The notes beneath the pieces are model-generated. The model searched no databases and was not told where the DNA came from. It worked only from the letters and a program-made list of their open reading frames with translations. From an uncultured Gammaproteobacteria bacterium (GTDB taxonomy: Bacteria; Patescibacteriota; Microgenomatia; 2-02-FULL-39-11), in contig CAZJBV010000002.1 of NCBI GenBank assembly GCA_964544585.1, positions 67,468 to 131,467 on the forward strand: a DNA stretch of 64,000 bases, written 5' to 3'. This document shows, piece after piece, positions 1 through 64,000 of the stretch (the first letter of the stretch is position 1; each line of letters starts with the position of its first letter). A program made the position numbers and the translations under genes.

Positions 1-1
1 A

Positions 2-628
2 GCTCAAAGGTCCAAAAACACAATTTTAGTCTACAGCTCAACCGGCTCAGTTTATGGAGAGCCTCAATACCAACCACAAGACGAAAATCATCCACAAGAG
101 CCGGTTTCACCTTATGGGATCACAAAACTTGCCGCCGAAAAAATGGTCCTCTTGTGGCACAAAATATACAAAGTAAAATCAGTTGCGCTCCGCTATTACA
201 ATGTCTACGGACCACGTCAAAATTACGGTCCCACTGGCGGCATAATCTCGATCTTTATAAGTCGGCTCTTGAAAGAATTACCTCCTGTAATCGAAGGAAC
301 GGGAAATCAAGCGAGGTGTTTTACGTTTATTACAGACGTAGTCCGCGCCAATATACTTGCAGCCGAAAAAAAAGACGCGCTTGGAAATGCTTTAAATATT
401 GGTACCACAGAAGTAACTACAATCAATAAACTTGCCTCTCTAATACTAAAATTTTTTCATAAAAACATAAAACCGGTCTATGCTAAAAAAAGATTGGGAG
501 ACATCGATGAATTCAGACCTTCGCTTAGGAAAGCCCAAAAAATATTAGGCTACAAACCACAAGTCAAACTTAAAGACGGATTAAAACAAACAATTCAGTG
601 GATCACAAAAAATGAGAATGCCAAATAA
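2..628 (+). CDS. NAD-dependent epimerase/dehydratase (extended SDR, UDP-sugar 4-epimerase-like); C-terminal part only, the 5' end lies outside the window
   Basis: The frame is open from position 2. The translation contains the YxxxK active-site region 'PYGITKLAAEK' and an extended-SDR C-terminal domain. Confidence 0.8.
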   Translation, partial: AQRSKNTILVYSSTGSVYGEPQYQPQDENHPQEPVSPYGITKLAAEKMVLLWHKIYKVKSVALRYYNVYGPRQNYGPTGGIISIFISRLLKELPPVIEGTGNQARCFTFITDVVRANILAAEKKDALGNALNIGTTEVTTINKLASLILKFFHKNIKPVYAKKRLGDIDEFRPSLRKAQKILGYKPQVKLKDGLKQTIQWITKNENAK

Positions 629-1325
629 AAATAAATTATCAATAGTTATCCCTGTCCATAATGAAGAAAAAATTCTTAAAAAAAGTTTGTCTTATCTTAT
701 CAGCAATCTAAAAAAAATAAATCTTTCATATGAACTTATCATCGTCGAAAATGGAAGTACAGACAAATCAAAAGAAATAATCAACGGATTTGCTAAAAAA
801 AATAAAAACATCCGCTATATCTCTTTATCATTCCCAAGTTACGGAAACGCAATTCTCCTCGGATATAAATTGGCCAATAATGAAATTGTCTGCAATTTTT
901 CTGTAGACTGGATAGATATCGAATTCTTAAAAAAAGCCTTGAAGTTAATACCAAAGTTTGATTTAGTCGTTGCCACCAAAAATGCATTTCAAAGCCAGGA
1001 TAAGCGTCCATCAATAAGACATATAGGAGGAAAAATTTATCACATAATGGTCCGCCTACTTTTCGGATTACCCATTTCCGATACTCACGGTATCAAAGTA
1101 TTCAAAAGATTAAAAATTCTTCCCATCGTCAAAATTTGCGGAAACGAAAGCGAGACTTTTGATACAGAATTAGTAGTTAGAGTATACAAAAATGGTTTGG
1201 CTATTACCGAGGTGCCGGTATTAATAAGAGAAATGCGTCCAACAAGGGTCAAAGTACTTTCTCGGGGAATCAAAGGATTTCTTCAGCTTATAAACCTTAA
1301 ATTTAAAATCAGCGCTTTGCTGTAA
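612..1325 (+). CDS. GT2 glycosyltransferase, polyprenyl-phosphate sugar synthase-like (DPM1/GtrB-like)
   Basis: N-terminal 'LSIVIPVHNEE' and 'ELIIVENGSTDKS' are typical of the GT-A fold GT2 family. Confidence 0.8.
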   Translation: MRMPNKNKLSIVIPVHNEEKILKKSLSYLISNLKKINLSYELIIVENGSTDKSKEIINGFAKKNKNIRYISLSFPSYGNAILLGYKLANNEIVCNFSVDWIDIEFLKKALKLIPKFDLVVATKNAFQSQDKRPSIRHIGGKIYHIMVRLLFGLPISDTHGIKVFKRLKILPIVKICGNESETFDTELVVRVYKNGLAITEVPVLIREMRPTRVKVLSRGIKGFLQLINLKFKISALL

Positions 1326-1367
1326 CTAAAGTATTGCCTTATAATGTCTCCTAAAAGGGAATAAAAA

Positions 1368-2357
1368 ATGAAAAAAGCGCACCTAGCAGTAATCGGTGTC
1401 GGAACTATGGGAATAAACCATGTCAGAATCCTGTCCCAGTCCGATCGTTGTGAATTGGTTTGCGTTGCTGACGTATCGAATGATCTCTTAAAAAAGGTAT
1501 CAGCTCAGTATAAAGTAAAAGGATATTCCGATTATCTCCAAATGGTCGACGATGAAAAACTGGACGCGGTCATAGTAGCCGTTCCCACAAAACTCCATTT
1601 TCAGGTAGGAAGTGACATTATAAACAAAAAAATTTCTCTTCTCATCGAAAAACCTCTAGCCGCAACCGTCTCCGAATGTAAAAAACTCATTTCCATGGCT
1701 AAAGAGAAAAATGTTCTCCTCGGAGTGGGCCACGTAGAGAGATTTAACCCCGTCATCAAGGAAGTTAAAAAGCGCATGGCTGAAAATATTTTAGGAAAAA
1801 TATTTCAGATTGCCATAAGAAGAATTGGTCCATTTCCCCAAAGAGTAACTGATGTTGGCGTAGTTTTAGACTTAGCCACACACGACATTGATATCATGAT
1901 ATATCTGATAGGTGACAAAATAATTCGTGCCTATTCAGAATCAAATAGACTCATTCATTCAAAACATGAAGATTTATCTGCTAGCCTTTTTCGCTTTAAT
2001 AATGGAATTATCGGCGTCTTGGTTGAGAACTGGCTAAGCCCAACCAAAATAAGAGATTTATCTCTAAGCGGCGAAAAGGGGATGCTCATAGCAGATTTTA
2101 TTACCCAGGATTTATTTTTTTACGAAAACAACTACACCCCAAGTACATGGGGAAGCCTAGAAGTTTTTCGTGGCATGGCCGAAGGAAATATGACTCGCTT
2201 TTATATAAAAAAGGAAGAACCATTGAAAGTGGAACTTAATGCATTTCTAGACGCCGTTCTCTTAAATAAAAAGTTCATGGTCACAGACGAAGAAGGTCTT
2301 GAAGTTGTCCGGATATCAGAACACTTAATCCGCAAATCCAAAAGAGACCGACTATAA
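1368..2357 (+). CDS. Gfo/Idh/MocA family sugar oxidoreductase
   Basis: N-terminal Rossmann motif 'LAVIGVGTMGINHV' and Gfo/Idh/MocA-like architecture, comparable to UDP-sugar 3-dehydrogenases. Confidence 0.8.
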   Translation: MKKAHLAVIGVGTMGINHVRILSQSDRCELVCVADVSNDLLKKVSAQYKVKGYSDYLQMVDDEKLDAVIVAVPTKLHFQVGSDIINKKISLLIEKPLAATVSECKKLISMAKEKNVLLGVGHVERFNPVIKEVKKRMAENILGKIFQIAIRRIGPFPQRVTDVGVVLDLATHDIDIMIYLIGDKIIRAYSESNRLIHSKHEDLSASLFRFNNGIIGVLVENWLSPTKIRDLSLSGEKGMLIADFITQDLFFYENNYTPSTWGSLEVFRGMAEGNMTRFYIKKEEPLKVELNAFLDAVLLNKKFMVTDEEGLEVVRISEHLIRKSKRDRL

Positions 2358-4018
2358 TGCAGACGAAGATTCGTAATCCACTTATTGCCACAGCAATTAT
2401 TATATTCATCCTCTTTGGAATTTCATTTATATCAGTGAAAAGTTACTACACCCAAGGTTTACCATATTATGATTCGATCGGCGCATATTGGAACATGTTT
2501 TCAATTATGAACATTACTAGATCCCAGGGATTTATAGCAGGTATAAATCAAGCCACTTTATATCCTCTCTCTTGGTTACAGTCCTTTTTTGCTGTTTTAG
2601 CAGCATTCTTTTTAGAAAAAAATCCACAACAATTAATAATTCTCAATTTTATCTGTCTTTTTATCCTCATTTTTTCATTACATAAAGTAACAAAAAGCCT
2701 TCAATTATCCAATTTTCAATCTTACCTAATTTTCCTCATCCCTCTTATACCAGCATCACTCTTCTGGTGGAAGGGGGGTTATATTGATTTAAGAAGAGAT
2801 GCGAGCTTTGTTACCCTTTTAGCTGCATCATATTTCTTTTTATCCTCATTTCTCTTCAAGCCAAAAGTATCGTCTGGATTAATCTGTGGGATTGTCTTAG
2901 GTCTAACGCAATGGTCACGGGGAAATGCTTTACCTCAAATTATTTTAACAGCGCTTACCGTTTATGGTACGTATTTTACTGATAAAAATATAAGAGCAAA
3001 TTGGCGCGATGTAGTTTCTAAAAGTTCTTTTATTATATTTTCATTCGCTACCCTTGCCATTCCCTTTTATTTATATAATATAGAAATTATTATCCTTCAG
3101 TATAGTAATAATTGGGCGATAAACGGAGATAGAATACGCTCTTTTATTGATTTTCTACCTGCCGGATTAGTATTTATGCTAGGGTATACCTCAAAGGAAA
3201 TTATAATAAGTTTTCTATTTTTCAGCTTAATACTATTCATATTTTTCTATCTTTTTTATAAAAAGAAAGTCACTTTCAATAATAATATTTTTAAACAAAA
3301 ATATTCATTCTATTTTAAATCGGGAGTTCTCTTATATTTATTGATATTTTTCTTTAATGTATTTGTTGTGGGTATTATGAAAAATCTTGGAGACCATCAG
3401 GCATATTTACCATTTTTTCCCTTAATTATAGGCTTATATTCTATATTAGTTTTCCTTGTCGCTAGCATGAAGTTTAAAAAAGCTCAGGAATCACATATTT
3501 TTAAAGTACTACTTATTCTTTCAATGATATTTATAGTAGCAACTACAATTCGCATAAAAGCAAATAAACCTCCCACTGATAAACAGCTTCACGATCAAGC
3601 AAAGCAAATAGTGAGAGATATAGGTAAAGATCTAGGCGGTAGGACGGTCGCCTACCTTTGGCTCGAAGATATAAATGTCCATACCCTAAATTTTTATTTA
3701 ACCCAAAGAGGATTTGAACCTATAAGGACATCATCAAGAATAAGCAAGAATGTAGATATCGAAAATCCCCCCGTCTCTTACATATCAATTGCCGACCAAC
3801 AAAAAGAATTTGCCGAAGGGTTACGCACCAAAGATTTTATAGTCTTTGCCCAAAATACATCTTTATACGAAAATAAAAACGCCTTTTTCTCCATGTTCGT
3901 CTTCGGAAAACCCGTCTTAGATGAGTTGCTGGTTGATGATAATTTTGCCAAATATCATACTTTCACTATTCGAGATACTCCCTTCATAGTTCTGAAAAAT
4001 CAAATAGAAAGAAAATAA
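2357..4018 (+). CDS. polytopic membrane protein of unknown function
   Basis: 553-aa ORF with many hydrophobic segments and a soluble C-terminal region. No motif recognised. Confidence 0.55.
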   Translation: MQTKIRNPLIATAIIIFILFGISFISVKSYYTQGLPYYDSIGAYWNMFSIMNITRSQGFIAGINQATLYPLSWLQSFFAVLAAFFLEKNPQQLIILNFICLFILIFSLHKVTKSLQLSNFQSYLIFLIPLIPASLFWWKGGYIDLRRDASFVTLLAASYFFLSSFLFKPKVSSGLICGIVLGLTQWSRGNALPQIILTALTVYGTYFTDKNIRANWRDVVSKSSFIIFSFATLAIPFYLYNIEIIILQYSNNWAINGDRIRSFIDFLPAGLVFMLGYTSKEIIISFLFFSLILFIFFYLFYKKKVTFNNNIFKQKYSFYFKSGVLLYLLIFFFNVFVVGIMKNLGDHQAYLPFFPLIIGLYSILVFLVASMKFKKAQESHIFKVLLILSMIFIVATTIRIKANKPPTDKQLHDQAKQIVRDIGKDLGGRTVAYLWLEDINVHTLNFYLTQRGFEPIRTSSRISKNVDIENPPVSYISIADQQKEFAEGLRTKDFIVFAQNTSLYENKNAFFSMFVFGKPVLDELLVDDNFAKYHTFTIRDTPFIVLKNQIERK

Positions 4019-5986
4019 TTACAATACTTTTTTTAAATACAAAGATGGATAGTAATACTCTGTGGTTTTCGGTGACCAAAATTTTTTATATAAGATGCCT
4101 TTATATTTGATTTCATCATCTTTAGTTCTCGATGAAACTATAATACAAGGATCAAAATCTTTATAAGAGTCTTTACTCGAAAATATTGAAGAGACGTTTT
4201 GAACTAATATATGTTCTATTCTATAGTTTTGCTTTTTGTGATTCAGTAAAAGCCAATAAAGATATTCAGGATCATCGCCCCAGACAAATAGACCAATATG
4301 TTTACACCGAGTTAAAGAGATTTCCTTTACCGTATCATTATAAATTTGTTTTAGATTTCTCATTTGGTTAAAGTATTGATCTGAACGATCAAATTTAGAA
4401 AATCCAAAATAGAGAAGAGATCGATCTTGATTATTGATTATATAAGGAAGAGAAGTAATCATGAGTATCGAAAGCAGAACTAAATATATTTTTTTTGGCA
4501 TCAAATAAAGAGTTATACCAATTGGGACTGATGACATTATAAAAAAGGGAAGGTGAAGGCGACTATGCCAGGGTTGCCACTTAAGATAAAAAGAAAAAAG
4601 AAGAAAACCTGTGGCTGTAGCAAAAATATATCCAAAAAATAAGAACCGCCTAGTCCTTTTAATATGCTTCACTGTTGGCAAAATCAAAATAATACTTATA
4701 ACAAAAAGAAATATATGTATAAAATTCCCTGCAGTTCCATCAGATGCCCCTATGGAAGATACAATATTTTGATATCCGAAAGTAGTATTACTCCAAGTAA
4801 TTCGCTTATCATTGGTATTTATTCCCATGAAACGATGTGTCTCAAGTACTGAGTGGTAAAAGAAGTCGTTTAGAAAATTACTCTGTGTTCCTAAATGAAG
4901 GCTAGTATTACGAAGTAGATTAGATATAAGAAATCTTATATCATGAGTTTCATTCGTATAACGAAGATTATCGTTTGAAAACTCTCTATTCGGTCCAAAA
5001 GGATTTGAAAAGGTTTTGAAATTACGTATATAAAAAAAAGAATTTATACAAATTACAACGATAATTAAAAAAATAACGAACAAGAATGCCTTAAATTTAA
5101 TTTTTTTGAATGAGCAAATACCAAATAAAACAATATAAGGAGTCAAAAAAAGATAGGCAGTCGGTTTCGTCAAAATAGCTAATCCGAGACTACATCCAGC
5201 CAACAATAGATAAAAAAAACTATAGTCACGTAATGATTGCCAAGAAAAGAACAAAGAACAGACAAGCCAGGCTGATAATATATAGTCATTATTTGTTCCA
5301 GTTGATTGAAGAATACCCATTGGAAGCGTAATAAGAATAAAGCCTGATATCAACTGGGCATTTCTGTCAGAAATAAAAAATTTAGTAATAAGTGAAATGC
5401 CGATGAGAGAAATAACCATGCCAAGCCATTGAGGAAGATTAAAAAATCTATCAGATGCAGATAAGATATAAAAATGAAGTAATAAGTATTCTGACCATGG
5501 ACTAGTATATAATTGACGCAAAATATGAGTGGGATAAAATTCAACAGTATGATTTTGAATCCAGTGCGTAATTTTCGGTAAATGATAAGAAATGACGTCT
5601 CCCGTATTCGGAGGATAACTGAGGGCGAGAAAAAGAGTAACTAATAAAACAAATAGTATAAAAGCAAAAATGATGATTTCAAATGGTGATTTAATGACTG
5701 AAAAATATAGAGATTTGATTTTATTGAAAAGAATCACTCTCAAAAATTTAATACGTGAGTGTTGTCGATTAGAAATGTAAATTAGGATTAAAATAACCGA
5801 TAACCAAAACAAGAGTATACTTTTAAATTCTAACAAACGAATCAAACTGAGAAGTTCTGTAATTATTGTTAAAATTATTCCGAAGAAAACTACAGATATA
5901 AGAACAGACTGTCGAATACCAAATTTCGCTTGATAGATGATTCGAAAGAGTAAAACAAATATAATTAACAAAAGTAAAAGTGCCAT
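4019..5986 (-). CDS. GT-C fold-like integral membrane glycosyltransferase
   Basis: 655-aa ORF with more than 10 predicted TM helices. Architecture and the 'LTKPTA' region are typical of polyprenyl-P-sugar dependent GT-C enzymes. Confidence 0.55.
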   Translation of the reverse strand: MALLLLLIIFVLLFRIIYQAKFGIRQSVLISVVFFGIILTIITELLSLIRLLEFKSILLFWLSVILILIYISNRQHSRIKFLRVILFNKIKSLYFSVIKSPFEIIIFAFILFVLLVTLFLALSYPPNTGDVISYHLPKITHWIQNHTVEFYPTHILRQLYTSPWSEYLLLHFYILSASDRFFNLPQWLGMVISLIGISLITKFFISDRNAQLISGFILITLPMGILQSTGTNNDYILSAWLVCSLFFSWQSLRDYSFFYLLLAGCSLGLAILTKPTAYLFLTPYIVLFGICSFKKIKFKAFLFVIFLIIVVICINSFFYIRNFKTFSNPFGPNREFSNDNLRYTNETHDIRFLISNLLRNTSLHLGTQSNFLNDFFYHSVLETHRFMGINTNDKRITWSNTTFGYQNIVSSIGASDGTAGNFIHIFLFVISIILILPTVKHIKRTRRFLFFGYIFATATGFLLFSFYLKWQPWHSRLHLPFFIMSSVPIGITLYLMPKKIYLVLLSILMITSLPYIINNQDRSLLYFGFSKFDRSDQYFNQMRNLKQIYNDTVKEISLTRCKHIGLFVWGDDPEYLYWLLLNHKKQNYRIEHILVQNVSSIFSSKDSYKDFDPCIIVSSRTKDDEIKYKGILYKKFWSPKTTEYYYPSLYLKKVL

Positions 5987-6019
5987 AAAATATATGCTAT
6001 CTAATATTAAGAAAATTAA

Positions 6020-8566
6020 TTGAAGTATAAAATAATGCAGAGAATTTTAATAGCAACATCTACAGGAGGACATAAAGTAGTAATCGAACTGGAAAGATTA
6101 CTTGCTGTTGCCCTAAAAGAACGTAAGGCAGACGTGCATTTGCTTTTATGTGATAAATTCTTGCCTGCATGTCTTATGGCAGCGGCTCAAGATTTCAAAG
6201 ATCAAAAAGAATATGCAGACTATGGTCCCAGAAAATCATTGTGCGATAGCTGCTACAAATATGGTCTTAGTAAATATGAAAATCTTGGATTGCCCATACA
6301 TCGTTATAGTGAGTTAACCACAGAGAGCGAAAATCAGCAATCGTATAAATTAGCATCCTCCTTACCTGTAGACAAAATCACCAATTTTATGAAAAATGAA
6401 GTAAAAATAGGAGAACACACTACAGCAGGAACTCTAAGATATTTTGCCAAAGGAGACTTAGCAGGCGAAGAATACGGAGAAAAGATTCTTCGGCGATATT
6501 TTCATGCGGGACTTCTTACATATTATGCCATTGAACGTCTAATAAAGATGGTTGATTTTGACGTCACTGTTTTCCATCATGGAATATATATTCCACAGGG
6601 TATTATTGGAGAAGTCTTAAGAAAGAATAAAATAAGAGTCGTAAATTGGAATCCGGCATACAGAAAACGTTGCTTCATATTTAGCCATAACGATACATAC
6701 CACCATACACTTTTAAGTGAACCTACAAATAAATGGGAAAGTATGCGCTGGACTAGAAAAATGGATTCACAGCTAACGGATTACCTCAAAAGTAGACTTG
6801 TAGGAACCAAAGACTGGATTTGGTTTCATGAAAACCCACTTTTTGAAGTCAATGTAATTGAGAAAGAATTAGGTATAGATTTCAAAAAACCCACAATCGG
6901 ACTTCTAACCAACGTCATGTGGGATGCCCAGTTGCACTATAAGTCCAATGCGTTTAAAAACATGATGGAGTGGTTAGTAGCAACAATCAAATATTTTAAA
7001 GAGAGGAAAGACCTCCAACTCGTTATAAGAGTACATCCAGCGGAAGTCAGAGGTACATTACCTTCCCGACAGAAAGTTGGAGACGAATTAAACAGACACT
7101 TTCCCAAACTTCCTCCTAATATTTTTATTATTCCCCCAGAGAGTAATATCAGTACCTATCCTGTAATTTACAACTGCAATGCAGTTTTGATTTATGGGAC
7201 AAAAACAGGTGTTGAATTGACAAGTATGGGAATACCAGTCATCGTCGCCGGAGAAGCATGGATTAGAAATAAAGGCATTACCTACGATGCAAAGAGCCCT
7301 AAAGACTATATAAAAATATTGGCCAAACTACCGTATAAAGCAAAAATGTCAAAGAGTAAAATTTTGAGAGCCAAAAAATATGCTTACCATTTTTTCTTTA
7401 GACGGATGATTCCTTTGACATCAATCGAGGAGAAAGTTGAATGGCCCCATTTTTTAGCTAATATAAGCACGAAGAAGAATTTGCTATACGGCAAAGACAA
7501 GGGCTTAGACACCATCTGTAATGGCATATTGAAAGGAACCGATTTTATATATAAAGCAGAGGAAGAAAAAGATTCTATTTATAAGTCAGGACTACCTAAG
7601 TTAAAAGCTTTTGCGCTTTCTTATCATTTAGATAAAAGTAAATCACACGAGGTGTTAGTGAAAGAACCTTTATCTAAGTATTGCCAGATTTTATTTGAAT
7701 CATCTGATGACCGAAATACTAAACCAAAGTATATAAACAAATCTTTTCTTTCCAGACCGATCATTTTTCACCAAAGGCCACCCCCTTCTGAATTTTTAGA
7801 GCAGGAAAACCTTAAACTTGTATGGATCCCCATGTGGGACCATATTAAAGATTACCCTAATTCTTGGTGGAATAGTTTGCCGAAAAATCTAAGAATAATA
7901 GCTTTCTCAGAAAAAGTATACGAGAAGGCAACCAAGTTTAATATACCATCGCTGCGTGTAAAGTATTATTTAAACCCTCATATAACCCAAAAAGCTTCAT
8001 GGGATCAAGGAAGAATACTTTTCTATTGGAATAGAGTTGGCCTCTTTAATAAAGCGTTTCTGGAAAGATTGTGCCGGGAAATTGCTATCACAAAACTTAT
8101 TTTTCAAAAGGAGATAGATCCTGGAATAAATAGTTATGCATATTTTAATTTGCCATCTAAATTTGGAAAGACTAAAGTAGAAATAATCTCCCGGCATTTA
8201 CCGAAGGAAAAGTATCACCAAAAACTCGAGGAAGCAAATATCTATCTTGCCCCAAGACCGATAGAAGGAGTAGGATTAACTTATCTTGAGGCTCTAGCAC
8301 GTGGGGCAGCAGTCTTAAGCATTGATGCCCCTAGCATGAATGAATATATCACCCATAAAAAAAATGGCTATTTTTTTAAAATAAAACAAAAAAGATGGTG
8401 GAATACTAGAAAAGCTACAGAAATAAATACGAATCAAAATTGGGCAGAATTAAGAAACTTAGATTATGAATCGCTGGGTTTGAACGGACTACATGAACAT
8501 GAAATTGGATTTGAGAGTTGGGTCAAAGATATTCCGAAATATTATAAATTCATTACAGACTGGTAA
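6020..8566 (+). CDS. two-domain glycosyltransferase: N-terminal GT-B domain with HP motif (sialyltransferase/KpsC-like) plus C-terminal GT4-like domain
   Basis: 848 aa. 'LVIRVHPAEV' is an HP motif; the C-terminal 'GVGLTYLEALARGAAVLS' resembles the GT4 donor-binding motif. The ORF begins at TTG 6020; the first ATG is at 6035. Confidence 0.6.
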   Translation: MKYKIMQRILIATSTGGHKVVIELERLLAVALKERKADVHLLLCDKFLPACLMAAAQDFKDQKEYADYGPRKSLCDSCYKYGLSKYENLGLPIHRYSELTTESENQQSYKLASSLPVDKITNFMKNEVKIGEHTTAGTLRYFAKGDLAGEEYGEKILRRYFHAGLLTYYAIERLIKMVDFDVTVFHHGIYIPQGIIGEVLRKNKIRVVNWNPAYRKRCFIFSHNDTYHHTLLSEPTNKWESMRWTRKMDSQLTDYLKSRLVGTKDWIWFHENPLFEVNVIEKELGIDFKKPTIGLLTNVMWDAQLHYKSNAFKNMMEWLVATIKYFKERKDLQLVIRVHPAEVRGTLPSRQKVGDELNRHFPKLPPNIFIIPPESNISTYPVIYNCNAVLIYGTKTGVELTSMGIPVIVAGEAWIRNKGITYDAKSPKDYIKILAKLPYKAKMSKSKILRAKKYAYHFFFRRMIPLTSIEEKVEWPHFLANISTKKNLLYGKDKGLDTICNGILKGTDFIYKAEEEKDSIYKSGLPKLKAFALSYHLDKSKSHEVLVKEPLSKYCQILFESSDDRNTKPKYINKSFLSRPIIFHQRPPPSEFLEQENLKLVWIPMWDHIKDYPNSWWNSLPKNLRIIAFSEKVYEKATKFNIPSLRVKYYLNPHITQKASWDQGRILFYWNRVGLFNKAFLERLCREIAITKLIFQKEIDPGINSYAYFNLPSKFGKTKVEIISRHLPKEKYHQKLEEANIYLAPRPIEGVGLTYLEALARGAAVLSIDAPSMNEYITHKKNGYFFKIKQKRWWNTRKATEINTNQNWAELRNLDYESLGLNGLHEHEIGFESWVKDIPKYYKFITDW

Positions 8567-9535
8567 ATGATAATTCAAAATCCAAATTTAAGTATCATTG
8601 TTACATCCAGAAATGATAATCACGATAATACGCTTCTCAAAAGAATGAGAATTTTTTATACAAATTTACTCTATCAACTGGAAAAATATAAGCTTCCGGG
8701 AGAATTAATTATTGTGGAATGGAATCCTCCACGAAACAAACCCCCGCTTGCTATGGTTTTACCAAAGATAGAGAAAAATCCATATGCAAAAGTAAAAATA
8801 ATTACAGTACCTAACTCCATCCATAAACGATTTCCGAATTCTAAAGTACTTGGACTTTATCAATTTATTGCTAAAAATGTTGGAATCAGAAGAGCAAAGG
8901 GCAAATTTATTCTGGTAACCAACATAGATATATTATTTTCAAGTAAAGTCATAGAATATCTAAACAAAAAAAAGCTAGATAGAGGTATTTTATTGCGATC
9001 AATCAGATTTGATATTCCGGCAAATATCAATGAAAAATGGCCAGTTTCTCAAAGGCTACAATTTTGTGAAAAAAATGCATTCAATGCATATCGGCCAAAT
9101 AATGACTCATCCATAATTAATTTTATTAGAAGGACTATTAATAATAGAGTATCGGAAGGAATATTCACGAATGCATGCGGTGATTTTACATTACTTTCGA
9201 AGGAAGCTTGGTTCTCACTTCGGGGTTATCCGGAATTTCCTTTGCACGGCGTAAAAATTGATGGATTATTGGTATATCAAGCATTCTTTGCTGGTAGCAA
9301 TCAGTTTATACTTCCAGAAAACGCATGTATCTACCACATAGAGCACGAAAATAGCTGGTCAAGTGACAAAAGTATAACTTTACAAGATAAACTGAGAAAA
9401 AAAGATATTCCTTTTCTGACATCAGAGAAATACAGAAATTACATCGAAAAAATGAGAAGAGGGAAGGGGAAATTTCTTTTTAATGATAATACTTGGGGGT
9501 TGAAGGATGAAAATTTAGTAGAATTAATACTCTAA
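8567..9535 (+). CDS. GT-A fold glycosyltransferase-like protein
   Basis: 'LSIIVTSRNDNHDN' and 'KFILVTNIDILF' resemble GT2 N-terminal and DxD regions. Confidence 0.5.
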   Translation: MIIQNPNLSIIVTSRNDNHDNTLLKRMRIFYTNLLYQLEKYKLPGELIIVEWNPPRNKPPLAMVLPKIEKNPYAKVKIITVPNSIHKRFPNSKVLGLYQFIAKNVGIRRAKGKFILVTNIDILFSSKVIEYLNKKKLDRGILLRSIRFDIPANINEKWPVSQRLQFCEKNAFNAYRPNNDSSIINFIRRTINNRVSEGIFTNACGDFTLLSKEAWFSLRGYPEFPLHGVKIDGLLVYQAFFAGSNQFILPENACIYHIEHENSWSSDKSITLQDKLRKKDIPFLTSEKYRNYIEKMRRGKGKFLFNDNTWGLKDENLVELIL

Positions 9536-9543
9536 TTATTCCA

Positions 9544-10242
9544 ATGATAAATATTAAAAATTTCTTGCCTTTAAGTAAAAATAAAATACCCACGTTAGAT
9601 CAAGAATTATGGCTAAAACAACAGGAAATTAAAACTTTTATCGATATAGGGGCGTATGTAGGAGAATACGTTGATTATGCCTACAGATTATATCCGAAAG
9701 CAAATATTTATGCTTTTGAACCTCTCCTTGATAGTTACAATTTATTAGTCAAGAAGAAAAATTACATAAAAAATCTTTATACATATAATATAGCTCTGGG
9801 AAATAAGAAATATAAAAGCACATTTTATCGAAGTTCATATGCCCCTTCCTCCTCAATCTTACAAATGGGCATATCTCATAAGAAAAACTTTCCCCATACT
9901 GCAAACCTAAAAAAAGAATACGTAAAAGTAGACACGTTAGATAATGTATTCAGGAAGGAAGAACTAAAGACAAAAATTTTTGTTAAGATTGATACGCAAG
10001 GTTATGAAGATAGGGTAATAAAAGGAGGGGAAAAAACATTAAAAAGAACTGCAATCATCCAAACGGAAGTAAGCTTCGTCCTTCTGTATAAAGGACAAAA
10101 ATTGTTTGGTGATATTTATAATTTACTTGCAAATTTAGGCTTTATTTTCTGTGGTTATCGCAATCAAATTTTATCTCCCAAGAATGGGAAACCTCTCCAG
10201 GCCCATGTTTATTTTATAAATCCTTTAAGACTAAAATTATGA
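9544..10242 (+). CDS. FkbM family methyltransferase
   Basis: 'FIDIGAYVGEY...AFEP' and 'KIDTQGYEDRVIKG' match the Methyltransf_21/FkbM pattern. Confidence 0.8.
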   Translation: MINIKNFLPLSKNKIPTLDQELWLKQQEIKTFIDIGAYVGEYVDYAYRLYPKANIYAFEPLLDSYNLLVKKKNYIKNLYTYNIALGNKKYKSTFYRSSYAPSSSILQMGISHKKNFPHTANLKKEYVKVDTLDNVFRKEELKTKIFVKIDTQGYEDRVIKGGEKTLKRTAIIQTEVSFVLLYKGQKLFGDIYNLLANLGFIFCGYRNQILSPKNGKPLQAHVYFINPLRLKL

Positions 10243-11204
10243 AAGATTTCACTATAGCGTTATGCACCTGCAACCGCTTATCGCTTCTAAAAAAATGTTT
10301 AAAAAGCATTATGGCAGATATTTCTCTCGAACAAATTGTAGTTTTGGATGCTGGCTCTATAGACGGTTCAGTTGAATTTCTAAGACGTCATCATAAAAAG
10401 GTCAAACTGGTACAATATCCGAAAATTGGACAAGCAAAAAGCCTCAATCGATTCTTCAAAACAGTTAGATCCAAATATGCTTGCTGGGTTAGTGATGATA
10501 ATATTATCAAAAAAGGAATGCTCAAAAAGGCAGAGAGAATCCTAGATGAAAATCCCCATATAGGTATGGTCGGATTGAAAGTCAAAGACGTCACTGGACC
10601 ATATAGAGACGAAGAATATATCGGAGGCATTTCCCAGGCTGGTATATTAAATGTAAATCAAGGTATGTTTCGCATGAACATTGCCCGAAAAGTGGGTTTT
10701 TTTGATGAAAAATTTCCAGATTATGGAATGGATGTAGATTTAACCACAAAAATTTTATTGGCTGGTCACAAAGTAGTCTATACAAAAAATATCGCCATAT
10801 TGCATTACCGCGATTACCATCAATATCCAGGGGCATTTGAGTTGGAAGATAGAAAAAAAAGATCCTTATTATCACACAAAATTTATGCTCGGAAATATCC
10901 AGTATTATGCAGAAAATATCGGCAAACAACTCTACTATATTACAGAACATATCTATTATTGCGATCGATAATCGTCATTCCGTTGCAATTAATCTATTCT
11001 TTTATATCCATCCCTTTGAGTAAAACAAGATTTATTTTTCTTCTTATCAATGCAAGGAGAAGGATAATCGATTTGAAAAATAGATATTTTGGTACAAAAC
11101 GAGATTGGAACAATATACTCCGCGGAAGATTTATCTCATACCTAGATCTCTGGTATAATCGGAACCGCGACTTTTACTTGGTTCAAAAAATAAAAAATCA
11201 TTGA
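10239..11204 (+). CDS. GT2 glycosyltransferase
   Basis: 'FTIALCTCNR' and 'VVLDAGSIDGS' are GT2 motifs; the C-terminal region has a TM segment. Confidence 0.75.
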   Translation: MKDFTIALCTCNRLSLLKKCLKSIMADISLEQIVVLDAGSIDGSVEFLRRHHKKVKLVQYPKIGQAKSLNRFFKTVRSKYACWVSDDNIIKKGMLKKAERILDENPHIGMVGLKVKDVTGPYRDEEYIGGISQAGILNVNQGMFRMNIARKVGFFDEKFPDYGMDVDLTTKILLAGHKVVYTKNIAILHYRDYHQYPGAFELEDRKKRSLLSHKIYARKYPVLCRKYRQTTLLYYRTYLLLRSIIVIPLQLIYSFISIPLSKTRFIFLLINARRRIIDLKNRYFGTKRDWNNILRGRFISYLDLWYNRNRDFYLVQKIKNH

Positions 11205-12262
11205 TAAAACACAAACCTAAACTAATCATCAAAAATAAAACTATTTCCCTTGAAAGCGATTGCTTTGTCGTGGCAGAAATAGGCCATAACCATCAGGGCA
11301 GTATCGAAATAGCCAAACAACTCTTTAAAGCAGCCAAAGAGTGTGGTGTCGATGCAGTCAAGTTACAAAAACGAAATAATAAAAAACTCTATACCCAGGA
11401 ATTTTATAATACTCCTTACAACAGCGAAAACGCATACGGACCAACATACGGCCGACACAGAGAAGCTCTCGAGTTTGGTGAAGGCCAGTTCAAGGAATTG
11501 AAAAAATATGCCGAGCATTTAGGATTAATCTTTTTTGCCACCCCATTTGATTTTGATAGCGTTGATTTTCTTGAGTCTATAGATACTCCCCTTTATAAAG
11601 TCGCATCAGGAGATTTGAGAAATATACCTCTTTTAGAATATATTGCCCGAAGGCAAAAGCCAATGCTTATTTCCACAGGCGGCGCGACCCTAGATGATGT
11701 CAAAAGAGCGTATAAGGTAGTAAGAGCCATCAATCCAAATTTTGCCATTCTACAATGCACCGCGTCATACCCGGCCGAGTTTTCAGAGCTAAATCTTCAT
11801 GTCATAAGTGAATATCAACGTCTCTTTCCTGACAACATCATTGGTTTTTCCGCTCATGACAACGGAATTGCCATGTCTGTAGCAGCCTATGTCCTAGGCG
11901 CAAGAGTTATCGAAAAACATTTTACCCTCAATAGAATCATGAAAGGTACAGATCACATATTTTCACTTGAGCCGGTTGGCATGAAGAAATTGGTCAGAGA
12001 TTTAAGAAGAGTCAAGGTGGGACTTGGAGATGGAGTTAAAAAAACGTATGAATCAGAAAAAGATCCAATACGCAAGATGAGTAAAACAATCGTCGCCGCA
12101 AAAGATATTCGTAAAGGACATGTTTTGACAAGTAAAGATTTAGCATTTAAATCACCAGGCGGTGGATTGCATCCCTATCAAATTGAAAAACTAATTGGAA
12201 AAAAAGTCAAAATACCTCTCAAAGAGGACGAGACAATAGCATTCGAACATCTTTATAAATGA
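11201..12262 (+). CDS. neuB: N-acetylneuraminate / nonulosonic acid synthase (NeuB family) with C-terminal SAF domain
   Basis: 'VVAEIGHNHQGS', 'FATPFD', 'YKVASGD', 'LISTGGATLDDV' and 'LQCTASYPAEF' align closely with the NeuB/PseI/LegI family. Confidence 0.85.
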   Translation: MIKHKPKLIIKNKTISLESDCFVVAEIGHNHQGSIEIAKQLFKAAKECGVDAVKLQKRNNKKLYTQEFYNTPYNSENAYGPTYGRHREALEFGEGQFKELKKYAEHLGLIFFATPFDFDSVDFLESIDTPLYKVASGDLRNIPLLEYIARRQKPMLISTGGATLDDVKRAYKVVRAINPNFAILQCTASYPAEFSELNLHVISEYQRLFPDNIIGFSAHDNGIAMSVAAYVLGARVIEKHFTLNRIMKGTDHIFSLEPVGMKKLVRDLRRVKVGLGDGVKKTYESEKDPIRKMSKTIVAAKDIRKGHVLTSKDLAFKSPGGGLHPYQIEKLIGKKVKIPLKEDETIAFEHLYK

Positions 12263-13083
12263 AAAAACCACTTGAATTATTTAAACTCGATGGCAATATA
12301 GCACTGGTTACTGGAGGCCTAGGAAATCTAGGGCCTTATTGGATAAAAGCGTTAAAAGGGGGTGGAGCAAAAGTAGTTTCGATTGATCTGCCGAACATAA
12401 AATCCTCTGACTATTACTTTTCCGTCGATATCACCGATATAAATCGTCTTCATAAATTACATACACAGATATCAAAAGATTTGGGAAGCGTTACAATACT
12501 TGTAAACAATGCCGGCATTGACGCACCACCCTCAAAGCACCTCGAAGGTGGCCGGCTTGCCCTGAGCGCAGTCGAAGGGGACTCCTTCGAGGTGAAGGAA
12601 ACAGGCTATGACTCCCCCGAGGTGAACAGGCTATATAAAAATATGTGGGATGTAAATGTCCAAGGTCTGGTAAATTGCATAGAAGTTTTTTCACCAGATA
12701 TGAAAAAGCAGAAGAAAGGAAGCATTATAAATATTGGCTCTCTCTATGGAGAAAAGTCACCAGACGAAAGATTATATAGCCATCTCGGTTTTGACAAGCC
12801 CTGGGCCTATGGAGCCACAAAAGCAGCGGTCCTTCAAGTTACTCGTCACTACTCCACCCGCCTTGCCAAATATAATATCAGAGTAAATACCTTATCACCG
12901 GGAGGAGTATTTAATAATCAAGATAAAGAATTTGTAAAAAAATATTCACAACACGTTCCCTTAGGCCGAATGGCAGAAAAAGTTACCGACCTTGCCGGCC
13001 CGCTTCTCTTTCTTGCCTCCGATGCATCAATCTATGTTACAGGCATAAATCTTCAAGTTAATGGCGGCTATACAGCTTGGTAA
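12259..13083 (+). CDS. SDR family oxidoreductase carrying an in-frame GC-rich palindromic element insertion
   Basis: 'ALVTGGLGNLG', 'NNAGI' and 'YGATKAAV' are SDR motifs. About 20 extra residues ('PPSKHLEGGRLALSAVEGDSFEV...') between NNAG and the catalytic region are encoded by the GC-rich repeat. Confidence 0.8.
   Translation: MKKPLELFKLDGNIALVTGGLGNLGPYWIKALKGGGAKVVSIDLPNIKSSDYYFSVDITDINRLHKLHTQISKDLGSVTILVNNAGIDAPPSKHLEGGRLALSAVEGDSFEVKETGYDSPEVNRLYKNMWDVNVQGLVNCIEVFSPDMKKQKKGSIINIGSLYGEKSPDERLYSHLGFDKPWAYGATKAAVLQVTRHYSTRLAKYNIRVNTLSPGGVFNNQDKEFVKKYSQHVPLGRMAEKVTDLAGPLLFLASDASIYVTGINLQVNGGYTAW
12538..12624. repeat. GC-rich nested palindromic element C1: arms CACCTCGAAGG/CCTTCGAGGTG plus an extra partial arm, in-frame inside the SDR gene
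   Basis: cacctcgaaggtggccgg...gggactccttcgaggtg at 12538-12594 and actcccccgaggtg at 12611-12624. A local GC spike in an AT-rich gene. Confidence 0.8.
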
Positions 13084-13087
13084 AAAT

Positions 13088-14518
13088 ATGAAATATCCCA
13101 CAAATATTTATCACTGGATTGGCAACAGAGAAACTGGAAATAAAGATACTAAATTAATTGCAAAAATAAATCCAAGAAACGGGCAAAAAATAGCCAAAAT
13201 AATTCAAGGAACCAATCAAGAGGTAAAATATGCAATTACCAAATCTTTAAATGCTTTTTCATCTTGGAGTCAAACTTCAATAATATCTCGTGCCAACATT
13301 CTCCGCGAGACCGCCATTTTGGTGCAAAAAAGAAAGGATGAAATAGCCCAAATAGTTCATCTGGAAACGGGAAAATCTTTAAAAGATGCAACAAACGAAG
13401 TAGAAGGAGCAATAGAATTAGGCTTTTTTATGGCAGGGGAGGGGAGAAGATATTATGGGAAAACAACCACATCGGCACAAGAAAATAGGTGGGCATACAC
13501 CATAAGACAACCAGTTGGAGTTTGCGCTTTAATAGTTCCTTTTAATACTCCTATTGCCAATGTAACCTGGAAAGCATTTCCAGCCCTTCTTTGCGGAAAT
13601 ACGTGTGTGGCAAAAGCTGCCTCAGATACGCCTTACACTCCCATTTGGTTTGGGAAAATTCTAAAAGAGGCAGGACTGCCTGACGGAATCTACAACGTCA
13701 TCCAAGGAAGCGGAGAGGAAATAGGAGGTGCTCTGCTTGATGACAGAAGAATAAATCTTATTAGCTTCACCGGATCGGTCGAAACCGGAAAATATATTCA
13801 AAAAAAGGTTGCAAATCGTTTGGTCAAAGTAAGTCTTGAATTGGGAGGAAAAAATCCTCTTATTGTCTGCGACGACGCCAATCTAGAAGAAGCTGCCAAC
13901 CAGGCAATACTTTCAGCATTTTCCAATGCCGGACAGCGCTGTTCTTCCGGAAGTAGAATTATAGTTTTCGAAAAAATATACGAACAATTCAAAAAGCTTT
14001 TTATAGAAAAAACAAAAACTTACAAAGTAGGACCAGTGATAAATGAAAAGCAATTAAACAAAATGATTTCAATCATGGACAGAGTTGTTAAGTCTGGAAA
14101 AGTTAAATTAATTTTAGGAGGAAATAGAAAAGTCGATAGACCAGGTTACTTTCTTGCTCCTACTATTCTCGAATCAAAACAAAAAAGCGAGTATGATGAC
14201 GAAGAATTATTTGGCCCAATCACTTCTCTCTATAAAGTAAAAAATTTAGATCAAGCTTTAGAATTAACAAACAACTCTCCCTATGGTTTAACCGCAGCAA
14301 TTCATACCGCAAGTATTCATAAAGAAGAGTATTTTATAAATCACGCCAGAGTAGGAGTAGTATCAGTAAACGGCCCGACCTATGGCAGCGAACCCCATTT
14401 GCCTTTCGGAGGCTTGAGAAATTCGGGTAATGGTCATCGAGAACCAGGCACAGAAGCCCTAGACTTCTATTCTGAATGGAAAACCGTTTATATAAAGCAC
14501 AGCCCCGAGAATATTTAG
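13088..14518 (+). CDS. aldehyde dehydrogenase family protein
   Basis: 'ELGGKNP' and 'GQRCSSGSR' are ALDH catalytic motifs. The alternative start at 13061 overlaps the upstream gene. Confidence 0.85.
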   Translation: MKYPTNIYHWIGNRETGNKDTKLIAKINPRNGQKIAKIIQGTNQEVKYAITKSLNAFSSWSQTSIISRANILRETAILVQKRKDEIAQIVHLETGKSLKDATNEVEGAIELGFFMAGEGRRYYGKTTTSAQENRWAYTIRQPVGVCALIVPFNTPIANVTWKAFPALLCGNTCVAKAASDTPYTPIWFGKILKEAGLPDGIYNVIQGSGEEIGGALLDDRRINLISFTGSVETGKYIQKKVANRLVKVSLELGGKNPLIVCDDANLEEAANQAILSAFSNAGQRCSSGSRIIVFEKIYEQFKKLFIEKTKTYKVGPVINEKQLNKMISIMDRVVKSGKVKLILGGNRKVDRPGYFLAPTILESKQKSEYDDEELFGPITSLYKVKNLDQALELTNNSPYGLTAAIHTASIHKEEYFINHARVGVVSVNGPTYGSEPHLPFGGLRNSGNGHREPGTEALDFYSEWKTVYIKHSPENI

Positions 14519-15295
14519 ATGATGAAAATTCCATCAATTATTGCTCTGATACCCGCACGCTCCGGATCTAAAAGAATTAAAGATAAAAATATAAATGAAC
14601 TTGCTGGCCATCCACTAATCGCCTACACCATAGCGGGAGCGTTAGAATCAGGAATATTTAAAAAAATAATAGTCTCAACCGATAGCCCACAATACGCCAA
14701 AATTGCAGAATATTATGGCGCAGAAGTTCCCTTTTTGCGTCCTTCCGAGTTTGCCAAGTCGACTTCACCTGACATCGAATGGCTCCATTACACTCTGAAA
14801 AAACTCCGGAATGATGAAAATGGCACAATTGAAGACTGTTTTGCCATTTTAAGACCCACAAGTCCGGGAAGGTTATCCGAAACCATAAAACGGGCTTGGA
14901 AGCTATTTCTCGATGATGGCAATGCAGATAGTCTTCGCGCAGTTGAAATTTGCTCTCAACATCCGGCTAAAATGTGGATTGTTGATAAAAAGATTAATCG
15001 CATCCATCCCGTAATGGTCAATCCTGACAAAAAAGATATACCATGGCACAGCCAGCAATTTCCCTCCCTTCCCAAAGTCTATGCTCAAAATGCCAGTCTG
15101 GAAATTGCCTGGACTCGCCTTCCTCTTGAAAAATATTCTCTATCAGGAGATAAAATCATGCCCTTCTTTACTAATGAATCAGAAGGATTTGATCTAAATT
15201 CTGAATGGGACTGGATAATTGCTGAAAATATGCTAAAGAGAGGCAGATTGATTCTGCCAAAAGTAAAGAAACCTCCGTATGAAAAATATTCTTAA
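14519..15295 (+). CDS. neuA: acylneuraminate (nonulosonate) cytidylyltransferase, CMP-sugar synthetase
   Basis: N-terminal 'IIALIPARSGSKRIKDKN' is the CTP_transf_3 signature. Confidence 0.8.
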   Translation: MMKIPSIIALIPARSGSKRIKDKNINELAGHPLIAYTIAGALESGIFKKIIVSTDSPQYAKIAEYYGAEVPFLRPSEFAKSTSPDIEWLHYTLKKLRNDENGTIEDCFAILRPTSPGRLSETIKRAWKLFLDDGNADSLRAVEICSQHPAKMWIVDKKINRIHPVMVNPDKKDIPWHSQQFPSLPKVYAQNASLEIAWTRLPLEKYSLSGDKIMPFFTNESEGFDLNSEWDWIIAENMLKRGRLILPKVKKPPYEKYS

Positions 15296-17195
15296 TCAAA
15301 CAGGGTATATAGGAGCTAATACATTCCAGCTACTTGAAAAAAAGAAGTATCTTGACACAATTGCCGATTGTATACGCTACAATACGCTTTTATCTGTAGC
15401 TCGCGCCGGCACAGGACACTTGGGAGCTTCTCTTTCAATAATAGAAACGCTAACTGAAATTTATTTTCGTTCTTTTAACTTTGATCTACAAAATTTAAAT
15501 AATCCCCACCGCGACATCTTTATCCTCTCCAAAGGTCATGCAGCTCCATCTCTCTATACAACTTTAGCCGCCAAAGGCTATTTTCCCATAGAATCGCTTG
15601 ACTCTCTTCGAAGACTCAATGGTCTTCAAGGTCATTGCGATATTGTAACGTTGGGTATTGAAGCAAATACCGGCTCTCTGGCCATGGGTCTATCCAAAGC
15701 AGTAGGCTACTCAATCTTAAAAAAAAGAATGGGATTAAAAGGTAATGTCCTGTGTTTAGTCGGAGATGGAGAATTACAAGAAGGCCAATGCTGGGAAGCC
15801 TTTCTTTCGGCAATAAGTTTCTCTTGTGACAATTTATTCGTTGTCATAGACGATAACCAAGTCCAGACAGATCAATACACCAATAATATTGTTAAGTACA
15901 ATGACATAATAAGTACGCTTTCCTCAATAGGTTTTGCAGTAGTTGAAAAAAACGGTCGGAAAAGCGATGAAATCTACAAAGGTTTTAACTCATTAAAAAA
16001 AGCCAAAATACCAAAACTCCTCTATCTTCATACAGTCAAAGGCCAGGGGGTTTCATATATGGAACACACGAATATATTGAATAAAAAAAATGCTAAATAT
16101 ATCTGGCACAACAAACCACCAACAAAAGAATTATTAAGAATTGCTCTCGAAGAAATTTTAAAAAGGATTAAAAATATTCTTAAATCAGAAAATCTTTCAT
16201 TCAATATAAACCCATCTCTACAGTCTATACCGAGGGAACCGGGAGAAACAGGTATCGAAGGAAAAAACATCATTGCTGGTTTTGCAGAAGGACTAAAAGA
16301 AATAGCCTCAAAAAATAAAAGAATCGTCGTCCTCGACGGAGATCTGGAAGAAGATTGTGGTTTCATCCCATTCCATAAATCATACCCCAAACGATTTTTT
16401 GAAATGGGGATTATGGAACAACACATTGTTTCAGCAGCATCAGCCTTTTCTCGACTTGGGTATATTCCTGTAATCTCCACATATGCCGCATTTCTCACCG
16501 CCAGAGCCAACGAGCAAATCTATAATTTAGTAACAGAAAGTGGAAAAGCCTTAATAGTCGGTAATATGGCAGGTATACTTCCGGCCACTCCAGGAAAGTC
16601 TCATCAAGCATTTCGGGATATTGCCTGCATGAAAAATATACCCGGAATTACCATGTACCAGCCAGTCTCGGCTCAAGATGTAAAAAACATCCTCAATAGA
16701 TATTTCCAAGGTTTATTAGGCAAAATTGTCTATATTCGTTTATCAATGGCCGCATCCCGCATTGAGTTGGCAACGTCACCCATTTCTTTAAAAAAAGGAG
16801 TTTCACATATACTCAAAAAAGGCAAAGATGCTCTCGCGATCGGGATAGGGCCTGTAGTTTTGGGAGAATGTCTAAAGTCAGCCGAAAATTTAAAAGAAAA
16901 TGGCATAAATGTCGAAATCTGGAATCATCCCTGGCTTATTGATTTTGACAAAAACCAATTGCGTCAAGCTTCAAAAAGGAAAATTCCTTTAATTATCATC
17001 GAAGATCACTATATAAAAGGAGGATTTGGTGAAAGCCTTTTGTCATTTTTAAGATTAAATAATATTTCCTTTAACAAAATAAAGCATATTGGGATAAAGA
17101 ATATTCCTCAGACAGGCTTTAGACAGGAGGCGCTCGAAACACAAGGGTTAGATAGCAACTCATTAATCTCCGGTATAAAAAGCTTGCTTCAATGA
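15279..17195 (+). CDS. transketolase (fused N-terminal TPP-binding and C-terminal pyrimidine-binding domains)
   Basis: 'GHLGASLS', 'SKGHAAPSLY' and 'GDGELQEGQCWEA' in the N-terminal half, plus a transketolase C-terminal half. Confidence 0.8.
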   Translation: MKNILNQTGYIGANTFQLLEKKKYLDTIADCIRYNTLLSVARAGTGHLGASLSIIETLTEIYFRSFNFDLQNLNNPHRDIFILSKGHAAPSLYTTLAAKGYFPIESLDSLRRLNGLQGHCDIVTLGIEANTGSLAMGLSKAVGYSILKKRMGLKGNVLCLVGDGELQEGQCWEAFLSAISFSCDNLFVVIDDNQVQTDQYTNNIVKYNDIISTLSSIGFAVVEKNGRKSDEIYKGFNSLKKAKIPKLLYLHTVKGQGVSYMEHTNILNKKNAKYIWHNKPPTKELLRIALEEILKRIKNILKSENLSFNINPSLQSIPREPGETGIEGKNIIAGFAEGLKEIASKNKRIVVLDGDLEEDCGFIPFHKSYPKRFFEMGIMEQHIVSAASAFSRLGYIPVISTYAAFLTARANEQIYNLVTESGKALIVGNMAGILPATPGKSHQAFRDIACMKNIPGITMYQPVSAQDVKNILNRYFQGLLGKIVYIRLSMAASRIELATSPISLKKGVSHILKKGKDALAIGIGPVVLGECLKSAENLKENGINVEIWNHPWLIDFDKNQLRQASKRKIPLIIIEDHYIKGGFGESLLSFLRLNNISFNKIKHIGIKNIPQTGFRQEALETQGLDSNSLISGIKSLLQ

Positions 17196-18088
17196 CTAAA
17201 AGTTTCGAGCTCTTAAGATTACTTCTGATCGGAATGAGCCTTAAACTCTATGCCGGCCTCAAATCCATTCCAGCAAATAATATTGATACATTTACTCGTA
17301 TATCAGCACTTCGGTCCTATAAAAATTTAGGTATTCAGCGAACTTTTGAATTGTTCATTCACCCGATTTCAACCATCAGGTATTTCGAATTTGACTTTGT
17401 CCAAAAAAATATAGAATTATCAAAGGTTCATAATATTTTGGATATATCGTCTCCTAGAATGTTTGGCCTTTATGTAGCCAAAAAAAATCCAAATATTAAA
17501 TATTTAATGATAAATCCTGATAAACATGATTTAACTGAAACTAATCAATTTAAAAATTCATTAAATCTGCATAATTTAACTCTTGATAGTTTAGATGCCC
17601 TAAAGCTTCCTTTTAAAAGTAATTCATTTGATATAGTTTTAAGCATCAGTGTCATCGAACACATTGCAGGAGTCGGTGACATGAAAGTAATAAAACAAAT
17701 ATGGCGGGTATTAAAGCCTGGCGGAAAATTAATAATTACTACTCATGTGGCAAAAAAAGAAAGATTGGAATACAGGGATTCAGACACCTATAATTTACAG
17801 GGAAAGAAAAAGAAATATTTTTTTCAAAGAATTTATAGTGGTGATTCATTAAAAAAGAGAATAATCAACGCAATTGGAATTAAGCCTAAATTAATCGAAA
17901 TCATTGGAGAAACTAAAAAGGGTTGGTTCGATTCATATATAACACGCTGGATTGAATACGATATAAAAGAAACAATTTTCGACCCATGGTACATGCTCAC
18001 CAAATTCAGAAAATATAATTCTATAGAGGAGTTACCTGGAATAGGTATAATCGCCGTAGTTTTTATTAAACCCCATCAACATTTATGA
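17192..18088 (+). CDS. class I SAM-dependent methyltransferase
   Basis: 'ILDISSP' followed by 'FDIVLSISVIEHI' and 'LKPGGKLII' is the Methyltransf_11 pattern. Confidence 0.75.
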   Translation: MTKSFELLRLLLIGMSLKLYAGLKSIPANNIDTFTRISALRSYKNLGIQRTFELFIHPISTIRYFEFDFVQKNIELSKVHNILDISSPRMFGLYVAKKNPNIKYLMINPDKHDLTETNQFKNSLNLHNLTLDSLDALKLPFKSNSFDIVLSISVIEHIAGVGDMKVIKQIWRVLKPGGKLIITTHVAKKERLEYRDSDTYNLQGKKKKYFFQRIYSGDSLKKRIINAIGIKPKLIEIIGETKKGWFDSYITRWIEYDIKETIFDPWYMLTKFRKYNSIEELPGIGIIAVVFIKPHQHL

Positions 18089-18921
18089 TATTTTCCAGAA
18101 AAATCGTTAACTCTATCAATACTTATCTCAAAAGACCAATCATCTATAAATTATTTCAGATGCAAAATGAATGGTTCAGAAAGCCTCCCTATGTATATTC
18201 TTATTATGGTTATAAAGTATATTATCCTCCACGAGACGACCTCATATACCTTTTGGCAACGGATGGCTCATACGAGCAAGGACTTTTAAACGCTTGTCAA
18301 AAACTTTTAAAAGACGATGCAGTTATTCTTGATGTAGGTGCCCATTTAGGTCTTATTACACTGGCATTATCAAGAATTCTGCCAAAAGCCCATTTCCACT
18401 GTTTCGAGCCTTCTCCACAAACCTTTAGATTACTCAAAACGACAGTCCGCAAAAATATTCTTTCAAAAAGAATATTTCTCAACAATATCGCCATCTTCAA
18501 ATCAAAAGATACTTCTACTTTCTTCGTTCATCGGGCAAAAGAGGCTTCAATAGATAGTATCAATATCCAAACAGGTCTTAAAATGATAAAAAAAATAAAA
18601 GTAAAAACCACAACTATAGACAGCTATGTTAAATCTTTAAATTTGCAAAAGGTAGATGCCATAAAAATCGATGCTGAAGGAGCTGAACTAGACATTCTCA
18701 AATCATCACTGATTACATTAAAAAAGTTTAAACCTGCCATTTTTTTCGAGACATGGCCGGAGGCGGCTGGCCTTTTTGGAATAAGTATGAAAGATATATA
18801 CAATTTTTTTTCTGGCAATGGTTATGCAGTATTTACCCAAAAAATAAAGCGCTTAAATCTGGATAATTTTTTAGACGCCACAAGAAGCGAAAGTAATTTC
18901 ATCTCTCTACCAAAATCATAA
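18085..18921 (+). CDS. FkbM family methyltransferase (tandem paralog 1)
   Basis: 'ILDVGAHLGLITL...HCFEPSP' and 'IKIDAEGAELDIL'. Confidence 0.8.
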   Translation: MIFSRKIVNSINTYLKRPIIYKLFQMQNEWFRKPPYVYSYYGYKVYYPPRDDLIYLLATDGSYEQGLLNACQKLLKDDAVILDVGAHLGLITLALSRILPKAHFHCFEPSPQTFRLLKTTVRKNILSKRIFLNNIAIFKSKDTSTFFVHRAKEASIDSINIQTGLKMIKKIKVKTTTIDSYVKSLNLQKVDAIKIDAEGAELDILKSSLITLKKFKPAIFFETWPEAAGLFGISMKDIYNFFSGNGYAVFTQKIKRLNLDNFLDATRSESNFISLPKS

Positions 18922-19769
18922 TGCCCAAATATTATTCCGACCTTTTTATAAAATCAGGCAAATTTATTTCCGGGAAAATAAAAGCCCCATTTTCGCTTTT
19001 GTTTCATCGCTTCAGAAATGAAATATTCAGAAAATCTCCCTACCATATGAAATATTTTGGTTTCAACTTGTATTATAAAAAGGGTGACGGAGGAATAAAT
19101 CATCTCGCCCGCGGATACTCATACGAACCAGACGTCATAGAGGCAATTATAAAAAATATACGCCCAAACTCTACCATAATCGATGTAGGAAGTAATATCG
19201 GCTTAATTACTCTTTCCGTGTTGCATTATTATCCCACCGCACACTTTCATTGTTTCGAACCATCTGGGTACTCTAATCAAATCTTTCAACAAACAATCTT
19301 GAAAAATAATTTAAACTCTAATATAAGATTGATAAAAAAAGGCCTCTACCACAAATCGGGAATCATTCCATTCTATACACACGGTATTCCTAACGCCCTA
19401 GGCGATGGTATTAAAGATACTAAAAGGGCTGGAATTTCAAAAAAGGCTCCAATCGAAGTAACTACTCTCGATAATTATGTTAAAAAATCTAAAATCCAAA
19501 AGATAGATCTCATCAAAATTGACGTCGAGGGTGCCGAGTTATTTGTCCTAAAAGGAGGAAGAAAATCAATTTTAAAATATCGTCCTCTTATCCTTTTTGA
19601 GGCAAACCCAGTAAACCTTCAAGCATATAATCTGATCCCGGGTGACATCTATCACTTCTTTTCAAAAATTGACTATAAAATCATTAGCCTTTCCGGAGAA
19701 ATATTAGATTTAGAAAAATTTGTAACTATGACCCAAAAAGTGGATAATTACTTGGCTTCTCCCATATGA
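18921..19769 (+). CDS. FkbM family methyltransferase (tandem paralog 2)
   Basis: 'IIDVGSNIGLITL...HCFEPSG' and 'IKIDVEGAELFVL'; paralogous to 18085..18921. Confidence 0.8.
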   Translation: MPKYYSDLFIKSGKFISGKIKAPFSLLFHRFRNEIFRKSPYHMKYFGFNLYYKKGDGGINHLARGYSYEPDVIEAIIKNIRPNSTIIDVGSNIGLITLSVLHYYPTAHFHCFEPSGYSNQIFQQTILKNNLNSNIRLIKKGLYHKSGIIPFYTHGIPNALGDGIKDTKRAGISKKAPIEVTTLDNYVKKSKIQKIDLIKIDVEGAELFVLKGGRKSILKYRPLILFEANPVNLQAYNLIPGDIYHFFSKIDYKIISLSGEILDLEKFVTMTQKVDNYLASPI

Positions 19770-21073
19770 AGGATATAGATATTCTTTGGTTCATCGAACA
19801 TATTGCCCGTGAGTTGGATGTAGCAGTCTTAGCAAGCTTAATTATCAACAAAAAATACGGCCTGACAGTAAAAATAGAACAGATATCAAATCTTAAGAAA
19901 ATAGAAAAGCTTTACAATCCCAAAATTATTCTCCTTCCTTATTGTTATGTTGCCACCGATGGTTATATAGAAAGAATAATTTCGATATGGCCAAAGAGTG
20001 TCTTTATCAATCTTGCTTGGGAGCAAATTTTTTATAATGCCAACAAAATATATAAATTGCCCCGCGACTATTTTGCTCGAAATTGCGTTTATCACCATGC
20101 CTGGAGCAAAACCAGAAAAAAAATACTTAAAAAGCTCGATATTCCAGACAAAAATATTTTTCTAAATGGCCAACCCGCCTATAAATTATATGATGAGCCA
20201 TACAAAAAACTTTTTATCAGTCGTAAAAATCTGGCAGAAAGATATCAATTAGATACTAACAAAACATGGATTTTCTTTCCCGAAAACTACAGTTGGTATT
20301 TCTATTCAAAAGAAACAATCCAAAAGATCATCCAGGATGGTCAAGGAGTAAAAACCATCAGCACTCTAAAAAATTATTGCAAAGACAGCTTTACAATTGC
20401 ACTTGAATGGTTAAACCAGATCGCAAAAAGATATGAAGATACTGTTGAAATCATCCTTCGTCCGCGTCCCTCATTTAGCCAAGAATATTTTTTATGGCAA
20501 GTACAGAAATTAAAACCGTCTCTATCCAAAAATATAAGAGTTATAAAAGATTTTTCCATCAGAGAATGGATTTTAGCAAGCGATATCGTAATTTCATCAT
20601 TTTCAACTTCACTTATCGAAGCCGCCATAGCTAAAAAAACTCTTTATATACTTGAACCTAATCCCATGCCAAATGAATTAATTGCAGAGTGGTATAAATA
20701 TGTCGAGAAAATAAAAAGTCTGAATGGATTATTCTCTATCCTGCCGGCCAGCCTGCCGGTAGGCATGGCAGGCAGGAATAATTACTTAAAGCTTCGTACC
20801 TGGGCACGGTCTAATTTTTATGTAAAAGATGATCCCATCCAAGGACTTGCGGATATTCTTGCAAAAATACCAGAAAAACAACTTCCAGAATTAAAAAATA
20901 CAAAAAGTCTATTCCGTCAAGCACAGAAAAAGGCATTCTCAATATTAAGTAAATTAAAAAAAGCAACAACAACCACGGATGCATATTTTAAATTAGATGA
21001 TGATAAAATCTTTGAGTCAGAATTAAAAGATAAAATGATTCGTTATAAAAACTTTATTGATAAATATCTATGA
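19766..21073 (+). CDS. hypothetical surface-carbohydrate biosynthesis protein (GT-B-like; candidate nonulosonate/ulosonate transferase)
   Basis: 435 aa. The 'IVISSFSTSLIEAAIAKK' region resembles the C-terminal domain of TagF/KpsC-type GT-B transferases. Carries an in-frame GC-rich palindrome at 20741-20776. Confidence 0.5.
   Translation: MKDIDILWFIEHIARELDVAVLASLIINKKYGLTVKIEQISNLKKIEKLYNPKIILLPYCYVATDGYIERIISIWPKSVFINLAWEQIFYNANKIYKLPRDYFARNCVYHHAWSKTRKKILKKLDIPDKNIFLNGQPAYKLYDEPYKKLFISRKNLAERYQLDTNKTWIFFPENYSWYFYSKETIQKIIQDGQGVKTISTLKNYCKDSFTIALEWLNQIAKRYEDTVEIILRPRPSFSQEYFLWQVQKLKPSLSKNIRVIKDFSIREWILASDIVISSFSTSLIEAAIAKKTLYILEPNPMPNELIAEWYKYVEKIKSLNGLFSILPASLPVGMAGRNNYLKLRTWARSNFYVKDDPIQGLADILAKIPEKQLPELKNTKSLFRQAQKKAFSILSKLKKATTTTDAYFKLDDDKIFESELKDKMIRYKNFIDKYL
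20741..20776. repeat. GC-rich palindromic element A1 (core CCTGCCGG..CAGGCAGG), in-frame in hypothetical CDS
   Basis: ctgccggccagcctgccggtaggcatggcaggcagg; encodes 'PASLPVGMAGRN'. Confidence 0.75.
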
Positions 21074-21915
21074 TTATAATGCGCATAACAGGAGGATTAG
21101 GCAATCAACTTTTTCAGTATGCCACAGGAAGGACCCTTTCGGAAAAGTTTAATACTACCTTAAAGCTTGATATCACTGAAGTATTGACCAAAAAATATCG
21201 AAAATTCTTATTAGATCGCTTTCGCATAAAAGCTCAAACCGCTTCTCCAGAAGTAGTAAAAAAATTCTGGAGATTCTCAGTTCACAATCTTTTCCGATCT
21301 CCCGAATATAAAGTATTCAAAGAAAAACACTTTCATTACGACCACGAATTTGAAAAAATAAAAGACAATACTTACATCGTAGGTTTTTTTCAGAGCGATA
21401 AATACTTCAACAATATCAAGCAGTTAATTAAAAGAGAATTCTCTCTCAAAAATGGGTTATCGACAGAAAGCAAAAAAATTGCTGCAAAAATAAAGTCAGT
21501 AAATGCCGTCTCTATAAATGTTAGAAGAGGAGATTATGTCAGTGATCCTATTATTCATAAGCGCCACGGATTTATAGGAGTAGACTATTTTTTGAAAGCC
21601 ATTAACTATATTAAAAAAAATACTTCCAATCCTCACTTTTTTTTATTTTCAGATGACATACAGTGGGTAAAAGAAAATCTTCATATCCCGCATCAATCGA
21701 CATACGTCGACCTAAACTTCCCAGATCATGTCGAAGAAAATCTTATTCTCGGTAGCCTTTGTAATCATAATATCATTACCAACAGCACCTTTAGTTGGTG
21801 GGTGGGCTGGTTAAATGCAAATAAAAAAAAGATCGTCGTCGCCCCTAAAAAATGGTTCAAAGATTTGGATGTTTCGACAAAAGATTTATTTCCAAAATCT
21901 TGGATTCTTCTTTAA
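21070..21915 (+). CDS. alpha-1,2-fucosyltransferase (GT11)
   Basis: 'ITGGLGNQLFQYA', 'NVRRGDY' and 'ITNSTFSWW' are the three GT11 signatures (FutC-like). Confidence 0.85.
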   Translation: MIIMRITGGLGNQLFQYATGRTLSEKFNTTLKLDITEVLTKKYRKFLLDRFRIKAQTASPEVVKKFWRFSVHNLFRSPEYKVFKEKHFHYDHEFEKIKDNTYIVGFFQSDKYFNNIKQLIKREFSLKNGLSTESKKIAAKIKSVNAVSINVRRGDYVSDPIIHKRHGFIGVDYFLKAINYIKKNTSNPHFFLFSDDIQWVKENLHIPHQSTYVDLNFPDHVEENLILGSLCNHNIITNSTFSWWVGWLNANKKKIVVAPKKWFKDLDVSTKDLFPKSWILL

Positions 21916-21917
21916 AA

Positions 21918-22943
21918 ATGGAAAATAATATTTTAGTCCGCATCATTAAAAATTATGACTGGCCAAATATCTTCCGTCAAACTCCCAAAGGTAAAGGGGT
22001 ATGGAGCGGAATAAAATTTACCGAAGATGAAATTTCGGATCCCGATTTTATTGTTGTCCTCAACTGGTCCTCCCAAAAAATATCCACCACAATTAACAAA
22101 AATAATGTCTGGCTTATTCTCCAGGAACCGCCTAACGAATTTTTTAAAATGATGCACAAAGGAAATAATGTATATTCACGAATATTTACCCAAGATATAA
22201 CATTAACAGGAAAAAGATTTGTTCATAGTCAGCCGGCAATTCCCTGGTTTATAAATATGACTTATGATGAGTTGAAAAAATGCAAAATTCCCAAGAAAAA
22301 TAAAACTGTTTCCCTTATTACCAGTCTTAAAAGTAATTTTTTAGGACACAAAAAAAGACTTGTATTTGCCCGGATGTTAAAAAGACAACTCGACGTCGAT
22401 ATTATCGCAACGAGTGATTACTACATCCGCCAAAATCCCCAAATTACACACAAAGAAATAGAAGCAAAATTATTAAATAAAGAATACACCAAAGTACTCA
22501 AGGATAAGTGGGATGCACTCGCTTCCTATAAATATAGTATCGTCATCGAAAATTATAAGGGTCCTCATTATTTCAGCGAAAAGCTAATTGATTGCTTTTT
22601 GACCTGGACTTTCCCCATCTACTTCGGCTGTATCAATTTAGGTCAGTATTTTCCCAAAGAGTCATTCATATCAATAGATATAGATAAACCAGATTCAATA
22701 AATAAAATAAAAGAAGTTTTAGGAAAAGACATCTGGAGTAGAAAGCTGAGAGCGTTAAACAAAGCCCGAACCCTTGTTTTAGAAAAATATCAATTTTTTC
22801 CTTATATGGCAAAATATGTAAAAGAGTGGCAAAAAATGGCAAAAACAAGAAAAAAAGAAAATATAATTATTCCTAAACAGGACTCTCTACTCTCCCAAGC
22901 TAAGATGAGTCTATTTTCTAAATTGAGAACGATAATAAAATGA
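21918..22943 (+). CDS. alpha-1,3/4-fucosyltransferase (GT10)
   Basis: 'YKYSIVIENYKGPHYFSEKLIDCFLTWTFPIYFG' matches the GT10 C-terminal motif. The ATG at 21918 avoids overlap with the upstream gene. Confidence 0.8.
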   Translation: MENNILVRIIKNYDWPNIFRQTPKGKGVWSGIKFTEDEISDPDFIVVLNWSSQKISTTINKNNVWLILQEPPNEFFKMMHKGNNVYSRIFTQDITLTGKRFVHSQPAIPWFINMTYDELKKCKIPKKNKTVSLITSLKSNFLGHKKRLVFARMLKRQLDVDIIATSDYYIRQNPQITHKEIEAKLLNKEYTKVLKDKWDALASYKYSIVIENYKGPHYFSEKLIDCFLTWTFPIYFGCINLGQYFPKESFISIDIDKPDSINKIKEVLGKDIWSRKLRALNKARTLVLEKYQFFPYMAKYVKEWQKMAKTRKKENIIIPKQDSLLSQAKMSLFSKLRTIIK

Positions 22944-23896
22944 CTAACCCCATCTTCTCCGTAGTTGTTTGCACTCTTAATCGAAAAGAGGCACTTGAAA
23001 AAAACATCGAAAGTCTATTAGACCAAACATTTGATTATCAAAAGTTTGAAATAATAGTTGTCGATGATGGATCTAACGATGGTACAGCCAATTATCTCAA
23101 AACCAAAGCACGAAAGACAAAAGAACCAAAAATAAGAGTCATAATGCATAAAAACAAAGGATTAGCTCATTCACGAAATATTGCCGTCAAAAAAGCTAGA
23201 GGGGAATTCATGGCTTTCATCGACGATGATGCCGTAGCCAGTAGAAACTGGCTCAAAAATGCCTACGGATGTATTAGTTCCGTAAATCCTAAACCTCAAG
23301 GAGTAACAGGTCCAGTAAAGTCCTATTATAAAGTTAAAAAACCTATCTGGTTTAAAGATGAATATGTCGATGACATTAAAGGAATAAAGGAGAGGTTCCT
23401 TAAAACTGGCGAAGCTTTTTCTGGACCAAATATGATCCTAAATAAAGAGATAATAAAAAAATACGGCGGCTTTGATGAATTAGTTGATATGAAAGGAGCC
23501 TTGTTAATGCTAGGCGAGGAGACAAAACTTTTTGAACGTATCTGGAAAAATAATATCGACAAAAAAATACTCTATTACTCTCCCCAAATTATTGTCAATC
23601 ACTTAATTCATCCCTTCAAGCTAACAATTTCATATACTCTAAAACGATGGTTTGCCACAGGTCAATCATATTACTTAAGACATAAAAGAAGCGGACTTCT
23701 AGAAAAAACGGGCATGACTTTTAGAATAGTTGGTTTTACAATTATATCGACGCTGCTGGCTGTTATACTCATTCCTTTTTATAGAAGATATCAAAATTGG
23801 CTGATAGAACGAATCGGACCAATTCTTTTCTGCCTAGGCTTCATCACTTCACTTGCACGCATTTCCTATAACATGAAACAATATAATCGGATATGA
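22940..23896 (+). CDS. GT2 glycosyltransferase with C-terminal TM anchor
   Basis: 'FSVVVCTLNR' and 'IIVVDDGSNDGT' are GT2 motifs. Confidence 0.8.
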   Translation: MTNPIFSVVVCTLNRKEALEKNIESLLDQTFDYQKFEIIVVDDGSNDGTANYLKTKARKTKEPKIRVIMHKNKGLAHSRNIAVKKARGEFMAFIDDDAVASRNWLKNAYGCISSVNPKPQGVTGPVKSYYKVKKPIWFKDEYVDDIKGIKERFLKTGEAFSGPNMILNKEIIKKYGGFDELVDMKGALLMLGEETKLFERIWKNNIDKKILYYSPQIIVNHLIHPFKLTISYTLKRWFATGQSYYLRHKRSGLLEKTGMTFRIVGFTIISTLLAVILIPFYRRYQNWLIERIGPILFCLGFITSLARISYNMKQYNRI

Positions 23897-25440
23897 AAAA
23901 ACTAGTTTTTCTACTGCTCTTTATTACATTTTTAAAAGAAATTGTTTGGATAGCGTTCGTACCTCTCTGGCATTTTCCCGACGAGCAGTCTCACTTTGGA
24001 CAAATTGCTTTCTTGGCCGAAAAAGGAAGAATGCCTTATGATGAAGAGCTAAGTCTCACTGAAGAAATAAGAAAATCAGAAGAATTATTGAGTACAGAAA
24101 GAGATGAATTAGGTATTAATAAATTTACTTATCATCATGAATACAGAATCGAGTACACCCAAAAACTGACAGGAAAATATGAATCTCAAATTAATAACCT
24201 GAAAAATAATCAAAAAGCTCGAAAAATGGTAAAAATAGAAGCTAGTCGATATCATCCTTTTTATTATGCAGTTTTGGGGAGTATCTATAGATTATTTTAT
24301 TACAATACTCTTATTAATAGAGTATTTATCAGTCGGATTTTCCAATCCCTCCTTTCGGTTTTGGTTGTTTTAATAGCTTTTAATGTAGGCAAATATATAT
24401 TCAGAAACCAATTACAATCTCTAACTCTCGCCATTCTTGTTTCCTTTCACCCTATGTTTTCTTTTGTCTCTGCCGGAGTCAACAGTGACAATTTAGGCAC
24501 ATTATTATTTAGCGCCTTCATTCTAATTACTCTTATCATTTTGCATAAAAAGATTAATTTCAAAAATATTTTTATTCTCGGCACAATATCATTATTAACA
24601 TTTATCATCAAACCCCAATATTTCATCGTTTTTCCCTTATCTGTCATGCTTTTTGTTTTCAAAATTTTAATAAGTCTGGAAAATATTCAAATAAAAATTA
24701 TAAAATCAGTTAGTCTAATTGCTCTTTCCTTTATCCTCTTATCCTTTATCCTGCGATTAGGTTTAGGTTCAGGAGTTCTAGTATCAAAATTTATTACTAA
24801 TTTTTCTCCTATTGAACTTACAGCTTATTTTCGCTCGTATGTCATACCCCATCTATATAGAGAAGTATTACCCTGGTATTGGGGAATATACAATTGGCTG
24901 GGTGTGACATACCCCAGAATCGTCCATCGGACTGTAAATTGGATCGGTTTAATTTCGATGGTCGGCCTTGGTCTCATCTTTATAAAAAATAAATTCCGAT
25001 TGACACAGTTTCCCTTAAAAGAAATTGTCTGGCTGATTATCATTAATATCTTTTTTGTCACCGGAATATATTCATATGACTTTCTTGAATGGAGTCAGAA
25101 AAATATTCATCTCGGAGTCCAAGGTAGATATTTTTTTCCAGCCATAATCACCCAAATGAGTCTCATCCTTACCGGATTATTGATACTTATTCCCAAGACA
25201 TGGATTAAATTTAAAAATTATTTCACACATGGAATCGGAATTTTGATGATCGTTTTCAATTTTTATGCTCTATATATTGTGGCGGAGGCTTATTATGATC
25301 TTTCATCATTTGACAGATTTATCATCCAGGCAAGCCAGTATAAACCATGGTTTTTTAAAAGCTGGTATCTACTAAGTATATTTGGAATATACACTTCAAG
25401 CCTTGGAATTTTTCTCTTCAAATATTTGAAGAATAAATGA
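23893..25440 (+). CDS. GT-C fold-like membrane protein (ArnT/PMT-like first-loop DE motif)
   Basis: Multi-TM ORF with 'PDEQSHFGQIAFL' after TM1. Confidence 0.55.
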   Translation: MKKLVFLLLFITFLKEIVWIAFVPLWHFPDEQSHFGQIAFLAEKGRMPYDEELSLTEEIRKSEELLSTERDELGINKFTYHHEYRIEYTQKLTGKYESQINNLKNNQKARKMVKIEASRYHPFYYAVLGSIYRLFYYNTLINRVFISRIFQSLLSVLVVLIAFNVGKYIFRNQLQSLTLAILVSFHPMFSFVSAGVNSDNLGTLLFSAFILITLIILHKKINFKNIFILGTISLLTFIIKPQYFIVFPLSVMLFVFKILISLENIQIKIIKSVSLIALSFILLSFILRLGLGSGVLVSKFITNFSPIELTAYFRSYVIPHLYREVLPWYWGIYNWLGVTYPRIVHRTVNWIGLISMVGLGLIFIKNKFRLTQFPLKEIVWLIIINIFFVTGIYSYDFLEWSQKNIHLGVQGRYFFPAIITQMSLILTGLLILIPKTWIKFKNYFTHGIGILMIVFNFYALYIVAEAYYDLSSFDRFIIQASQYKPWFFKSWYLLSIFGIYTSSLGIFLFKYLKNK

Positions 25441-26894
25441 TACTTTTTTTTATACTCGCCATCGCCTTTATTTTCCGCTTTTATAATGTCCAGGATTGGC
25501 TCTTTTTTGGCATGGACCAGGAGTATGAAGCATTTCTGGTAAAAAACATTCTTTCTGGTATTCACTTTCCCGCAATCGGCGTCAATGCCGGCGATACCGG
25601 ACTTTATCTCGGTCCACTCTTCATCTATTTTGCCGTGATCCCCTACGCCCTTTTTCAAGGCAGTCCCGTTGGAGGAGCCGTAGTCGCCTCCACTCTTGGA
25701 ATTCTAACTACATATTTCATTTATCTTCTCGGTAAACTCTGGTGGGATAAAAGTATAGGATTCATAGCTTCATTTTTATACGCGTCCTCATTTTTGGCAA
25801 CATTATACGACCGACAGTTTTGGAATCCCACTCCTATTCCTCTTGCAACAGTCATTCTTCTCTATTCTCTGACAAAGGTACTGAAGGATCAGCCAAAATA
25901 TTTGATCCTAAGTTCCGTCATTCTTGGCTTTGCCCTCCAAAGTCATTTACAGGCAGTCATCCTCTTAATAATCGCCATAGGTTTCATCGTCTATTTTCAT
26001 AAAAATATAAAAAAATCATTAATTCTTATTTTTTTTATCATTCTCATACTCTTTCAAGCGCCTTTGATCTTTTTCGATCTTCGCCACGAATTTACCAACA
26101 CCAAAGCTTTGGCAAAACTTATCATTCCATCGGAAAGAAAACAAAAGATAATCACCACAAATATTGGAGAAAGATTTAGGCTTTTTTTTAATTCACTGGG
26201 AAGATCTATTTATGTAAAAGGGCCTATCGATTTATATCTCGAAAATGGTCAGTGCGAAGAACTCATTCCCGAAAGAGGTAAAACCAATATCATCGCCATT
26301 GCCATAAGTGTAGCGATGATCTTAATATTTATTTACCGAACCCGTGCAAATCTACTGATCACATATATTTTAATAGCAACCTTCATAGGTCTTTTTATAT
26401 ACAATCACAGAATTTATGAATATTATTTTCTTTATCTATTGCCTCCATTATATTTAATCTATGCCTTTGTCCTCGTTAGTTTATTCAAAAAGAAAAAAAT
26501 TGTCTTTCTTTTTCTACTGTCTCTTTTCTTTTTATTAAACGCCAATGTATTTTTCACCGCCGGGAAAACATATTCTTTTCAAAATAAACTTCAAGCCATA
26601 AAATTTGCTTCCATTTATATAGAAGATGAAAACTACAATCTAAAAGCTTTTGGTGAATGTGGAAAGTACCAAGGATACAGATATCTTTTCGAGTATTTCG
26701 GGAAAATTCCCAACGCATCATATATGGATCCATATTTTTCATGGATTTACGGAGAGCCAAAAAAGAATAAAGTTGCCAAAGAGGTGATAGTAGCTTTAGA
26801 TGGGCGCGATTATCGCCCTTTTAAAGAAAAGGTGATCGCTGAGTCTCAATTTGGTAAGATACTAATATACATTACGAACAATGAAGAGAATTAA
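25437..26894 (+). CDS. GT-C glycosyltransferase (ArnT/PMT-like)
   Basis: Multi-TM ORF. 'DQEYEAFLVKNIL' is a first-loop acidic motif. Paralogous to 36581..38143(-). Confidence 0.65.
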   Translation: MILFFILAIAFIFRFYNVQDWLFFGMDQEYEAFLVKNILSGIHFPAIGVNAGDTGLYLGPLFIYFAVIPYALFQGSPVGGAVVASTLGILTTYFIYLLGKLWWDKSIGFIASFLYASSFLATLYDRQFWNPTPIPLATVILLYSLTKVLKDQPKYLILSSVILGFALQSHLQAVILLIIAIGFIVYFHKNIKKSLILIFFIILILFQAPLIFFDLRHEFTNTKALAKLIIPSERKQKIITTNIGERFRLFFNSLGRSIYVKGPIDLYLENGQCEELIPERGKTNIIAIAISVAMILIFIYRTRANLLITYILIATFIGLFIYNHRIYEYYFLYLLPPLYLIYAFVLVSLFKKKKIVFLFLLSLFFLLNANVFFTAGKTYSFQNKLQAIKFASIYIEDENYNLKAFGECGKYQGYRYLFEYFGKIPNASYMDPYFSWIYGEPKKNKVAKEVIVALDGRDYRPFKEKVIAESQFGKILIYITNNEEN

Positions 26895-28146
26895 GATACT
26901 TATTTTTTCCCCTACAGCCCTTTCTACTTACTATGTTTTTTCCGGAAACATCATCTCTGCCATATTGGCATTTCTATATACTGTCCTCCTTGTTCGCAAC
27001 CTCTCCCTCGCAGACATTGGCTATTTTTCTGCCCTCTGGTCATTTTTGCTTCTTATTGCCGATGTAGCCGAACTTGGCATTGGCACCTCTCTTTCAGCCT
27101 TCGTCCCCATAGCCAAAAGTATAAATGATAGGTTCAATGTAATTAAAACAGCCATGATAATCCAATTTGTTGTAGCTCTATTATTTTCGCTGCCAATATT
27201 TATATTTTCGGATATCATTGCTTCCTTTCTCTTTCATTCGGAGAATTTAAACATACTGGTAAAAGTTACCAGCGTAGGCATTTTTATAGCCGTCATTAAT
27301 TACTTTTATCAATTGGCACTTACATCAGAGGAACGCTTTCTCAAAGTCGCTCTTTTTTCTATTTCCGGAAGCCTGTTTCGCTTAGGGTCTGGTCTAATAC
27401 TCGTCCTGATTTCTCTATTTACTTTAAAAAATGCAGTCATGACACAAGTATTCTCATTAGGCTTATTATTTCTATTAGGAATATTATTGCACCGAAATTC
27501 CATTCTAAAGGGGAAACTTTTACCACTATTTATTAAGAATTTTCTTGCATTTTCTTCATTCCTGGGGATCGCCCGGGGAATGACAGCTTTAGCGTCCCGA
27601 CTTGATGTTCTCATGATTGTGGCAATACGTGGCCCGACAGAAGCAGGCATCTACGCCATTGCCGCAAGAGTAATCTCTCTCTATCCGCTTCTTTCCGGTA
27701 GTTTCAGCTCGGTTCTCGCCCCCAAAATAGCAGCGTTTCGAGAAAAACAGGAGCTCATCAAATTTACTAAAAAAGTTATCCTGGCAACTTTGGGAATAAT
27801 TTTTACCATCATAATTCTCATAATAATAGCCAATCCATTTATGACATTACTCTTTCAGGAAAAGGGAACACAAGCATCTGGCATCTTCCAAGTACTGCTT
27901 ATAAGCATGGTATTCTTTGTCTCCTCAATTCCACCCGTCACATTAGCAGTTTACAGTCTCAAAAAGCCTCATATTTTGACCATCAATAGTTTAATCCAGG
28001 TGACCATAGTATTTTTAGGAAATCTATTCCTCATTCCTCATTTTGGCTATTTTGGCGCCGCCTACTCACTCATCGCGGCTTATGCCATTTCATTAGTTTT
28101 AACCACAGTCTTAACTATTTATTATTTAAATAAAAGATATGGCTAA
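26881..28146 (+). CDS. wzx: oligosaccharide flippase (Wzx, MOP superfamily)
   Basis: 421 aa with about 12 TM segments and Wzx-like topology. Confidence 0.75.
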   Translation: MKRIKILIFSPTALSTYYVFSGNIISAILAFLYTVLLVRNLSLADIGYFSALWSFLLLIADVAELGIGTSLSAFVPIAKSINDRFNVIKTAMIIQFVVALLFSLPIFIFSDIIASFLFHSENLNILVKVTSVGIFIAVINYFYQLALTSEERFLKVALFSISGSLFRLGSGLILVLISLFTLKNAVMTQVFSLGLLFLLGILLHRNSILKGKLLPLFIKNFLAFSSFLGIARGMTALASRLDVLMIVAIRGPTEAGIYAIAARVISLYPLLSGSFSSVLAPKIAAFREKQELIKFTKKVILATLGIIFTIIILIIIANPFMTLLFQEKGTQASGIFQVLLISMVFFVSSIPPVTLAVYSLKKPHILTINSLIQVTIVFLGNLFLIPHFGYFGAAYSLIAAYAISLVLTTVLTIYYLNKRYG

Positions 28147-29026
28147 TCTAAAAATAACAGTTCATATGATAGTCAAAAATGAAGATAGATTCATTTGGTA
28201 TGCGATTAAGTCAGTCTTAGATTATATTGATAAATTATTGATATTTGATACAGGAAGTAAAGATAATACAGTTGAAATAATAAAAAATATAAATTCCCCC
28301 AAAATAGATTTCGAACAAAAAGGCAATGTAAATTCAAAAAAATTAGTAGAATTACGCCAAGAGCAGATAGAAAAGACTAAAACAGACTGGATTTGGATAG
28401 TCGATGGAGATGAAATCTATCCAGATGTAACCATAAAAGAGATATTAAAATATATAAACCAAAATCGCCATATAGGCGGAATCGTCAGGCGCTTCGATCT
28501 ACTCGGGGATATTTATCATTATCAGGATGAAAGCGTAGGTAGTTACCATCTTTTAGGCATGACAGGACATCTCGTACTTCGATGTCTAAACATTAAAAAA
28601 ATTGACGGCCTTCATCTCAAAGGTCTTTACCCAAACGAAGGCTATTATGACAGAAATGACCAAGTACTCATTGATTACCCCCGCAAAGATTTCTTTTTTA
28701 CCAGAAATAGATTATTTCATGCCATGTATTTAGAGAGATCAAGTCTAGGTAGAAATTTATTACAGACGTTACACAGAAGAAAATATAAAATAGAGGAAGG
28801 CAATTATTTTTCCGCAACCGAGGAATTCCCCAATATTTTTTTCCAAAAACATCCCCAACTTGTTTCAGATGTGACGGCAACCCGTGATGTCCGCTACGAT
28901 ATTGCCGCAAAACTAATTACTCCGATAAAAAAACTAAAACGAAATATCTTTAATACACCTGGAAGGTGGCCGGATGCCTGCCTGCCGGCAAGGCAGGGAC
29001 TCCTTCCAGGTGGAAAAAATAAATGA
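28139..29026 (+). CDS. GT2-like glycosyltransferase whose C-terminal tail is encoded by a GC-rich palindromic element
   Basis: 'VHMIVKNEDRFI' and 'DTGSKDNT' in the N-terminal part. The last ~20 codons ('GRWPDACLPARQGLLPGGKNK') are encoded by repeat 28956-29013. Confidence 0.6.
   Translation: MANLKITVHMIVKNEDRFIWYAIKSVLDYIDKLLIFDTGSKDNTVEIIKNINSPKIDFEQKGNVNSKKLVELRQEQIEKTKTDWIWIVDGDEIYPDVTIKEILKYINQNRHIGGIVRRFDLLGDIYHYQDESVGSYHLLGMTGHLVLRCLNIKKIDGLHLKGLYPNEGYYDRNDQVLIDYPRKDFFFTRNRLFHAMYLERSSLGRNLLQTLHRRKYKIEEGNYFSATEEFPNIFFQKHPQLVSDVTATRDVRYDIAAKLITPIKKLKRNIFNTPGRWPDACLPARQGLLPGGKNK
28956..29013. repeat. GC-rich nested palindromic element A2 (outer arms CACCTGGAAGG/CCTTCCAGGTG, inner core CCTGCCTGCCGGCAAGGCAGG), forming the 3' end of a GT2 gene
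   Basis: cacctggaaggtggccggatgcctgcctgccggcaaggcagggactccttccaggtgg. It shares 'gaaggtggccgg' and 'gggactccttc.aggtg' with C1. Confidence 0.85.
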
Positions 29027-30018
29027 AAATAGCCTTTTTAAATATCTACCACGGAATTGTCGAAAGGGGTTCCGAAGTATTTGTTGAAAATTTATCCCAA
29101 AAATTAGCCCAAAATCATACCGTCAGAGTTTTTCATCAAGATATAAATACTCCTATTCGTAAAAGCCAAGATTTTTTATATGATCTTTCAGTATTTTTGT
29201 TCACCCTTAGCTCTCTGCCTCAACTATGGAAAGAAAAATTCGACTGGATCATCCCCATAAACGGACGCCTGCAAGTATTACTCGTAAGAATACTGCGATT
29301 TTTTCGCGGAGGAAAAATTCTTATTTCTGGCCACGCAGGAGTAGGAGCAGAGGATAAATGGAATATTCTAATTGGAAAACCGGATATCTTTGTTGCTCTA
29401 AGCCCGACCGCATCTGCCTGGGCAAAAAAAATAAACTCCCGCACAAAATACATCCCAAACGGCGTAGATATTGAAAATTTCTCGCCAAATGGAAGAAAAG
29501 CAACAATTCCCTTAAAAAAGCCAATAGTTTTAGTTACGAGCGCACTTCTTCCCTATAAAAGAGTCGAATTGACAATTGAAGCCGTTTCCGAGCTTAAAAA
29601 CACTAGCCTTCTGGTAATAGGCGACGGTCCTTTAAAAAATAAAATAGAAAATTTAGGAAACAATAAATTACAAAATCGATTTCTTCTTATCCCTAAAGTT
29701 TCCTACCGAGAAATCCCTTCTTACTATCGATCAGTAGACGTCTTTACTCTTCCAAGTCGCGAGTCCGAAGCCTTTGGTATTGTCTATCTCGAGGCACTGG
29801 CAACAAATATCCCTGTTGTTGCACCAGATGATGAAAATAGAATCAAAATTATAGGAAATGCCGGCATCTTTTGTAATATCGAAAATACAAAGGAGTATAG
29901 TAAAGCTATTGAAAAAGCACTCAATACGAACTGGGCAAATATTCCACGCAGGGAAGCAGAAAAATTTTCCTGGGAAAAAATAGCCAAGAAGTATGAAGAA
30001 ATATTTCTCTCTTATTAA
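29023..30018 (+). CDS. GT4 glycosyltransferase
   Basis: 'ESEAFGIVYLEALATNIPVV' is the GT4 motif. Confidence 0.8.
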   Translation: MKIAFLNIYHGIVERGSEVFVENLSQKLAQNHTVRVFHQDINTPIRKSQDFLYDLSVFLFTLSSLPQLWKEKFDWIIPINGRLQVLLVRILRFFRGGKILISGHAGVGAEDKWNILIGKPDIFVALSPTASAWAKKINSRTKYIPNGVDIENFSPNGRKATIPLKKPIVLVTSALLPYKRVELTIEAVSELKNTSLLVIGDGPLKNKIENLGNNKLQNRFLLIPKVSYREIPSYYRSVDVFTLPSRESEAFGIVYLEALATNIPVVAPDDENRIKIIGNAGIFCNIENTKEYSKAIEKALNTNWANIPRREAEKFSWEKIAKKYEEIFLSY

Positions 30019-31432
30019 TATTATTCCACTTCTAGTAATTCTTTATGCCTTTATCATCTTTCTTCCCGGCTTTTCTCTGTTTTTTCATCAGGATGATTTT
30101 ATACATCTAGCAGTGAGCCAGCACCTCTCTCAAATAATAAACGCCTTTAATTTATTTTCCCAAGGCGAATTTGCCTTTTATCGCCCGCTCCCCACCCAAG
30201 TCTATTACTATTTAGGAAAATTAGTCTTTGGCCTTAATCCTTTCGGCTACCATAGCATCAATTTTCTTATCTTTTCCGCAAACATAATTTTAGTTTTTAT
30301 CCTAGGAATTCAACTTATAGGAAAAAAAATAATAGGCGCCCTCGCCTCAGTTTTCTATGGTATTAATAGCACTCACGTTGCTCCTCTATTTGCCGCGGCC
30401 TATGTTCATGAACTACTTTATACTTTTTTTGGTTTAGTTTGCATTTTAGCTTATATTAAAAAACGATATCTTTTATCCCTCATCGTTTTTATCCTTGCCC
30501 TCATGACAAAAGAAAATGCCCTCGCTCTTCCTGGTATCTTGGCTCTTTATGAAATAATTTTTAAAAAAAATTCAATTCCCAAAACAATAAGAATCATCAT
30601 TCCTTATGCTCTAATCCTTAGTATTTATCTTTTTGGTCATTTCTTCTTCTATGGAATTGCCCAAAGTTCTTCTTATCAAGTGATTATAGGTAAACCGACC
30701 CTCAACATTTTAATTTGGTATTTCCTCTGGGCGCTCTCGACCCCGAATATTTTAATTGATTTTCTGGGGTCAAAATTCGTTTTAAATCCAGTTTTTTTTG
30801 CCGTTTCCGGCTTCCATGGTTATACATATCTTATTTCCTTTTCTCTTTTTTTACTCTTCCTTTTAGTCTTTAGTTTTATATTTTTCAAAACAGATAATCT
30901 TTTGAAAAGATACATACTTTTTGCCTCCCTTTGGTTTATAGTTGGACTTATTCCACTTCTTCCATTTCCCCTTCATAAACTTGGTACCGAGCAAGCATTT
31001 TCTCTAGTCGGATTGTCATTGGGTCTAGCCACAATTTTATCTTTTATATGGCAAAAAAAGTGGGGCAGACCTTTTGTCGGTCTATCTCTCTTTTTCTTTT
31101 TACTAATTTCTACAAATTCAATTATTCTCGCAAGAAAAACTCATTGGATCGTCAAAAGCAGCAGGGAGGGAGAGAAAGTAATTAATTATTTCCGGCAAAG
31201 GTATAACCAAATACCAAAAGATTCTATTATATATTTTGAAAACGGTGAAATTGTTATCCCCGAATATGGTTCTTCAAAACAATTATATTATTCTTTGGGT
31301 GGGGGAGAAGCATTGCGAATTTTCTTAGAAAAGCCAGAACTACAAATCTATTTTGAGGATATAAACCCTCCCCCCAAAAATACTGACCCAAATAAAATTA
31401 TTCCCATAGATTCTTCCCAATTTATAAATTAA
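29993..31432 (+). CDS. GT-C-like membrane protein, paralog family with the 'F(H/Q)QDDF ... YRP' first-loop motif
   Basis: Multi-TM ORF with 'FFHQDDF' and 'FYRPLP'. Paralogous to 31437..32789 and 42978..44282. Confidence 0.55.
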   Translation: MKKYFSLINIIPLLVILYAFIIFLPGFSLFFHQDDFIHLAVSQHLSQIINAFNLFSQGEFAFYRPLPTQVYYYLGKLVFGLNPFGYHSINFLIFSANIILVFILGIQLIGKKIIGALASVFYGINSTHVAPLFAAAYVHELLYTFFGLVCILAYIKKRYLLSLIVFILALMTKENALALPGILALYEIIFKKNSIPKTIRIIIPYALILSIYLFGHFFFYGIAQSSSYQVIIGKPTLNILIWYFLWALSTPNILIDFLGSKFVLNPVFFAVSGFHGYTYLISFSLFLLFLLVFSFIFFKTDNLLKRYILFASLWFIVGLIPLLPFPLHKLGTEQAFSLVGLSLGLATILSFIWQKKWGRPFVGLSLFFFLLISTNSIILARKTHWIVKSSREGEKVINYFRQRYNQIPKDSIIYFENGEIVIPEYGSSKQLYYSLGGGEALRIFLEKPELQIYFEDINPPPKNTDPNKIIPIDSSQFIN

Positions 31433-31436
31433 GTCA

Positions 31437-32789
31437 ATGAAAAGATTATTATTATTACTCATCTTAATATTAAATTTTTTTCTTTTTCGCAATTCCTTTC
31501 AGACTTACTTCTTCCAAGATGATTTTTTTATGTTGTCAGAAACAAATACAAATAATCTTCAGGATGTCATTTCTTTTTTTGTCCCACGGTCAGATGTCCA
31601 ATTTTATCGACCACTTTCACACGAACTCTTTTATTTTTCAGCAAGATTCCTCTTCGGTTGGAATCCAATACTTTTTCATTTAGCTATTTACACGGTCTTT
31701 ATAGGAGTAATCTTTCTATTCTATAAATTAAGCAGATACTTCCTCACTGCTGAGTCAATCAGGCTCTTTGCCACTTTTCTTTTTGCTACTTCGGCCATCC
31801 ATTACAATAGTCTCAACTGGGTTGTAAATTTCTCCTATATCCTCGTTGCCTTTTTCTATTTTCTGGGATTTTTATTGTTTCTTAAAAAAGCGCCAGCTTT
31901 TCAAGTAGTTCTAATTTATATAGCCGGTCTACTTTCAAATGAGTTTATGATCACATTTCCAGTTGTCTTGGCAATATATACTCTTCTATTTAAACCGAAA
32001 ATTAAACAAACAAAATCACTTTTTATAACCCTTGTAATTATAACGGCTCTATATTTATTTTTTCGCTTTTTCCTCTTTTCTCCACAAATAGGCAGTTACA
32101 AATATTCTTTCGGAAAAGAAATCCTCTCATCTTATCGGTTCTTTTTCCTCTTCTTTCTTAATTTCCCCGAAACCATCAAAGACCAAATGCTCTCATTAGT
32201 CAAAATCAAGAATGAATTTATTCAATCTTTTAAATGGGAAATAATTATATTTTTTACCAATGCTATAGTAATTATTTTTCTTTTCATTATTTCTATAATT
32301 AAAGCCCAAAGAAAATTGATAAAGACACATCTTTTTCTGTTTTCCTGGTTTATCTTTACACTTCTACCTATCGTCGGTATACCGCATCATACTTCCCCAC
32401 ACCAAGGGACTATCGCTTTTGCCGGTTTTCTCATTTTTATCTTATTACCTCTTGATTCAATTTGGCCTAAATATTATAAAATTGGCGCCATAACTATATT
32501 TATATCTGGAATAATATGGGTCTATTCTTCCTTTTTAAATATTGATCTCAATGATCGAATCCACTGGATAAAAAGAAGAAGCGATATCGTCAAAGACTGG
32601 ATTTCCAAGATAGACAAAGAAAGAAATGCCATAACTGACAATTCAATTTTGATAATAGGCGACTACGACAAAGAAACTAAAGTAGCCTTAAAAAATGGGG
32701 AAGGTATAAGAGAGTATGTTCAATTACCTAATATTAAGGTAGAATTTTCTTCTAACCCTGTATATAAAGGAAAATTAATTGTAAAATGA
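31437..32789 (+). CDS. GT-C-like membrane protein (paralog of 29993..31432)
   Basis: 'YFFQDDFF' and 'FYRPLSHE'; multi-TM. Confidence 0.55.
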   Translation: MKRLLLLLILILNFFLFRNSFQTYFFQDDFFMLSETNTNNLQDVISFFVPRSDVQFYRPLSHELFYFSARFLFGWNPILFHLAIYTVFIGVIFLFYKLSRYFLTAESIRLFATFLFATSAIHYNSLNWVVNFSYILVAFFYFLGFLLFLKKAPAFQVVLIYIAGLLSNEFMITFPVVLAIYTLLFKPKIKQTKSLFITLVIITALYLFFRFFLFSPQIGSYKYSFGKEILSSYRFFFLFFLNFPETIKDQMLSLVKIKNEFIQSFKWEIIIFFTNAIVIIFLFIISIIKAQRKLIKTHLFLFSWFIFTLLPIVGIPHHTSPHQGTIAFAGFLIFILLPLDSIWPKYYKIGAITIFISGIIWVYSSFLNIDLNDRIHWIKRRSDIVKDWISKIDKERNAITDNSILIIGDYDKETKVALKNGEGIREYVQLPNIKVEFSSNPVYKGKLIVK

Positions 32790-33508
32790 AGATTTCAATC
32801 ATCATTCCCGTTTATAATGAAGTAAAGACAATTATCCCAGTCTTAAAAAAAGTTATTGATGTTAGCCTTCCTTATTCTACCAAGAAGGAAATTATCATAG
32901 TCGATGATGGATCAACAGACGGTACCGCAGAAAAAATAAGAAATTACGGACAAAAAAATGCTTCCCTAAAAATCATTTTCCATAATAAAAATTTGGGAAA
33001 AGGAAGAGCAATAAAGACTGGCTTAAACAAAAGTACCGGTGACTATATTCTGATTCAAGATGCAGATTTAGAATATAATCCTGAGGAAATACCTCTTCTC
33101 ATCGAAACACTAATTAGGACGAAAAAAAAGAAAAACTATAATATAGCAGTATACGGATCTCGATTTATAAACAAGAACTTTCACATACCTTTTATTTACT
33201 TCTGGGGAAATAAATTCTTAACAATATTGATAAATTTACTCTACGGCGTAAATCTCACAGATATGGAAACTGGATATAAGTTGTTACCACTTCCTATTTT
33301 GAAAAATACGAATATTTCTTCTGCGCACTTCGATTTCGAACCAGAAGTAACCGCCAAATTAGTAAAAAGCAGAGTAAAAATTATCGAAGTACCAATTTCT
33401 TATAAAGGGCGATCACATTTTGCCGGAAAGAAGTTAACTCCCGCTGATGCATTCGAGGCAATCAAAGCTATTATTCGCTACCGTTTTTTTGACCATTCAT
33501 ATAAGTAA
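32786..33508 (+). CDS. GT2 polyprenyl-phosphate glycosyltransferase (DPM1/GtrB-like)
   Basis: 'ISIIIPVYNE', 'IIIVDDGSTDGT' and 'ILIQDADLEY'. Confidence 0.85.
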   Translation: MKISIIIPVYNEVKTIIPVLKKVIDVSLPYSTKKEIIIVDDGSTDGTAEKIRNYGQKNASLKIIFHNKNLGKGRAIKTGLNKSTGDYILIQDADLEYNPEEIPLLIETLIRTKKKKNYNIAVYGSRFINKNFHIPFIYFWGNKFLTILINLLYGVNLTDMETGYKLLPLPILKNTNISSAHFDFEPEVTAKLVKSRVKIIEVPISYKGRSHFAGKKLTPADAFEAIKAIIRYRFFDHSYK

Positions 33509-34994
33509 ACCAGTATGGTTTGCCTTTATTTGAATAATAACTTATGTCAGATAAAAGCGGGAAAGACTGGTTGAAATATTCATTCAGGACAATTCGAAAA
33601 GTGTTGACTGGACTAACAGTCTGGTACAATAAATCCTCTTCTATCCCGGGTAAATAATAAGCATTTAAAATTTGCATCTTCTCCAATCTTTCTTTGTCTG
33701 TTGCCGTAGACCAATCGAACTTTTGTGTACTCTTTTCATACCGTATTGGATACGGACCTTCATCTGCTTGAATGATAATAATTGGCTGGTACCCCGATGT
33801 TTCCGCAAGAATAACATCAATAATTTTTAATATTTGATCATTTGTATACTTTAATTGATTTATATAATTAATCTTTTCATTCCTGAATTCTATCTCCTTT
33901 TCTGGCAAATAATTTCCATCCGCATCAAACACATATGGCGGATGGGGAAGAAGAAAATGCCCAAATACAAAGTTCGGATTAGCATCTTCCGGAATTAATC
34001 TCAATTCATTAAACTGATATACGATCCGCTTCCAATTATTAAATCTATTATTAAAAATGGGTATTTCCAGCCGACTTGCAATTGGAAAAAGAATTGATCG
34101 ATTAAATATTGATTCAGAAAACTCAGACAGAGAAAGTATATTGATATTCCGATCAGCATAGCGATTGAGAGACGTCGGAGCCCACCACGATCCAAGATGG
34201 ATATATGAATAACCTTGAGTCTTTAAAAACCTCACCACAGAATTATTTTCCATATATTCATGTAATGGTTGGAGAGATCCGGACTCGCTGCCTATTTTTT
34301 GAATTAAGTCATCAAGATATACAAGGTTTAACGACGAAGAAAGTGACAGTTCGGTAGATATATAATTGGCTCGGCTTTGATTTGCTACATAAAAACCCCT
34401 TTTCTTAAGCTCATCCAAAAATGGAAAATTGTCATAATTATAAACTTCTTCCAGAGTATCTACCCCAGCATACCGATCAAAAATAAGATAATATATATCT
34501 GGTTTGGAAGATTTAACCACATCTTTAAAATCATGTGTTACCCTATAATCAATACCTGTTTGGCTTAAATAAGATATCTGAAATTTGACAATATCTGTTA
34601 TTGGAAAAATTATAAGAGCAATGGCTATTACATTTACAATAGGCACTATATTCACCAAATTGTTCTTGCTTTTTTTAAGTACATAACCCAAAATTATGCC
34701 AATAAAAATAAAAATAAACAAAAAAAAGTCATTAGTTTCCAAAAAATCAATTATATTCTTATAACTCAGTCCAAAATAAATTATATAAGAAGTAAGAAAT
34801 GAGGCCTTAATCAAATTCTTAAACAATCTATTTAAAAGAAAAAATGTTAAGCCACAAATTAACAAAATCACTAGAATCGGGACGAGAAGCACTGTATATT
34901 GTAACGCCTTTATGTTTCCGGAAAATGTATAAAGTACCGGATAAATACTAAAAATAAACGGATGAATTAGAGGAGAATAAAAAATCTGCTTCAT
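33471..34994 (-). CDS. membrane-anchored sulfatase/alkaline-phosphatase superfamily transferase (LTA synthase / phosphoglycerol-transferase-like)
   Basis: N-terminal TM helices plus a soluble domain with 'YYLIFDRYAG' and 'GHFLLPHPPY', typical of the LtaS/MdoB/EptA family. Confidence 0.65.
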   Translation of the reverse strand: MKQIFYSPLIHPFIFSIYPVLYTFSGNIKALQYTVLLVPILVILLICGLTFFLLNRLFKNLIKASFLTSYIIYFGLSYKNIIDFLETNDFFLFIFIFIGIILGYVLKKSKNNLVNIVPIVNVIAIALIIFPITDIVKFQISYLSQTGIDYRVTHDFKDVVKSSKPDIYYLIFDRYAGVDTLEEVYNYDNFPFLDELKKRGFYVANQSRANYISTELSLSSSLNLVYLDDLIQKIGSESGSLQPLHEYMENNSVVRFLKTQGYSYIHLGSWWAPTSLNRYADRNINILSLSEFSESIFNRSILFPIASRLEIPIFNNRFNNWKRIVYQFNELRLIPEDANPNFVFGHFLLPHPPYVFDADGNYLPEKEIEFRNEKINYINQLKYTNDQILKIIDVILAETSGYQPIIIIQADEGPYPIRYEKSTQKFDWSTATDKERLEKMQILNAYYLPGIEEDLLYQTVSPVNTFRIVLNEYFNQSFPLLSDISYYSNKGKPYWFTYMNGQKNGSE

Positions 34995-36394
34995 TTTCTC
35001 TGCATAAGATAAAGAGTACGTTTACTGTCTGGAATAAATTCTTTGTTAAGTATTTTGAAATTCTTTTCAAATTCATTTTCGAAAAATTCTTCACTATACT
35101 TGGTAAAAATGTCTTCTCGACTAGATAAGATTCTCTGAGTTTGAGAGTCTGATTTAGGTACAAACTCAATAATTAAATAATTTGCAATTGACTGAAAATA
35201 AGAGGCAATTAGATCAAAAGGAATATTATGTCCTATCGCTAAATGATGTATCAAAGCCAAGGCCATAATGCAGTCCACCGGCCCTCTCTCAAACAAACTT
35301 TCTCTTTCCTCACTAGCCCATCCAATTCCCGGCGATGGATTGGTAAAATCAACTCTTAAAGGAAGGATATTTTCTAAATTTTGATCTCTTACTTTCCTGT
35401 ATAATCTTTCCACTGCTCCATAATCAAAATCCATCGCCACTGTGTCTATACCATTTTTGGCGCTTATATTACTAAATTCACCCGTATTCGCTCCCAGATC
35501 CCATACAGATTTTGCCCCCGTTTTCCCTAAAAAGGAAGCTACAATTTTTCGCTTTCCCTCCATAGCCGTCGGAGTATAATTTGTTTCCTGATAATAATTA
35601 CTCCAGACTGTCTTTTTTTCCGGCAGTCGAAGATTTCTTATTGCCGACTCCAGACTATCTATAATCCCCAAAAGCCCATGTTTAGAAAGCTTGGCCGATT
35701 TTTCTTCTATGTATTTTCTGGGTGAAATTTTTTGTGACCGCGCATGAAAATAAATATGCAAAAGAAGCGGCATCGACAGCCTTGCTTTCAGAGGTAAAAG
35801 TTTAACTGCCAAGTCGAGTGGTATTCCCTCCAAAAAGACCCGGAGGTAAGACAGCAATCTATCATCTAAATAAGCTGCCAGGCAAAGGGGAGCCAGAAAC
35901 ATTTCACAAAATTGTCTATAGGCAATCCAAGGTTTACCTTCTTCATATTTTTCAAATGATAAAGTATCAATCAGTATTGGATCACCTTTATAAAACTGGA
36001 TGTTATAAGGCGTCGCATCCTTTAAGATCATATCGTGAATCAAGGCTTTTTTTTGGATAGATAGAGTCAATATAGCCGCATCTTTTAACTGTGAGAAACA
36101 CCACTCATATGGATACGAAACAAAAGACAGCTGCACTGGTTCAATCACTTTGTATATTTCAAAGCTGAATTTTTCCTTAAAAATGGGAGTCACGTCGCGA
36201 TGAGAAATTAACATCCCATTTTTTGTTAAATCATCATATAAACCAGAAGAAAATACTGTATCAAAATGATGCTTATAGATTGGAGAAATAGTCCTATATA
36301 TCTTCCCATTATCGCGAAAAAGAAATCCGCTTGGATCTCTAAAAGACGAGGAAATAGGGGAAAGCTTATTTCCTAAAGATTTTCCTAATCGCAT
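34991..36394 (-). CDS. SAM-dependent methyltransferase (two-domain)
   Basis: C-terminal 'VWDLGANTGEFS', 'DFDYGAVE' and 'VDCIMALALIHHL' form a class I MTase fold. The start is set at M20 (36394); the ORF extends to 36451. Confidence 0.65.
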   Translation of the reverse strand: MRLGKSLGNKLSPISSSFRDPSGFLFRDNGKIYRTISPIYKHHFDTVFSSGLYDDLTKNGMLISHRDVTPIFKEKFSFEIYKVIEPVQLSFVSYPYEWCFSQLKDAAILTLSIQKKALIHDMILKDATPYNIQFYKGDPILIDTLSFEKYEEGKPWIAYRQFCEMFLAPLCLAAYLDDRLLSYLRVFLEGIPLDLAVKLLPLKARLSMPLLLHIYFHARSQKISPRKYIEEKSAKLSKHGLLGIIDSLESAIRNLRLPEKKTVWSNYYQETNYTPTAMEGKRKIVASFLGKTGAKSVWDLGANTGEFSNISAKNGIDTVAMDFDYGAVERLYRKVRDQNLENILPLRVDFTNPSPGIGWASEERESLFERGPVDCIMALALIHHLAIGHNIPFDLIASYFQSIANYLIIEFVPKSDSQTQRILSSREDIFTKYSEEFFENEFEKNFKILNKEFIPDSKRTLYLMQRK

Positions 36395-36554
36395 TTGAAA
36401 TTTGTTTCCAAAACATTTTAACTCCGACACTAATTCCCAAAAAACCAGCAATCAAAATCTGGAAAATATAACTACCACTCCCCGGATCTATATAAGCATG
36501 AGATGGAGTCGGAAACAGGAGCGCCACTATAATCAAAATAAAAGCAAGCCTCAT
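36366..36554 (-). CDS. possible small membrane protein (62 aa)
   Basis: ORF lying in the gap between two minus-strand genes, with a hydrophobic N-terminus and a second TM segment. Overlaps the N-terminal extension of the methyltransferase ORF. Confidence 0.25.
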   Translation of the reverse strand: MRLAFILIIVALLFPTPSHAYIDPGSGSYIFQILIAGFLGISVGVKMFWKQISNAIRKIFRK

Positions 36555-36580
36555 ACAAAATAAAAGACCACTTTATAATA

Positions 36581-38143
36581 TCATGGGAAAATATAAACTT
36601 CAATTGCGCCAAAAGTCTTTTTCTGCTGTTTTTTAAGCGTGTTTCTGAATTCTTCATATCTCCTTGGTTGAATACCTACGATTTCCGGTGTAAGAATAGT
36701 AATTGTTTTAACTTGTTTCTCCCTTGAGTTAACATTGTAGTACTCTAAAAGATACTGGTCCATATAGCTTTTAACTGGCTCTTTCCCAAAATAAGTAAAA
36801 AGATAGCGATATCCTCCCGAATACCAGCATGTTTGAAATGAGGCAAGATCAAAATTTTCTTTTCCGACAGTCTTTAGAGCATATTTTACGGCTTCTTCTT
36901 TATAAGAAAGACCATAGGAATTAACTGTCCCCAAAAGTTCGCTCGTATTTAAATATGAAAAAAGTATTAATAGGAAAACAATCCCGTATCGAAAAAGTGG
37001 TTTCTTTAAAGTCGAAATAATTGTTGCCAATACAATAAAAAAATAAGCAAACAAAAATAAATAATAATACTCAGCCATTTCACCTTGTAATACATATGTG
37101 TAGATAACGGACCCGACAGTTACAATTACAAAGAAAATAAAAATAGTTTTTTGTATGAAAAGAGAATTTGAATTATCAGGCCATTTTCTCAAAACTTTAT
37201 ACCCAAAAAATATTAGACTCATAACGACAAAAATACTCAAAATAAACGGAACTCTTTCCTGTTTAAATTTCAAATATTGTGGGCAATTAGCATATTCTAT
37301 AGCCACATTTTTTGATCGGCTCGGTAAAAGTGTTCGGGCTAGGGTACTCGATAGCAGATTATGTGTTAAATAAACTTCCCGTATCCCCGTAAGTGGAACA
37401 TTTTCTTTTATTCTTTCTGGCCCAGAAGAGATAAAATAATTTACTAGATATTTTGAATTAATAAAATTATGTCTCAAATCAAAAATTAAAAGGCTGGACT
37501 GACTTACTAAAAAAATCAAAACGCCTATCACGATATATTTTTTTGGGATAGTTACTTTAAAGAGTAGAATTACTAAAATTGAAAAGGGAATAAAAAGTAT
37601 AATAGCCACCTCAAATTGAGAACAGGCAATAAGAGTCGCTACCAAAACCCAAAAGTATTTTTTTCGCCCTTCTTTAAGTTTGAGAAGACTGTAAAGGACA
37701 AGTAGTGCCAGAAAAGAATGAAAACTTACCTGCCAACCGCGTCTGTCATAAAGAATTGTCAAATACGAAAATACATATAAAAATAGAGCAACAAATCCTG
37801 CTTTTTTTGAAATATATGAACCGATCTTAAATATTAAAATCATCGACGCCACACTTGTCACCACACTCACATACCCCCAAACGACAGGATGAGGACCAAA
37901 TAAAAAATAAAAAGGAGCAATCAAATAATAGAGAAGTGGTCCCAGCCGAAAACCTATTGAAGAGGGATGTCCGACGGTTGGAAAATGTGCAGCATCTGCG
38001 ATACCCTTTATAATATATGCTGCCTTTTCTTCATCAATTGCAAAGTAGAAGAGGTTATGGTAATTCCATAATCGAAGGAAGAGTCCAATGAATATAAGAA
38101 GAATCACTAACCAAAAACTTCGTCTACTGAACAATCTTTTCAT
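36581..38143 (-). CDS. GT-C glycosyltransferase (ArnT/PMT-like)
   Basis: 'DEEKAAYIIKGI' first-loop motif; paralogous to 25437..26894. Confidence 0.65.
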   Translation of the reverse strand: MKRLFSRRSFWLVILLIFIGLFLRLWNYHNLFYFAIDEEKAAYIIKGIADAAHFPTVGHPSSIGFRLGPLLYYLIAPFYFLFGPHPVVWGYVSVVTSVASMILIFKIGSYISKKAGFVALFLYVFSYLTILYDRRGWQVSFHSFLALLVLYSLLKLKEGRKKYFWVLVATLIACSQFEVAIILFIPFSILVILLFKVTIPKKYIVIGVLIFLVSQSSLLIFDLRHNFINSKYLVNYFISSGPERIKENVPLTGIREVYLTHNLLSSTLARTLLPSRSKNVAIEYANCPQYLKFKQERVPFILSIFVVMSLIFFGYKVLRKWPDNSNSLFIQKTIFIFFVIVTVGSVIYTYVLQGEMAEYYYLFLFAYFFIVLATIISTLKKPLFRYGIVFLLILFSYLNTSELLGTVNSYGLSYKEEAVKYALKTVGKENFDLASFQTCWYSGGYRYLFTYFGKEPVKSYMDQYLLEYYNVNSREKQVKTITILTPEIVGIQPRRYEEFRNTLKKQQKKTFGAIEVYIFP

Positions 38144-39605
38144 AAAAGATATCCCAATTATACTTCTTTTTCTGACAATTGTTGCCTCTCTTTACGCCTT
38201 CATGTCAGTCCATATCCACAACAAATTCATGACCTTTGCTCTGGATCTGGGGACATTTGACGAGTCAATTTGGAAAATAAGCGCCTTTCGTTTTCCTTAT
38301 AGCAGTTCTGGTTGTAACTGGCTGATTGAGGATCATTTCCAACTCATCTTTTATCTTCTTGCCCCTCTTTTCTGGATCTGGGACAATGTCAGAATTCTTC
38401 TTATAGCTCAGAGCTTTGCCATGGTCGCGGCCAGCTTTCCCCTTTATATACTCTCTAAAAAAATTACTGGCAATAAAATTTTTTCTTTTGGGATAGTCTT
38501 TTCCTATCTTTTTTTTATCGGCACCCAGTTTGCCATCCTCAACGAATTTCACCAGATAACTTTTGCTCCCGTATTTATTGCTACGCTCTTTTTAGCTCTC
38601 GAAAACAAAAACTGGAAATGGTATCTCTATTCACTATTCTTTCTTTTTATTATCAAAGAGGATGTCTCTTTACTCATTGGCGGCATCGGGCTCGGACTGC
38701 TATTTCGTAAGGGATATAGAAAACTTGGCCTAGCAACCGCAATTATCGGTATCAGTTTTTTCTTCTTTCTTGTTTATATCTTTATGCCTTTTATAGCAAT
38801 AAAAGGAGTCTATGGGCATTTTCATTTTGGTGCTGCAGGAAAAAATCCCGAAGAAGTTATCAAAAATATTATCATCAGGCCTGATTTCTTTTTAAAATCA
38901 ATGATTTATCCCGACGCAAAAATAAGGACTTGGTTTATCTCCTTTTTTACATACGGATTTCAGCCAATATTTGCACCGGTTTTCATACTAATTCCTCTCC
39001 TTGAGGATTTCGCAACTCGATTTATATATGCAGGTCCCCAATATACAAAATGGGGACTAGTCAACCATCACGCCGCAACATCCGCCATTTTGCTTGCCAT
39101 AACTTCAATCTATGCAGTAAAAAAAATAACCACCAGATTTAGTCTCATTGGAGTAATTCTTATTACCACAACTATAGTCTCAGACATTGTTTTTCACGGA
39201 CCAATCAACTCACTATTAAAAACTCAATTTTATCAAAAAGAGCAATGGATGTTGGATAACGAGGAAGTTTTAAAAAGAATACCAAAAGATCCAAATATAT
39301 CTGTTACTGCTCAAAACAATCTTGTTCCTCATATTACTCACAGAGAAAGTGCATATAGAATTCCCTATGGATTGAATAGTCAATATATGTTTTTCGATCT
39401 TCACGATGGCCCGAATAAATATTCTCCTTTAAATCACAAACAAACGACTGAATTCGTAGATGAACTCCTAAAAACTAAGCGCTATTGGCTCGTCTACCAA
39501 AAAGGCAAAGCCATGCTTCTAAAGAGAAACTACAAAACAGACATCACCAAAAGCCCATACTACAACGACACTCGCTATTGCTATTATTCGTACGAAGAAA
39601 GATGA
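38088..39605 (+). CDS. DUF2079-like polytopic membrane protein
   Basis: A TM helix followed by 'FALDLGTFDESIW', as in the DUF2079 family. Its 5' end overlaps the divergent gene 36581..38143 by 56 bp. Confidence 0.5.
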   Translation: MNIRRITNQKLRLLNNLFIKDIPIILLFLTIVASLYAFMSVHIHNKFMTFALDLGTFDESIWKISAFRFPYSSSGCNWLIEDHFQLIFYLLAPLFWIWDNVRILLIAQSFAMVAASFPLYILSKKITGNKIFSFGIVFSYLFFIGTQFAILNEFHQITFAPVFIATLFLALENKNWKWYLYSLFFLFIIKEDVSLLIGGIGLGLLFRKGYRKLGLATAIIGISFFFFLVYIFMPFIAIKGVYGHFHFGAAGKNPEEVIKNIIIRPDFFLKSMIYPDAKIRTWFISFFTYGFQPIFAPVFILIPLLEDFATRFIYAGPQYTKWGLVNHHAATSAILLAITSIYAVKKITTRFSLIGVILITTTIVSDIVFHGPINSLLKTQFYQKEQWMLDNEEVLKRIPKDPNISVTAQNNLVPHITHRESAYRIPYGLNSQYMFFDLHDGPNKYSPLNHKQTTEFVDELLKTKRYWLVYQKGKAMLLKRNYKTDITKSPYYNDTRYCYYSYEER

Positions 39606-40469
39606 ATGTATAGTACAATGGCTTCAATGATCTCTATTATTATTCCTGTCTATAATGAAGAAAAAAACATCATAGACTGCCTCAATTCTCTGTCTAGACA
39701 GTCATATCAAGATTTTGAAATAATCGTCGTTGACGACGGTTCATCCGATAAAACACAGGAAGTGTTATCAAACTACAAACTACCAACTACCAACTATCAA
39801 CTACTCAAACAGCCCCATCTCGGTCCAGGCAAAGCGCGCAATCTTGGTGTTTCGAAGGCAAAAGGCGATATTTTAGTCTTTGTCGATGCTGATATGACCT
39901 TCGACAAGGATTTTATCAAAAACTTGATTGCACCAATTGAAAAGGGGCAAACAAAAGGTACATTTACCCGCCTTGAATATGTTTCAAATTGGGCCAATCC
40001 CGTGGCTCGAGCATGGAATTATAATCAAGGGAGAAGTGACCGGCAAAGAGTAGCCTTAAATGATCCATTCGAGGGTTCAGTATTTAGAGCCATTCTCAAA
40101 AGTGAGTTTGATAGTGTGGGCGGCTTCGAACAAAAAATAGGCTACACCGACGACTGGTCTCTTTCCCGAAAATTACGGTATAGAGCTACATCTGCCCCAA
40201 ACGCAATTTGTTATCATAAAAACCCCGAAACGCTTAAAGAAGTATTTCTCCAAGCAAGATGGATAGGAAAAAATGAGTTTATCACCGGTTCTTTTCTAAG
40301 AAAACTGTTCAACCTATTTCGTTATAATCCCATAATCCAAATTCCCAGAAGCATTCTCTATACTCTCAAATATAAGGAATTATCAATCATACCAGTCTAT
40401 TGGGTTTATTCTCTAGCCATACAAACTAGCATATTGGGATCCTTTGTAAGGGAAAACAAATATAAATGA
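39606..40469 (+). CDS. GT2 glycosyltransferase
   Basis: 'ISIIIPVYNEE', 'IIVVDDGSSDKT' and 'VFVDADM'. Confidence 0.8.
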   Translation: MYSTMASMISIIIPVYNEEKNIIDCLNSLSRQSYQDFEIIVVDDGSSDKTQEVLSNYKLPTTNYQLLKQPHLGPGKARNLGVSKAKGDILVFVDADMTFDKDFIKNLIAPIEKGQTKGTFTRLEYVSNWANPVARAWNYNQGRSDRQRVALNDPFEGSVFRAILKSEFDSVGGFEQKIGYTDDWSLSRKLRYRATSAPNAICYHKNPETLKEVFLQARWIGKNEFITGSFLRKLFNLFRYNPIIQIPRSILYTLKYKELSIIPVYWVYSLAIQTSILGSFVRENKYK

Positions 40470-41854
40470 AGAAATATTATCTAAGTCTTATTCTTCTAAT
40501 CGCTCTTATATTGCGTCTTATAAATCTCAACCAATCTCTCTGGCTTGATGAAGCTGCCCAAGCCCTCGAGTCCGCCCGCCCTCTTTCCCAACAGCTCAAT
40601 ATCGTTGCCGATTTTCATCCGCCGCTCTATCATATTTTTCTTCATTTTTGGATGCTGGGAGGCAAAAGTGAAATTTGGTTGCGCACCCCCTCAGTTTTAT
40701 TCGGAATAGGCGCTATCTTTCTCTTAATCAAAATAGGTAGATTACTCGGGCATGAAAAAGCATCACTATTGGGAGGACTTTTTTTTGCCATATCGCCATT
40801 TGCCATTTGGTACTCACAAGAAATCCGCCCCTATATATTTTTTACTTTCTTTTCTCTCCTATCAACATATTTTCTCTTAAAAAAGAACTGGTCATGGTAT
40901 ACCGCGACTTCAGTTTTAACAATATATTCCAATTACTTCGCCCCCTTTTTATTCCTTTCACAAATACTGTATGTCTTATTTTTCGACAAAAAAAATATAA
41001 AGATTCTTTTGGCTTTACTCATCATTATTGGTTTGGCCTTTTTACCATGGTTTCCCTTTTTTCTCGATCAACTTAAAGTTGGAACGGCAGGAGTATTCCG
41101 CGGCTGGAGCCAAATTGTTTCTGTTGAGGCAATAAAAGTTATTCCTCTCACACTGGCCAAATTCATCTTTGGCAGAGGAACAATTGACAATCAGCTATTA
41201 TACGCCCTCATTCTCTCCCCAATCCTAATAATATTTTTATATTCAGTCATTATCCTTGGAAAGGAAAAAAGTAATTGGAAACTCTTTTTTTTCTTTTTTA
41301 TTCCTCTCTTATCTGTCACTTTCATAACAGCAATCATACCCATTGCCGCCCCCCAGCGTCTCCTCTTTATCTCACCTTATTTTCTCCTTATTATTGCCGC
41401 ATCGATCGAGAAATTACCACCAAAAGAAAAATATTTTTGTATTTTATTAGTAGTTGCAGTTTCCCTTGCTGGATTGTGGCAGTATTATACCGATGAAAAA
41501 GTCCAAAGAGAAAAATGGAGAGAGGCAGTTCTCTATATTGAAAAATCGACGCCAAAAGACAGCGTAGCTCTATTTATTTTTCCCACACCATTTGCCCCAT
41601 GGCAGTGGTACAACCGGAATATCATTACAGGAAAAGGAATAGCACCTGCTTTTATAGTCAGGGACGAAGATCTTATAAATCTGGAAAAGGAAATATTTGA
41701 TAAAAAAGGAATTTTCCTTTTCCAATACTTAAGCGGACTGACCGATCCTGAAGGCAAAACCCTGGCCAAATTAAACGATTTAGGATATAAACAATCTGAT
41801 ATTAAAAACTTTGCCGGAGTAGGGTTTATATACGTTTTGGAAAAGCCTTTATGA
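40466..41854 (+). CDS. GT39/GT83-like GT-C glycosyltransferase (ArnT/PMT family)
   Basis: 'LWLDEAAQALESA' first-loop DE motif; multi-TM with a C-terminal soluble domain. Confidence 0.75.
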   Translation: MKKYYLSLILLIALILRLINLNQSLWLDEAAQALESARPLSQQLNIVADFHPPLYHIFLHFWMLGGKSEIWLRTPSVLFGIGAIFLLIKIGRLLGHEKASLLGGLFFAISPFAIWYSQEIRPYIFFTFFSLLSTYFLLKKNWSWYTATSVLTIYSNYFAPFLFLSQILYVLFFDKKNIKILLALLIIIGLAFLPWFPFFLDQLKVGTAGVFRGWSQIVSVEAIKVIPLTLAKFIFGRGTIDNQLLYALILSPILIIFLYSVIILGKEKSNWKLFFFFFIPLLSVTFITAIIPIAAPQRLLFISPYFLLIIAASIEKLPPKEKYFCILLVVAVSLAGLWQYYTDEKVQREKWREAVLYIEKSTPKDSVALFIFPTPFAPWQWYNRNIITGKGIAPAFIVRDEDLINLEKEIFDKKGIFLFQYLSGLTDPEGKTLAKLNDLGYKQSDIKNFAGVGFIYVLEKPL

Positions 41855-42981
41855 TTAAAGTCGCCATAGACATAACACAAATAATTCACAAAGGTACAGG
41901 TGTGGCAAACTATGTCAGAAACCTATGCATCCACCTAGCCAAAAATAGAGACATATCTCTCGTACTCTTTGGTTATTCTTACTCAAAATTTAACGAGCTT
42001 CTAAATTTTACAAACGATATAAAAAGAATAAACCAAACTGTTGAAGTAAAACTATTTAAAATTCCAGAAAGATTTTTCAATATTTTATGGAATACACTAC
42101 ACATTATCGCGGTCGAAAGATTGATAGGTCCAGTGGATATCATCCATACCTCAGACTGGATAGAACCTCCCTCCCATGCTCCCAAAGTTACTACAATTCA
42201 TGATCTCATCATATACAAATATTCAGATACATCCCATCCATATATCATCAAAACACAATCCAAAAAGCTGGCATGGGTAAAAAAAGAGACAGAAACGATC
42301 TTTGCTGACTCAGAAACAACGAAAAAGGACATAGTTGATCTTTTAAAAATATCTTCAGAGAAAATAAAAGTAGTCTATCCTGGTCTTGATAAAGATATTT
42401 ATCCTCGTGGAAACCATATTATAGTCGGAGTCGAAAAAAGATATAAAATAAGAGGAGATTATATTCTCTCTGTAGGTACTCAGGAACCACGCAAAAACTT
42501 AAAAGCCGCCATCGATGCTTTTACTTTATATCAACAGCATCCTCTTGTCCAAATAAAAAAACCCCCAGTCGAGCTCATTATTATCGGCAAGTATGGCTGG
42601 GGAGAAGGAGCATACGTTCCGCCCGGAGTCAGAAATATTGGTTTTATAGAAACCAGAGAATTATCAGCGCTCTATAGCGGATCTTTAATGCTGGTTTACA
42701 CCTCTCTTTATGAAGGATTCGGATTTCCCGCTCTTGAAGCAATGAAATGTGGCTGTCCGGTAATTTTATCAGATAGGGGGAGTCTAGCCGAAATAGGAAA
42801 AAATGCGGCAATATTGGTCAACCCCCACGACGTCCGTGAAATAGCAAGACAGATGGTCACGCTGACAGTCAATAAAAAACAGAGAGATCAATGGAGGGAA
42901 AAGGGATTAAAAAATGCCGAAAAATACAAATGGGAAAGCGCGATTGATAAAATAATCTCTCACTATAAGAAAATTGCATGA
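41851..42981 (+). CDS. GT4 glycosyltransferase
   Basis: 'YEGFGFPALEAMKCGCPVILS'. Confidence 0.8.
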   Translation: MIKVAIDITQIIHKGTGVANYVRNLCIHLAKNRDISLVLFGYSYSKFNELLNFTNDIKRINQTVEVKLFKIPERFFNILWNTLHIIAVERLIGPVDIIHTSDWIEPPSHAPKVTTIHDLIIYKYSDTSHPYIIKTQSKKLAWVKKETETIFADSETTKKDIVDLLKISSEKIKVVYPGLDKDIYPRGNHIIVGVEKRYKIRGDYILSVGTQEPRKNLKAAIDAFTLYQQHPLVQIKKPPVELIIIGKYGWGEGAYVPPGVRNIGFIETRELSALYSGSLMLVYTSLYEGFGFPALEAMKCGCPVILSDRGSLAEIGKNAAILVNPHDVREIARQMVTLTVNKKQRDQWREKGLKNAEKYKWESAIDKIISHYKKIA

Positions 42982-44282
42982 ACAAAAAGGATACCCTTTT
43001 TTTAATCACCGCATGCCTTCTGACCTTAGTCATTTTCTTCAAAGCCCTTTCCAACTTTTTCTTCATGGACGATTTCGTCAATATGTATATCGGCTGGGTC
43101 CAAAATTGGGACGACCTCAGAACCATGCTCTTCTCATTTCAAACTTATCCTTACACCGCCTATCGTCCCATACCTTATTTTCTCTACGGATATATAATCA
43201 TCAATATTTTTCATCTCAATCCCATCATTACTCATCTTGCCATGTTTTCACTTCATATATTTAATGCCTATCTTGTCTATAAATTATCAAAATCTATTAT
43301 TACTGCACTCATTTACTCAACCGCGGCTATTCACTTCGGTTCTCTCTATTGGTGGAGCGGACATTATGTCACAGTAGGCACTACCTTTTTCCTCCTCTCA
43401 ATTCTTACTTATCCTAAATGGAAAACGTTACTACTATATGTCCCAATGCTTCTCTCAAATGAAAGTCTACTTTTGATACCAATTATTTATTTATTTATTT
43501 CTAAACTTCAAAAAAAGCACCCACCATACAAATTATTATCGTTAATGATTATAATGAGTCTTGCTTCGTTTATTTTTCGCCTTCGCATCAGTAAATTTGG
43601 CCAACTACCCGATTATGCCATTGGAAACATCACTCAAATAATTCAAACAATCCGTTGGTACTTTTTACGCTTGACTAACCTTCCAGAGGCAGTCCAAAGT
43701 ATGCCCACCGCCGAAAGAAATGTTTTATATACAATAGTCGCCATGTTCATTATCACTTTAGTTATCCTCGTCTTTAAATTCTGGAAAAAAATAATAAAAA
43801 ACTCTTCAATTCATCTCGGATCAATCATTTTTATTACTACCGCATCAGCCTTTTTCCTTCTTCCCAAACATCTTTCCAGTTATTATTTAAATACAGGTTT
43901 TGTCGGTGCTGGCCTAATTTTGGGGACAATCATTAGTTTCGGATTTTCCTCACAAAAATTTCAACTCAAAGCCATTTCCCTCATATCCATAATCACATTT
44001 CTCACCGGATCATTTATAAGCGTCCAATATATGAGTAAAACATCGCCTCTTGTCTGGCGCGGGGAAATTGCACGCAACTATATAGAAAAAGTAAGATCGG
44101 CCCATCCGGTTATTCTCAAAAATGCAACCATTATTTTTCAAAACACCAAAGTCCCTCTTGGAGAATTAAGTATTACCCTATACCATGATAAAGCACTCCG
44201 TTTATATTACAATGATAAGACAATAAAAGTATTGTATGGAAAGAAGTCCAAAGATAAAAATTTATTCGTTATTCAAGATTAA
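42978..44282 (+). CDS. GT-C-like membrane protein (third paralog of the FxxDDF/YRP family)
   Basis: 'FFFMDDFV' and 'AYRPIP'. Confidence 0.55.
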   Translation: MNKKDTLFLITACLLTLVIFFKALSNFFFMDDFVNMYIGWVQNWDDLRTMLFSFQTYPYTAYRPIPYFLYGYIIINIFHLNPIITHLAMFSLHIFNAYLVYKLSKSIITALIYSTAAIHFGSLYWWSGHYVTVGTTFFLLSILTYPKWKTLLLYVPMLLSNESLLLIPIIYLFISKLQKKHPPYKLLSLMIIMSLASFIFRLRISKFGQLPDYAIGNITQIIQTIRWYFLRLTNLPEAVQSMPTAERNVLYTIVAMFIITLVILVFKFWKKIIKNSSIHLGSIIFITTASAFFLLPKHLSSYYLNTGFVGAGLILGTIISFGFSSQKFQLKAISLISIITFLTGSFISVQYMSKTSPLVWRGEIARNYIEKVRSAHPVILKNATIIFQNTKVPLGELSITLYHDKALRLYYNDKTIKVLYGKKSKDKNLFVIQD

Positions 44283-44296
44283 ATTCATAATTCATA

Positions 44297-44317
44297 CCTG
44301 CCTGACCGGCAGGCAGG
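44297..44317. repeat. GC-rich palindromic element A3 (core only), intergenic, flanked by TTCATAATTCATA direct repeats; possible terminator hairpin
   Basis: cctgcctgaccggcaggcagg, lying between ...attcataattcata and cttcataattcataattc, 15 bp after the stop of the upstream CDS. Confidence 0.75.
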
Positions 44318-44341
44318 CTTCATAATTCATAATTCAATTTT

Positions 44342-45421
44342 ATGCACATAGGCATAGATGGCTACGAAATAAATGCCCACAAATTGGTGGGCGTTGGAGT
44401 CTGGGGGCTAGAAATAATAAAAAAACTATATTGGTTAGATGATCAAAACAGTTATATTATCTATCTGCCATCTTCTCCTCAAAATCTTCCCCCGGAAAGA
44501 ATAAATTGGAAATATCGAATTATTCCCTCTCTCGGATTCTGGACATTTACATCCTTACCATTTGGCATTTGGTCAGGCAAAAAACTTAACGTTTTTTTTA
44601 GCCCCACTCATTACATTCCCAGATTTGTAAATATTCCACGCGTCGTATCTATAATGGATCTGTCTTATCTACACTATCCAGAGATGTTTCTTCCCAAAGA
44701 TTTGTATCAGCTGAAAAACTGGACAGACTATTCAATCAAAAATTCTCAAAAGATAATTACCATTAGCCAGTTTACTAAATCTGAAATAGTAAAATACTAT
44801 AGCGTTTCCCCTGATAAAATTGTTGTTGTTTACCCAGGCTTAAATGAAATTTATCTGAAAAAAAATACCGAAAAACCAATTATTCCAGGCAATTATTTAC
44901 TCTTCATCGGCACCATCCAACCCAGAAAGAATATTGAAAGACTCATTGATGCATTTGCACAAGGCCCCGCCAGGCAGAATTCGAAATTGGTCATTGTAGG
45001 CAAAAAAGGCTGGCTTTATCAAAGCATCTTTGCCAAAGTAAAGAAACTCAATCTTGAAAACAAGGTCCAATTCTTAGACTATATCCCCGAGACTGACATG
45101 CCCAACATTTATCAAAATGCTAAAGCCTTTATCCTACAGAGCTTCTATGAGGGTTTTGGTATTCCTGTAGTTGAAGCTATGGCTTCTGGCATTCCCACAA
45201 TTATTTCAAATACTTCTAGTCTTCCCGAAGTCGGAGGCAAAGCAAGTATTTATGTGGATCCAGACAGTGTAGACTCAATAAAAAATGGTATTATTAAAGC
45301 TCTAACTTTAAAAGACTTCGAAAGAAAAAAACTTATTCAAGCTGGCTTTGCCCAAATCAAAAAATTCTCCTATCGCAAAAGCGCCGAAATTGTACTCAAA
45401 ACCCTAAAAGATATAAAATAA
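44342..45421 (+). CDS. GT4 glycosyltransferase
   Basis: 'FYEGFGIPVVEAMASGIPTI'. Confidence 0.85.
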   Translation: MHIGIDGYEINAHKLVGVGVWGLEIIKKLYWLDDQNSYIIYLPSSPQNLPPERINWKYRIIPSLGFWTFTSLPFGIWSGKKLNVFFSPTHYIPRFVNIPRVVSIMDLSYLHYPEMFLPKDLYQLKNWTDYSIKNSQKIITISQFTKSEIVKYYSVSPDKIVVVYPGLNEIYLKKNTEKPIIPGNYLLFIGTIQPRKNIERLIDAFAQGPARQNSKLVIVGKKGWLYQSIFAKVKKLNLENKVQFLDYIPETDMPNIYQNAKAFILQSFYEGFGIPVVEAMASGIPTIISNTSSLPEVGGKASIYVDPDSVDSIKNGIIKALTLKDFERKKLIQAGFAQIKKFSYRKSAEIVLKTLKDIK

Positions 45422-45440
45422 CAAAGGAGGGCGAATCCGA

Positions 45441-45477
45441 CACCTCCGAGGTGTGCGCATGCACTCCTCGGACGGTG
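45441..45477. repeat. GC-rich palindromic element B1 (CACCTCCGAGGTGTGCGCATGCACTCCTCGGACGGTG), intergenic/5' of the acetyltransferase
   Basis: Near-identical to B2 at 51244-51283, with about 33/37 positions matching. Confidence 0.85.
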
Positions 45478-45491
45478 TTGCATTAAGATCT

Positions 45492-46088
45492 ATGTTTAAA
45501 GACAAAGATGGTCGGAGTCTAAGCGTCCATGAGGCTAGCGTCAAGGGCGTAAATAGATTATTCAATATAATTCTCGATTTTGAACTCATGCTTCTTAGAT
45601 GGGTAGGGCATTTTCCCATCCATTTCATCCGCCGCTTTTTTTATCGACTCGCTGGTATAAAAATAGGCAACGGCTCCACTATCCACATGTGGGCAAACTT
45701 TTTCTATCCCCCAAACATCACAATTGGAGATGACACCACTATTGGTGACCACGCCTTTCTAGACGGGCGCGCCCCATTAACTATCGGCAATCACGTCGAT
45801 ATCGCCTCCCAAGTATTAATTTATAACTCTGAGCACGATATAAATGATCCTACATTCAAAGCTATAGTGCAAAATGTAGTCATAGAAGACTATGTATTTA
45901 TTGGTCCCCGCTCAATCATTCTTCCCGGTGTCACTATCGGCAAAGGTGCAATTATTGGCGCCGGAGCCGTAGTAACCGGTGACATTGACCCATTCACGGT
46001 AGTTGGTGGAGTTCCAGCAAAACCTATAACCAAACGCACTCTTCAAAACCCATCTTACCGCATTGGCCGCGCCCGACTCTTTCAATGA
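45492..46088 (+). CDS. left-handed beta-helix (hexapeptide repeat) sugar O-acetyltransferase (WcaF/WbbJ-like)
   Basis: Repeated 'IGD...IG' hexapeptide units ('ITIGDDTTIGDHAFLDG', 'VTIGKGAIIGAGAVVTG'). The ORF extends upstream to 45453 through GC-rich repeat B1, so the ATG at 45492 is the preferred start. Confidence 0.7.
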   Translation: MFKDKDGRSLSVHEASVKGVNRLFNIILDFELMLLRWVGHFPIHFIRRFFYRLAGIKIGNGSTIHMWANFFYPPNITIGDDTTIGDHAFLDGRAPLTIGNHVDIASQVLIYNSEHDINDPTFKAIVQNVVIEDYVFIGPRSIILPGVTIGKGAIIGAGAVVTGDIDPFTVVGGVPAKPITKRTLQNPSYRIGRARLFQ

Positions 46089-46987
46089 AACTCTCCATTA
46101 TTATTGTCAGTTTCAATACCAAAGATCTTTTAAAAGATTGCCTTAACTCAATTTCCCAAAAAACGTCAAAAGAATTTTTAAAAAAAATTGAGATAATGGT
46201 CGTAGACAACTCTTCCACCGATGGATCAGTCGAAATGCTAAAAAAAGAATATCCAACAGTATTAATCATCGAAAATAGAGAAAACCTGGGATTTTCTAAG
46301 GCAAATAATATTGCTATAAGAAAATCAAAAGGGGATTACATTCTCCTTCTTAATAGTGATACGCTTTGCAAAAAAAATACCCTGGAAAAAACTTTAAACT
46401 ATATTGAAACTCGTCCTGAAGTTGGCGTTCTCGGTTGTCGCCTCAAAAATAAAGATGGCTCCATTCAATATTCGGCAGGATATCTTCCAAATATTATCAA
46501 TCTATCTCTGTGGATGAAATTTATTGACGACGTTCCAGTTCTCAATAAATTTCTATTTCCCTACCACATAAATTTTCCAGATTTTTATAAAAAGTCTTCA
46601 GATGTAGGCTGGGTGAGCGGCGCATTTTTTTTAGTCAGGAAAAAATTATTTACAGTAGTAGGTTTATTTGACGAAAACCTTTTCATGTATGGTGAGGAAG
46701 TAGAGTATTGCCTACGCATAGCTAAAAGTGGTTGGAAAGCTAATTTTTTTAGTGAGACAGAAATAATACACCTCAAAGGACAGTCCGGAGAAGGGGAAAA
46801 AGCGGGATTATTAGAAGAATTCAAAGCTTTAAAATATATTTGGCATAAGCACTATCCCTCTTGGCAATTCCCACTTCTTATCCTAATTTTAAAATTCGGA
46901 GCTTTATTACGACTCGTTCTCTTTGGTATAATTTTAGGAGACTCCCATAAAAAGGAAATTTATGCGAAAGCTTTTAAGTTGGCTTGA
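46085..46987 (+). CDS. GT2 glycosyltransferase (rhamnosyltransferase/WbbL-like)
   Basis: 'LSIIIVSFNT', 'VVDNSSTDGS', 'ENLGFSKANN' and 'LLLNSDT'. Confidence 0.8.
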   Translation: MKLSIIIVSFNTKDLLKDCLNSISQKTSKEFLKKIEIMVVDNSSTDGSVEMLKKEYPTVLIIENRENLGFSKANNIAIRKSKGDYILLLNSDTLCKKNTLEKTLNYIETRPEVGVLGCRLKNKDGSIQYSAGYLPNIINLSLWMKFIDDVPVLNKFLFPYHINFPDFYKKSSDVGWVSGAFFLVRKKLFTVVGLFDENLFMYGEEVEYCLRIAKSGWKANFFSETEIIHLKGQSGEGEKAGLLEEFKALKYIWHKHYPSWQFPLLILILKFGALLRLVLFGIILGDSHKKEIYAKAFKLA

Positions 46988-49900
46988 CGACAATCTTATT
47001 TCGATACTAGCCGGATTCCTTCTTGTCTTTATTCCTCTATACCCTAAATTGCCTCTATTTGAGGCTCTTCCAGGTTATATAGTCCGAGTCAGACTCGAAG
47101 ACTTCTTTGTTTTTACAACCGCATTTTTATGGCTCATTTGGCTCATAAGAGGCAAAATAAGCCTCGACCAAAATCCGATAATTAAATGGATCGGCATCTA
47201 TCTCGCAATCGGGATTCTCTCGATGGTCTCGGCCATCTTCATCATCCAGACTGTTCCTTTCGAAGCCCTACATATAGGCAAAATGGTCCTCCATTTTCTT
47301 CGCCGCATTGAATATTTTTCCCTTTTTTTTATTTTTTATACCACCATTCGCTCAATGCGACAGGTTAAAATCTATCTTCTACTTCTTATTGCCGTAGTTG
47401 TAGCCGTGACTTTGTACGGTTATGGCCAGAAATACCTCTATTGGCCGGCGTTCTCTACCATGAATCGCGAGTTTTCCAAAGGCTGGGTTCTCTATCTTAC
47501 AGCCCACGCCCGAGTTTTATCTACTTTCGGCGGCCATTATGACTTGGCTGCATTTACCATGATGATATTGATTATTCTCTGGAGTCTATTTCTTGGTGTT
47601 AAAAATCTTCTCTACAAGGCATTAATTTTTCTTATTCTGTCAGGGGCCTTTTGGCTTCTTATACTGACTGCCTCAAGGACTTCATTTTTAGCTTATCTAG
47701 CCGGAATAACCATCATGTGCTTTCTTTGGGCATTTAGACAAGGTTTACGTTGGTCATTCCTTTCCTGGATTGCCATAACTTTCTTAAGTATTTTTATCAT
47801 GCTCTCATTTGGAGATCTTTCCGACCGCTTTATGAAACTTTTAAAACTCGATGAAAGACTGGGAGGTATAAGAACGCTAGTCCTCAACCCTTTCGGAAAA
47901 CCGCCCGATGACCTATCCGCCTTATTTTTGGAAAACAATCCGGCTACAATTGCTGACGTCACCTCCAAAACGGACCAACCACCTTCTCCCGTTAGACCTG
48001 TGGATGTCACAGAGGATATTCCCCTCAAAATCCCATCAGCAAGCGGAATAGTTACAGTTAAAAGGACTTATTCCCAAAATGCCATTATGTATGATCTCTC
48101 CACGGGTATCAGATTCGATGCCCTCTGGCCGCGGGCAATTGCCGGTTTTAAAAGAAATCCCATTTTAGGTAGCGGCTATTCCACCCTTACCAAAGTCCAG
48201 GTAGAGGAATTTACAGAAGCAGAATCTACAGACAATGATTTTCTCCGAAGCTTGGGTGAAACCGGTTTACTTGGCTTTATTGCTTTCTATGGCATACTTA
48301 TTTCCATGCTTGTTGCTATCTGGAAGACATTTACCAAAGTAAAAGATCCAGTTTTTTATAGCTTTATTGTAGGCTTTGCTGGACTCATTATTGGCCTTCT
48401 TGTAAACGCAGCCTATATTGACGTATTTGAAGCCTCAAAAGTGGCTTACGCCTTCTGGGCCCTGGCAGGCATAACTTTTGGCGGCCTCAAAGTTTTAAAA
48501 AAAGATATCCAGAATTCAAATCAAAAACCATACATTCCCGATATCCATCGATTCCAAGTTTCGGCAAAGATAAAAGTTTTAAACTTTATAAAAAGTGACG
48601 TCTTCCGACTCATCCTCCTACTTCTTCTTGCCTTTCTTTTACGCAATTACAAAATAAATATGCCACTTGCCGACTGGCACTCCTGGCGGCAGTCAGATAC
48701 ATCATCTGTCACCCGAGATTTTATTAAAAATGGCATCAATCTTCTTTATCCTACTTATCAAGATTTGTCAAATGTAGCATCAGGGAAAGACAATCTCAAG
48801 GGACTACGTATGGTAGAATTTCCCCTTTACAATGCTTATGCCACATTTATAGACAAAATATTTGTCGGTTGGAATATAGAGTTTTCTGGAAGATTAGCAT
48901 CAGTCTTTGCTTCTCTTTTATCACTTATCTTTTTATTCAAATTCGTCAGGCGCTATTTAGGCAGAACCGGTGCATTTTTTGCCGCCCTTTTCTTTGCCAT
49001 CATCCCTTATAATATTTATTTCTCGCGTGTTATACTTCCGGAACCATTTCTTGTTACCTTATCTCTTGGTTTTCTTTATTATCTTGATCGATTCTTATTC
49101 GATAACGTCAAAATCTTCAAGCGCTTTTTACTCTTGATAATTTCTTTAATATTTTTATCTCTAGCCCTTTTAGTCAAACCATTTGCTATCTTTATGTTTA
49201 TACCCGCAGTCTATCTTTGGTATAGAAAGTATGGTTTTTCAAAGAAATTTTTCCTCGGACTATTGGTTTATTGGCTTATTGCTTTATTGCCTTTATGGTG
49301 GTGGCGTCAATGGATAAGCAATTTTCCTGAAGGCGTCCCTGCCTATGAATGGCTTTTAAACGGCGACGGAATTAGATTTAAAGGAGCATTTTTTCAATGG
49401 CTCTTTGCCGAAAGAATCACCAAACTAATCTTGGGATATTGGGGAGTGTCATTCCTTCTTCTTGGAATCCTCGTTAAATTTCCTAAAGAAACAAACGTAT
49501 TTTACTTTTATCTTTTGGGAATGTTAACTTATATTTCTGTAGTAGCCACAGGCAACGTCCGTCATGATTATTATCAAACATTTATAGTTCCACTCCTTTG
49601 CATTTTTTTGGCAAAGGGAGTAATGTTTCTTCTTTCCCATACAGCCGAAATATTTTCCCAAACCCGCAATTTAATTACCATAATATTAGTTATTGCTTTC
49701 ATGGAAGCATTTGGTTGGTACCAAATCCGCGATTTTTACAATATCAATCATCCCGAAATAGTCGAGGCTGGTCGCACTCTTGATAGGCTTACCCCTCAAA
49801 AAGCTCTTGTCATTGCCCCATACGAAGGAGACACCGCCTTTCTTTATCAGACAGGCAGAAAAGGCTGGCCCATCGTCCAAGACCCAATCGATATCATGGT

Positions 49901-50069
49901 CAAAAAGGGAGCTGACTACTATGTCAGCACCAAATTTGATGACCAGACCCGCGAATTAATATTAGAAGCCCAGAAAAAAACTACCGATAAAAAGCCATAT
50001 AAAATAATTGAATTTACCGACAAATTTGTCATCATCCAGCTTGTTCCAGATAAAGACCTTCCTAAATGA
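46962..50069 (+). CDS. fusion membrane protein: N-terminal O-antigen ligase/polymerase-like (Wzy_C) domain plus C-terminal GT-C (ArnT-like) domain
   Basis: 1035 aa. The 'ASRTSFLAYLAG' region is typical of the Wzy_C/O-antigen ligase family. The C-terminal half has 'DWHSWRQSDTS' and a multi-TM ArnT-like arrangement. Confidence 0.6.
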   Translation: MRKLLSWLDDNLISILAGFLLVFIPLYPKLPLFEALPGYIVRVRLEDFFVFTTAFLWLIWLIRGKISLDQNPIIKWIGIYLAIGILSMVSAIFIIQTVPFEALHIGKMVLHFLRRIEYFSLFFIFYTTIRSMRQVKIYLLLLIAVVVAVTLYGYGQKYLYWPAFSTMNREFSKGWVLYLTAHARVLSTFGGHYDLAAFTMMILIILWSLFLGVKNLLYKALIFLILSGAFWLLILTASRTSFLAYLAGITIMCFLWAFRQGLRWSFLSWIAITFLSIFIMLSFGDLSDRFMKLLKLDERLGGIRTLVLNPFGKPPDDLSALFLENNPATIADVTSKTDQPPSPVRPVDVTEDIPLKIPSASGIVTVKRTYSQNAIMYDLSTGIRFDALWPRAIAGFKRNPILGSGYSTLTKVQVEEFTEAESTDNDFLRSLGETGLLGFIAFYGILISMLVAIWKTFTKVKDPVFYSFIVGFAGLIIGLLVNAAYIDVFEASKVAYAFWALAGITFGGLKVLKKDIQNSNQKPYIPDIHRFQVSAKIKVLNFIKSDVFRLILLLLLAFLLRNYKINMPLADWHSWRQSDTSSVTRDFIKNGINLLYPTYQDLSNVASGKDNLKGLRMVEFPLYNAYATFIDKIFVGWNIEFSGRLASVFASLLSLIFLFKFVRRYLGRTGAFFAALFFAIIPYNIYFSRVILPEPFLVTLSLGFLYYLDRFLFDNVKIFKRFLLLIISLIFLSLALLVKPFAIFMFIPAVYLWYRKYGFSKKFFLGLLVYWLIALLPLWWWRQWISNFPEGVPAYEWLLNGDGIRFKGAFFQWLFAERITKLILGYWGVSFLLLGILVKFPKETNVFYFYLLGMLTYISVVATGNVRHDYYQTFIVPLLCIFLAKGVMFLLSHTAEIFSQTRNLITIILVIAFMEAFGWYQIRDFYNINHPEIVEAGRTLDRLTPQKALVIAPYEGDTAFLYQTGRKGWPIVQDPIDIMVKKGADYYVSTKFDDQTRELILEAQKKTTDKKPYKIIEFTDKFVIIQLVPDKDLPK

Positions 50070-51301
50070 AAATTCTAATGCTCACTCCCTACCTTCCTTA
50101 CCCACTCCTCTCAGGTGGACAAATAAGAACATACAATCTTTTAAAAAATCTTGCCAAAAAGCACGACATCACCCTATTCTCATTTATAAGGCTTGAATCA
50201 GAAAAAAAATATATTCCTGAACTGCTAAAATTTTGCCAAAACGTTAGTACATTTAAACGACGTCCTGCATGGTCACATATAAACATCGCTTTATCTCTCC
50301 TCACCCCATTTCCTTTTTTGGTTTCCATTTATTATTCCCGCACACTACGCCGCGCTATTCAAAAGGAACTTCATAAAAACCATTATCATCTCATCCACTC
50401 CGAAACATTTTATGTCATGCCCAATATTCCTAAAACAACTGTTCCCATCCTTCTTGTGGAACAGACAATTGAATTTCTCGTCTACCAGCATTTCGTAGAA
50501 AATATTAAAATTCCTTTAAACCTCCTCTTATCCATCGACGTTGCCAAAATTCGCTTTTGGGAAAAATATTACTGGCGAAAAGCTGATAAAGTTGTGGCCA
50601 TGTCCAAAGCCGATGCCGACGTCATGGAAAAATTATCTCCTCACTTAGACGTCGATATCGTCCCCAATGGAGTCGACACCGATGAGTTTTTTAAAATCCA
50701 AAAGAAAAAAACGCGGGCTAAAACCATATTATTCGTCGGTAATTTTAAATGGCTACAAAATAAAGAAGCAGTGAAACTTTTAGTTGAAAAGATCTTTTCC
50801 CTGATTCATAAAAAACTACCAGAAGTCAAACTCTGGATAGTAGGCCGGTATCCTCCCTGGGAAATTAAAAAATATGAAAGCGGCAATATAAAAGTTTCAG
50901 ATAATATCGACGACATTAAAATAGCTTATGGTAACTCTGACGTACTTTTGGCCCCCATCTACGGACCGGGTGGCACCCGGTACAAAATTCTCGAGGCCAT
51001 GGCCGCGGGTCTTCCGGTAGTAACTACTACTCGTGGAATAGAAGGTCTCAACGCCAAAGACGGTACAGATGTCTTAGTCCGCGATTCAGTCGAAAGTCTA
51101 GCCAAGGCTACGATTGATGTCCTTATCAAAGAGAATCTTGCAAATAAATTGGCCACAAATGGTAAAAAGCTCATCGCCCAAAATTATGACTGGAAAGAAA
51201 TATCGCAAAAACTTGACAATCTCTACGAAGAAGTCGCCTCAAAACACCTCCGAGGTGTGCGCATGCACTCCTCGGAGGTGGAGGAATCTGGAAAAAGTTG
51301 A
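50066..51301 (+). CDS. GT4 glycosyltransferase with a repeat-encoded C-terminal extension
   Basis: 'GGTRYKILEAMAAGLPVV'. The last ~17 codons ('HLRGVRMHSSEVEESGKS') are encoded by GC-rich repeat B2. Confidence 0.8.
   Translation: MKILMLTPYLPYPLLSGGQIRTYNLLKNLAKKHDITLFSFIRLESEKKYIPELLKFCQNVSTFKRRPAWSHINIALSLLTPFPFLVSIYYSRTLRRAIQKELHKNHYHLIHSETFYVMPNIPKTTVPILLVEQTIEFLVYQHFVENIKIPLNLLLSIDVAKIRFWEKYYWRKADKVVAMSKADADVMEKLSPHLDVDIVPNGVDTDEFFKIQKKKTRAKTILFVGNFKWLQNKEAVKLLVEKIFSLIHKKLPEVKLWIVGRYPPWEIKKYESGNIKVSDNIDDIKIAYGNSDVLLAPIYGPGGTRYKILEAMAAGLPVVTTTRGIEGLNAKDGTDVLVRDSVESLAKATIDVLIKENLANKLATNGKKLIAQNYDWKEISQKLDNLYEEVASKHLRGVRMHSSEVEESGKS
51244..51283. repeat. GC-rich palindromic element B2 (CACCTCCGAGGTGTGCGCATGCACTCCTCGGAGGTGGAGG), forming the 3' end of a GT4 gene
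   Basis: Perfect arms cacctccgagg/cctcggaggtg around gtgtgcgcatgcact; encodes 'HLRGVRMHSSEVEE'. Confidence 0.85.
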
Positions 51302-51311
51302 TTAATTATAT

Positions 51312-52208
51312 ATGAAACTCTCAATCATCATCGTCAATTTTAATTCAGGAAAATATTTAAAAGAATGTTTGGAGTCCATTAAAAAATCTACTCTTTCACC
51401 AAATGACTATGAGGTAACAATCGTTGATAATGATTCGACAGATTCATCTTTAAAACAAGGCCTAAATGTCCAATTTTCATCTCTCCATCTTGTCAAAAAT
51501 GGCAAAAATGTCGGCTTCTCCAAGGCCAACAATCAAGGCATCAAAAAATCAGGTGGTGATTATATCCTCCTTTTAAATCCGGACACTTTACTTCAAAAAA
51601 ACACCTTAAAAATTATGATAGATTACATGGATAATAATCCAAACGTCGGAGTCTCCACTTGTAAATTACTTCTTCCAGATGGTTCATTAGATGACGCCTG
51701 TCACCGAGGTTTTCCTACTCCCTGGAATGCCTTCTGTCATTTTTCCGGAATCTCAAGTTTTTTTCCCAAAAGTAAATTCCTCAATGGTTATCATCTTGGC
51801 TACAGTAATTTAGATAAAATTCATGAAATAGACAGTTGTGTCGGTGCATTTATGCTCATCCGCAAAACAGTCGGTGAATCTCTCGGCTGGCTCGACGAAG
51901 ACTATTTTTGGTACGGAGAGGATATTGATTTTTGCTTTCGGGTAAAAGAAAAAGGCTCCACAGTAATGTTTGTTCCCACTACTTCAATCGTACACCACAA
52001 AGGCATCTCCAGTGGCATCAAAAATCACTCTAAAGATATTTCAACCGCAGACGAAACAACCCGCCTCCGCGCCTCCCACTCCCGCTTCGACGTCATGAGA
52101 ATTTTTTATAAAAAACACTATCAACACAGATACCCATTCTTATTGACAACTCTGGTTCTAAGCGGTATTAGATTAAAGCAACTTGCAAATAAATACGCAA
52201 ATCTATGA
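51312..52208 (+). CDS. GT2 glycosyltransferase (paralog of 46085..46987)
   Basis: 'LSIIIVNFNS', 'VDNDSTDSS', 'KNVGFSKANN' and 'LLLNPDT'. Confidence 0.8.
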   Translation: MKLSIIIVNFNSGKYLKECLESIKKSTLSPNDYEVTIVDNDSTDSSLKQGLNVQFSSLHLVKNGKNVGFSKANNQGIKKSGGDYILLLNPDTLLQKNTLKIMIDYMDNNPNVGVSTCKLLLPDGSLDDACHRGFPTPWNAFCHFSGISSFFPKSKFLNGYHLGYSNLDKIHEIDSCVGAFMLIRKTVGESLGWLDEDYFWYGEDIDFCFRVKEKGSTVMFVPTTSIVHHKGISSGIKNHSKDISTADETTRLRASHSRFDVMRIFYKKHYQHRYPFLLTTLVLSGIRLKQLANKYANL

Positions 52209-52915
52209 AATTTCTCATCTTTCAGCACGTCCATAACGAATCTCCCGGCTTTATAAGCGATTGGGCCAAAAAACGCAATATAAAACTCGATATCATTAAA
52301 GTCTGGAAACCTTACAAAGCGCCTCCAATTGGAAAACACGACGCTTTAATAGTCATGGGTGGGCCTATGGAAGTCTATCATGGTCCAGATAAGTATCCAT
52401 CAAAAGAGGATGAATTAAATTTTATAAAAAAGGCGATGGGGAAAATACCCATAATAGGATTTTGTCTGGGTTCTCAATTACTTGCTCATTCGCTCGGTGC
52501 AGACGTGCACAAAAATATTATTAATGGAAAATGGATCAAAGAAATAGGTTTCTACCACATAACTCTCACCAAAGAAGGACTAAAAAACCCCATTTTTAAA
52601 GGATTTCCCCCCAAAATAAAAGTACTCCAATGGCATGGGGGGGCGTTTGATCTACCTAAAAAATCTATTCTTCTGGCCACATCTCCCCTCTGCCAAAATC
52701 AGGTGTTTTCATACAAAAATGCATTTGGTTTTCTTTGTCACTTTGAATTTACTCCCCAAATGATCAAAACCCAAATAAAAAATGACCGAAAATGGATACA
52801 TGAAGAATTTGATATGGATGAGAAAAAATTACTCCGAGAGGCCGAAGAATACAAAATCCTCATGAAATCCCAATGCTTTCGATTTATGGATAGTTTTTTG
52901 GCAAACTTAAAATAA
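52205..52915 (+). CDS. class I glutamine amidotransferase-like protein
   Basis: 'ALIVMGGPM' and 'GFCLGSQLLA' (catalytic Cys in a GxCxG context). Confidence 0.7.
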   Translation: MKFLIFQHVHNESPGFISDWAKKRNIKLDIIKVWKPYKAPPIGKHDALIVMGGPMEVYHGPDKYPSKEDELNFIKKAMGKIPIIGFCLGSQLLAHSLGADVHKNIINGKWIKEIGFYHITLTKEGLKNPIFKGFPPKIKVLQWHGGAFDLPKKSILLATSPLCQNQVFSYKNAFGFLCHFEFTPQMIKTQIKNDRKWIHEEFDMDEKKLLREAEEYKILMKSQCFRFMDSFLANLK

Positions 52916-52932
52916 ATGTATAATATAGCTAT

Positions 52933-54048
52933 ATGCGTATTGGTATTGATGCTAGGCTCTGGAATGAGACTGGGGTAGGCAGGTATATTAGAAGTATATT
53001 TGAATATCTACCTCAAGTAGATGACAAAAATGAATATATTTGGTTTTTCCGTCAAAAAGAATTCAATGAAATAAAGTTTCCCCTTCCTCACTGGAAAAAA
53101 ACACTCGCCGATATCCGCTGGCATTCACTAAAAGAGCAGCTTTTACTCCCTAAAATATTCACAAAAGAGCAGCTTGATCTTCTTCACTTTCCTTACTTTT
53201 CCTTCCCCATTTTCTACAAAGGAAAGTTTGTTATTACTATCCACGATCTTATTTTTGACCACTACAAATCAGGTAGAGCCTCGACCCTTCCTTATCCCAT
53301 TTATCTCATAAAAAAAATCGGCTACCATTTCATCCTCCAAAAAGCCATAGATAAGGCCTCCAAAATAATCACCATTTCCGAAAATTCAAAGCACGAGATT
53401 ATTAATCATTATCATGCAGATCCCGGAAAAATCGTCGTCACCTACGAATCTGGATCTCTGGAAATTCCCGAAAATGCAACAAGCAATAATTCCAAAATCA
53501 AAAAACAAAAACCCTATATTCTTTACGTCGGCAATGCCCATCCCCACAAAAATGTCGAATCTCTTATTAATTCAATGTCGCTTATTCGTAAAAGACTTCC
53601 CAAACTAAAACTTATTATTATTGGTTCCGACAATTTCTTTTTCCCAAAATTAGCCAATTATATAAAAGTTCAAAAAATGCAAAATGCCGCTATATTAATC
53701 GGAGAAGTCCCAAATCAAAAATTGAGCCTTTGGTACCAAAACGCCGAATGCTTTGTTTCCGCCTCTTACATGGAAGGATTCGGCATTCCTATTCTTGAAT
53801 CCATGTCAGTCGGCTGTCCGACCGTTCTTTCTGATATCCCCATCTTTCACGAAATAGCTGGGCCTGCGGCAGCTTATTTTGATCCAGAGAGTCCCCAATC
53901 GATAGCAAATAAAATCGTCGAAGTGGTAAAAAACCTCAATACCCGAAAAAATCTACAGCAAAAAGGGTATGAAAGACTAAAACTTTTTTCTTGGAGAAAG
54001 ATGGTAGAAGAGACAGTATCAATCTACAAAGATGTGGGGAATAAATAA
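52933..54048 (+). CDS. GT4 glycosyltransferase
   Basis: 'YMEGFGIPILESMSVGCPTV'. Confidence 0.8.
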   Translation: MRIGIDARLWNETGVGRYIRSIFEYLPQVDDKNEYIWFFRQKEFNEIKFPLPHWKKTLADIRWHSLKEQLLLPKIFTKEQLDLLHFPYFSFPIFYKGKFVITIHDLIFDHYKSGRASTLPYPIYLIKKIGYHFILQKAIDKASKIITISENSKHEIINHYHADPGKIVVTYESGSLEIPENATSNNSKIKKQKPYILYVGNAHPHKNVESLINSMSLIRKRLPKLKLIIIGSDNFFFPKLANYIKVQKMQNAAILIGEVPNQKLSLWYQNAECFVSASYMEGFGIPILESMSVGCPTVLSDIPIFHEIAGPAAAYFDPESPQSIANKIVEVVKNLNTRKNLQQKGYERLKLFSWRKMVEETVSIYKDVGNK

Positions 54049-55148
54049 TGAAAGTTGTTCTTGTCTATGACAGGATAAATAAATTCGGCGGAGCCGAAAG
54101 AATTCTTCTTGCCCTTCACGAAATCTTTCCCTCGGCCCCCTTATATACGGCAGTATACGACGAAAAAAAAGCACCATGGGCCAAAATCTTCTCCCAAATT
54201 AATCCCTCTTTTTTACAAAAATTCCCACTCGCCAAATCCCACCATGAACTCTATCCCTATCTTATGCCTCTTGCCTTCGAAACATTTGACTTTGCCAATT
54301 TCGATATCGTAATTTCAGTTACCTCAGAGGCAGCCAAAGGAATAATTACCCGTCCACCTACGGTTCACATAAGCTACATACTTACCCCAACGCGCTATAT
54401 TTGGAGCGGGGAAAAGGACTATTTACAAAATCCAGGTTTTGGCCCAATCGATCCTTTATTGAAATTATTATTGCCAACACTTTTTGCCAAGTTAAGACCT
54501 ATCGACTACATTCTCGCACATCGTCCGGATAAACTTATAGCCATATCAAATAATGTAATGAATAGAATTAAAAAGTATTACCACCGCGATGCAGACGTCT
54601 TATATCCACCAATAGATACAGATTTCTTTCGTCCTAAACTCCGGAAAATTCGAACTAACTATTTCCTTCTTGTTTCTCGTCTGGTTCCTTATAAAAGGGT
54701 AGACGTTGCCATCCAAGCCTTCAATAGACTAAAATATAAGCTTGTAATCATCGGAACCGGATCCGAGAAGGATAGACTCAAAAAACTCGCCAATAAAAAT
54801 ATTCAATTCGTCGGCAGTTTGACAGACGAGAAGCTTCTAGGCTACTATCAAGATTGTATTGCTCTTATATTTACGTCAGATGAAGATTTAGGTTTGGTAC
54901 CAATCGAAGCCCAAAGTTGCGGCAAACCAGTGGTGGCCCTTAAAGGTGGGGGAGCTCTCGAGACTGTTATAGAAGGGAATACTGGCGAATTTTATGACAA
55001 GCAAGTTCCCGACAGCCTTACAAAAACCATAAATCGATTTTTAAAAAAATCATATTCGCCCGACGATTGTCGCAATAATGCTTTAAGATTTAATAAAGAG
55101 AGATTTAAAAAAGAATTTTCTATTATGATTAAAAAAATAAAAATATGA
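54048..55148 (+). CDS. GT4 glycosyltransferase
   Basis: 'EDLGLVPIEAQSCGKPVVAL'. Confidence 0.8.
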   Translation: MKVVLVYDRINKFGGAERILLALHEIFPSAPLYTAVYDEKKAPWAKIFSQINPSFLQKFPLAKSHHELYPYLMPLAFETFDFANFDIVISVTSEAAKGIITRPPTVHISYILTPTRYIWSGEKDYLQNPGFGPIDPLLKLLLPTLFAKLRPIDYILAHRPDKLIAISNNVMNRIKKYYHRDADVLYPPIDTDFFRPKLRKIRTNYFLLVSRLVPYKRVDVAIQAFNRLKYKLVIIGTGSEKDRLKKLANKNIQFVGSLTDEKLLGYYQDCIALIFTSDEDLGLVPIEAQSCGKPVVALKGGGALETVIEGNTGEFYDKQVPDSLTKTINRFLKKSYSPDDCRNNALRFNKERFKKEFSIMIKKIKI

Positions 55149-56227
55149 GATTTGTCATTTTTGCAGGAGGAGTTGGCACCAGACTTTGGCCCCTATCGCG
55201 TAAAAAATCTCCCAAACAGTTTGAAAAAGTATTAGGAGACAAATCTACTTTAGAGCTTACTGTAGAAAGAATTCTTCCTTTATCCTCGTGGGATGACATT
55301 TATCTCGCCACCGGTAGTCGTTACACCGAATTGGTTAAAAAAATTCTCCCTGGCCTTCTCCTAGAAAATATTATTGGAGAACCTGAGATGAGAGACGTCG
55401 GTCCGGCCGTGGGACTCATGGTGTCCATTTTAGCAAAAACTTCACCCCACGACCCAATTGCCATCATCTGGAGCGACCATATTATCAAAAATGAGAATAT
55501 TTTTCACAATTGTTTAAAAACGGCAGAAACATTGGTATCACAGAAAAAGGCAAATTTGGTCTTTATCACTCAAAAAGCCAGGTTCCCAAGCCAAAACCTA
55601 GGCTGGATAGAATATGGCCATAAGATTGCCAAAGTTTCGGATGTAGAAATTTATGAATTTAAAAGTTTAACATATAGACCCGATTTAGGTCTTGCCCAAA
55701 ATTTTTTTAGCAGCGGACATCACGCCTGGAATGTGGGTTATTTTGTCACTACCCCGGTATTTTTGTTGGAAAAATATCGTCAGTTTAATCCAGATCTTTA
55801 TAGTGGCCTGAAAAAAATCCAGGAATCGTTTGCGACCTCTTCTTTTACAAAAGTGCTGCGGCAAATCTATCCCAAACTCGAAAAGATTTCTTTTGACGAA
55901 GCTATTCTTTCAAAGTTGGCTCCAAAAGAGGCGCTTGTCTTGGCCGAAGAACTTGGCTGGAGCGACGTCGGCGCCTGGGAGGCTCTAAAAGAAGCGCTTC
56001 AAACTTCTCCAGATCAAAATGTCGTCCAAGGAAAAGTACTAGTTGAAGGAAGCAAAGACAGTCTAATTTATAATTACACCAATCAAATGATCGTATCCAT
56101 CGACCTAAATGGTCTTTTGGTCGTCAATACCAAAGACGTCCTTCTCATCTGCCATAAAAATTCCGTCCCCAAAATAAAAAAAGTTGTCGAAAGTTTACAA
56201 GGCAGTAAAAACGACCATCTGACATAA
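55145..56227 (+). CDS. sugar-phosphate nucleotidyltransferase (mannose-1-phosphate guanylyltransferase-like, no cupin domain)
   Basis: 'FVIFAGGVGTRLWPLSRKKSPKQF' is the ManC/CpsB N-terminal signature. Confidence 0.75.
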   Translation: MRFVIFAGGVGTRLWPLSRKKSPKQFEKVLGDKSTLELTVERILPLSSWDDIYLATGSRYTELVKKILPGLLLENIIGEPEMRDVGPAVGLMVSILAKTSPHDPIAIIWSDHIIKNENIFHNCLKTAETLVSQKKANLVFITQKARFPSQNLGWIEYGHKIAKVSDVEIYEFKSLTYRPDLGLAQNFFSSGHHAWNVGYFVTTPVFLLEKYRQFNPDLYSGLKKIQESFATSSFTKVLRQIYPKLEKISFDEAILSKLAPKEALVLAEELGWSDVGAWEALKEALQTSPDQNVVQGKVLVEGSKDSLIYNYTNQMIVSIDLNGLLVVNTKDVLLICHKNSVPKIKKVVESLQGSKNDHLT

Positions 56228-56233
56228 TACATA

Positions 56234-56890
56234 ATGTTTATTAAAGGTAAATTATACGATGCTACCCTAAAGCGTCTCGTCGACATTATCGGCGCATCTC
56301 TACTTCTTATTGTATTCTCGCCAGTATGCGCCATTATTGCCATCATGATAAAAATTGATTCCCATGGTCCAATTTTGGCCGATACTCCGCAAAGAGTAGG
56401 TAAGGGTGGCAAACTTTTTAAAATGTACAAATTCCGCTCCATGATCAATAAAGCCCACGATATTTTAAGAAAAGATCCAGATTATAAAAATCTCTACGAA
56501 CAGTACAAAAGAAATAGCTATAAGTTATTAAAAGATCCCCGCGTGACACTCATAGGACGATTTATTAGAAAGCATTCGCTGGATGAGATTCCCCAACTTA
56601 TAAATATTTTAAAGGGAGATATGAGCCTGGTAGGACCTCGGGCTTATTATCCCGACGAACTGCAAAATCAGCAAAAAAAATATCCCCATACTAGAGATAT
56701 GGTCAAGGAAGTGCTTTCCATAAAACCAGGCATTACCGGTTATTGGCAAGTATCTGGAAGAAGCGAAGTAAATTTCGATAAAAGAATTGCCATGGATAGA
56801 GATTACGTACAAAGGCGATCCCTTCTCTATGATTTAAAGATCCTCCTGAAGACTCCCTGGGCAATGATTTCTGGCAAAGGAGCAGTCTAA
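56234..56890 (+). CDS. initiating polyprenyl-phosphate sugar phosphotransferase (monotopic PglC/WbaP-C-terminal type)
   Basis: 'YKFRSM', 'DEIPQL' and 'MSLVGPR' are bacterial sugar-transferase motifs. Confidence 0.85.
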   Translation: MFIKGKLYDATLKRLVDIIGASLLLIVFSPVCAIIAIMIKIDSHGPILADTPQRVGKGGKLFKMYKFRSMINKAHDILRKDPDYKNLYEQYKRNSYKLLKDPRVTLIGRFIRKHSLDEIPQLINILKGDMSLVGPRAYYPDELQNQQKKYPHTRDMVKEVLSIKPGITGYWQVSGRSEVNFDKRIAMDRDYVQRRSLLYDLKILLKTPWAMISGKGAV

Positions 56891-56941
56891 ATTTGACTTT
56901 ATTTCCAACTATTAGCTAAAATATATTTTTATTCCCTACCC

Positions 56942-58939
56942 ATGCCCATTAATGACGGTTTCTCAAAAATAAATGTAGAAACTACTCCACCGGAGAACCA
57001 ACCCGCGGCAGAAATACAGGCAAATCAAAATAAAATTGAAAATCCTGTCAAAGAGTCAAAAATTGAAATGAAAAAGACACCCAGACTACCAATCCCCAAA
57101 AAATTTCTCCTTATTCCGGCAGCATTTATTCTTTTTATCATCTTTCTTATCGGAGTAACCATTATAATGGGTAGGGATTTTTACTATTCCGTAAAAAAAG
57201 TCCAAACAACAGGTAGAGAAGCCCTTGCCGCCGCTAAAACCCAAAATCTAGATGAAACCCAAAAAAAATTTAAACAGTTGGAACTAGAAATTGTCGATGC
57301 CCAAAACAATTACCAGAAGCTAGCTTTCTTAGGATATATTCCTCTTATCAACGCCTACTATAATGATGGTCGCCACGCTCTAAATGCCGGCCTAAACGGC
57401 GTCCAGGCAGGCATAATATCGGTTTCGGCCGTTACTCCCTATGCCGATCTTTTAGGCCTCAAAGGCAAATCTAAATTTGTCTCCGGCTCAGCAGATCAGC
57501 GCATTCAAACAGCGGTCAAAACCTTGGACAAAGTGACTCCACAGATTGGCAAAATATCAGAAAAAATTGCCGTTGTCAAAAATGAACTCGACGAAATAGA
57601 CCCCAATCGCTATCCGGAAAAAATCGGCAATACCAGTGTTAAACCACGTCTGATATCCTATCGCGAACTTTTTGATAATACCGCCAATTTATTTTTAAAC
57701 GCCACTCCACTTTTGGAAGAGTTGCCCAAACTTCTAGGAGAGCCAAAGCCAAAGCGATATCTAGTTCTTTTTCAAAACGATAAAGAACTTCGCCCCACAG
57801 GAGGCTTTATCACGGCCTATGCCGTATTCAAAGTCGAAGGTGGAAAACTCACCGTTGAAAAATCTGATGATATTTATAAACTCGACGAAATGAAACCAAA
57901 AAAATTCCCTGCTCCGCCCGAAATCCTTAAATACCATAAGGGAGTCTATTCTCTCGAACTTCGTGATAGCAACCTTTCCCCTGACTTTGATACCTCGATG
58001 AAAAAATTTGAAGAACTATTATCTTCAGTCGATGGATTTCCCGAATATGATGGAATCATCGCTCTCGATACTCATGTTTTAGTATCATCAGTGGAAATTT
58101 TAGGCGAATTTAATATTGCTGGAAGAAAATTCTCGGCAGAAATTGACGAACGCTGCGATTGTCCCAAAGTAGTTTATGAATTGGAAGACTATGCCACTCG
58201 TCCGGTTGCATATGTCAGGGCAGACCGAAAAGATATAATATCGACCCTCCTTTATGAAATTATGCAGAGAGCTCTTGGCGTTTCTCCTTCACAATATTGG
58301 GGCAGGCTTTTCCAGATGGGGCTAGAGGAAATGGAACAAAAACACATCCTTTTTGCCCTCAAAGATGCCAAAGCTCAAAAAGGTATCGAAAACCTCAATT
58401 TTGGCGGCCACATCAAGGCTTTTGACGGAAATTATCTGCACATCAACGACGCTAATATGGCGGGCGCCAAATCAAATCTTTTTGTCAAAGAATCCATAGA
58501 TTATGACTTGAACGTTGACGGAAATGGACAGGGGACTGTCACTCTTACCATAGATTATAAAAATCCCGCTCCTCCTTCAGACTGTAACCTAGAATCTGGC
58601 GGTCTTTGTCTCAATGGACTTCTTAGAAATTGGGTTCGCATTTATGTCCCCAAAGGCTCCCAGCTTATAGAATTTAAGGGATCAGAAGTGGATACTACAT
58701 CTTATACGGATCTTGGTCATACCGTCTTTGAAGGCTTCCTCACCGTCAAACCTCAAGGATCGGGAAAATTAACCGTCAAATATAAACTCCCAAGTAAAAT
58801 TGAAAGTGGCATAGACCTACCACTTCTAATTCAAAAACAGCCCGGAACCAATGGCAATAAGTACACTATCAAAGTCAATGGTCGTCAAATTGACAAATTT
58901 CCTCTCCTGACAGATAAAAAGATAATATACAAAATATAA
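56942..58939 (+). CDS. DUF4012 domain membrane-anchored protein
   Basis: N-terminal TM segment plus 'NDKELRPTGGFITAY', the conserved DUF4012 block. Confidence 0.7.
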   Translation: MPINDGFSKINVETTPPENQPAAEIQANQNKIENPVKESKIEMKKTPRLPIPKKFLLIPAAFILFIIFLIGVTIIMGRDFYYSVKKVQTTGREALAAAKTQNLDETQKKFKQLELEIVDAQNNYQKLAFLGYIPLINAYYNDGRHALNAGLNGVQAGIISVSAVTPYADLLGLKGKSKFVSGSADQRIQTAVKTLDKVTPQIGKISEKIAVVKNELDEIDPNRYPEKIGNTSVKPRLISYRELFDNTANLFLNATPLLEELPKLLGEPKPKRYLVLFQNDKELRPTGGFITAYAVFKVEGGKLTVEKSDDIYKLDEMKPKKFPAPPEILKYHKGVYSLELRDSNLSPDFDTSMKKFEELLSSVDGFPEYDGIIALDTHVLVSSVEILGEFNIAGRKFSAEIDERCDCPKVVYELEDYATRPVAYVRADRKDIISTLLYEIMQRALGVSPSQYWGRLFQMGLEEMEQKHILFALKDAKAQKGIENLNFGGHIKAFDGNYLHINDANMAGAKSNLFVKESIDYDLNVDGNGQGTVTLTIDYKNPAPPSDCNLESGGLCLNGLLRNWVRIYVPKGSQLIEFKGSEVDTTSYTDLGHTVFEGFLTVKPQGSGKLTVKYKLPSKIESGIDLPLLIQKQPGTNGNKYTIKVNGRQIDKFPLLTDKKIIYKI

Positions 58940-58942
58940 CCA

Positions 58943-59497
58943 ATGTCCCGTTACTCCTGCGAATGTATTATTCTCAAAAGACAAAATTTTGGTGAAGGCG
59001 ATAAAATAATCACAGTTTTTGCCAAGAAATTCGGCAAAATGAAAGTTTTGGCAAAAGGAATCCGTAAAATCTACAGTCGCCGTGCTCCTCACCTCGAACT
59101 TTTCAATCAAACCCGTTTACACCTTTATAAAGGCAAAAACTTTGATATCATCACCGAGGCAGAAAACGTCAGCGTCAACGAAAATCTAAAAAAGGATATT
59201 AATAAAATTGCCACGGCCTATTTTTTAGTCGAAATTGTTGACAGACTTTGTCCCGAGGGGGTTGTTCATGATGATATCTACGCCTCTCTTGTCAATGCAT
59301 TAACGCTATTAAATCATAATAGACCCGAAGACCAAAACCTCATCAAGGATGCTTTTGCCAATAATTTACTCCATTATTTGGGCTTTTTACCCTTCAGTCA
59401 AAACCTAAAAGGCACCACACTCGTAAATTATATAGAATCCATTTTGGAAGGTCGCCTCAAGACTCCCGGCATCTTGACAAAAGTTGCTCAAGATTAG
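58943..59497 (+). CDS. recO: DNA repair protein RecO (short form)
   Basis: RecO N-terminal OB-fold pattern 'CIILKRQNFGEGDKIITVFAKKFGKMKVLAKG'. Confidence 0.65.
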   Translation: MSRYSCECIILKRQNFGEGDKIITVFAKKFGKMKVLAKGIRKIYSRRAPHLELFNQTRLHLYKGKNFDIITEAENVSVNENLKKDINKIATAYFLVEIVDRLCPEGVVHDDIYASLVNALTLLNHNRPEDQNLIKDAFANNLLHYLGFLPFSQNLKGTTLVNYIESILEGRLKTPGILTKVAQD

Positions 59498-59533
59498 TAT
59501 AGTCGAATTTCAAATTTAGAGTATACTTAAATT

Positions 59534-60865
59534 ATGGATCTCATGGATAAAATAGTTTCACTTGCAAAGCGCCGGGGATTTATATATCCCGGATCAGAAA
59601 TCTATGGTGGATTATCCAATTCTTGGGATTACGGTCCCGTAGGTACCGAGCTCAAAAAAAATATCAAAGATCTCTGGTGGAAGACCTACGTTCACAGAAG
59701 AGATGACATTGTCGGCATTGATGCCGCCCTCATCATGAATCCCAAAGTCTGGGAAGCCTCGGGTCATATCGAGGGTTTTGTTGATCCGCTCAGAGAATGT
59801 AAAGTTTGCCACAAAAGATTTCGTGAAGATGCCTTTGACCCCGAAAATCCAGTTTTTATCTGTCTTGACGGAAAGCCCCACAAAAAAGAAAATTTGACAG
59901 AAACAAAGAATTTTAACCTTATGTTTAAAACTTTTGTCGGTCCAACAGAGGATTCGGAATCAAAAGCTTTTCTTCGTCCCGAGACAGCTCAGGCTATGTT
60001 TGTGGACTTTCAAAATGTATTGTCTACCCACCCCAAAAAACTTCCATTTGGTATCGCCCAAATAGGAAAAGCCTTCAGAAATGAAATAACCACCGGCCAT
60101 TTTCTTTTTAGACTTCGTGAGTTTGAACAAATGGAAATAGAATATTTCATCAGACCTCCGCAAAAAGAGGCCGAATGGCAAAATCATTTTGAAACTTGGC
60201 GAAAAGCAATGTGGGACTGGTTTACTCTCGTTGGAATTGATAAATCAAAAGTCAAAGAGCATGAAATTCCGGATGGTGAACGCGCCCATTACTCAAAAAG
60301 GACCATAGATTTTGAGTTTGAATACCCCTTTGGTTTGAAAGAACTTTACGGTCTAGCATACCGGACCGATTATGACCTCTCCCGCCACCAAAAATATTCA
60401 GGAAGAGATCTGACCTATACAGACCAGGAAACCGCAGAGAAATTTATTCCCCATGTCATCGAACCAACGTGGGGCGTAGACAGGACTATACTGGCAATAC
60501 TTCTATCTTCCTATTTCGAAGATGGAAAAAGGATTGTATTGAGGCTTCCTTCCCAAATTGCACCATATAAAGCTGCAATCTTTCCACTTGTTGCCAACAA
60601 GGAAGATCTAGTAGCTAAAGCTCGGTCCGTTTACGAGAAAATGAAAAAATCCTTGATGGTAGTTTGGGATGACCGGGGAAACATCGGCAAACGCTATTTT
60701 GCCCAGGATGAGATCGGTACCCCCTTCTGTTTGACTATTGACTATACGACATTGGATGATGATACAATAACAATACGTCATAGAGACACAACAAAGCAAG
60801 AAAGAATAAAAATTGATAAAGTAAAAGACTATATAGACAAAAACATCAATCTGTCCACCCCATGA
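59534..60865 (+). CDS. glyQS: glycine--tRNA ligase (dimeric class II type)
   Basis: 'RRGFIYPGSEIYGGL...DYGPVG' and full-length colinearity with Thermus/eukaryal-type GlyRS. Confidence 0.9.
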   Translation: MDLMDKIVSLAKRRGFIYPGSEIYGGLSNSWDYGPVGTELKKNIKDLWWKTYVHRRDDIVGIDAALIMNPKVWEASGHIEGFVDPLRECKVCHKRFREDAFDPENPVFICLDGKPHKKENLTETKNFNLMFKTFVGPTEDSESKAFLRPETAQAMFVDFQNVLSTHPKKLPFGIAQIGKAFRNEITTGHFLFRLREFEQMEIEYFIRPPQKEAEWQNHFETWRKAMWDWFTLVGIDKSKVKEHEIPDGERAHYSKRTIDFEFEYPFGLKELYGLAYRTDYDLSRHQKYSGRDLTYTDQETAEKFIPHVIEPTWGVDRTILAILLSSYFEDGKRIVLRLPSQIAPYKAAIFPLVANKEDLVAKARSVYEKMKKSLMVVWDDRGNIGKRYFAQDEIGTPFCLTIDYTTLDDDTITIRHRDTTKQERIKIDKVKDYIDKNINLSTP

Positions 60866-61347
60866 TCGTCAAACTCAAAAAATTTAATGTCGTCATCGTC
60901 ATTATTGTTCTCATTGTCTTAATTATTCTAGCACTCATTATAAAAACTATTACGACCCCTAGAAGCTCATCAGACGAAGATATCACTCCTACTCCAATAG
61001 AAGCCCTTCCCACTATAGATGAAAATTCTGTTGACGTTTCGCTAGATTTTGTCGACAACAATCGCGCCATGATCCTATCAATTAAAAACATTCCCGATGC
61101 TACAGAATCAATTGACTATGAAGTCTCATATACAACAGGAGAAGGGATTCCTAAAGGCAATATTGGTACCATTCGCCTCAAGGCATCCCAAAAAGAAGTT
61201 GAAAGAAGGGGTGAAGAATTGACTCTCGGCACCTGCTCCCGCGGCCGCTGTGTTTACTATCAGGGCGTCGATAATGTAAATTTAAGCCTCAAATTCAATT
61301 TTTCCAACGGCTCCTCCGCCATCTTCCAAAAAGAATATTCTCCCTAA
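60862..61347 (+). CDS. hypothetical membrane-anchored protein
   Basis: 161-aa ORF with an N-terminal TM anchor and a soluble domain of unknown function. Confidence 0.5.
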   Translation: MIVKLKKFNVVIVIIVLIVLIILALIIKTITTPRSSSDEDITPTPIEALPTIDENSVDVSLDFVDNNRAMILSIKNIPDATESIDYEVSYTTGEGIPKGNIGTIRLKASQKEVERRGEELTLGTCSRGRCVYYQGVDNVNLSLKFNFSNGSSAIFQKEYSP

Positions 61348-61413
61348 ATTCATAATTCATACTTTATAATTTTAAAGCCCTATCTGTAGTGCTCTAAAGC
61401 AAGCTTTAACCCC

Positions 61414-61442
61414 TTGACATCGGCCTAAAATTGGTTCATCAT
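61414..61442 (+). promoter_or_regulatory. candidate sigma70-type promoter for mraZ (TTGACA, 17-bp spacer, weak -10 CATCAT)
   Basis: TTGACA at 61414-61419 and CATCAT at 61437-61442. A TATAAT is also present at 61368-61373. Confidence 0.3.
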
Positions 61443-61466
61443 GGTGTAAGATGGTGAAAATTGGTT
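61431..61466 (+). promoter_or_regulatory. putative MraZ operator: four direct repeats (TTGGTT, ATGGTG, ATGGTG, TTGGTT) at exact 10-bp phasing
   Basis: Direct repeats at 61431, 61441, 61451 and 61461, 40-70 bp upstream of mraZ. MraZ proteins are known to bind phased short direct repeats upstream of their own gene. Confidence 0.6.
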
Positions 61467-61503
61467 AGAATAGTAGAATTTAAAGGCATTTTAATAGCGG
61501 GAT

Positions 61504-61899
61504 ATGTTTTTAGGTACATACGAGCACAATTTAATGGAGGAGGGGAGAATTGCCCTTCCTAAAAAATTAAGAAATGCACTAGGTGGACAAAGATTAATAG
61601 TCAGAATCGGTCTAGAACCATGTATCGTAGGGTTTAGAGAATCGGACTGGATAGAAAACACAAAAGGAGAGCTGGCAAGACCATTTTTTTCTGACAAAGA
61701 AGGGAGGGATATCAGAAGAAAAATATTCTCAGACGCCGAGTATGCAGAATTGGATAATCAAGGCAGGTTTGTCCTGCCGCGATCAATGATAAATCACGCC
61801 AGAATAAGAGATAAAGTTACGATAATTGGAGCCGGTGATCACTTTGAGATTTGGGAGACAAAAATTTGGCAAGCATATCAAAAGGGTTTGACCAATTAA
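61504..61899 (+). CDS. mraZ: transcriptional regulator MraZ
   Basis: 'MFLGTYEHNLMEEGRIALPKKLR' and a duplicated MraZ domain. Confidence 0.85.
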   Translation: MFLGTYEHNLMEEGRIALPKKLRNALGGQRLIVRIGLEPCIVGFRESDWIENTKGELARPFFSDKEGRDIRRKIFSDAEYAELDNQGRFVLPRSMINHARIRDKVTIIGAGDHFEIWETKIWQAYQKGLTN

Positions 61900-61917
61900 T
61901 TTCGGATTTCACTGCCT

Positions 61918-62829
61918 ATGATCCGAAATGAAAACGAATTTCATACTCCCGTCTTACTCTCACAGGTGATTGTCGGCCTCAATATAAAAAAAGGTGGCCT
62001 TTATATAGATGCCACAATCGGAGGGGGAGGTCACACAAGAGAAATATTGCAACTTGAAGGAAAAGTATTAGGCATTGATCAAGATCCAAACGCCGTTGAA
62101 TATGTAAAAGATCATATTCAAAATCCAAATCTCCTCCTCCAAGTGGGCAATTTTAGAGATATAAAAGAAATTGCCCAAAAATTTGGCTTTAATAAAGTAG
62201 ACGGAATTTTATTTGACCTTGGCATATCGAGCTATCAGTTAGACAAGGGTAGTAAGGGATTTTCCTTTCTCAAAGATGAACCGCTCGATATGCGGATGGA
62301 TAAAAGAAGTTGGCCCGTAACAGCTGAGAAAGTGGTAAATAAATATTCTGTGAGTGAGCTTTATGACATATTTACGTTATTTGCTGAGGAAATCGATTCT
62401 CGGGATGTTTCTAAAAATATTGTTCGCGCCCGTAAAATAAAGCCGATAAAAACCACGGCAGATTTAGTTTCGGCCGCAGGTCTGGATCTAGCTAAGATTG
62501 AAGATATCGGCAAAGCTGCGCGCATTTTTCAAGCAGTGAGAATCGAGGTGAACCAGGAGTTAGAAAATTTAAAAAGGGCTATCCCAGAGGCAACGGCTCT
62601 ATTAGTTAGGGGCGGAAGATTGTTATTTATCAGCTTTCATTCCCTGGAAGATAGAATCATCAAGTTACAAATGAGAAAGGCCATGCCTGCCGGCAGGCAG
62701 GGCCTGCCTGCCGGTAGGCAGGAAAAAATTCAGGAACTGACAAAAAAACCAATAGTTCCAGATGAAAAAGAACAAAGGATAAACCCGAGATCAAGATCGG
62801 CCAAATTAAGAATCTATGAGAAAATATAG
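61918..62829 (+). CDS. rsmH: 16S rRNA (cytosine1402-N4)-methyltransferase RsmH, with an in-frame GC-rich palindromic insertion near the C-terminus
   Basis: 'HTPVLL', 'YIDATIGGGGH', 'FDLGISSYQLD' and 'LDMRMD'. The extra 'AMPAGRQGLPAGRQ' is encoded by repeat 62685-62722. Confidence 0.9.
   Translation: MIRNENEFHTPVLLSQVIVGLNIKKGGLYIDATIGGGGHTREILQLEGKVLGIDQDPNAVEYVKDHIQNPNLLLQVGNFRDIKEIAQKFGFNKVDGILFDLGISSYQLDKGSKGFSFLKDEPLDMRMDKRSWPVTAEKVVNKYSVSELYDIFTLFAEEIDSRDVSKNIVRARKIKPIKTTADLVSAAGLDLAKIEDIGKAARIFQAVRIEVNQELENLKRAIPEATALLVRGGRLLFISFHSLEDRIIKLQMRKAMPAGRQGLPAGRQEKIQELTKKPIVPDEKEQRINPRSRSAKLRIYEKI
62685..62722. repeat. GC-rich palindromic element A4 (tandem double core), in-frame in rsmH
   Basis: gcctgccggcaggcagggcctgcctgccggtaggcagg. 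Confidence 0.8.
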
Positions 62830-63142
62830 CGACAAAGAAAAAGAAATAAAAAGAAGATCCCTATTACCTATAGTATTAATAATAATGGTAGTCGTTCTTG
62901 CCGTGGTACAGATGTTTATTCTCAATAGTCTTGCCACTAAAGGAGCAAAACTGACCAAAACAGAAAAAGAAGTAGAAAAGATTGCCAAAGAGAATGAACT
63001 ATTTCAGGCCAAAGTCGCTTCCTCATCATCAATGACTACAATTTTTGCCCGCGCCAAACTGCTTGGTCTTGTTAATTCTCCCGAAACCAGATCCCTGACA
63101 TCTCCTCTACCGGTAGCCCAAATTGATAAGGTCTTCAATTGA
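62816..63142 (+). CDS. ftsL: cell division protein FtsL-like (TM plus coiled coil)
   Basis: 108 aa with a single TM and a charged helical tail, placed between rsmH and ftsI. Confidence 0.55.
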   Translation: MRKYSDKEKEIKRRSLLPIVLIIMVVVLAVVQMFILNSLATKGAKLTKTEKEVEKIAKENELFQAKVASSSSMTTIFARAKLLGLVNSPETRSLTSPLPVAQIDKVFN

Positions 63143-64000
63143 TGATGGAGAGACGAATTCGTTTAATTTTTATCTTCTTTATTCTCATTTTTATATTCAT
63201 CCTTCTTAAACTTTTCTACTGGCAAATTTTTATGTCCGATGAATTCGGAGGAGAAGCGGTAAATCAAAGAACTCGTACATTAAAGATTCCAAGTCAAAGA
63301 GGGACAATCATGTCTTCCTTCGAAACTTCAATTATCTCAAATGAAAGGGCTTATCTTCTCTATGCCGAACCAAAAAAAGTAGATGACCCAATTTTATTGA
63401 GACAAAAGTTGGCCGAACTTCTCGAGGTTGATGAGGCCTCAATAAGTAGTAATCTGGGCGACAAGAAAAAAGCCTGGGTATCAGTATGGAGAAAAGTTCC
63501 CGAGGGAAAAAAGGATAAAATCGAAAGCCAAAATCTTCAGGGAGTAGGTTTTGAGGAAGAATCAATTAGATTCTATCCCGAATCTTCCATGGCAGCTCAC
63601 CTTATGGGTTTTGTCGGTCTTGATGCCAAAGGCGATGACAAAGGCTATTTTGGCCTCGAAGGCTATTACGATAGACAATTAAGAGGAAGAGATGGCATCT
63701 TAAAGCAGGAAACAGACGCTTTTGGCCTTCCTATCCTTATGGGACTGCAAAATCGCCTAGAACCAATAGACGGCCGCTCCCTAATTCTTCATTTGGATAA
63801 AAGCGTCCAGTTTATTATCGAGGAAAAGCTTAAAAAGGCGCTAGAAAAATACGAGGCTAAAGGAGGTTGGGTAATAGTCATGGACCCCAAAACAGGCGGC
63901 ATACTTGGCATGGCCTCCTATCCCAATTATGACCCGAAAAATTATACCAGTTTTGAAAGTTTTCTCTATAAAAATCCAGTGGTGGCAGAAACCTACGAAC
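63142..64000 (+). CDS. ftsI: peptidoglycan D,D-transpeptidase FtsI (PBP), N-terminal part; continues beyond the window
   Basis: Frame 1 is open from the ATG at 63142 to the window end. It has an N-terminal TM, 'RGTI', and a PBP dimerisation domain ('LHLDKSVQFIIEE', 'GGWVIVMDPKTGGILGMAS'). Not in the ORF track because there is no stop in the window. Confidence 0.8.
   Translation, partial: MMERRIRLIFIFFILIFIFILLKLFYWQIFMSDEFGGEAVNQRTRTLKIPSQRGTIMSSFETSIISNERAYLLYAEPKKVDDPILLRQKLAELLEVDEASISSNLGDKKKAWVSVWRKVPEGKKDKIESQNLQGVGFEEESIRFYPESSMAAHLMGFVGLDAKGDDKGYFGLEGYYDRQLRGRDGILKQETDAFGLPILMGLQNRLEPIDGRSLILHLDKSVQFIIEEKLKKALEKYEAKGGWVIVMDPKTGGILGMASYPNYDPKNYTSFESFLYKNPVVAETYE

Follow-up and report, generated by a model that had tools for sequence, protein, structure and literature searches.

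Gene content of the locus

The window, a 64,000-nucleotide stretch of DNA, belongs to an ultra-small CPR bacterium of the Microgenomates, Gottesmanbacteria-like, and its positions 1 to about 58,900 form a surface-glycan island: about 59 kb are given to surface-sugar genes, 11 GT-Cs among them. Domain searches identified in the island a Wzx flippase, a Wzy_C domain, an initiating phosphoglycosyl transferase, a NeuB pathway and a ManC-like nucleotidyltransferase, together with eight GT2 and seven GT4-type glycosyltransferases plus GT10 and GT11 enzymes. Genes are named below by their first coordinate; four of them are:

26881..28146 (+), Wzx-type flippase (Polysacc_synt, domain search)
33471..34994 (-), membrane-anchored sulfatase/LtaS-like protein (PF00884, E 3.2e-6)
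55145..56227 (+), mannose-1-phosphate guanylyltransferase-like enzyme (NTP_transferase and ManC_GMP_beta-helix domains)
56234..56890 (+), initiating phosphoglycosyl transferase (Bac_transf, PF02397, E 5.6e-61)

The 55145 enzyme could possibly supply GDP-mannose, and 33471(-), with three hydrophobic segments at its N-terminus, is a candidate extracytoplasmic phospho-substituent transferase. From 25437 to 41854, the window is collinear with a Gottesmanbacteria locus (L004), at 37-59% identity.

Eleven GT-C-like membrane proteins

The island encodes 11 membrane GT-C-like enzymes, predicted to attach sugars outside the cell, whose genes add up to 18.3 kb or 29% of the window:

2357..4018 (+), GT-C-fold protein of an orphan family, 553 aa (predicted fold)
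4019..5986 (-), PMT_2-type GT-C, 655 aa (PF13231, E 2.3e-9)
23893..25440 (+), DUF2142-type GT-C, 515 aa, PDEQSH past TM1 (homologues' domains, profile match)
25437..26894 (+), PMT_2-type GT-C, 485 aa (PF13231, E 8.1e-11)
29993..31432 (+), TMTC-like GT-C paralogue 1, 479 aa (paralogy, alignment A1, TMTC profile match)
31437..32789 (+), TMTC-like GT-C paralogue 2, 450 aa (AlphaFold2 model, Foldseek, hhalign against TMTC)
36581..38143 (-), paralogue of 25437, 520 aa, AIDEEK past TM1 (homology to 25437)
38088..39605 (+), DUF2079 polytopic membrane protein, 505 aa (PF09852, E 1.7e-46)
40466..41854 (+), PMT_2-type GT-C, 462 aa, WLDEAAQ past TM1 (PF13231, E 2e-7)
42978..44282 (+), TMTC-like GT-C paralogue 3, 434 aa (paralogy, alignment A1, motifs)
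46962..50069 (+), fusion of Wzy_C with a PMT_2 GT-C, 1035 aa (Pfam)

An earlier note on this DNA had counted roughly ten such proteins. All ten ORFs that it named stand, coordinates included, on Pfam, paralogy, profile and fold evidence taken gene by gene, and its count was one short, 2357..4018 being the eleventh. The PMT_2 (PF13231) calls for 4019(-), 25437, 40466 and the C-terminal half of 46962 are all above the Pfam gathering score; in 46962, the PMT_2 domain (residues 622-781) follows a Wzy_C domain of the O-antigen ligase/polymerase family (residues 229-442). The 36581(-) protein, for which Pfam gave no match, aligns with 25437 over its full length (29.5% identity, 505 aligned positions, E 1e-49). 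Likewise, no Pfam match was obtained for the 23893 sequence itself, the start of which overlaps the upstream GT2 gene 22940 by 4 nt; among its 120 listed homologues, most carry PF09913 (DUF2142), some PF13231 too, and its profile matches the local PMT_2 group over 312 columns (E 1.8e-10). The weak in-register match of 38088 to the same group in hhalign (E 3.8e-5, 158 columns) suggests that this protein is probably GT-C-like. Profile comparisons connect the GT-C families with each other, the families aligned show invariant residues in the catalytic loop, and all 11 proteins have an acidic motif immediately past the first membrane helix.

The eleventh protein, 2357, belongs to a family in which a Pfam domain is found in none of 27 homologues. 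Their alignment (A2) displays a conserved PYYDS past TM1 and the invariant residues D144, R146, R147, D148 and S187-R188-G189-N190. In the AlphaFold2 model (pLDDT 88.5), an alpha/beta domain lies at the C-terminus, and the 33 best Foldseek matches in the PDB are GT-C enzymes throughout, among them STT3 (E 5e-6), PglB, AglB, AftA, AftD and ALG9.

Three paralogues with a DD and YRP signature

As the earlier note had proposed, 29993, 31437 and 42978 form a three-member paralogue family with F(H/Q/M)(Q/D)DDF and YRP(L/I) motifs. They align with one another over their full length (24-26% identity, E 1e-12 to 6e-24), with the first-loop pairs FFHQDDF/FYRPLP, YFFQDDF/FYRPLS and FFFMDDF/AYRPIP, respectively. 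The motifs lie at DD 34-35 (nt 30092-30097), YRP 63-65 (nt 30179-30187) and TKE 171-173 in 29993; at DD 28-29 (nt 31518-31523), YRP 57-59 (nt 31605-31613), SNE 167-169 and PETIKDQ 244-250 in 31437; and at DD 31-32 (nt 43068-43073), YRP 62-64 (nt 43161-43169) and SNE 160-162 in 42978, which has PEAVQSM in place of a segment with the Asp of the fourth outer loop (EL4). For the family as a whole, the signature reads F-x-x-D-D-[FW], ~30 aa, then [YF]-R-P.

There are thousands of full-length homologues (1384 cluster representatives at E<=1e-30). The DD is present in 171 of 173 full-length relatives and [YF]RP in 159, and D28, D29, R58 and P59 (31437 numbering) are invariant in the 27 sequences of alignment A1, so that the shared motif reflects homology, not chance; E169 is invariant as well, and Y57 is conserved in at least 90%. 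None of the three proteins has a Pfam match at E<=0.01, PMT_2 and DUF1736 included, or a meaningful NCBIfam match. Two distant family members carry PF13231, and the paralogue profile matches the window's own PMT_2 group at E 2.4e-13, a remote homology.

The three paralogues have a predicted GT-C fold, structurally similar to solved GT-C enzymes. The AlphaFold2 model of 31437 (pLDDT 92.3, pTM 0.92), a check that the earlier note had suggested, places TM1 at residues 2-22, the DD in the loop past it, short loop helices at 28-35 and 41-48, ~11-12 membrane helices in all, within the ~8-13 typical of GT-Cs, and a small alpha/beta domain at the C-terminus from ~residue 395, of ~55 residues past the last membrane helix. 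Hydropathy gives 7-11 segments in each paralogue. The 21 best Foldseek matches of the model in the PDB are all GT-C enzymes with ArnT on top, at modest scores (best E 3e-3, TM ~0.5). Judging from the positive N-terminus, the first loop would face outward.

Relationship to TMTC (CAZy GT105)

The earlier note held the motif to lie outside the recognised signatures. This does not hold: an acidic DD in the first loop past TM1 is a long-known GT-C signature (PMC6801728), and DD with SHKSYRP are the M1 and M2 motifs of TMTC1-4, the protein O-mannosyltransferases of the animal ER, for which motif definitions and proposed roles have been given (PMC7801869). The signature is thus already known, and it is the TMTC-like bacterial subfamily that has no name. 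Profile HMMs of the paralogues, also suggested in the earlier note, bear this out: the A1 HMM matches six TMTC N-domains (E 4e-11 to 7e-5, Z set to 1e6) and does not match ArnT in the same search, and hhalign of the 31437 family against TMTC extends over 374 columns and so over the whole membrane domain (Prob 98.9, E 2e-16), pairing DD with DD, YRPL with YRPL, (K/N)E with KE and KDQ with DW. The other CPR PMT_2 groups gave no match to the TMTC profile (E 0.004 to 0.16).

In common with TMTC1-4, the three paralogues have a GT-C membrane core of ~11 helices, M1 in EL1 directly past TM1, the YRP(L) part of M2 ~30-40 residues past the DD in the same loop, and LNP..[FY]H and A.H segments. M4, KE(T/Q)xxT in EL3, corresponds to TKENALAL, SNEFMIT and SNESLLL, so that two of the three have Asn where TMTCs have Lys; in distant members the segment reads SKET. 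At M5 (DW, EL4), PETIKDQ and PNILIDF align with the TMTC ..DW segment and provide an Asp in two of the three, whereas 42978 does not. In contrast, V/I-Q/A-F replaces the SHK portion of M2; M3 (RxD, EL2) is absent, N-F-S-Y standing opposite the TMTC G-R-A-D; M7 (ERxxY, EL5) is absent, the aligned segment P-x-H-x-S-P-H having no ER; DUF1736 is not detected by Pfam and the loop is shorter; and no TPR repeats are present (no TPR Pfam match), the ~55-residue domain standing in their place. The hosts also differ, being CPR bacteria with a presumed polyprenyl rather than a dolichyl carrier. Since the TPR repeats and two TMTC motifs are absent, we call the paralogues TMTC-like and not TMTC members; by sequence comparison, they appear to be short bacterial TMTC relatives, of a recognisable type and an unnamed subfamily. 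Given the absence of M3 and M7 and of the EL4 Asp in 42978, catalytic details may differ from those of TMTC.

Candidate donor synthases

Three GT2 genes had been put forward as DPM1-like donor synthases:

612..1325 (+), second polyprenyl-phosphate-sugar-synthase-like GT2, 237 aa (PDB and NCBIfam matches)
32786..33508 (+), DPM1/GtrB/ArnC-like GT2, 240 aa, no membrane helix (PDB and NCBIfam matches)
39606..40469 (+), generic GT2, 287 aa (PDB matches)

The assignment stood for the first two and fell for 39606, which in the PDB resembles chondroitin synthase and GalT1-type GT2s most, with DPMS only at E 2e-10. The 32786 gene shares its first 4 nt with the end of 31437. Its best PDB matches are the Pyrococcus Dol-P-Man synthase 5mlz (E 4.5e-17, full length), ArnC and GtrB, and its best NCBIfam matches are AglJ, ArnC, PgfS and PpgS, with scores far below the curated cut-offs; we predict it to be a polyprenyl-phosphate-sugar synthase. 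The likeness appears weaker for 612, which matches GtrB (sll0501) and ArnC best in the PDB and PgfS, ArnC and Dol-P-hexose transferase in NCBIfam, all far below curated cut-offs. A truncated TviC/GalE-type SDR (..628) precedes 612, and a UDP-GlcNAc 3-dehydrogenase-like oxidoreductase (1368..2357) and the orphan GT-C 2357 follow it. Neither 32786 nor 612 has the membrane helices of GtrB and ArnC. We rejected 22940 and 46085 as synthases of this type, their closest characterised relatives not being Dol-P/Und-P sugar synthases.

In 34 of 66 related loci, the TMTC-like family gene has a DPM1-like GT2 no more than 3 kb away, upstream and on the same strand in 32 of these 34, and SDR sugar-modifying genes are close by in 25. 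In locus L017, a 130-aa ORF that separates the GT2 from the TMTC-like gene encodes a cupin. From the context of an adjacent DPM1/ArnC/GtrB-like GT2, the three paralogues may use a polyprenyl-phosphate-linked sugar donor.

Comparison with other GT-C systems

In mycobacteria, GT-Cs use polyprenyl-phosphate-monosaccharides to build and branch the wall glycan outside the membrane. The mycobacterial systems (Ppm1 with PimE/MptA-C, EmbA-C, AftA-D and Pmt) resemble the island in having many GT-C paralogues in one organism, and AftA, AftD and Emb are among the fold matches of the 31437 and 2357 models; Emb also has a DD motif (D281/D282 in 7bvf; PMC7801869). They differ in belonging to an unrelated lineage, in having far larger proteins with the large Emb/AftD periplasmic domains, and in that the GT-C genes here are concentrated in one island.

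In three-component systems (GtrA/GtrB/Gtr-type, CsbB/GtcA/YfhO, CsdA/CsdB/CflA, GacI/GacL), a DPM1/GtrB-like GT2 adjoins a polytopic GT-C as it does here, and in the lactococcal CsdA/CsdB/CflA and streptococcal GacI/GacL systems the pair lies in a wall-polysaccharide locus (PMC9746298), an arrangement implying a lipid-phosphate-monosaccharide donor used outside the membrane. Unlike these systems, the island GT2s have no C-terminal membrane helices, no more than two or three donor synthases serve 11 GT-Cs, and there is no GtrA-type flippase gene among the island ORFs of at least 150 aa, which leave almost no uncovered gaps, or in the gap at 61.3-64 kb read down to 50 aa.

The order nucleotide-sugar dehydrogenase or SDR, GT2 synthase, GT-C, as in ArnA/ArnC/ArnT and rhizobial RgtE/RgtA-D, recurs in related loci, and the solved structure that the 31437 model matches best is ArnT. 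ArnT nevertheless has no sequence-level match to the TMTC-like family, its acidic motif is DE rather than DD, and lipid A is not expected in CPR bacteria. To Pfam PMT_2 (PF13231; ArnT/GT83- and GT39-like), the homology is remote, the three paralogues falling below every Pfam threshold.

Proposed pathway and alternatives

Extracytoplasmic glycosylation, as the earlier note had it, is the natural reading because GT-Cs, GT2s of the polyprenyl-phosphate-sugar-synthase type (two here) and a large Wzx/Wzy_C surface-glycan island occur together. With gene content, homology, predicted fold, motif conservation and synteny as observed above, donor chemistry, membrane sidedness and acceptor would be the following. 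We lean, with some reserve, towards an island-made glycopolymer together with lipid-phosphate-sugar donors used by outside GT-Cs. Cytoplasmic enzymes would make nucleotide sugars, from which Bac_transf 56234, GT2s and GT4s would build a repeat unit on polyprenyl phosphate; Wzx (26881) would flip it, and the Wzy_C domain of 46962 would then polymerise or ligate it. In parallel, the soluble GT2s 32786 and 612 would load single sugars onto polyprenyl phosphate, mannose being a candidate because the ManC-like gene 55145 sits in the island. Once flipped, these lipid-phosphate-sugars would be the donors from which the 11 GT-C enzymes transfer sugar on the external side of the membrane. If TMTC models and solved GT-C structures are taken as a guide, the first Asp past TM1 may serve catalysis or acceptor binding, and the sugar-phosphate and a metal ion may be held by the YRP segment together with the (K/N)E of outer loop 3. 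The preferred acceptor would be the island's own glycopolymer, which would gain side chains or branches or be elongated outside the cytoplasm, as with the wall polysaccharides of streptococci and lactococci and the mannan and arabinan of mycobacteria.

Transfer of sugars from polyprenyl-phosphate-sugar-type donors to protein Ser/Thr is the mode of action of TMTC, PMT, actinobacterial Pmt and the streptococcal Pgf and PgtC systems. Proteins are what TMTC and PMT relatives glycosylate, which speaks against a polysaccharide as the acceptor of the three paralogues. A less probable but serious alternative is that these, perhaps with PMT_2 proteins, glycosylate Ser/Thr of secreted or surface proteins (pilins, S-layer, wall-anchored). 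The conserved SDR epimerase/GT2/GT-C cassette resembles the Pgf set of S. mutans (PgfS/PgfM1/PgfE/PgfM2), and PgfS ranks with the best NCBIfam matches to 32786. By profile and motifs, the characterised proteins nearest to the paralogues are protein O-mannosyltransferases (PMC7801869), and type IV pilins and sortase abound in CPR genomes (PMC6744442). However, the TPR domain generally thought to engage TMTC protein substrates is replaced by ~55 residues, the genes lie within a Wzx/Wzy polysaccharide locus, and the window yielded no Ser/Thr-rich acceptor gene, nor any other acceptor candidate; S-layer protein, pilin and a surface polymer, as put forward in the earlier note, are putative acceptors.

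A glycopolymer decorated by all 11 enzymes would also be too generous a reading if some polytopic proteins were polymerases, ligases, flippases, scaffolds or ArnT-like glycolipid modifiers, in which case GT-C gene density overstates the number of glycosylation steps. The Wzy_C ligase/polymerase domain fused to PMT_2 in 46962, the DUF2079 and 2357 families with no characterised member, and the weak evidence for 38088 point that way; we consider it improbable, as the acidic motif occurs in all 11 proteins, catalytic-loop residues are invariant across families, and the fold matches of 31437 and 2357 are catalytic GT-C enzymes. Finally, a GC content of only ~35% could give rise to chance ORFs or motifs, and hydrophobic proteins can yield spurious similarity. 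This reading, to which we assign practically no weight, is refuted by the homologue numbers, the invariant motif columns and motif counts among the 173 relatives, the confident structure models and the synteny conserved in L004.

The GT-C proteins lie within a single glycan-biosynthesis island

The window has a G+C content of ~35% and its genes, named here by their start positions, are densely packed and nearly all on the + strand. A Pfam scan of essentially all ORFs of at least 150 aa delineates one glycan-biosynthesis island, extending from window position 1 to ~58.9 kb and stopping ahead of a RecO-to-FtsL-like stretch that is the beginning of a division and cell-wall cluster. Judged by record titles, the nearest related loci come from Candidatus Gottesmanbacteria, Curtissbacteria, Daviesbacteria and other Microgenomates; window 25437-41854 is collinear with a Gottesmanbacteria locus (L004), with 37-59% protein identity.

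Gene content of the island and its right border
Nucleotide-sugar enzymes: TviC/GalE-type SDR, truncated at the left window edge; UDP-GlcNAc 3-dehydrogenase-like oxidoreductase; NeuB and cytidylyltransferase; SDR; aldehyde dehydrogenase; transketolase-like protein; ManC-like nucleotidyltransferase; GATase; hexapeptide acyltransferase
Methyltransferases: three FkbM-type and two other candidates
Cytoplasmic glycosyltransferases: eight GT2, seven GT4-type, one GT11-like, one GT10-like
Export and initiation: Wzx flippase, Wzy_C domain, Bac_transf initiating enzyme
Other: DUF4012 protein; membrane-anchored sulfatase/LtaS-like protein
Right border, 58943..63142: RecO; class II aminoacyl-tRNA synthetase; signal-anchored hypothetical protein (60862); MraZ (61504..61899); RsmH/MraW (61918); FtsL-like small membrane protein (62816)

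Two stretches, 11201..17195 and 21070..22943 (+), contain a nonulosonic-acid pathway, in which NeuB and the cytidylyltransferase are accompanied by an SDR, an aldehyde dehydrogenase and a transketolase-like protein, as well as the fucosyltransferase-family genes (GT11-like and GT10-like) and the three methyltransferases of FkbM type; this gene set suggests that the CPR bacterium makes a sialic-acid-like glycan that is fucosylated and methylated. Two (-) genes at 33471..36451 encode the sulfatase/LtaS-like protein, which may act as an extracytoplasmic phospho-substituent transferase, and a protein of 486 aa whose C-terminal part weakly matches methyltransferases; in place of this pair, L004 carries a small ORF and a gene resembling PMT_2. 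The DUF4012 protein (56942..58939; 665 aa, single-pass) adjoins the initiating transferase, and two soluble island proteins of 322 and 435 aa (8567..9535 and 19766..21073) have no Pfam match.

GT-C genes are strongly enriched in the window

An earlier note had counted ten GT-C-like proteins. All ten are supported by Pfam, paralogy, profile or predicted-fold evidence, and the count proved slightly too low, as an eleventh polytopic protein, 2357, lies beyond the range that had been given. PMT_2 was matched above threshold by four of the ten, and five had no match in the Pfam scan; NCBIfam gave nothing useful for these ten candidates.

Evidence for the GT-C candidates (hhalign E-values are pairwise)
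2357..4018 (+): 553 aa, orphan family, predicted fold
4019 (-), 25437, 40466: PMT_2
23893: no Pfam match; hundreds of homologues, PF09913 (DUF2142) in most and PF13231 also in some; homologue profile versus the local PMT_2 group, E 1.8e-10 over 312 columns (hhalign)
29993, 31437, 42978: no Pfam match; mutually paralogous over full length (identity 24-26%, E 1e-12 to 6e-24)
36581 (-): no Pfam match; full-length paralogue of 25437 (identity 29.5%, E 1e-49)
38088: DUF2079 (E 1.7e-46); in-register match to the PMT_2 group, E 3.8e-5 from only two sequences (hhalign)
46962..50069 (+): 1035 aa, Wzy_C in the N-terminal half and PMT_2 in the C-terminal half

An acidic motif stands directly behind the first hydrophobic helix of every candidate, 38088 included, with QDDF, DEE, LDEA, PDEQSH, FDES and YYDS as the clearest forms; membrane helices were counted with a simple hydropathy script. 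Single-sequence hhalign comparisons of 23893, 38088 and 2357 with A1, a 27-sequence alignment of 31437 relatives also used as a profile, were negative, so that family profiles were required for the first two. The case is weakest for 38088. A typical bacterial genome has a handful of GT-C genes; those of the window total 18.3 kb, or 29% of its length, a very strong local enrichment. In 46962, the Wzy_C part (O-antigen ligase, polymerase or PglL-type) is fused to a GT-C domain, which could couple ligation or polymerisation to side-chain glycosylation.

For 2357, none of the 27 homologues carries a Pfam domain. The AlphaFold model (pLDDT 88.5) has a predicted GT-C fold: its best 33 PDB matches are all GT-C enzymes (top E 5e-6), including STT3, AglB, PglB, DPY19, AftA, AftD, ALG9, Emb and Pmt4. 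D144/R146/R147/D148 and S187-R188-G189-N190 are invariant in this family, and an SDR, a DPM-like GT2 and the UDP-GlcNAc 3-dehydrogenase-like gene lie upstream. A 2357-family HMM found zero members across 67 related loci.

The FxxDD[FW]...YRP paralogues are relatives of animal TMTC proteins

The three paralogues 29993, 31437 and 42978 belong to a large family. Searching for homologues of 31437 yielded 36 proteins; a single one had a name (hypothetical protein, Curtissbacteria), and PF13231 was present in two distant ones. When 1.84 billion cluster representatives were searched by profile, 1384 of them passed E≤1e-30 and 31,862 passed E≤1e-10. Among 173 full-length members, DD[FWYLIV] occurs inside the first 90 residues in 171, most frequently as FFQDDW, FFQDDF or FSQDDF, and [YF]RP follows 27-36 residues past the DD in 159. 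Within A1, D28, D29, R58, P59, E169 and Y221 (31437 numbering) are invariant.

The AlphaFold model of 31437 (pLDDT 92.3, pTM 0.92) consists of TM1, a loop with two short helices starting at the DD motif, ~11-12 membrane helices in all and a small C-terminal alpha/beta domain. In a Foldseek search of the PDB, the top 21 places were taken by GT-C enzymes only, among them ArnT, STT3, AglB, DPY19, ALG6, Pmt and AftA, with probabilities mostly of 0.95-1.00, a TM-score of ~0.5 for the best matches and modest E-values (≥3e-3). A sequence-profile search of the PDB with A1 gave nothing relevant.

The motif, which the earlier note could not place, has a known counterpart. The classic signature in loop 1 of GT-C enzymes is a DD or DxD right behind TM1 (PMC6801728), and the pairing of DD and YRP corresponds to motifs M1 and M2 of TMTC1-4, animal O-mannosyltransferases (CAZy GT105) whose further motifs include M4, KE(T/Q)xxT, in loop 3, M5, DW, in loop 4, and M7, ERxxY, in loop 5 (PMC7801869). 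Using six TMTC membrane domains rebuilt from the supplementary alignment of that paper, a transcription that holds masked X segments, we obtained matches to the A1 HMM at E 4e-11 to 7e-5 (search space of one million sequences), and no match to an ArnT fragment. Profile-profile comparison by hhalign gave a global match (Prob 98.9, E 2e-16, 374 columns) and a local one (E 6e-12, 360 columns), both E-values being pairwise, in which DD aligns with DD, YRPL with YRPL, LNP..FH with (L/M)NP..(F/Y)H, (K/N)E..T with KE..T and KDQ with (Y/F)DW. As controls, other CPR PMT_2 groups did not match TMTC (E 0.004-0.16) but matched ArnT (E 1e-5 to 3e-6); A1 matched these PMT_2 groups as well (E 2e-13 to 2e-7; hhalign, pairwise).

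Judged by these alignments, the family falls, within the GT-C superfamily, into the part that comprises PMT_2, ArnT and TMTC, and its nearest characterised relatives are the TMTCs. Unlike TMTCs, it has no TPR repeats, no M3 or M7 and no SHK part of M2, and Pfam DUF1736 was undetected. We thus rejected membership of the three paralogues in GT105, in view of the missing TPR repeats, M3 and M7; the family forms, within a well-known enzyme superfamily, a TMTC-like branch that has neither a name nor TPR repeats. A large Pfam-unannotated family is thereby tied to TMTC O-mannosyltransferases, a link that opens its predicted catalytic residues (D28, D29, R58 and E169) to testing. Note that PDB searches found no solved TMTC membrane-domain structure; the small bacterial proteins are possible structural or biochemical surrogates.

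A donor synthase recurs next to the family

Three DPM1-like GT2 donors had been proposed, at 612, 32786 and 39606. Two of them hold. The genes 31437 and 32786 overlap at the stop codon of the former. Of solved relatives, the Pyrococcus Dol-P-Man synthase (E 4.5e-17 over full length), ArnC and GtrB match 32786 best, and its best NCBIfam matches, all under curated cut-offs, are AglJ, ArnC, PgfS, PpgS and Dol-P-hexose transferase. The relatives of 612 give the same, weaker picture, that of polyprenyl-phosphate-sugar synthases. We rejected 39606 as a donor synthase, since it resembles an ordinary glycan-extending GT2. Two further GT2s considered as GtrB-like donors, 22940, which has two hydrophobic segments and immediately precedes 23893, and 46085, which lies ahead of 46962, were also set aside, their best matches being glycan-extending GT2s.

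In 66 related loci we found 81 family genes, frequently in tandem pairs, an arrangement also seen in the window. A GT2 of the 32786/612 type lies within 3 kb of the family in 34/66 loci, upstream and on the same strand in 32 of these 34, and an SDR sugar epimerase/dehydratase in 25/66; no other gene class came close in frequency. A strict immediate-neighbour count gave 21/66 loci for the GT2, a low value due to crude ORF calling and intervening genes, and was replaced by the distance criterion. Some of these loci also hold a nucleotide-sugar 6-dehydrogenase or a cupin. The recurring cassette is, in this order, a sugar-nucleotide tailoring enzyme, a polyprenyl-phosphate-sugar synthase and a GT-C, the same logic as in the Arn, Rgt, Gtr/Csb and lactococcal Csd systems, and in the streptococcal Pgf systems. 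The donor sugar of the 32786/31437 pair could plausibly be mannose, because the island has a ManC-like gene and the best solved match of 32786 is a Dol-P-Man synthase.

Mechanism and acceptor

CPR bacteria rely on their cell surface for host attachment, and their envelope chemistry is nearly unknown. The family would work in a familiar two-step scheme, and glycosylation dependent on lipid-phosphate-sugars at the outer face of the membrane would very probably be the general mechanism. The extracytoplasmic glycosylation proposed in the earlier note is partly supported, by the GT-C enzymes and the two predicted donor GT2s, whereas its view of the motif as unfamiliar and of 39606 as a donor is not. 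With ~29% of 64 kb devoted to predicted outside-membrane glycosylation, the window points to an elaborate glycan coat built outside the cell, as glycans are in mycobacteria and Gram-positive wall polysaccharides.

For the acceptor, we put close to even chances on the island's own polymer product, favoured because the genes sit within a Wzx/Wzy/Bac_transf locus; in streptococcal and lactococcal wall polysaccharide loci, DUF2142 and GT-C proteins glycosylate the polymer (PMC9746298). Protein O-glycosylation is a serious rival, drawing on the protein O-mannosyltransferases as the nearest characterised relatives of the family, and we consider it the less probable of the two, the locus context speaking for the polymer. 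Separate GT-Cs of the island may serve separate acceptors. A broader reading, which we regard as rather improbable, joins a lineage-wide, largely unannotated extracytoplasmic GT-C expansion in Microgenomates to a family that would be a minimal TPR-less prokaryotic form of TMTC (GT105), O-mannosylating CPR surface proteins such as host-attachment pilins and adhesins with polyprenyl-phosphate-mannose from the adjacent DPM1-like GT2. If true, a glycosylation pathway known from animals would extend to episymbiotic bacteria and gain a tractable minimal model enzyme.

Polytopic proteins abound in related loci

The 67 related loci, of 985 kb summed length, contain 293 ORFs of at least 380 aa with at least seven hydrophobic segments, i.e. 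~3 per 10 kb, against 1.9 per 10 kb in the window by the same crude measure. Seventy are family members and ~20 are related to window proteins of the PMT_2, DUF2079 or DUF2142 type; the leftover 202 form 33 clusters, whose representatives include Wzx flippases, PMT_2 proteins, a weak AftD-like GT-C and several groups without a Pfam match. The largest cluster (76 members of ~580 aa, e.g. L029:10807-12549 (+)) has HDD behind TM1, no Pfam match and a match to A1 over the N-terminal 183 columns (E 9e-7); it is probably a further unannotated GT-C family. Together with the 2357 family, it marks an annotation gap of more GT-C-like groups lacking a Pfam model. A literature search for GT-C or glycosyltransferase expansion in CPR found nothing specific, and a paper on CPR protein families does not mention glycosyltransferases (PMC6744442). 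The same Microgenomates-type cassettes occur in many third-party-assembled MAGs titled 'uncultured Gammaproteobacteria' (L005, L006, L008, L010 and others), labels that conflict with this content and look unreliable.

Follow-up and report, generated by a model that had tools for sequence, protein, structure and literature searches.

Why does a glycosyltransferase gene end in a nested, GC-rich palindrome, and where does such a sequence come from? The question arises at a GT2/GT4 gene junction in a 64-kb stretch of DNA, referred to as the window. It carries a cluster for glycan biosynthesis, behind which lie recO, a gene for an aminoacyl-tRNA synthetase and the cell-division genes mraZ and rsmH. 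The genome is that of an AT-rich CPR bacterium, probably similar to Microgenomates/Gottesmanbacteria, and is 97% coding; the GC content of the window is about 0.36, compared to 0.67–0.70 in the elements described below. The junction is organized as follows.

28139..29026, plus strand: GT2 glycosyltransferase CDS (Pfam PF00535), 295 aa, the last ~20 residues of which come from A2 and KNK
28956..29012, plus strand: A2, a nested composite palindrome of 57 nt, consisting of a 36-nt host hairpin and a 21-nt guest core (sequence, fold, covariance-model match)
28956..28968, plus strand: left arm of the host hairpin, CACCTGGAAGGTG (pattern and model matches)
28969..28976, plus strand: 5´ portion of the A2 host loop, GCCGGATG
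28977..28997, plus strand: guest core hairpin, CCTGCCTGCCGGCAAGGCAGG, 21 nt or seven codons, placed within the host's apical loop
29000..29012, plus strand: right arm of the host hairpin, CTCCTTCCAGGTG (pattern and model matches)
29023..30018, plus strand: GT4 glycosyltransferase CDS downstream of GT2 (Pfam scan)

The GT2 protein matches Pfam Glycos_transf_2 (PF00535) with E = 1e-14, and its stop codon overlaps the start of the GT4 gene (29023) as ATGA, an arrangement likewise present in a syntenic relative (L124). The original prediction placed a palindrome at 28956-29013. The palindrome is real and has the sequence CACCTGGAAGGTGGCCGGATGCCTGCCTGCCGGCAAGGCAGGGACTCCTTCCAGGTG, but it ends at 29012, position 29013 merely adding one G. 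It was correctly described as ending about 10 nt upstream of the next ATG and as supplying the GT2 C-terminus. The translation of CDS 28139-29026 ends in ...NIFNTPGRWPDACLPARQGLLPGGKNK before the stop. Read in-frame, A2 provides 19 codons of the C-terminal tail (PGRWPDACLPARQGLLPGG), 12 from the host hairpin and 7 from the core, both of which are open in the frame used. The outer arms form a perfect 11-bp inverted repeat that encloses the inner hairpin. The central triplet of the left arm, GGA, is complementary to TCC of the right arm, and the second base of the right arm gives rise to a T-T mismatch that is conserved in the host-hairpin family. As RNA, A2 folds at -37 kcal/mol (z = -4.9), and none of 200 shuffled sequences folded equally well.

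The tail encoded by A2 is missing from the homologues of the protein. Two syntenic loci (L124 and L125, with the order PMT_2, flippase, GT2, GT4) can be aligned on both sides of A2 and have an empty site at its position. All 16 of the homologues aligned end approximately 20 aa before the C-terminus of GT2, and coverage of the query never exceeds 93% among the 119 homologues listed. In an AF2 model with a mean pLDDT of 87.6, residues 276-295 fall below 50, a drop that is in part forced because no homologue covers the A2 tail. The 19-residue tail is predicted to be disordered and, on the basis of these pLDDT values, to be dispensable as well. Ribosomes reading through A2 would thus append a disordered 19-residue addition to an otherwise conserved enzyme, with peptides such as NIFNTPGRWPDACLPAR as the expected product.

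The two components of A2 belong to two distinct families of repeats. The host hairpin has a 36-nt consensus, CACCTnnnAGGTG-loop-CTCCTn'n'n'AGGTG, and is found in four copies within the window and in about 89 copies, 33-37 nt in length, in Microgenomates, Omnitrophota and similar low-GC MAGs originating from many unrelated studies. A generic two-arm pattern that leaves both central triplets unconstrained gave 104 matches when searched in low-GC loci; the triplets, of 16 types, were perfectly complementary in 89 of these (1/64 expected). In the alignment of the family, 99.1% of cells are paired and covariation is 0.251 compared to 0.060 in shuffled alignments, a value not reached in any of 500 shuffles. 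In other genomes, some 75 of the 89 hairpins are closed by short, plain loops, mostly of 8-11 nt. The plain loop GCCGGATGGA or GCCGAATGGA is seen in copies that have no core, and one of them (CACCTGGAAGGTGGCCGGATGGACTCCTTCCAGGTG in L089) is identical to A2 minus the 21-nt core. Around half of the copies in other genomes are located inside long ORFs, where they occur in both orientations and in all five open frames and encode unrelated peptides. At one such site, in PurL, solved structures of the protein vary in length in the region of the hairpin. The copies are flanked by A or C at position -1, G or A at +1 and A at +2; a conserved GTAG was sought in the flanks of the 89 hairpins and is absent. 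No target-site duplication was seen around copies of the host hairpin, which therefore lack this classical mark of transposition. Overlapping pairs in inverted orientation are found at four loci (L009, L028, L070 and L073).

A covariance model built on the copies from other genomes recovers B2 (E = 6e-12), B1 (9.5e-9), C1 (5.9e-5) and A2 (1.6e-4) in the window and zero further loci, and it aligns A2 and C1 with an insertion of 21-23 nt in the loop. Together with the core family, the copies in the window other than A2 are the following.

12538..12594, plus strand: C1, a host hairpin with the triplet CGA/TCG and a different guest, CTTGCCCTGAGCGCAGTCGAAGG, in-frame within an SDR gene (pattern, model)
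20740..20776, plus strand: compound core-family palindrome, in-frame within a 435-aa ORF (19766-21073)
44297..44317, minus strand: core-only copy in a 59-nt intergenic spacer, with the flanking direct repeat TTCATAATTCATA
45441..45477, plus strand: B1, a host-family hairpin that has a 1-nt bulge and the plain loop TGCGCATGCA and is located in the spacer following the GT4 gene 44342-45421 (model)
51245..51280, plus strand: B2, a host-family hairpin of 36 nt with the loop TGCGCATGCA, which contributes codons to the C-terminal tail of the GT4 gene 50066-51301 (pattern, model)
62686..62722, plus strand: two tandem cores (16 and 20 nt), in-frame within rsmH

Several of these copies coincide with excess protein sequence. 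The SDR gene harboring C1 has an excess of ~24 aa over PDB entry 6uh2, homology to PimA in the GT4 gene 50066-51301 stops around residue 395 with the B2-containing tail beyond, and the core insert in rsmH amounts to 14 aa relative to Thermus RsmH. The RsmH protein is found in identical form in three Logan assemblies. The core is also widespread in its own right: it occurs alone at seven loci of other genomes (L009, L041, L064, L072, L083, L089 and L102), nested within other hairpins in L104, as the variable arm of a tRNA gene, and 95 times on viral contigs. In L041 and L083, the identical 21-mer is placed in unrelated flanking sequence. Direct repeats around the core vary in length from 0-1 to 14 nt.

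Independent assemblies show that the core is polymorphic at the A2 locus. The composite was found in Logan assemblies of four sequencing runs, and the core is present at the locus in L127, L129, L130 and L131-133. In L128 (SRR12113383), the locus reads GAAGGTGGCCGAATGGACTCCTTCCAGGTGGAAAAAATAAATG and the core is absent, with 0 mismatches over 3,996 nt downstream. In this allele, the evidence for which is the initial ~40 nt of one k=31 Logan contig, the host hairpin is kept and its loop (...GGCCGAATGGACTCC...) is the plain GCCGAATGGA. Because the loop differs by one A/G, the two alleles could equally well be related by gene conversion or by precise deletion as by insertion. At the other sites, no empty alleles of C1, B1, B2 or the 44297 core were found in Logan assemblies, every covering sample carrying the element; C1 and B2 are present in Logan contigs, and the 44297 core is present in both samples that cover its spacer. 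Logan contigs end inside A2, B1, B2 and C1, and it is because of such breaks within the palindrome that an exact-protein look-up of GT2 remained unmatched.

Taken together, we consider it probable that A2 arose by stepwise, in-frame insertion of two unrelated families of selfish mini-palindromes and was tolerated at the end of the gene. As the first step, the widespread 36-nt host hairpin would have arrived just 5´ of the GT2 stop codon, at the site that is empty in the syntenic orthologues. As the second step, the 21-nt core would have entered the apical loop of the host hairpin; L128 demonstrates that the two are separable. Both the host hairpin and the core appear to behave as selfish DNA, with copies presumably persisting where the harm is small, that is at gene ends, in short spacers, in variable protein loops and in the loops of other hairpins. 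In the window, 4 of 7 element sites are no more than 45 nt from a stop codon, compared to an expectation of 7.5% of the window (P about 9e-4). The likeliest means of spread may be an enzyme that is encoded in another part of the genome and recognizes single-stranded hairpins, either REP/RAYT-like or an HUH enzyme of the IS200/IS605 type; no transposase or nuclease, including RAYT, was found among the ~49 ORFs scanned against Pfam in this 64 kb of the genome. Alternatively, one hairpin could be copied into another site through gene conversion with, or template switching to, an existing hairpin. Once in place, the stable RNA hairpin at the GT2/GT4 junction may also alter the stability of the operon mRNA or translational coupling.

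One extension, to which we lend appreciable but minority credence, is that the two hairpins are members of an undescribed class of ultra-small (~20-36 nt), currently active mobile elements, present in CPR bacteria, in Omnitrophota and on some phage-like contigs, that preferentially target loop-forming DNA and spread in a non-canonical way. Their targets would be single-stranded or loop DNA, namely the loops of other hairpins, the variable regions of tRNAs and stretches that code for loops or termini of proteins. In genomes that have nearly no non-coding space, proteins would thereby keep gaining short peptides. On this reading, the direct repeats at the core, which vary from 0 to 14 nt, speak for copying by template switching or during repair and not for a classical transposase. 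Searches of the literature by topic and with the literal sequences and peptides revealed no account of the host hairpin or the core. Rfam gave 0 matches at the gathering threshold in the entire window; around A2 and B2, there were only sub-threshold scores to unrelated families, far below each gathering score.

Among the alternatives to a selfish origin, the one that fares best, although we regard it as unlikely, is that the hairpin functions in cis, as RNA or as DNA, and is kept by selection at gene boundaries, with its coding capacity being incidental. Proposed roles are stabilization or processing of the long polycistronic mRNA of the glycan cluster, coupling of GT2 and GT4 at the ATGA overlap, or a protein-binding site. 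The very stable fold is in line with such a function, and co-variation of the arms across genomes is expected of a functional hairpin also. The same holds for the location of 4 of 7 window sites within 45 nt of stop codons, but this enrichment is equally expected from purifying selection in a genome that is 97% coding. All four host-family copies in the window are oriented as the genes, and the 3´ arm is the strongest anti-SD match upstream of any window gene. Yet elsewhere copies are found in the middle of ORFs for housekeeping enzymes and in both orientations, and in the window most genes have no SD motif, leaving little target for SD sequestering. Further, A2 is missing from syntenic orthologues in which GT2 and GT4 overlap in the same manner, the core is present or absent between otherwise identical strains, and there is nothing terminator-like at the site and no Rfam match. 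A cis-acting function would not conflict with a selfish origin, since a selfish element could have been co-opted later.

Two specific roles of this kind were tried and rejected. Sequestering of the SD, or donation of an SD to GT4, by the 3´ arm (CAGGUGG, -7.0 kcal/mol) was dismissed as the primary role since most window genes are SD-less. In other genomes, genes downstream of an element have their own SD after it. An intrinsic terminator was dismissed because 28500-29500 contains 0 terminator-like sites and the hairpin is followed by GAAAAAATAA, with no T-run.

It is very improbable that the GT2 tail is a functional peptide module acquired by the enzyme, e.g. a localization or interaction tag, with the palindromic DNA being secondary. 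A2 is in-frame and free of stops and similar peptides (PGRWPNGLLPG, HLEGGRMDSFQV) recur in other proteins, but the use of five open frames and both orientations yields unrelated peptides, copies reside also in non-coding spacers, the core doubles as a tRNA variable arm, and no homologue has the tail, for which disorder is predicted.

The original prediction offered another explanation, namely that A2 is a master copy that links all copies into a single family, the core-only copies being its internal fragments; in its full form, with A2 as the full-length element, arm-only copies would be fragments as well. Similarity between copies does exceed chance by far: the core 21-mer with up to 3 mismatches has 2 matches in the window (0.00 expected), the outer 11-mer with up to 1 mismatch has 4 (0.44 expected), and the generic arm pattern has 3 (0.00 expected). 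The outer arms of A2 are shared with C1 (12538-12594) as claimed, and with B1 and B2 more loosely; its core is indeed common to the core-only copies at 20740-20776, 44297-44317 and 62686-62722. The view of the core as a separable hairpin module was confirmed by its solitary occurrence in other genomes and its absence from the A2 locus in L128. Within the window, A2 is alone in joining the arm and core sequence types. In other genomes, where independent occurrence of the two was looked for, each is frequent alone and far commoner so than in combination, and the arms and the core are unrelated, which argues against one family joined through A2. The cores in unrelated flanks in L041 and L083 do not support a reading of core-only copies as internal fragments. 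Arm-only copies are complete, closed hairpins with conserved short loops of their own and make up the majority form across genomes, C1 encloses an unrelated guest in the same arms as those of A2, and the A2 locus itself has an allele that lacks the core. The exact composite, GAAGGTGGCCGG-N(5-35)-GGGACTCCTTC, had 0 matches in 185,579 species genomes, and its 3 matches in JGI metagenomes were all chance occurrences in GC-rich coding DNA without a stem; the composite is accordingly not a widespread unit. A2 is a derived nested composite, not a progenitor, and there is hardly any room left for the master-copy explanation.

Finally, the least credible explanation, that a GC-rich palindrome arose by chance or through faulty assembly or sequencing, can be set aside: palindromes do break de Bruijn assemblies, as seen from the ends of the Logan contigs, but several runs gave the same A2 sequence when approached from either side, the family occurs in MAGs of many unrelated studies, and shuffled controls yield 0 matches.

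CPR bacteria have tiny genomes that are usually held to be poor in mobile DNA. Hairpin repeats of 21-36 nt have colonized this CPR genome nonetheless, in-frame inside genes and inside each other. Enzymes, among them the housekeeping enzyme RsmH, can readily gain short insertions and C-terminal extensions from them. There are practical consequences as well, in that the palindromes interrupt short-read contigs precisely where genes end and cut gene calls short, and recurring "motifs" such as PAGRQ, PGRW and HLEGG arise from the elements and not from protein domains.

By analogy, the elements appear to resemble REPs, Rickettsia palindromic elements (RPEs) and the GC clusters of yeast mitochondria, and they share some features with MITEs. 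MITEs such as Correia, ERIC and RUP have terminal inverted repeats and are occasionally intragenic, giving rise to in-frame fusions (PMC10969869, PMC2759123). The hairpin elements are similar in being non-autonomous repeats with arms that form inverted repeats. However, MITEs are usually 50-500 bp, have target-site duplications of fixed length and are derived from a recognizable IS, whereas the host hairpin has no duplication and the direct repeats at the core vary from 0-1 to 14 nt. We know of no parent IS for these elements. REP/BIME elements, which are mobilized by RAYT (Y1 transposases of the IS200/IS605 kind), are similar in size (imperfect palindromes of 20-40 nt), in being present in many copies, in having a mismatch that marks the strand (here T-T) and in forming some inverted pairs. 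They are extragenic, have a conserved 5´ GTAG and can stabilize mRNA as hairpins. In contrast, the present elements are often intragenic (A2, C1, B2, rsmH and ORF 19766-21073), start with CACCT and have no flanking GTAG, and a RAYT gene was not found among the window ORFs scanned.

RPEs are palindromic repeats in a reduced, AT-rich genome that are inserted in-frame into genes and translated as an extra peptide (PMC10969869). The same type of in-frame insertion in unrelated genes is seen here in GT2, GT4, SDR and RsmH. RPEs are ~100-150 bp, have a conserved peptide for each family and are restricted to Rickettsia, whereas the elements described here are 21-36 nt (57 nt when nested), use any open frame, have unrelated sequences and are distributed over CPR and Omnitrophota MAGs and viral contigs. 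The GC clusters of yeast mitochondria are inserted in-frame into var1 and can merge into new clusters (PMC8811140). They are likewise short GC-rich palindromes scattered in an AT-rich genome, and their in-frame insertions are polymorphic. Counterparts here are the nested state of A2 and C1, the tandem arrangement of cores in rsmH and the core polymorphism of A2. GC clusters, which include the var1 insertions and the byp elements of Magnusiomyces, are organellar and typically have AG/TAG terminal repeats, and some of them are bypassed during translation. The present elements have no AG/TAG terminal repeats and reside on a bacterial chromosome carrying rsmH, mraZ and recO; bypass is not indicated, as all intragenic copies examined are open in the frame of the host gene. 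As a bacterial counterpart to RPEs and to the GC clusters of mitochondria, the hairpins could serve for the study of how such insertions take place.

The nested palindrome A2 occupies positions 28956-29012 of the window (CACCTGGAAGGTGGCCGGATGCCTGCCTGCCGGCAAGGCAGGGACTCCTTCCAGGTG), where a perfect 11-bp outer inverted repeat encloses a second hairpin in surroundings of ~36% GC. The original prediction had both the coordinates and the encoded peptide right, apart from one surplus G at 29013. The computed RNA fold has a free energy of -37 kcal/mol (z = -4.9), and none of 200 shuffled sequences was as stable. A2 forms the 3´ end of ORF 28139-29026, a GT2 gene by Pfam (E = 1e-14), the product of which ends in ...NIFNT-PGRWPDACLPARQGLLPGG-KNK*. 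The downstream GT4 ORF starts at 29023, overlapping the GT2 stop as ATGA.

Orthologues of the GT2 locus have an empty site. The nearest GT2 homologues (identity up to 64%) all stop ~20 aa short of the query end, and two syntenic loci (PMT_2, flippase, GT2, GT4) align on both sides of A2 with nothing between; at one of these loci (L124) the GT2 stop and GT4 start overlap as in the window. Furthermore, the 21-nt core in the apical loop of A2 is polymorphic. In Logan assemblies of the same population, contigs break within the palindrome, three left-hand contigs ending and three right-hand contigs starting in the core. A fourth right-hand contig (L128, SRR12113383) begins GAAGGTGGCCGAATGGACTCCTTCCAGGTGGAAAAAATAAATG, which is the outer-arm or “host” hairpin with a plain loop, GCCGAATGGA, and no core, and it is identical to the window across the next 3,996 nt. 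We take this core-less sequence, represented by one contig end and having one further A/G difference, as a real allele, because a junction at k = 31 requires k-mers with both the plain loop and unique flank. The 36-nt and 21-nt pieces correspond to 12 and 7 codons, so that the reading frame is kept in each state. A2 is an inserted element, assembled in steps that are separable.

Short-read Logan contigs (k = 31; L127-L133, L135-L136, L227-L228, L230-L232) likewise end exactly within A2 (28977/28991), B1 (~45470), B2 (51247) and C1 (~12569-12599). Such palindromes break up assemblies and cut gene calls short, which accounts for the absence of the GT2 protein from the exact-match index.

Scanning for GC-rich islands and for hairpins located seven sites in the window:

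12538-12594, C1, within an SDR gene
20740-20776, compound core, within a 435-aa ORF
28956-29012, A2, 3´ end of the GT2 gene
44297-44317, core, in a 59-nt intergenic spacer
45441-45477, B1, in an intergenic spacer
51245-51280, B2, 3´ end of a GT4 gene
62686-62722, two tandem cores, within rsmH

The similarity between copies exceeds that expected from GC richness: the core 21-mer has 2 matches in the window (0.00 expected), the outer 11-mer 4 (0.44 expected) and the arm pattern CACCTNNNAGGTG-N(4-34)-CTCCTNNNAGGTG 3 (0.00 expected). A2 and C1 are of equal length, and their arms differ only by one compensatory G-C to C-G exchange. The window itself is almost entirely a + strand glycan-biosynthesis cluster (GT2, GT4, PMT_2, FkbM methyltransferases, NeuB, flippase, Wzy-like), after which come recO, an aminoacyl-tRNA synthetase gene and mraZ-rsmH; the coding density is 97%.

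The host hairpin is widespread. Scanning one genome per species with a generic arm pattern, in which both central triplets were unconstrained, returned at least 117 loci. The triplets of matches in high-GC genomes are non-complementary, and these are therefore chance matches, whereas 89 of the 104 matches listed from low-GC MAGs have perfectly complementary triplets, of 16 types. Paired cells make up 99.1% of the arm alignment, and covariation is 0.251 versus 0.060 in shuffles (0/500 reach 0.251), informative at the triplets only because the search pattern fixed the other stem positions. A typical hairpin spans 34-37 nt and has a short loop, e.g. GGCTTTGA or GCCGAATGGA, adjoined by a conserved T-T mismatch. 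A covariance model built from copies in other genomes detects only B2, B1, C1 and A2 in the window, all scoring best on the + strand, and aligns A2 and C1 with a 21-23-nt loop insertion. One foreign copy (L089, CACCTGGAAGGTGGCCGGATGGACTCCTTCCAGGTG) is exactly A2 minus the 21-nt core.

The low-GC MAGs include Daviesbacteria, Gottesmanbacteria, Curtissbacteria, Levybacteria, Berkelbacteria and Omnitrophota, and several labelled “uncultured Gammaproteobacteria”. The hairpin-bearing TPA MAG loci with the latter label (L007, L009, L010, L015, L016, L019 and others) have a GC content of 29-43%, and the PurL gene of one (L057) gives a close alignment with its counterparts in Patescibacteria MAGs; these labels look unreliable. 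The PurL (FGAM synthase) gene carries a host-family hairpin at the same position in four different MAGs (L082 3713-3748; L057 2433-2466, - strand; L038 721-754; L070 421-480), with varying loop type and orientation and a double copy at one site. This suggests either that the position is a hotspot for insertion or that a long-standing copy flips and changes in place.

The core constitutes a second family, independent of the arms, and not part of a single family as originally predicted. The sequence CCTGCCTGCCGG(C/T)(A)AGGCAGG occurs alone in seven loci (L009, L041, L064, L072, L083, L089, L102), in two of which (L041, L083) the 21-mer is identical to the A2 core, and in L104 it is nested in a hairpin other than the host family. 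The guest of C1 (…CCCTGAGCGCAGTCGAAGGG…) is unrelated to the A2 core, with the same host hairpin around it, and has relatives elsewhere both alone and nested. The exact A2-type composite was not found in any other genome in the contig search, and metagenome contigs gave chance matches only. Since arms and core form independent families and these searches recovered the composite from no other genome, A2 is a derived composite rather than the “master copy” it had been called.

The nested cores or variants in L104 (6998-7018 and 7356-7372) sit in the loop of a hairpin family CACACCGGGAG...CTCCCGGTGTG; another (L053 169-206) sits in the loop of a host-family copy. IMG/VR loci (L142-L221) carry 95 copies of the 20/21-nt core palindrome on 80 loci, of which by rough estimate ~20 could be due to chance in GC-rich DNA. 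These viral contigs have a median GC of 0.64, so the core is not confined to AT-rich CPR genomes, and up to four copies occur on one stretch (L187). On one viral contig, ARAGORN called a 92-nt tRNA-Met (L191 2239-2330) in which the core palindrome (2284-2303) makes up the long variable arm; in L210 (~495-555) a core is flanked by GGTA and GAGC of a tRNA-like D-loop sequence, where no tRNA was called. Perfect direct repeats immediately adjoin some core-only copies, with lengths of 14 nt (L083 ~2093-2141; L156 ~8382-8429), 13 nt (window 44284-44331, around the core at 44297), 8 nt (L149 ~1652-1687) or 7 nt (L041 ~1160-1194; L180 ~3384-3417); other copies, including A2, have none. Duplications of such variable length do not fit a classical transposase.

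Several copies lie in-frame within genes and would be translated. AlphaFold2, run with a homologue alignment, predicts a confident GT2 fold (mean pLDDT 87.6; last helix residues 251-271) and gives residues 276-295 a pLDDT below 50, which fits an unstructured, appended tail, although part of the low score is unavoidable where the homologue alignment has no coverage. B2 is the tail of its GT4 protein, past the PimA homology region. The two cores in rsmH account for an insert of 14 aa that Thermus RsmH lacks, at a place where protein length varies, and the protein is identical in three assemblies; the core pair forms a joint 17-bp stem (-39.4 kcal/mol), and both it and the compound core at 20740-20776 lie in-frame within conserved genes. 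The SDR gains ~24 aa behind its NNAGI motif from C1 together with a neighbouring partial duplication. This duplication, directly right of C1 (12580-12636), repeats the right arm and flank in tandem, diverged, as GACTCCTTCGAGGTGAAGGAAACAGGCTAT then GACTCCCCCGAGGTGAACAGGCTAT, and encodes DSFEVKETGY and DSPEVNRLY, so lengthening the SDR insert. In other genomes, host-family copies lie within long ORFs in both orientations and all five open frames, and their 12-aa peptides are unrelated (TSKVGFDSFEV, HLEGVKAHLRGV, PRRSQSPPSRW), which points to a family defined at the level of nucleic acid rather than by a peptide function.

An RNA hairpin functional at the GT2/GT4 junction, kept at gene boundaries, is a less likely alternative: the data can be explained without it, and syntenic orthologues that have no hairpin count against it; no terminator was found at the A2 locus and no Rfam match in the window. 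A Shine-Dalgarno-related role is unlikely, since most genes of the window lack SD-like motifs. We favor selfish elements, copies of which may survive where they are least harmful; four of the seven window sites are no more than 45 nt away from a stop codon (P ~9e-4). Their spread would depend on hairpin formation, with an HUH-type enzyme from elsewhere in the genome as a possible driver, or else template switching or gene conversion among the copies. A Pfam scan of ~49 ORFs in the 64-kb window revealed no candidate mobilizing enzyme.

The main interest lies in the two families and in the core polymorphism, more than in the single A2 locus. Literature searches by topic and literal sequence found no prior description of these elements. 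They differ from REP (extragenic, with a 5´ GTAG), from RPE in size and in the lack of a conserved peptide, and from MITE, whose target-site duplication is of fixed length and which derive from a parent IS. Rickettsia palindromic elements are similarly inserted in-frame in unrelated genes (PMC10969869). The likeness is closer to the GC clusters of yeast mitochondria, short GC-rich palindromes in AT-rich DNA that fuse into compound clusters and whose in-frame insertions in var1 are polymorphic (PMC8811140).

Follow-up and report, generated by a model that had tools for sequence, protein, structure and literature searches.

How does one palindrome come to stand between two genes at one site and inside the coding end of another gene at a second site? 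This question is raised by two GC-rich repeats, B1 and B2, in the 64-kb stretch of DNA analysed here (the window). The GC content of the window is about 36-40%, while that of the elements is 67-68%. It is a very compact glycan-biosynthesis region with NeuB, a cytidylyltransferase, many GT2 and GT4 glycosyltransferases, Wzy/PMT-like membrane proteins and FkbM methyltransferases, and the glycan genes are followed by RecO, a class II tRNA synthetase, MraZ, RsmH and a PBP. The best-named orthologs are from Candidatus Gottesmanbacteria (Microgenomates/CPR group). Pfam searches of all 55 window ORFs returned glycan-synthesis and housekeeping genes only, with no transposase, Y1/HUH, RAYT or other mobility gene and no Tas or Cas domains among them, and neither the window nor the inspected 8-kb loci showed an IS. 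The two copies are located as follows.

45441..45477, + strand: B1, the intergenic copy, a 37-nt hairpin element reading CACCTCCGAGGTG / TGCGCATGCA / CTCCTCGGA-C-GGTG, with one bulged C in the right arm

51245..51280, + strand: B2, a 36-nt hairpin element, translated as HLRGVRMHSSEV in the tail of a GT4

Each copy is built from a left arm (CACCT-CCG-AGGTG), an apical part (TGC-GCAT-GCA) and a right arm (CTCCT-CGG-AGGTG). They share 33 nt with 100% identity (45440-45472 and 51244-51276 of the window; ACACCTCCGAGGTGTGCGCATGCACTCCTCGGA), a match that was reproduced in 0 of 100 shuffles of the window, and beyond these 33 nt B1 goes on with CGGTG and B2 with GGTG. A sequence-only reading of this DNA had counted about 4 differences in 37 positions, which is the ungapped count; when a gap is allowed, one inserted C in the right arm of B1 is the sole difference. 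The same reading had placed B2 at 51244-51283, where the element is indeed present, with a slightly narrower core (51245-51280).

In both copies an 11-bp stem is followed by a T.T mismatch and then by a 4-bp apical stem closed by a GCAU loop. Prediction of RNA secondary structure bears out the palindromes as stable hairpins, with folding energies of -33.6 kcal/mol for B1 and -34.8 kcal/mol for B2 (z -4.7 and -6.3), and the values for DNA are -17.3 and -19.1 kcal/mol (z -6.5 and -8.0). There is no T-run 3' of the hairpin at B1 or B2 (tails TTGCATTA and GAGGAATC), so that an intrinsic (Rho-independent) terminator was rejected for both, and neither is among the predictions of a terminator scan of the window. 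Rfam at gathering thresholds gave no match in the whole window, and no tRNA or tmRNA was found there either.

Two relatives of the window were available for comparison, L001 from a groundwater metagenome and L004 from the Logan run SRR33452760, in which the GT4 is 79% identical to that of the window. Their gene order is the same as in the window (GT4, hexapeptide acetyltransferase, GT2, Wzy-like, GT4, GT2). The features around B1 are listed here.

44342..45421, + strand: GT4 glycosyltransferase upstream of B1 (Pfam Glycos_transf_1 and Glyco_transf_4)

45422..45491, + strand: 70-nt spacer around B1, from the GT4 stop to the acetyltransferase ATG (3-4 nt in L001 and L004)

45453..45491, + strand: spurious 13-codon upstream extension of the acetyltransferase ORF, with a GTG start inside B1

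45492..46088, + strand: hexapeptide-repeat acetyltransferase, 198 aa, true start at ATG 45492 (Pfam Hexapep; ortholog alignment)

The mechanical ORF (45453..46088) takes its GTG start from B1 and gains 13 codons (V/M-RMHSSDGVALRS) that are missing from the orthologs. These codons are considered spurious because the acetyltransferase orthologs in L001 and L004, of 197-198 aa, begin with MF(H/K)DKDG, which matches ATG 45492. The earlier claim that B1 is intergenic and extends this ORF only artificially is therefore upheld by the orthologs, which begin at the internal Met, and by the gap between the two genes, which is 70 nt in the window versus 3-4 nt in the relatives. Nearly all other gene junctions of the window are 4-nt overlaps. 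The left flank of B1, AGGAG-GGCGAATCCGA, may be a relic of a second arm and loop.

B2 is found at the end of another GT4 gene.

50066..51301, + strand: host GT4 glycosyltransferase of B2, 411 aa, with an ortholog median of 395 aa (Pfam; orthologs)

51245..51301, + strand: C-terminal extension of this GT4, HLRGVRMHSSEV-EESGKS-stop, which none of 119 orthologs has

B2 site with the element removed in silico: would read ...GCCTCAAAA directly followed by AAAAGTTGA

The protein ends with ...EEVASK-HLRGVRMHSSEV-EESGKS, and 24 residues follow its LDxLY motif, compared with 3-10 in the 119 orthologs. The HLRGVRMHSSEV peptide is absent from these orthologs, so a tail shared among them can be set aside (0 of 119), and B2 does form a C-terminal extension of the GT4, as had been proposed. 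In the DNA alignment the extension appears as a block of about 48 nt that is missing from both relatives. It had also been pointed out that the 'RMHSS' frame is open in both copies; this adds nothing to the claim, since hardly any frame of the element contains a stop.

Both the B1 site and the B2 site are empty in the syntenic L001 and L004. The flanks of the two copies give no alignment, the identity ends at the element edges, and the two GT4s, upstream of B1 and hosting B2, are only 23% identical, so that the copies are not carried along in a larger segmental duplication. On these comparisons, B1 and B2 are discrete insertions that took place after the lineage split from its nearest sampled relatives. 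'Recent' is to be understood in a relative sense only, since these nearest empty-site relatives are about 79% identical in the GT4. The near-identity of the copies had been attributed to recent spread or gene conversion; the insertions are real, and the two routes are indistinguishable in the present data.

Are there further members of the family in the window? The strict arm pattern has 3 matches in the 64 kb, versus 0 expected, and the covariance model R1 adds B1 (46.2 bits, E 1.5e-9, + orientation). No copies beyond these four elements were recovered from the 64-kb window by the covariance model built from the 36-nt class. Besides B1 and B2, they are E1 and E2, and a relic arm lies next to E1.

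12538..12594, + strand: E1, 57 nt, which adds 19 aa (HLEGGRLALSAVEGDSFEV) in frame to the variable loop that follows NNAGIDAPP in an SDR oxidoreductase

12612..12624, + strand: relic right arm CTCCCCCGAGGTG (DSPEV in translation), left by an older element in the SDR loop of E1

28956..29012, + strand: E2, 57 nt, with an A-type CCTGCC..GGCAGG palindrome core, supplying the GT2 tail TPGRWPDACLPARQGLLPGG

All four elements have the same orientation and are co-directional with the genes. In an alignment of 47 SDR orthologs, E1 is an exact 19-aa insert; most orthologs have nothing there, and three of them (P0128, P0124 and P0137) carry other family members in the same loop. The relic arm DSPEV is common to the window SDR and the orthologs P0124 and P0137, and in the PDB homologue 6uh2 the stretch corresponding to the E1 region is shorter by about 24 residues. 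E2 makes up the final 20 residues of its GT2, and 119 orthologs terminate right after ITPIKKLKRKIW. Isolated single arms are not common in the window outside the elements. A second palindrome family, of the A-type, is present in RsmH.

In order to find the family in other genomes, one genome per species was scanned with the pattern CACCTNNNAGGTG-N(5-35)-CTCCTNNNAGGTG, and all counts given below refer to the matches listed. Low-GC copies, at least dozens, were found in Gottesman-, Davies-, Curtiss- and Beckwithbacteria, Microgenomates, Berkelbacteria, Saccharibacteria and 'Patescibacteria group' MAGs. Among the matches listed, many further low-GC copies come from MAGs labelled 'uncultured Gammaproteobacteria' and some from MAGs labelled Omnitrophota. 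The gammaproteobacterial label is doubtful, because one such MAG has a 66%-identical PurL-like protein with the same insert site as in a Patescibacteria MAG. Several single MAGs contain at least 3-4 strict copies each. Matches in high-GC genomes, for example Streptomyces, look like chance or coding matches. A phage origin was rejected as well: the 9 matches in IMG/VR are high-GC, have non-complementary triplets and are put down to chance.

The family unit is 34-61 nt long, and the common units of 36 or 57 nt equal 12 or 19 codons. The 13-nt arms, CACCT-NNN-AGGTG and CTCCT-N'N'N'-AGGTG, are inverted repeats with one T.T mismatch. Among the matches listed, 71 of 82 low-GC copies have NNN triplets that pair completely between the arms, 19 different triplets being represented, versus 2 of 49 high-GC chance matches; this is a clean test, since the scan pattern left the triplets free. 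Double compensatory changes occur in the 36-nt class at 6 base pairs, including two in the apical stem, and the covariation score of this class was reached by 0 of 500 shuffles, with slid registers dropping to 40-58% paired. The hairpin of the family is thus maintained by compensatory change, which would also fit selection on the structure instead of pure selfishness. Within the 36-nt class, to which they belong, B1 and B2 have an unusual apical stem-loop. A search of the JGI metagenome collection with the B-type apical 20-mer returned one variant only, L122, with a compensated arm change, so the B subtype, of which B1 and B2 are the two demonstrated copies, is rare outside this population as far as that collection reaches.

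As to location relative to genes, ORFs of 90 aa or more contain 62 of 83 copies (75%) among the matches listed, usually with hundreds of nucleotides of ORF on both sides. Of these 62 intragenic copies, 35 are co-oriented with the host ORF and 27 are opposite, and all six frames are represented. The encoded peptides include HLxGGRMDSxEV, TPxRWPNGLLPG, NTSKVGxDSFEV and STSEESKPTSEV, and a stop codon is never present in the frame that is used. Net inserts are whole codons, namely 12 aa in three PurL-like proteins (even with 34-nt cores) and 19 aa in the SDR. The three PurL-like orthologs have their 12-aa insert at one site, with a different class or orientation in each. Non-intragenic copies lie in short spacers between ordinary stop and start codons. 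It had been claimed that one element serves both as coding and as non-coding sequence, and this is what the window displays, with B1 intergenic, B2 and E2 as C-terminal tails and E1 in mid-protein, as do about 80 copies elsewhere among the matches listed. The family is a DNA-level element, read through in translation wherever this is tolerated.

The flanks were examined for traces of the insertion chemistry in the 83 listed copies. No direct repeat of at least 3 nt (target-site duplication) was found beyond the permutation expectation, and a 2-nt flank repeat is in weak excess (15 of 83 versus 9.7 expected, p ~0.04). As for REP-type tags, none of the 83 left flanks contains GTAG and 3 contain CGTC, and CTAC, the complement of GTAG, is found in 1 of the 83 right flanks; AG/TAG terminal direct repeats were not found in these flanks. 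A flank bias exists in the same copies, with A at -1, never C at +1, and A at +2 in 54 of 83.

From the above, B1 and B2 are likely to be sister copies of a short, non-autonomous, selfish DNA hairpin. One copy entered a 3-4-nt gene junction and turned it into a 70-nt spacer within the tightly coupled GT4/acetyltransferase pair, and a second entered a few codons before the stop of the other GT4, where read-through adds a tail of about 16 aa. Being about 68% GC in a genome of 36-38% GC would make the element tolerable within genes, as a GC-rich element in an AT-rich genome is almost stop-free; with its stop-free sequence and whole-codon units, the family would persist in genes as surface-loop or tail inserts, and between genes too. 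As there is no transposase in the window, the mobilising mechanism can only be proposed: a copy-and-paste process, probably via a single-stranded DNA hairpin intermediate on which an enzyme encoded elsewhere in the genome would act in trans, or an exchange between copies through their shared arms (recombination or gene conversion), or both. Arm-to-arm exchange would also explain the composite and nested copies (the A-type core of E2, E1 beside the relic arm, and three-arm doublets in other MAGs), which suggest exchange between copies. No host function is proposed for the hairpins. Their likely side effects are that B1 breaks the tight translational coupling of the GT4 and the acetyltransferase, and that the B2 tail is probably neutral.

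The alternative that keeps most of its force, though we hold it unlikely, is that the near-identity of B1 and B2 results from gene conversion, in which the 13-nt arms homogenised two older, different members of the family and no fresh transposition of a B-type copy took place. The arms are common to all family members while the cores differ, composite and nested elements exist (E2, and E1 with its relic arm), and the orthologous SDR and PurL-like sites carry different element classes and orientations, all of which would fit such conversion; the GC clusters of yeast mitochondria, too, reportedly mediate gene conversion and undergo merging and shuffling (PMC8811140). However, at least two insertions are needed anyway, since both sites are empty in two syntenic relatives, and 13-nt arms are very short substrates for homologous recombination.

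Much less probable is that B1 and B2 are selected RNA hairpins at the ends of operon genes, acting as mRNA stabilisers, processing sites, partial terminators or translational uncouplers. Such RNA-level roles have been proposed for many REPs. The hairpins are very stable as RNA, base pairing is kept by compensatory changes, the four window copies are co-oriented with transcription, three of them at or beside gene 3' ends, and the right arm resembles a Shine-Dalgarno sequence (GGAGGTG) while the left arm mimics the anti-SD (CACCTCC). Yet the distance of 15-31 nt between the SD-like arm and the following start codon is too long for the arm to serve it, and neither hairpin is followed by a U-tract. 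In addition, copies are found deep in ORFs and in both orientations relative to the host genes (35 versus 27 among the matches listed), and relatives with the same operon have empty sites.

It is very improbable that the 13-bp arms are sites for a dimeric DNA-binding protein (nucleoid, segregation, restriction-modification or DNA-uptake signal) and that the hairpin is incidental. Each arm is itself palindromic (CACCT N3 AGGTG), as in a dimer site whose spacer is non-specific, and among the matches listed the family is over-represented in one bacterial radiation. A free spacer, however, would need no complementarity of NNN, which 71 of 82 listed copies nevertheless have; the apical stem covaries too, and single arms are uncommon in the window outside the elements.

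We give even less credence to the idea that intragenic copies remain untranslated, with the ribosome hopping over them or the mRNA losing them, as with the byp GC clusters of Magnusiomyces mitochondria or the gap of T4 gene 60. Bypassing of T4 gene 60 is assisted by SD-like elements and hairpins. The arms here mimic an SD/anti-SD pair, and GC clusters are bypassed in a yeast mitochondrion (PMC8811140). Against this, the host frame is unchanged for hundreds of nucleotides on either side, and the inserts are whole codons with a stop-free used frame, none of which a bypassed element would need. Intergenic copies likewise resemble ordinary junctions rather than split genes; 9 'intergenic' copies were inspected for a split gene or bypass, and all were ordinary stop/start junctions.

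That the pair is an artefact, stemming from a repeat misjoined in assembly or belonging to a segmental duplication, is scarcely credible and was rejected: the k=31 contigs of runs SRR12113383, SRR12113419 and SRR12113422 do end inside the shared 33-mer, but the order across both junctions is the same in two independent relatives, both flanks of each copy are recovered in these three further runs, whose contigs contain both elements with flanks as in the window, and one copy shows no relationship to the other in its flanks or neighbouring genes.

The element was then compared with known systems. Coding and non-coding use of one element had been called the hallmark of RPEs, and the RPE-like behaviour is supported here, while membership of that family is not, the units being 3-4 times shorter. 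PMC10969869, which summarises Ogata et al. (2000, 2002), gives RPEs a length of about 100-150 bp and Rickettsia as their only host. The likeness is that of a repeated palindrome in a small AT-rich genome, found between genes and in frame in unrelated genes (PMC10969869), whereas the elements here are 34-61 nt, occur in Patescibacteria and have a 13-nt arm motif with a covarying triplet. The comparison is one of behaviour and size only, between Rickettsiales and Candidatus Gottesmanbacteria (as named by the orthologs), with no sequence relationship established.

GC clusters of yeast and other fungal mitochondria are also similar, as short GC-rich palindromic hairpins in an AT-rich genome that are optional between relatives (PMC8811140). 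They share variable loops, merged or shuffled elements and gene conversion between copies (PMC8811140), and although mostly intergenic they also occur as optional in-frame inserts in var1 (PMC8811140). However, GC clusters are organellar and have AG/TAG terminal repeats that are read as target duplications (PMC8811140), neither of which applies here, and three quarters of the copies here are intragenic among the matches listed. REPs and REPINs resemble the family in being imperfect 20-40-nt palindromes of high copy number, with opposed doublets and some intragenic copies (PMC3733652). They differ in being RAYT-mobilised, tagged with GTAG/CGTC and mainly extragenic (PMC3733652), while here the tag is missing, 75% of the copies among the matches listed are intragenic and the window has no RAYT gene. 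MITEs such as QMITE1 of Coxiella, ERIC and Correia are likewise non-autonomous, with terminal inverted repeats, and are read through in ORFs (PMC10969869, PMC5896051), but they are usually 50-500 bp with target-site duplications and an identifiable parent IS, none of which is shown here. There is thus no support for placing the family among RPEs, REPs or classical MITEs, given the size, the absence of a GTAG/CGTC tag and the absence of a target-site duplication.

CPR bacteria also have TIGR arrays, in which the repeat units stand in tandem with non-covarying 9-nt spacers (PMC12045711). A TIGR or CRISPR array, which would lie beside a Tas or Cas gene, was rejected in this comparison, as the copies here are solitary or doublets dispersed in genes, their triplets covary and the window has no Tas or Cas domains.

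The searchable full-text literature on palindromic repeats of CPR, Patescibacteria or Microgenomates does not describe this family, which is no proof of novelty; a hairpin family of this type in CPR bacteria is apparently undescribed. The kind of element is already known, namely small GC-rich palindromic selfish repeats that colonise coding DNA too, and what is new is the host radiation. Genomes of CPR/Patescibacteria are usually described as streamlined, with few mobile elements. Common and mostly intragenic hairpins across Microgenomates and related classes alter this picture, and the family offers a concrete source for lineage-specific loops and tails in CPR proteins. It also provides a bacterial parallel to the RPEs of Rickettsia and the mitochondrial GC clusters, making three independent colonisations of reduced AT-rich genomes by GC-rich palindromes.

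A bolder reading, which we regard as doubtful, is that the B and E elements belong to a radiation-wide and still active hairpin transposon of Patescibacteria that systematically writes inserts of 12-19 residues into otherwise conserved enzymes, with SD-like arms that interact with the ribosome. If so, its targets would include GT4, GT2, SDR and PurL-like proteins, the A-type family of RsmH may act alike, and hairpin insertion would be a major source of protein loop and tail variation in minimal genomes. The GGAGGTG and CACCTCC arms would then be non-random, masking internal SD sites or making the ribosome pause or hop.

For practical work, the elements can serve as markers of recent genome change in unculturable organisms. 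They affect assembly, where short-read contigs break at the element with k=31; an exact-sequence look-up of the B2 host GT4 was without match because Logan contigs break inside the repeat. They affect annotation as well, misleading gene callers, for example into the false N-terminal extension at 45453, and inflating protein lengths.

Within the SDR gene (12259..13083) of the window, the loop after NNAGIDAPP (12538-12624) carries both the family member E1 and a relic arm, and the same loop holds other family members in the orthologs P0128, P0124 and P0137; most orthologs have none. Family members have landed, or been exchanged, repeatedly in this loop. Family members also occupy a single position in three PurL-like orthologs:

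L063, 5535-5568, element in PurL-like ortholog
L094, 3713-3748, element in PurL-like ortholog
L039, 721-754, element in PurL-like ortholog

These orthologs share a mutual identity of 66-67% and contain a 12-aa insert at an identical position in each, while the inserted elements belong to different classes (34 or 36 nt) and differ in orientation. This suggests that elements were inverted or replaced in place, or that the position is a hot spot.

The arms of the two near-identical hairpins B1 (intergenic) and B2 (in the tail of a GT4) are located as follows:

45441-45453, left arm of B1
45464-45477, right arm of B1
51245-51257, left arm of B2
51268-51280, right arm of B2

These arms reproduce the ribosomal Shine-Dalgarno/anti-Shine-Dalgarno pair, with CACCTCC as the 16S rRNA 3'-end heptamer and GGAGGTG as its complement. 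Among the matches listed, 57 of the 82 copies of the family have a C at the first variable base, so that their arms read at least CACCTC / GAGGTG.

The sole other B-type apical loop found by an apical 20-mer scan of the JGI metagenome collection is in L122 (Ga0209542_10319739; about 880-935), whose arms read CACCC-CCG-AGGTG / CTCCT-CGG-GGGTG; here the otherwise constant part of the stem has undergone a compensated change. In L053 (2710-2850) and L088 (7560-7680; an Omnitrophota-labelled MAG), the copies have longer cores, and a right-arm-plus-tail unit (...CAGCGGACTCCTCGGAGGTGgcgaagcacggttgaagt...) is repeated in tandem after them. The same arms may simply be arranged differently here.

Between 41851 and 52208 of the window, almost all gene junctions are 4-nt ATGA overlaps, and the only sizeable spacers (44283-44341 and 45422-45491) both contain palindromic elements. 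Elsewhere, the gene array, which otherwise has no gaps, includes 778 nt (21074-21851) that lack an ORF of at least 80 aa. The window also carries palindromes of a second family, A-type (CCTGCC..GGCAGG, frequently CCTGCCTGCCGGCAGGCAGG):

20732-20783, A-type copy within ORF 19766..21073
28973-28997, A-type copy forming the core of E2, the family member in a GT2 tail
44297-44321, A-type copy occupying the 59-nt spacer ahead of GT4 44342
62668-62730, A-type double copy in frame in the RsmH/MraW gene, MPAGRQGLPAGRQ

A-type palindromes occur in other Microgenomates loci too (L007, L042, L072, L096, L106, L121).

The 33-nt core common to B1 and B2 is the break point of Logan contigs from three runs, lying at the 3' ends of L134 and L135 and the 5' ends of L136-L138. 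Small as it is, this repeat breaks up assemblies made at k=31, and the affected genes are thereby lost from exact-protein indexes.

Many element-bearing MAGs (29-43% GC among the matches listed) are labelled 'uncultured Gammaproteobacteria' (TPA co-assemblies; L005, L007, L008, L014, L016, L019, L031-L033, L042, L047, L057, L058, L063, L064, L074, L076, L077, L083, L108, L113). These labels look unreliable, because in at least one MAG so labelled, a protein and its counterpart in a Patescibacteria MAG are 66% identical and carry the same insert.
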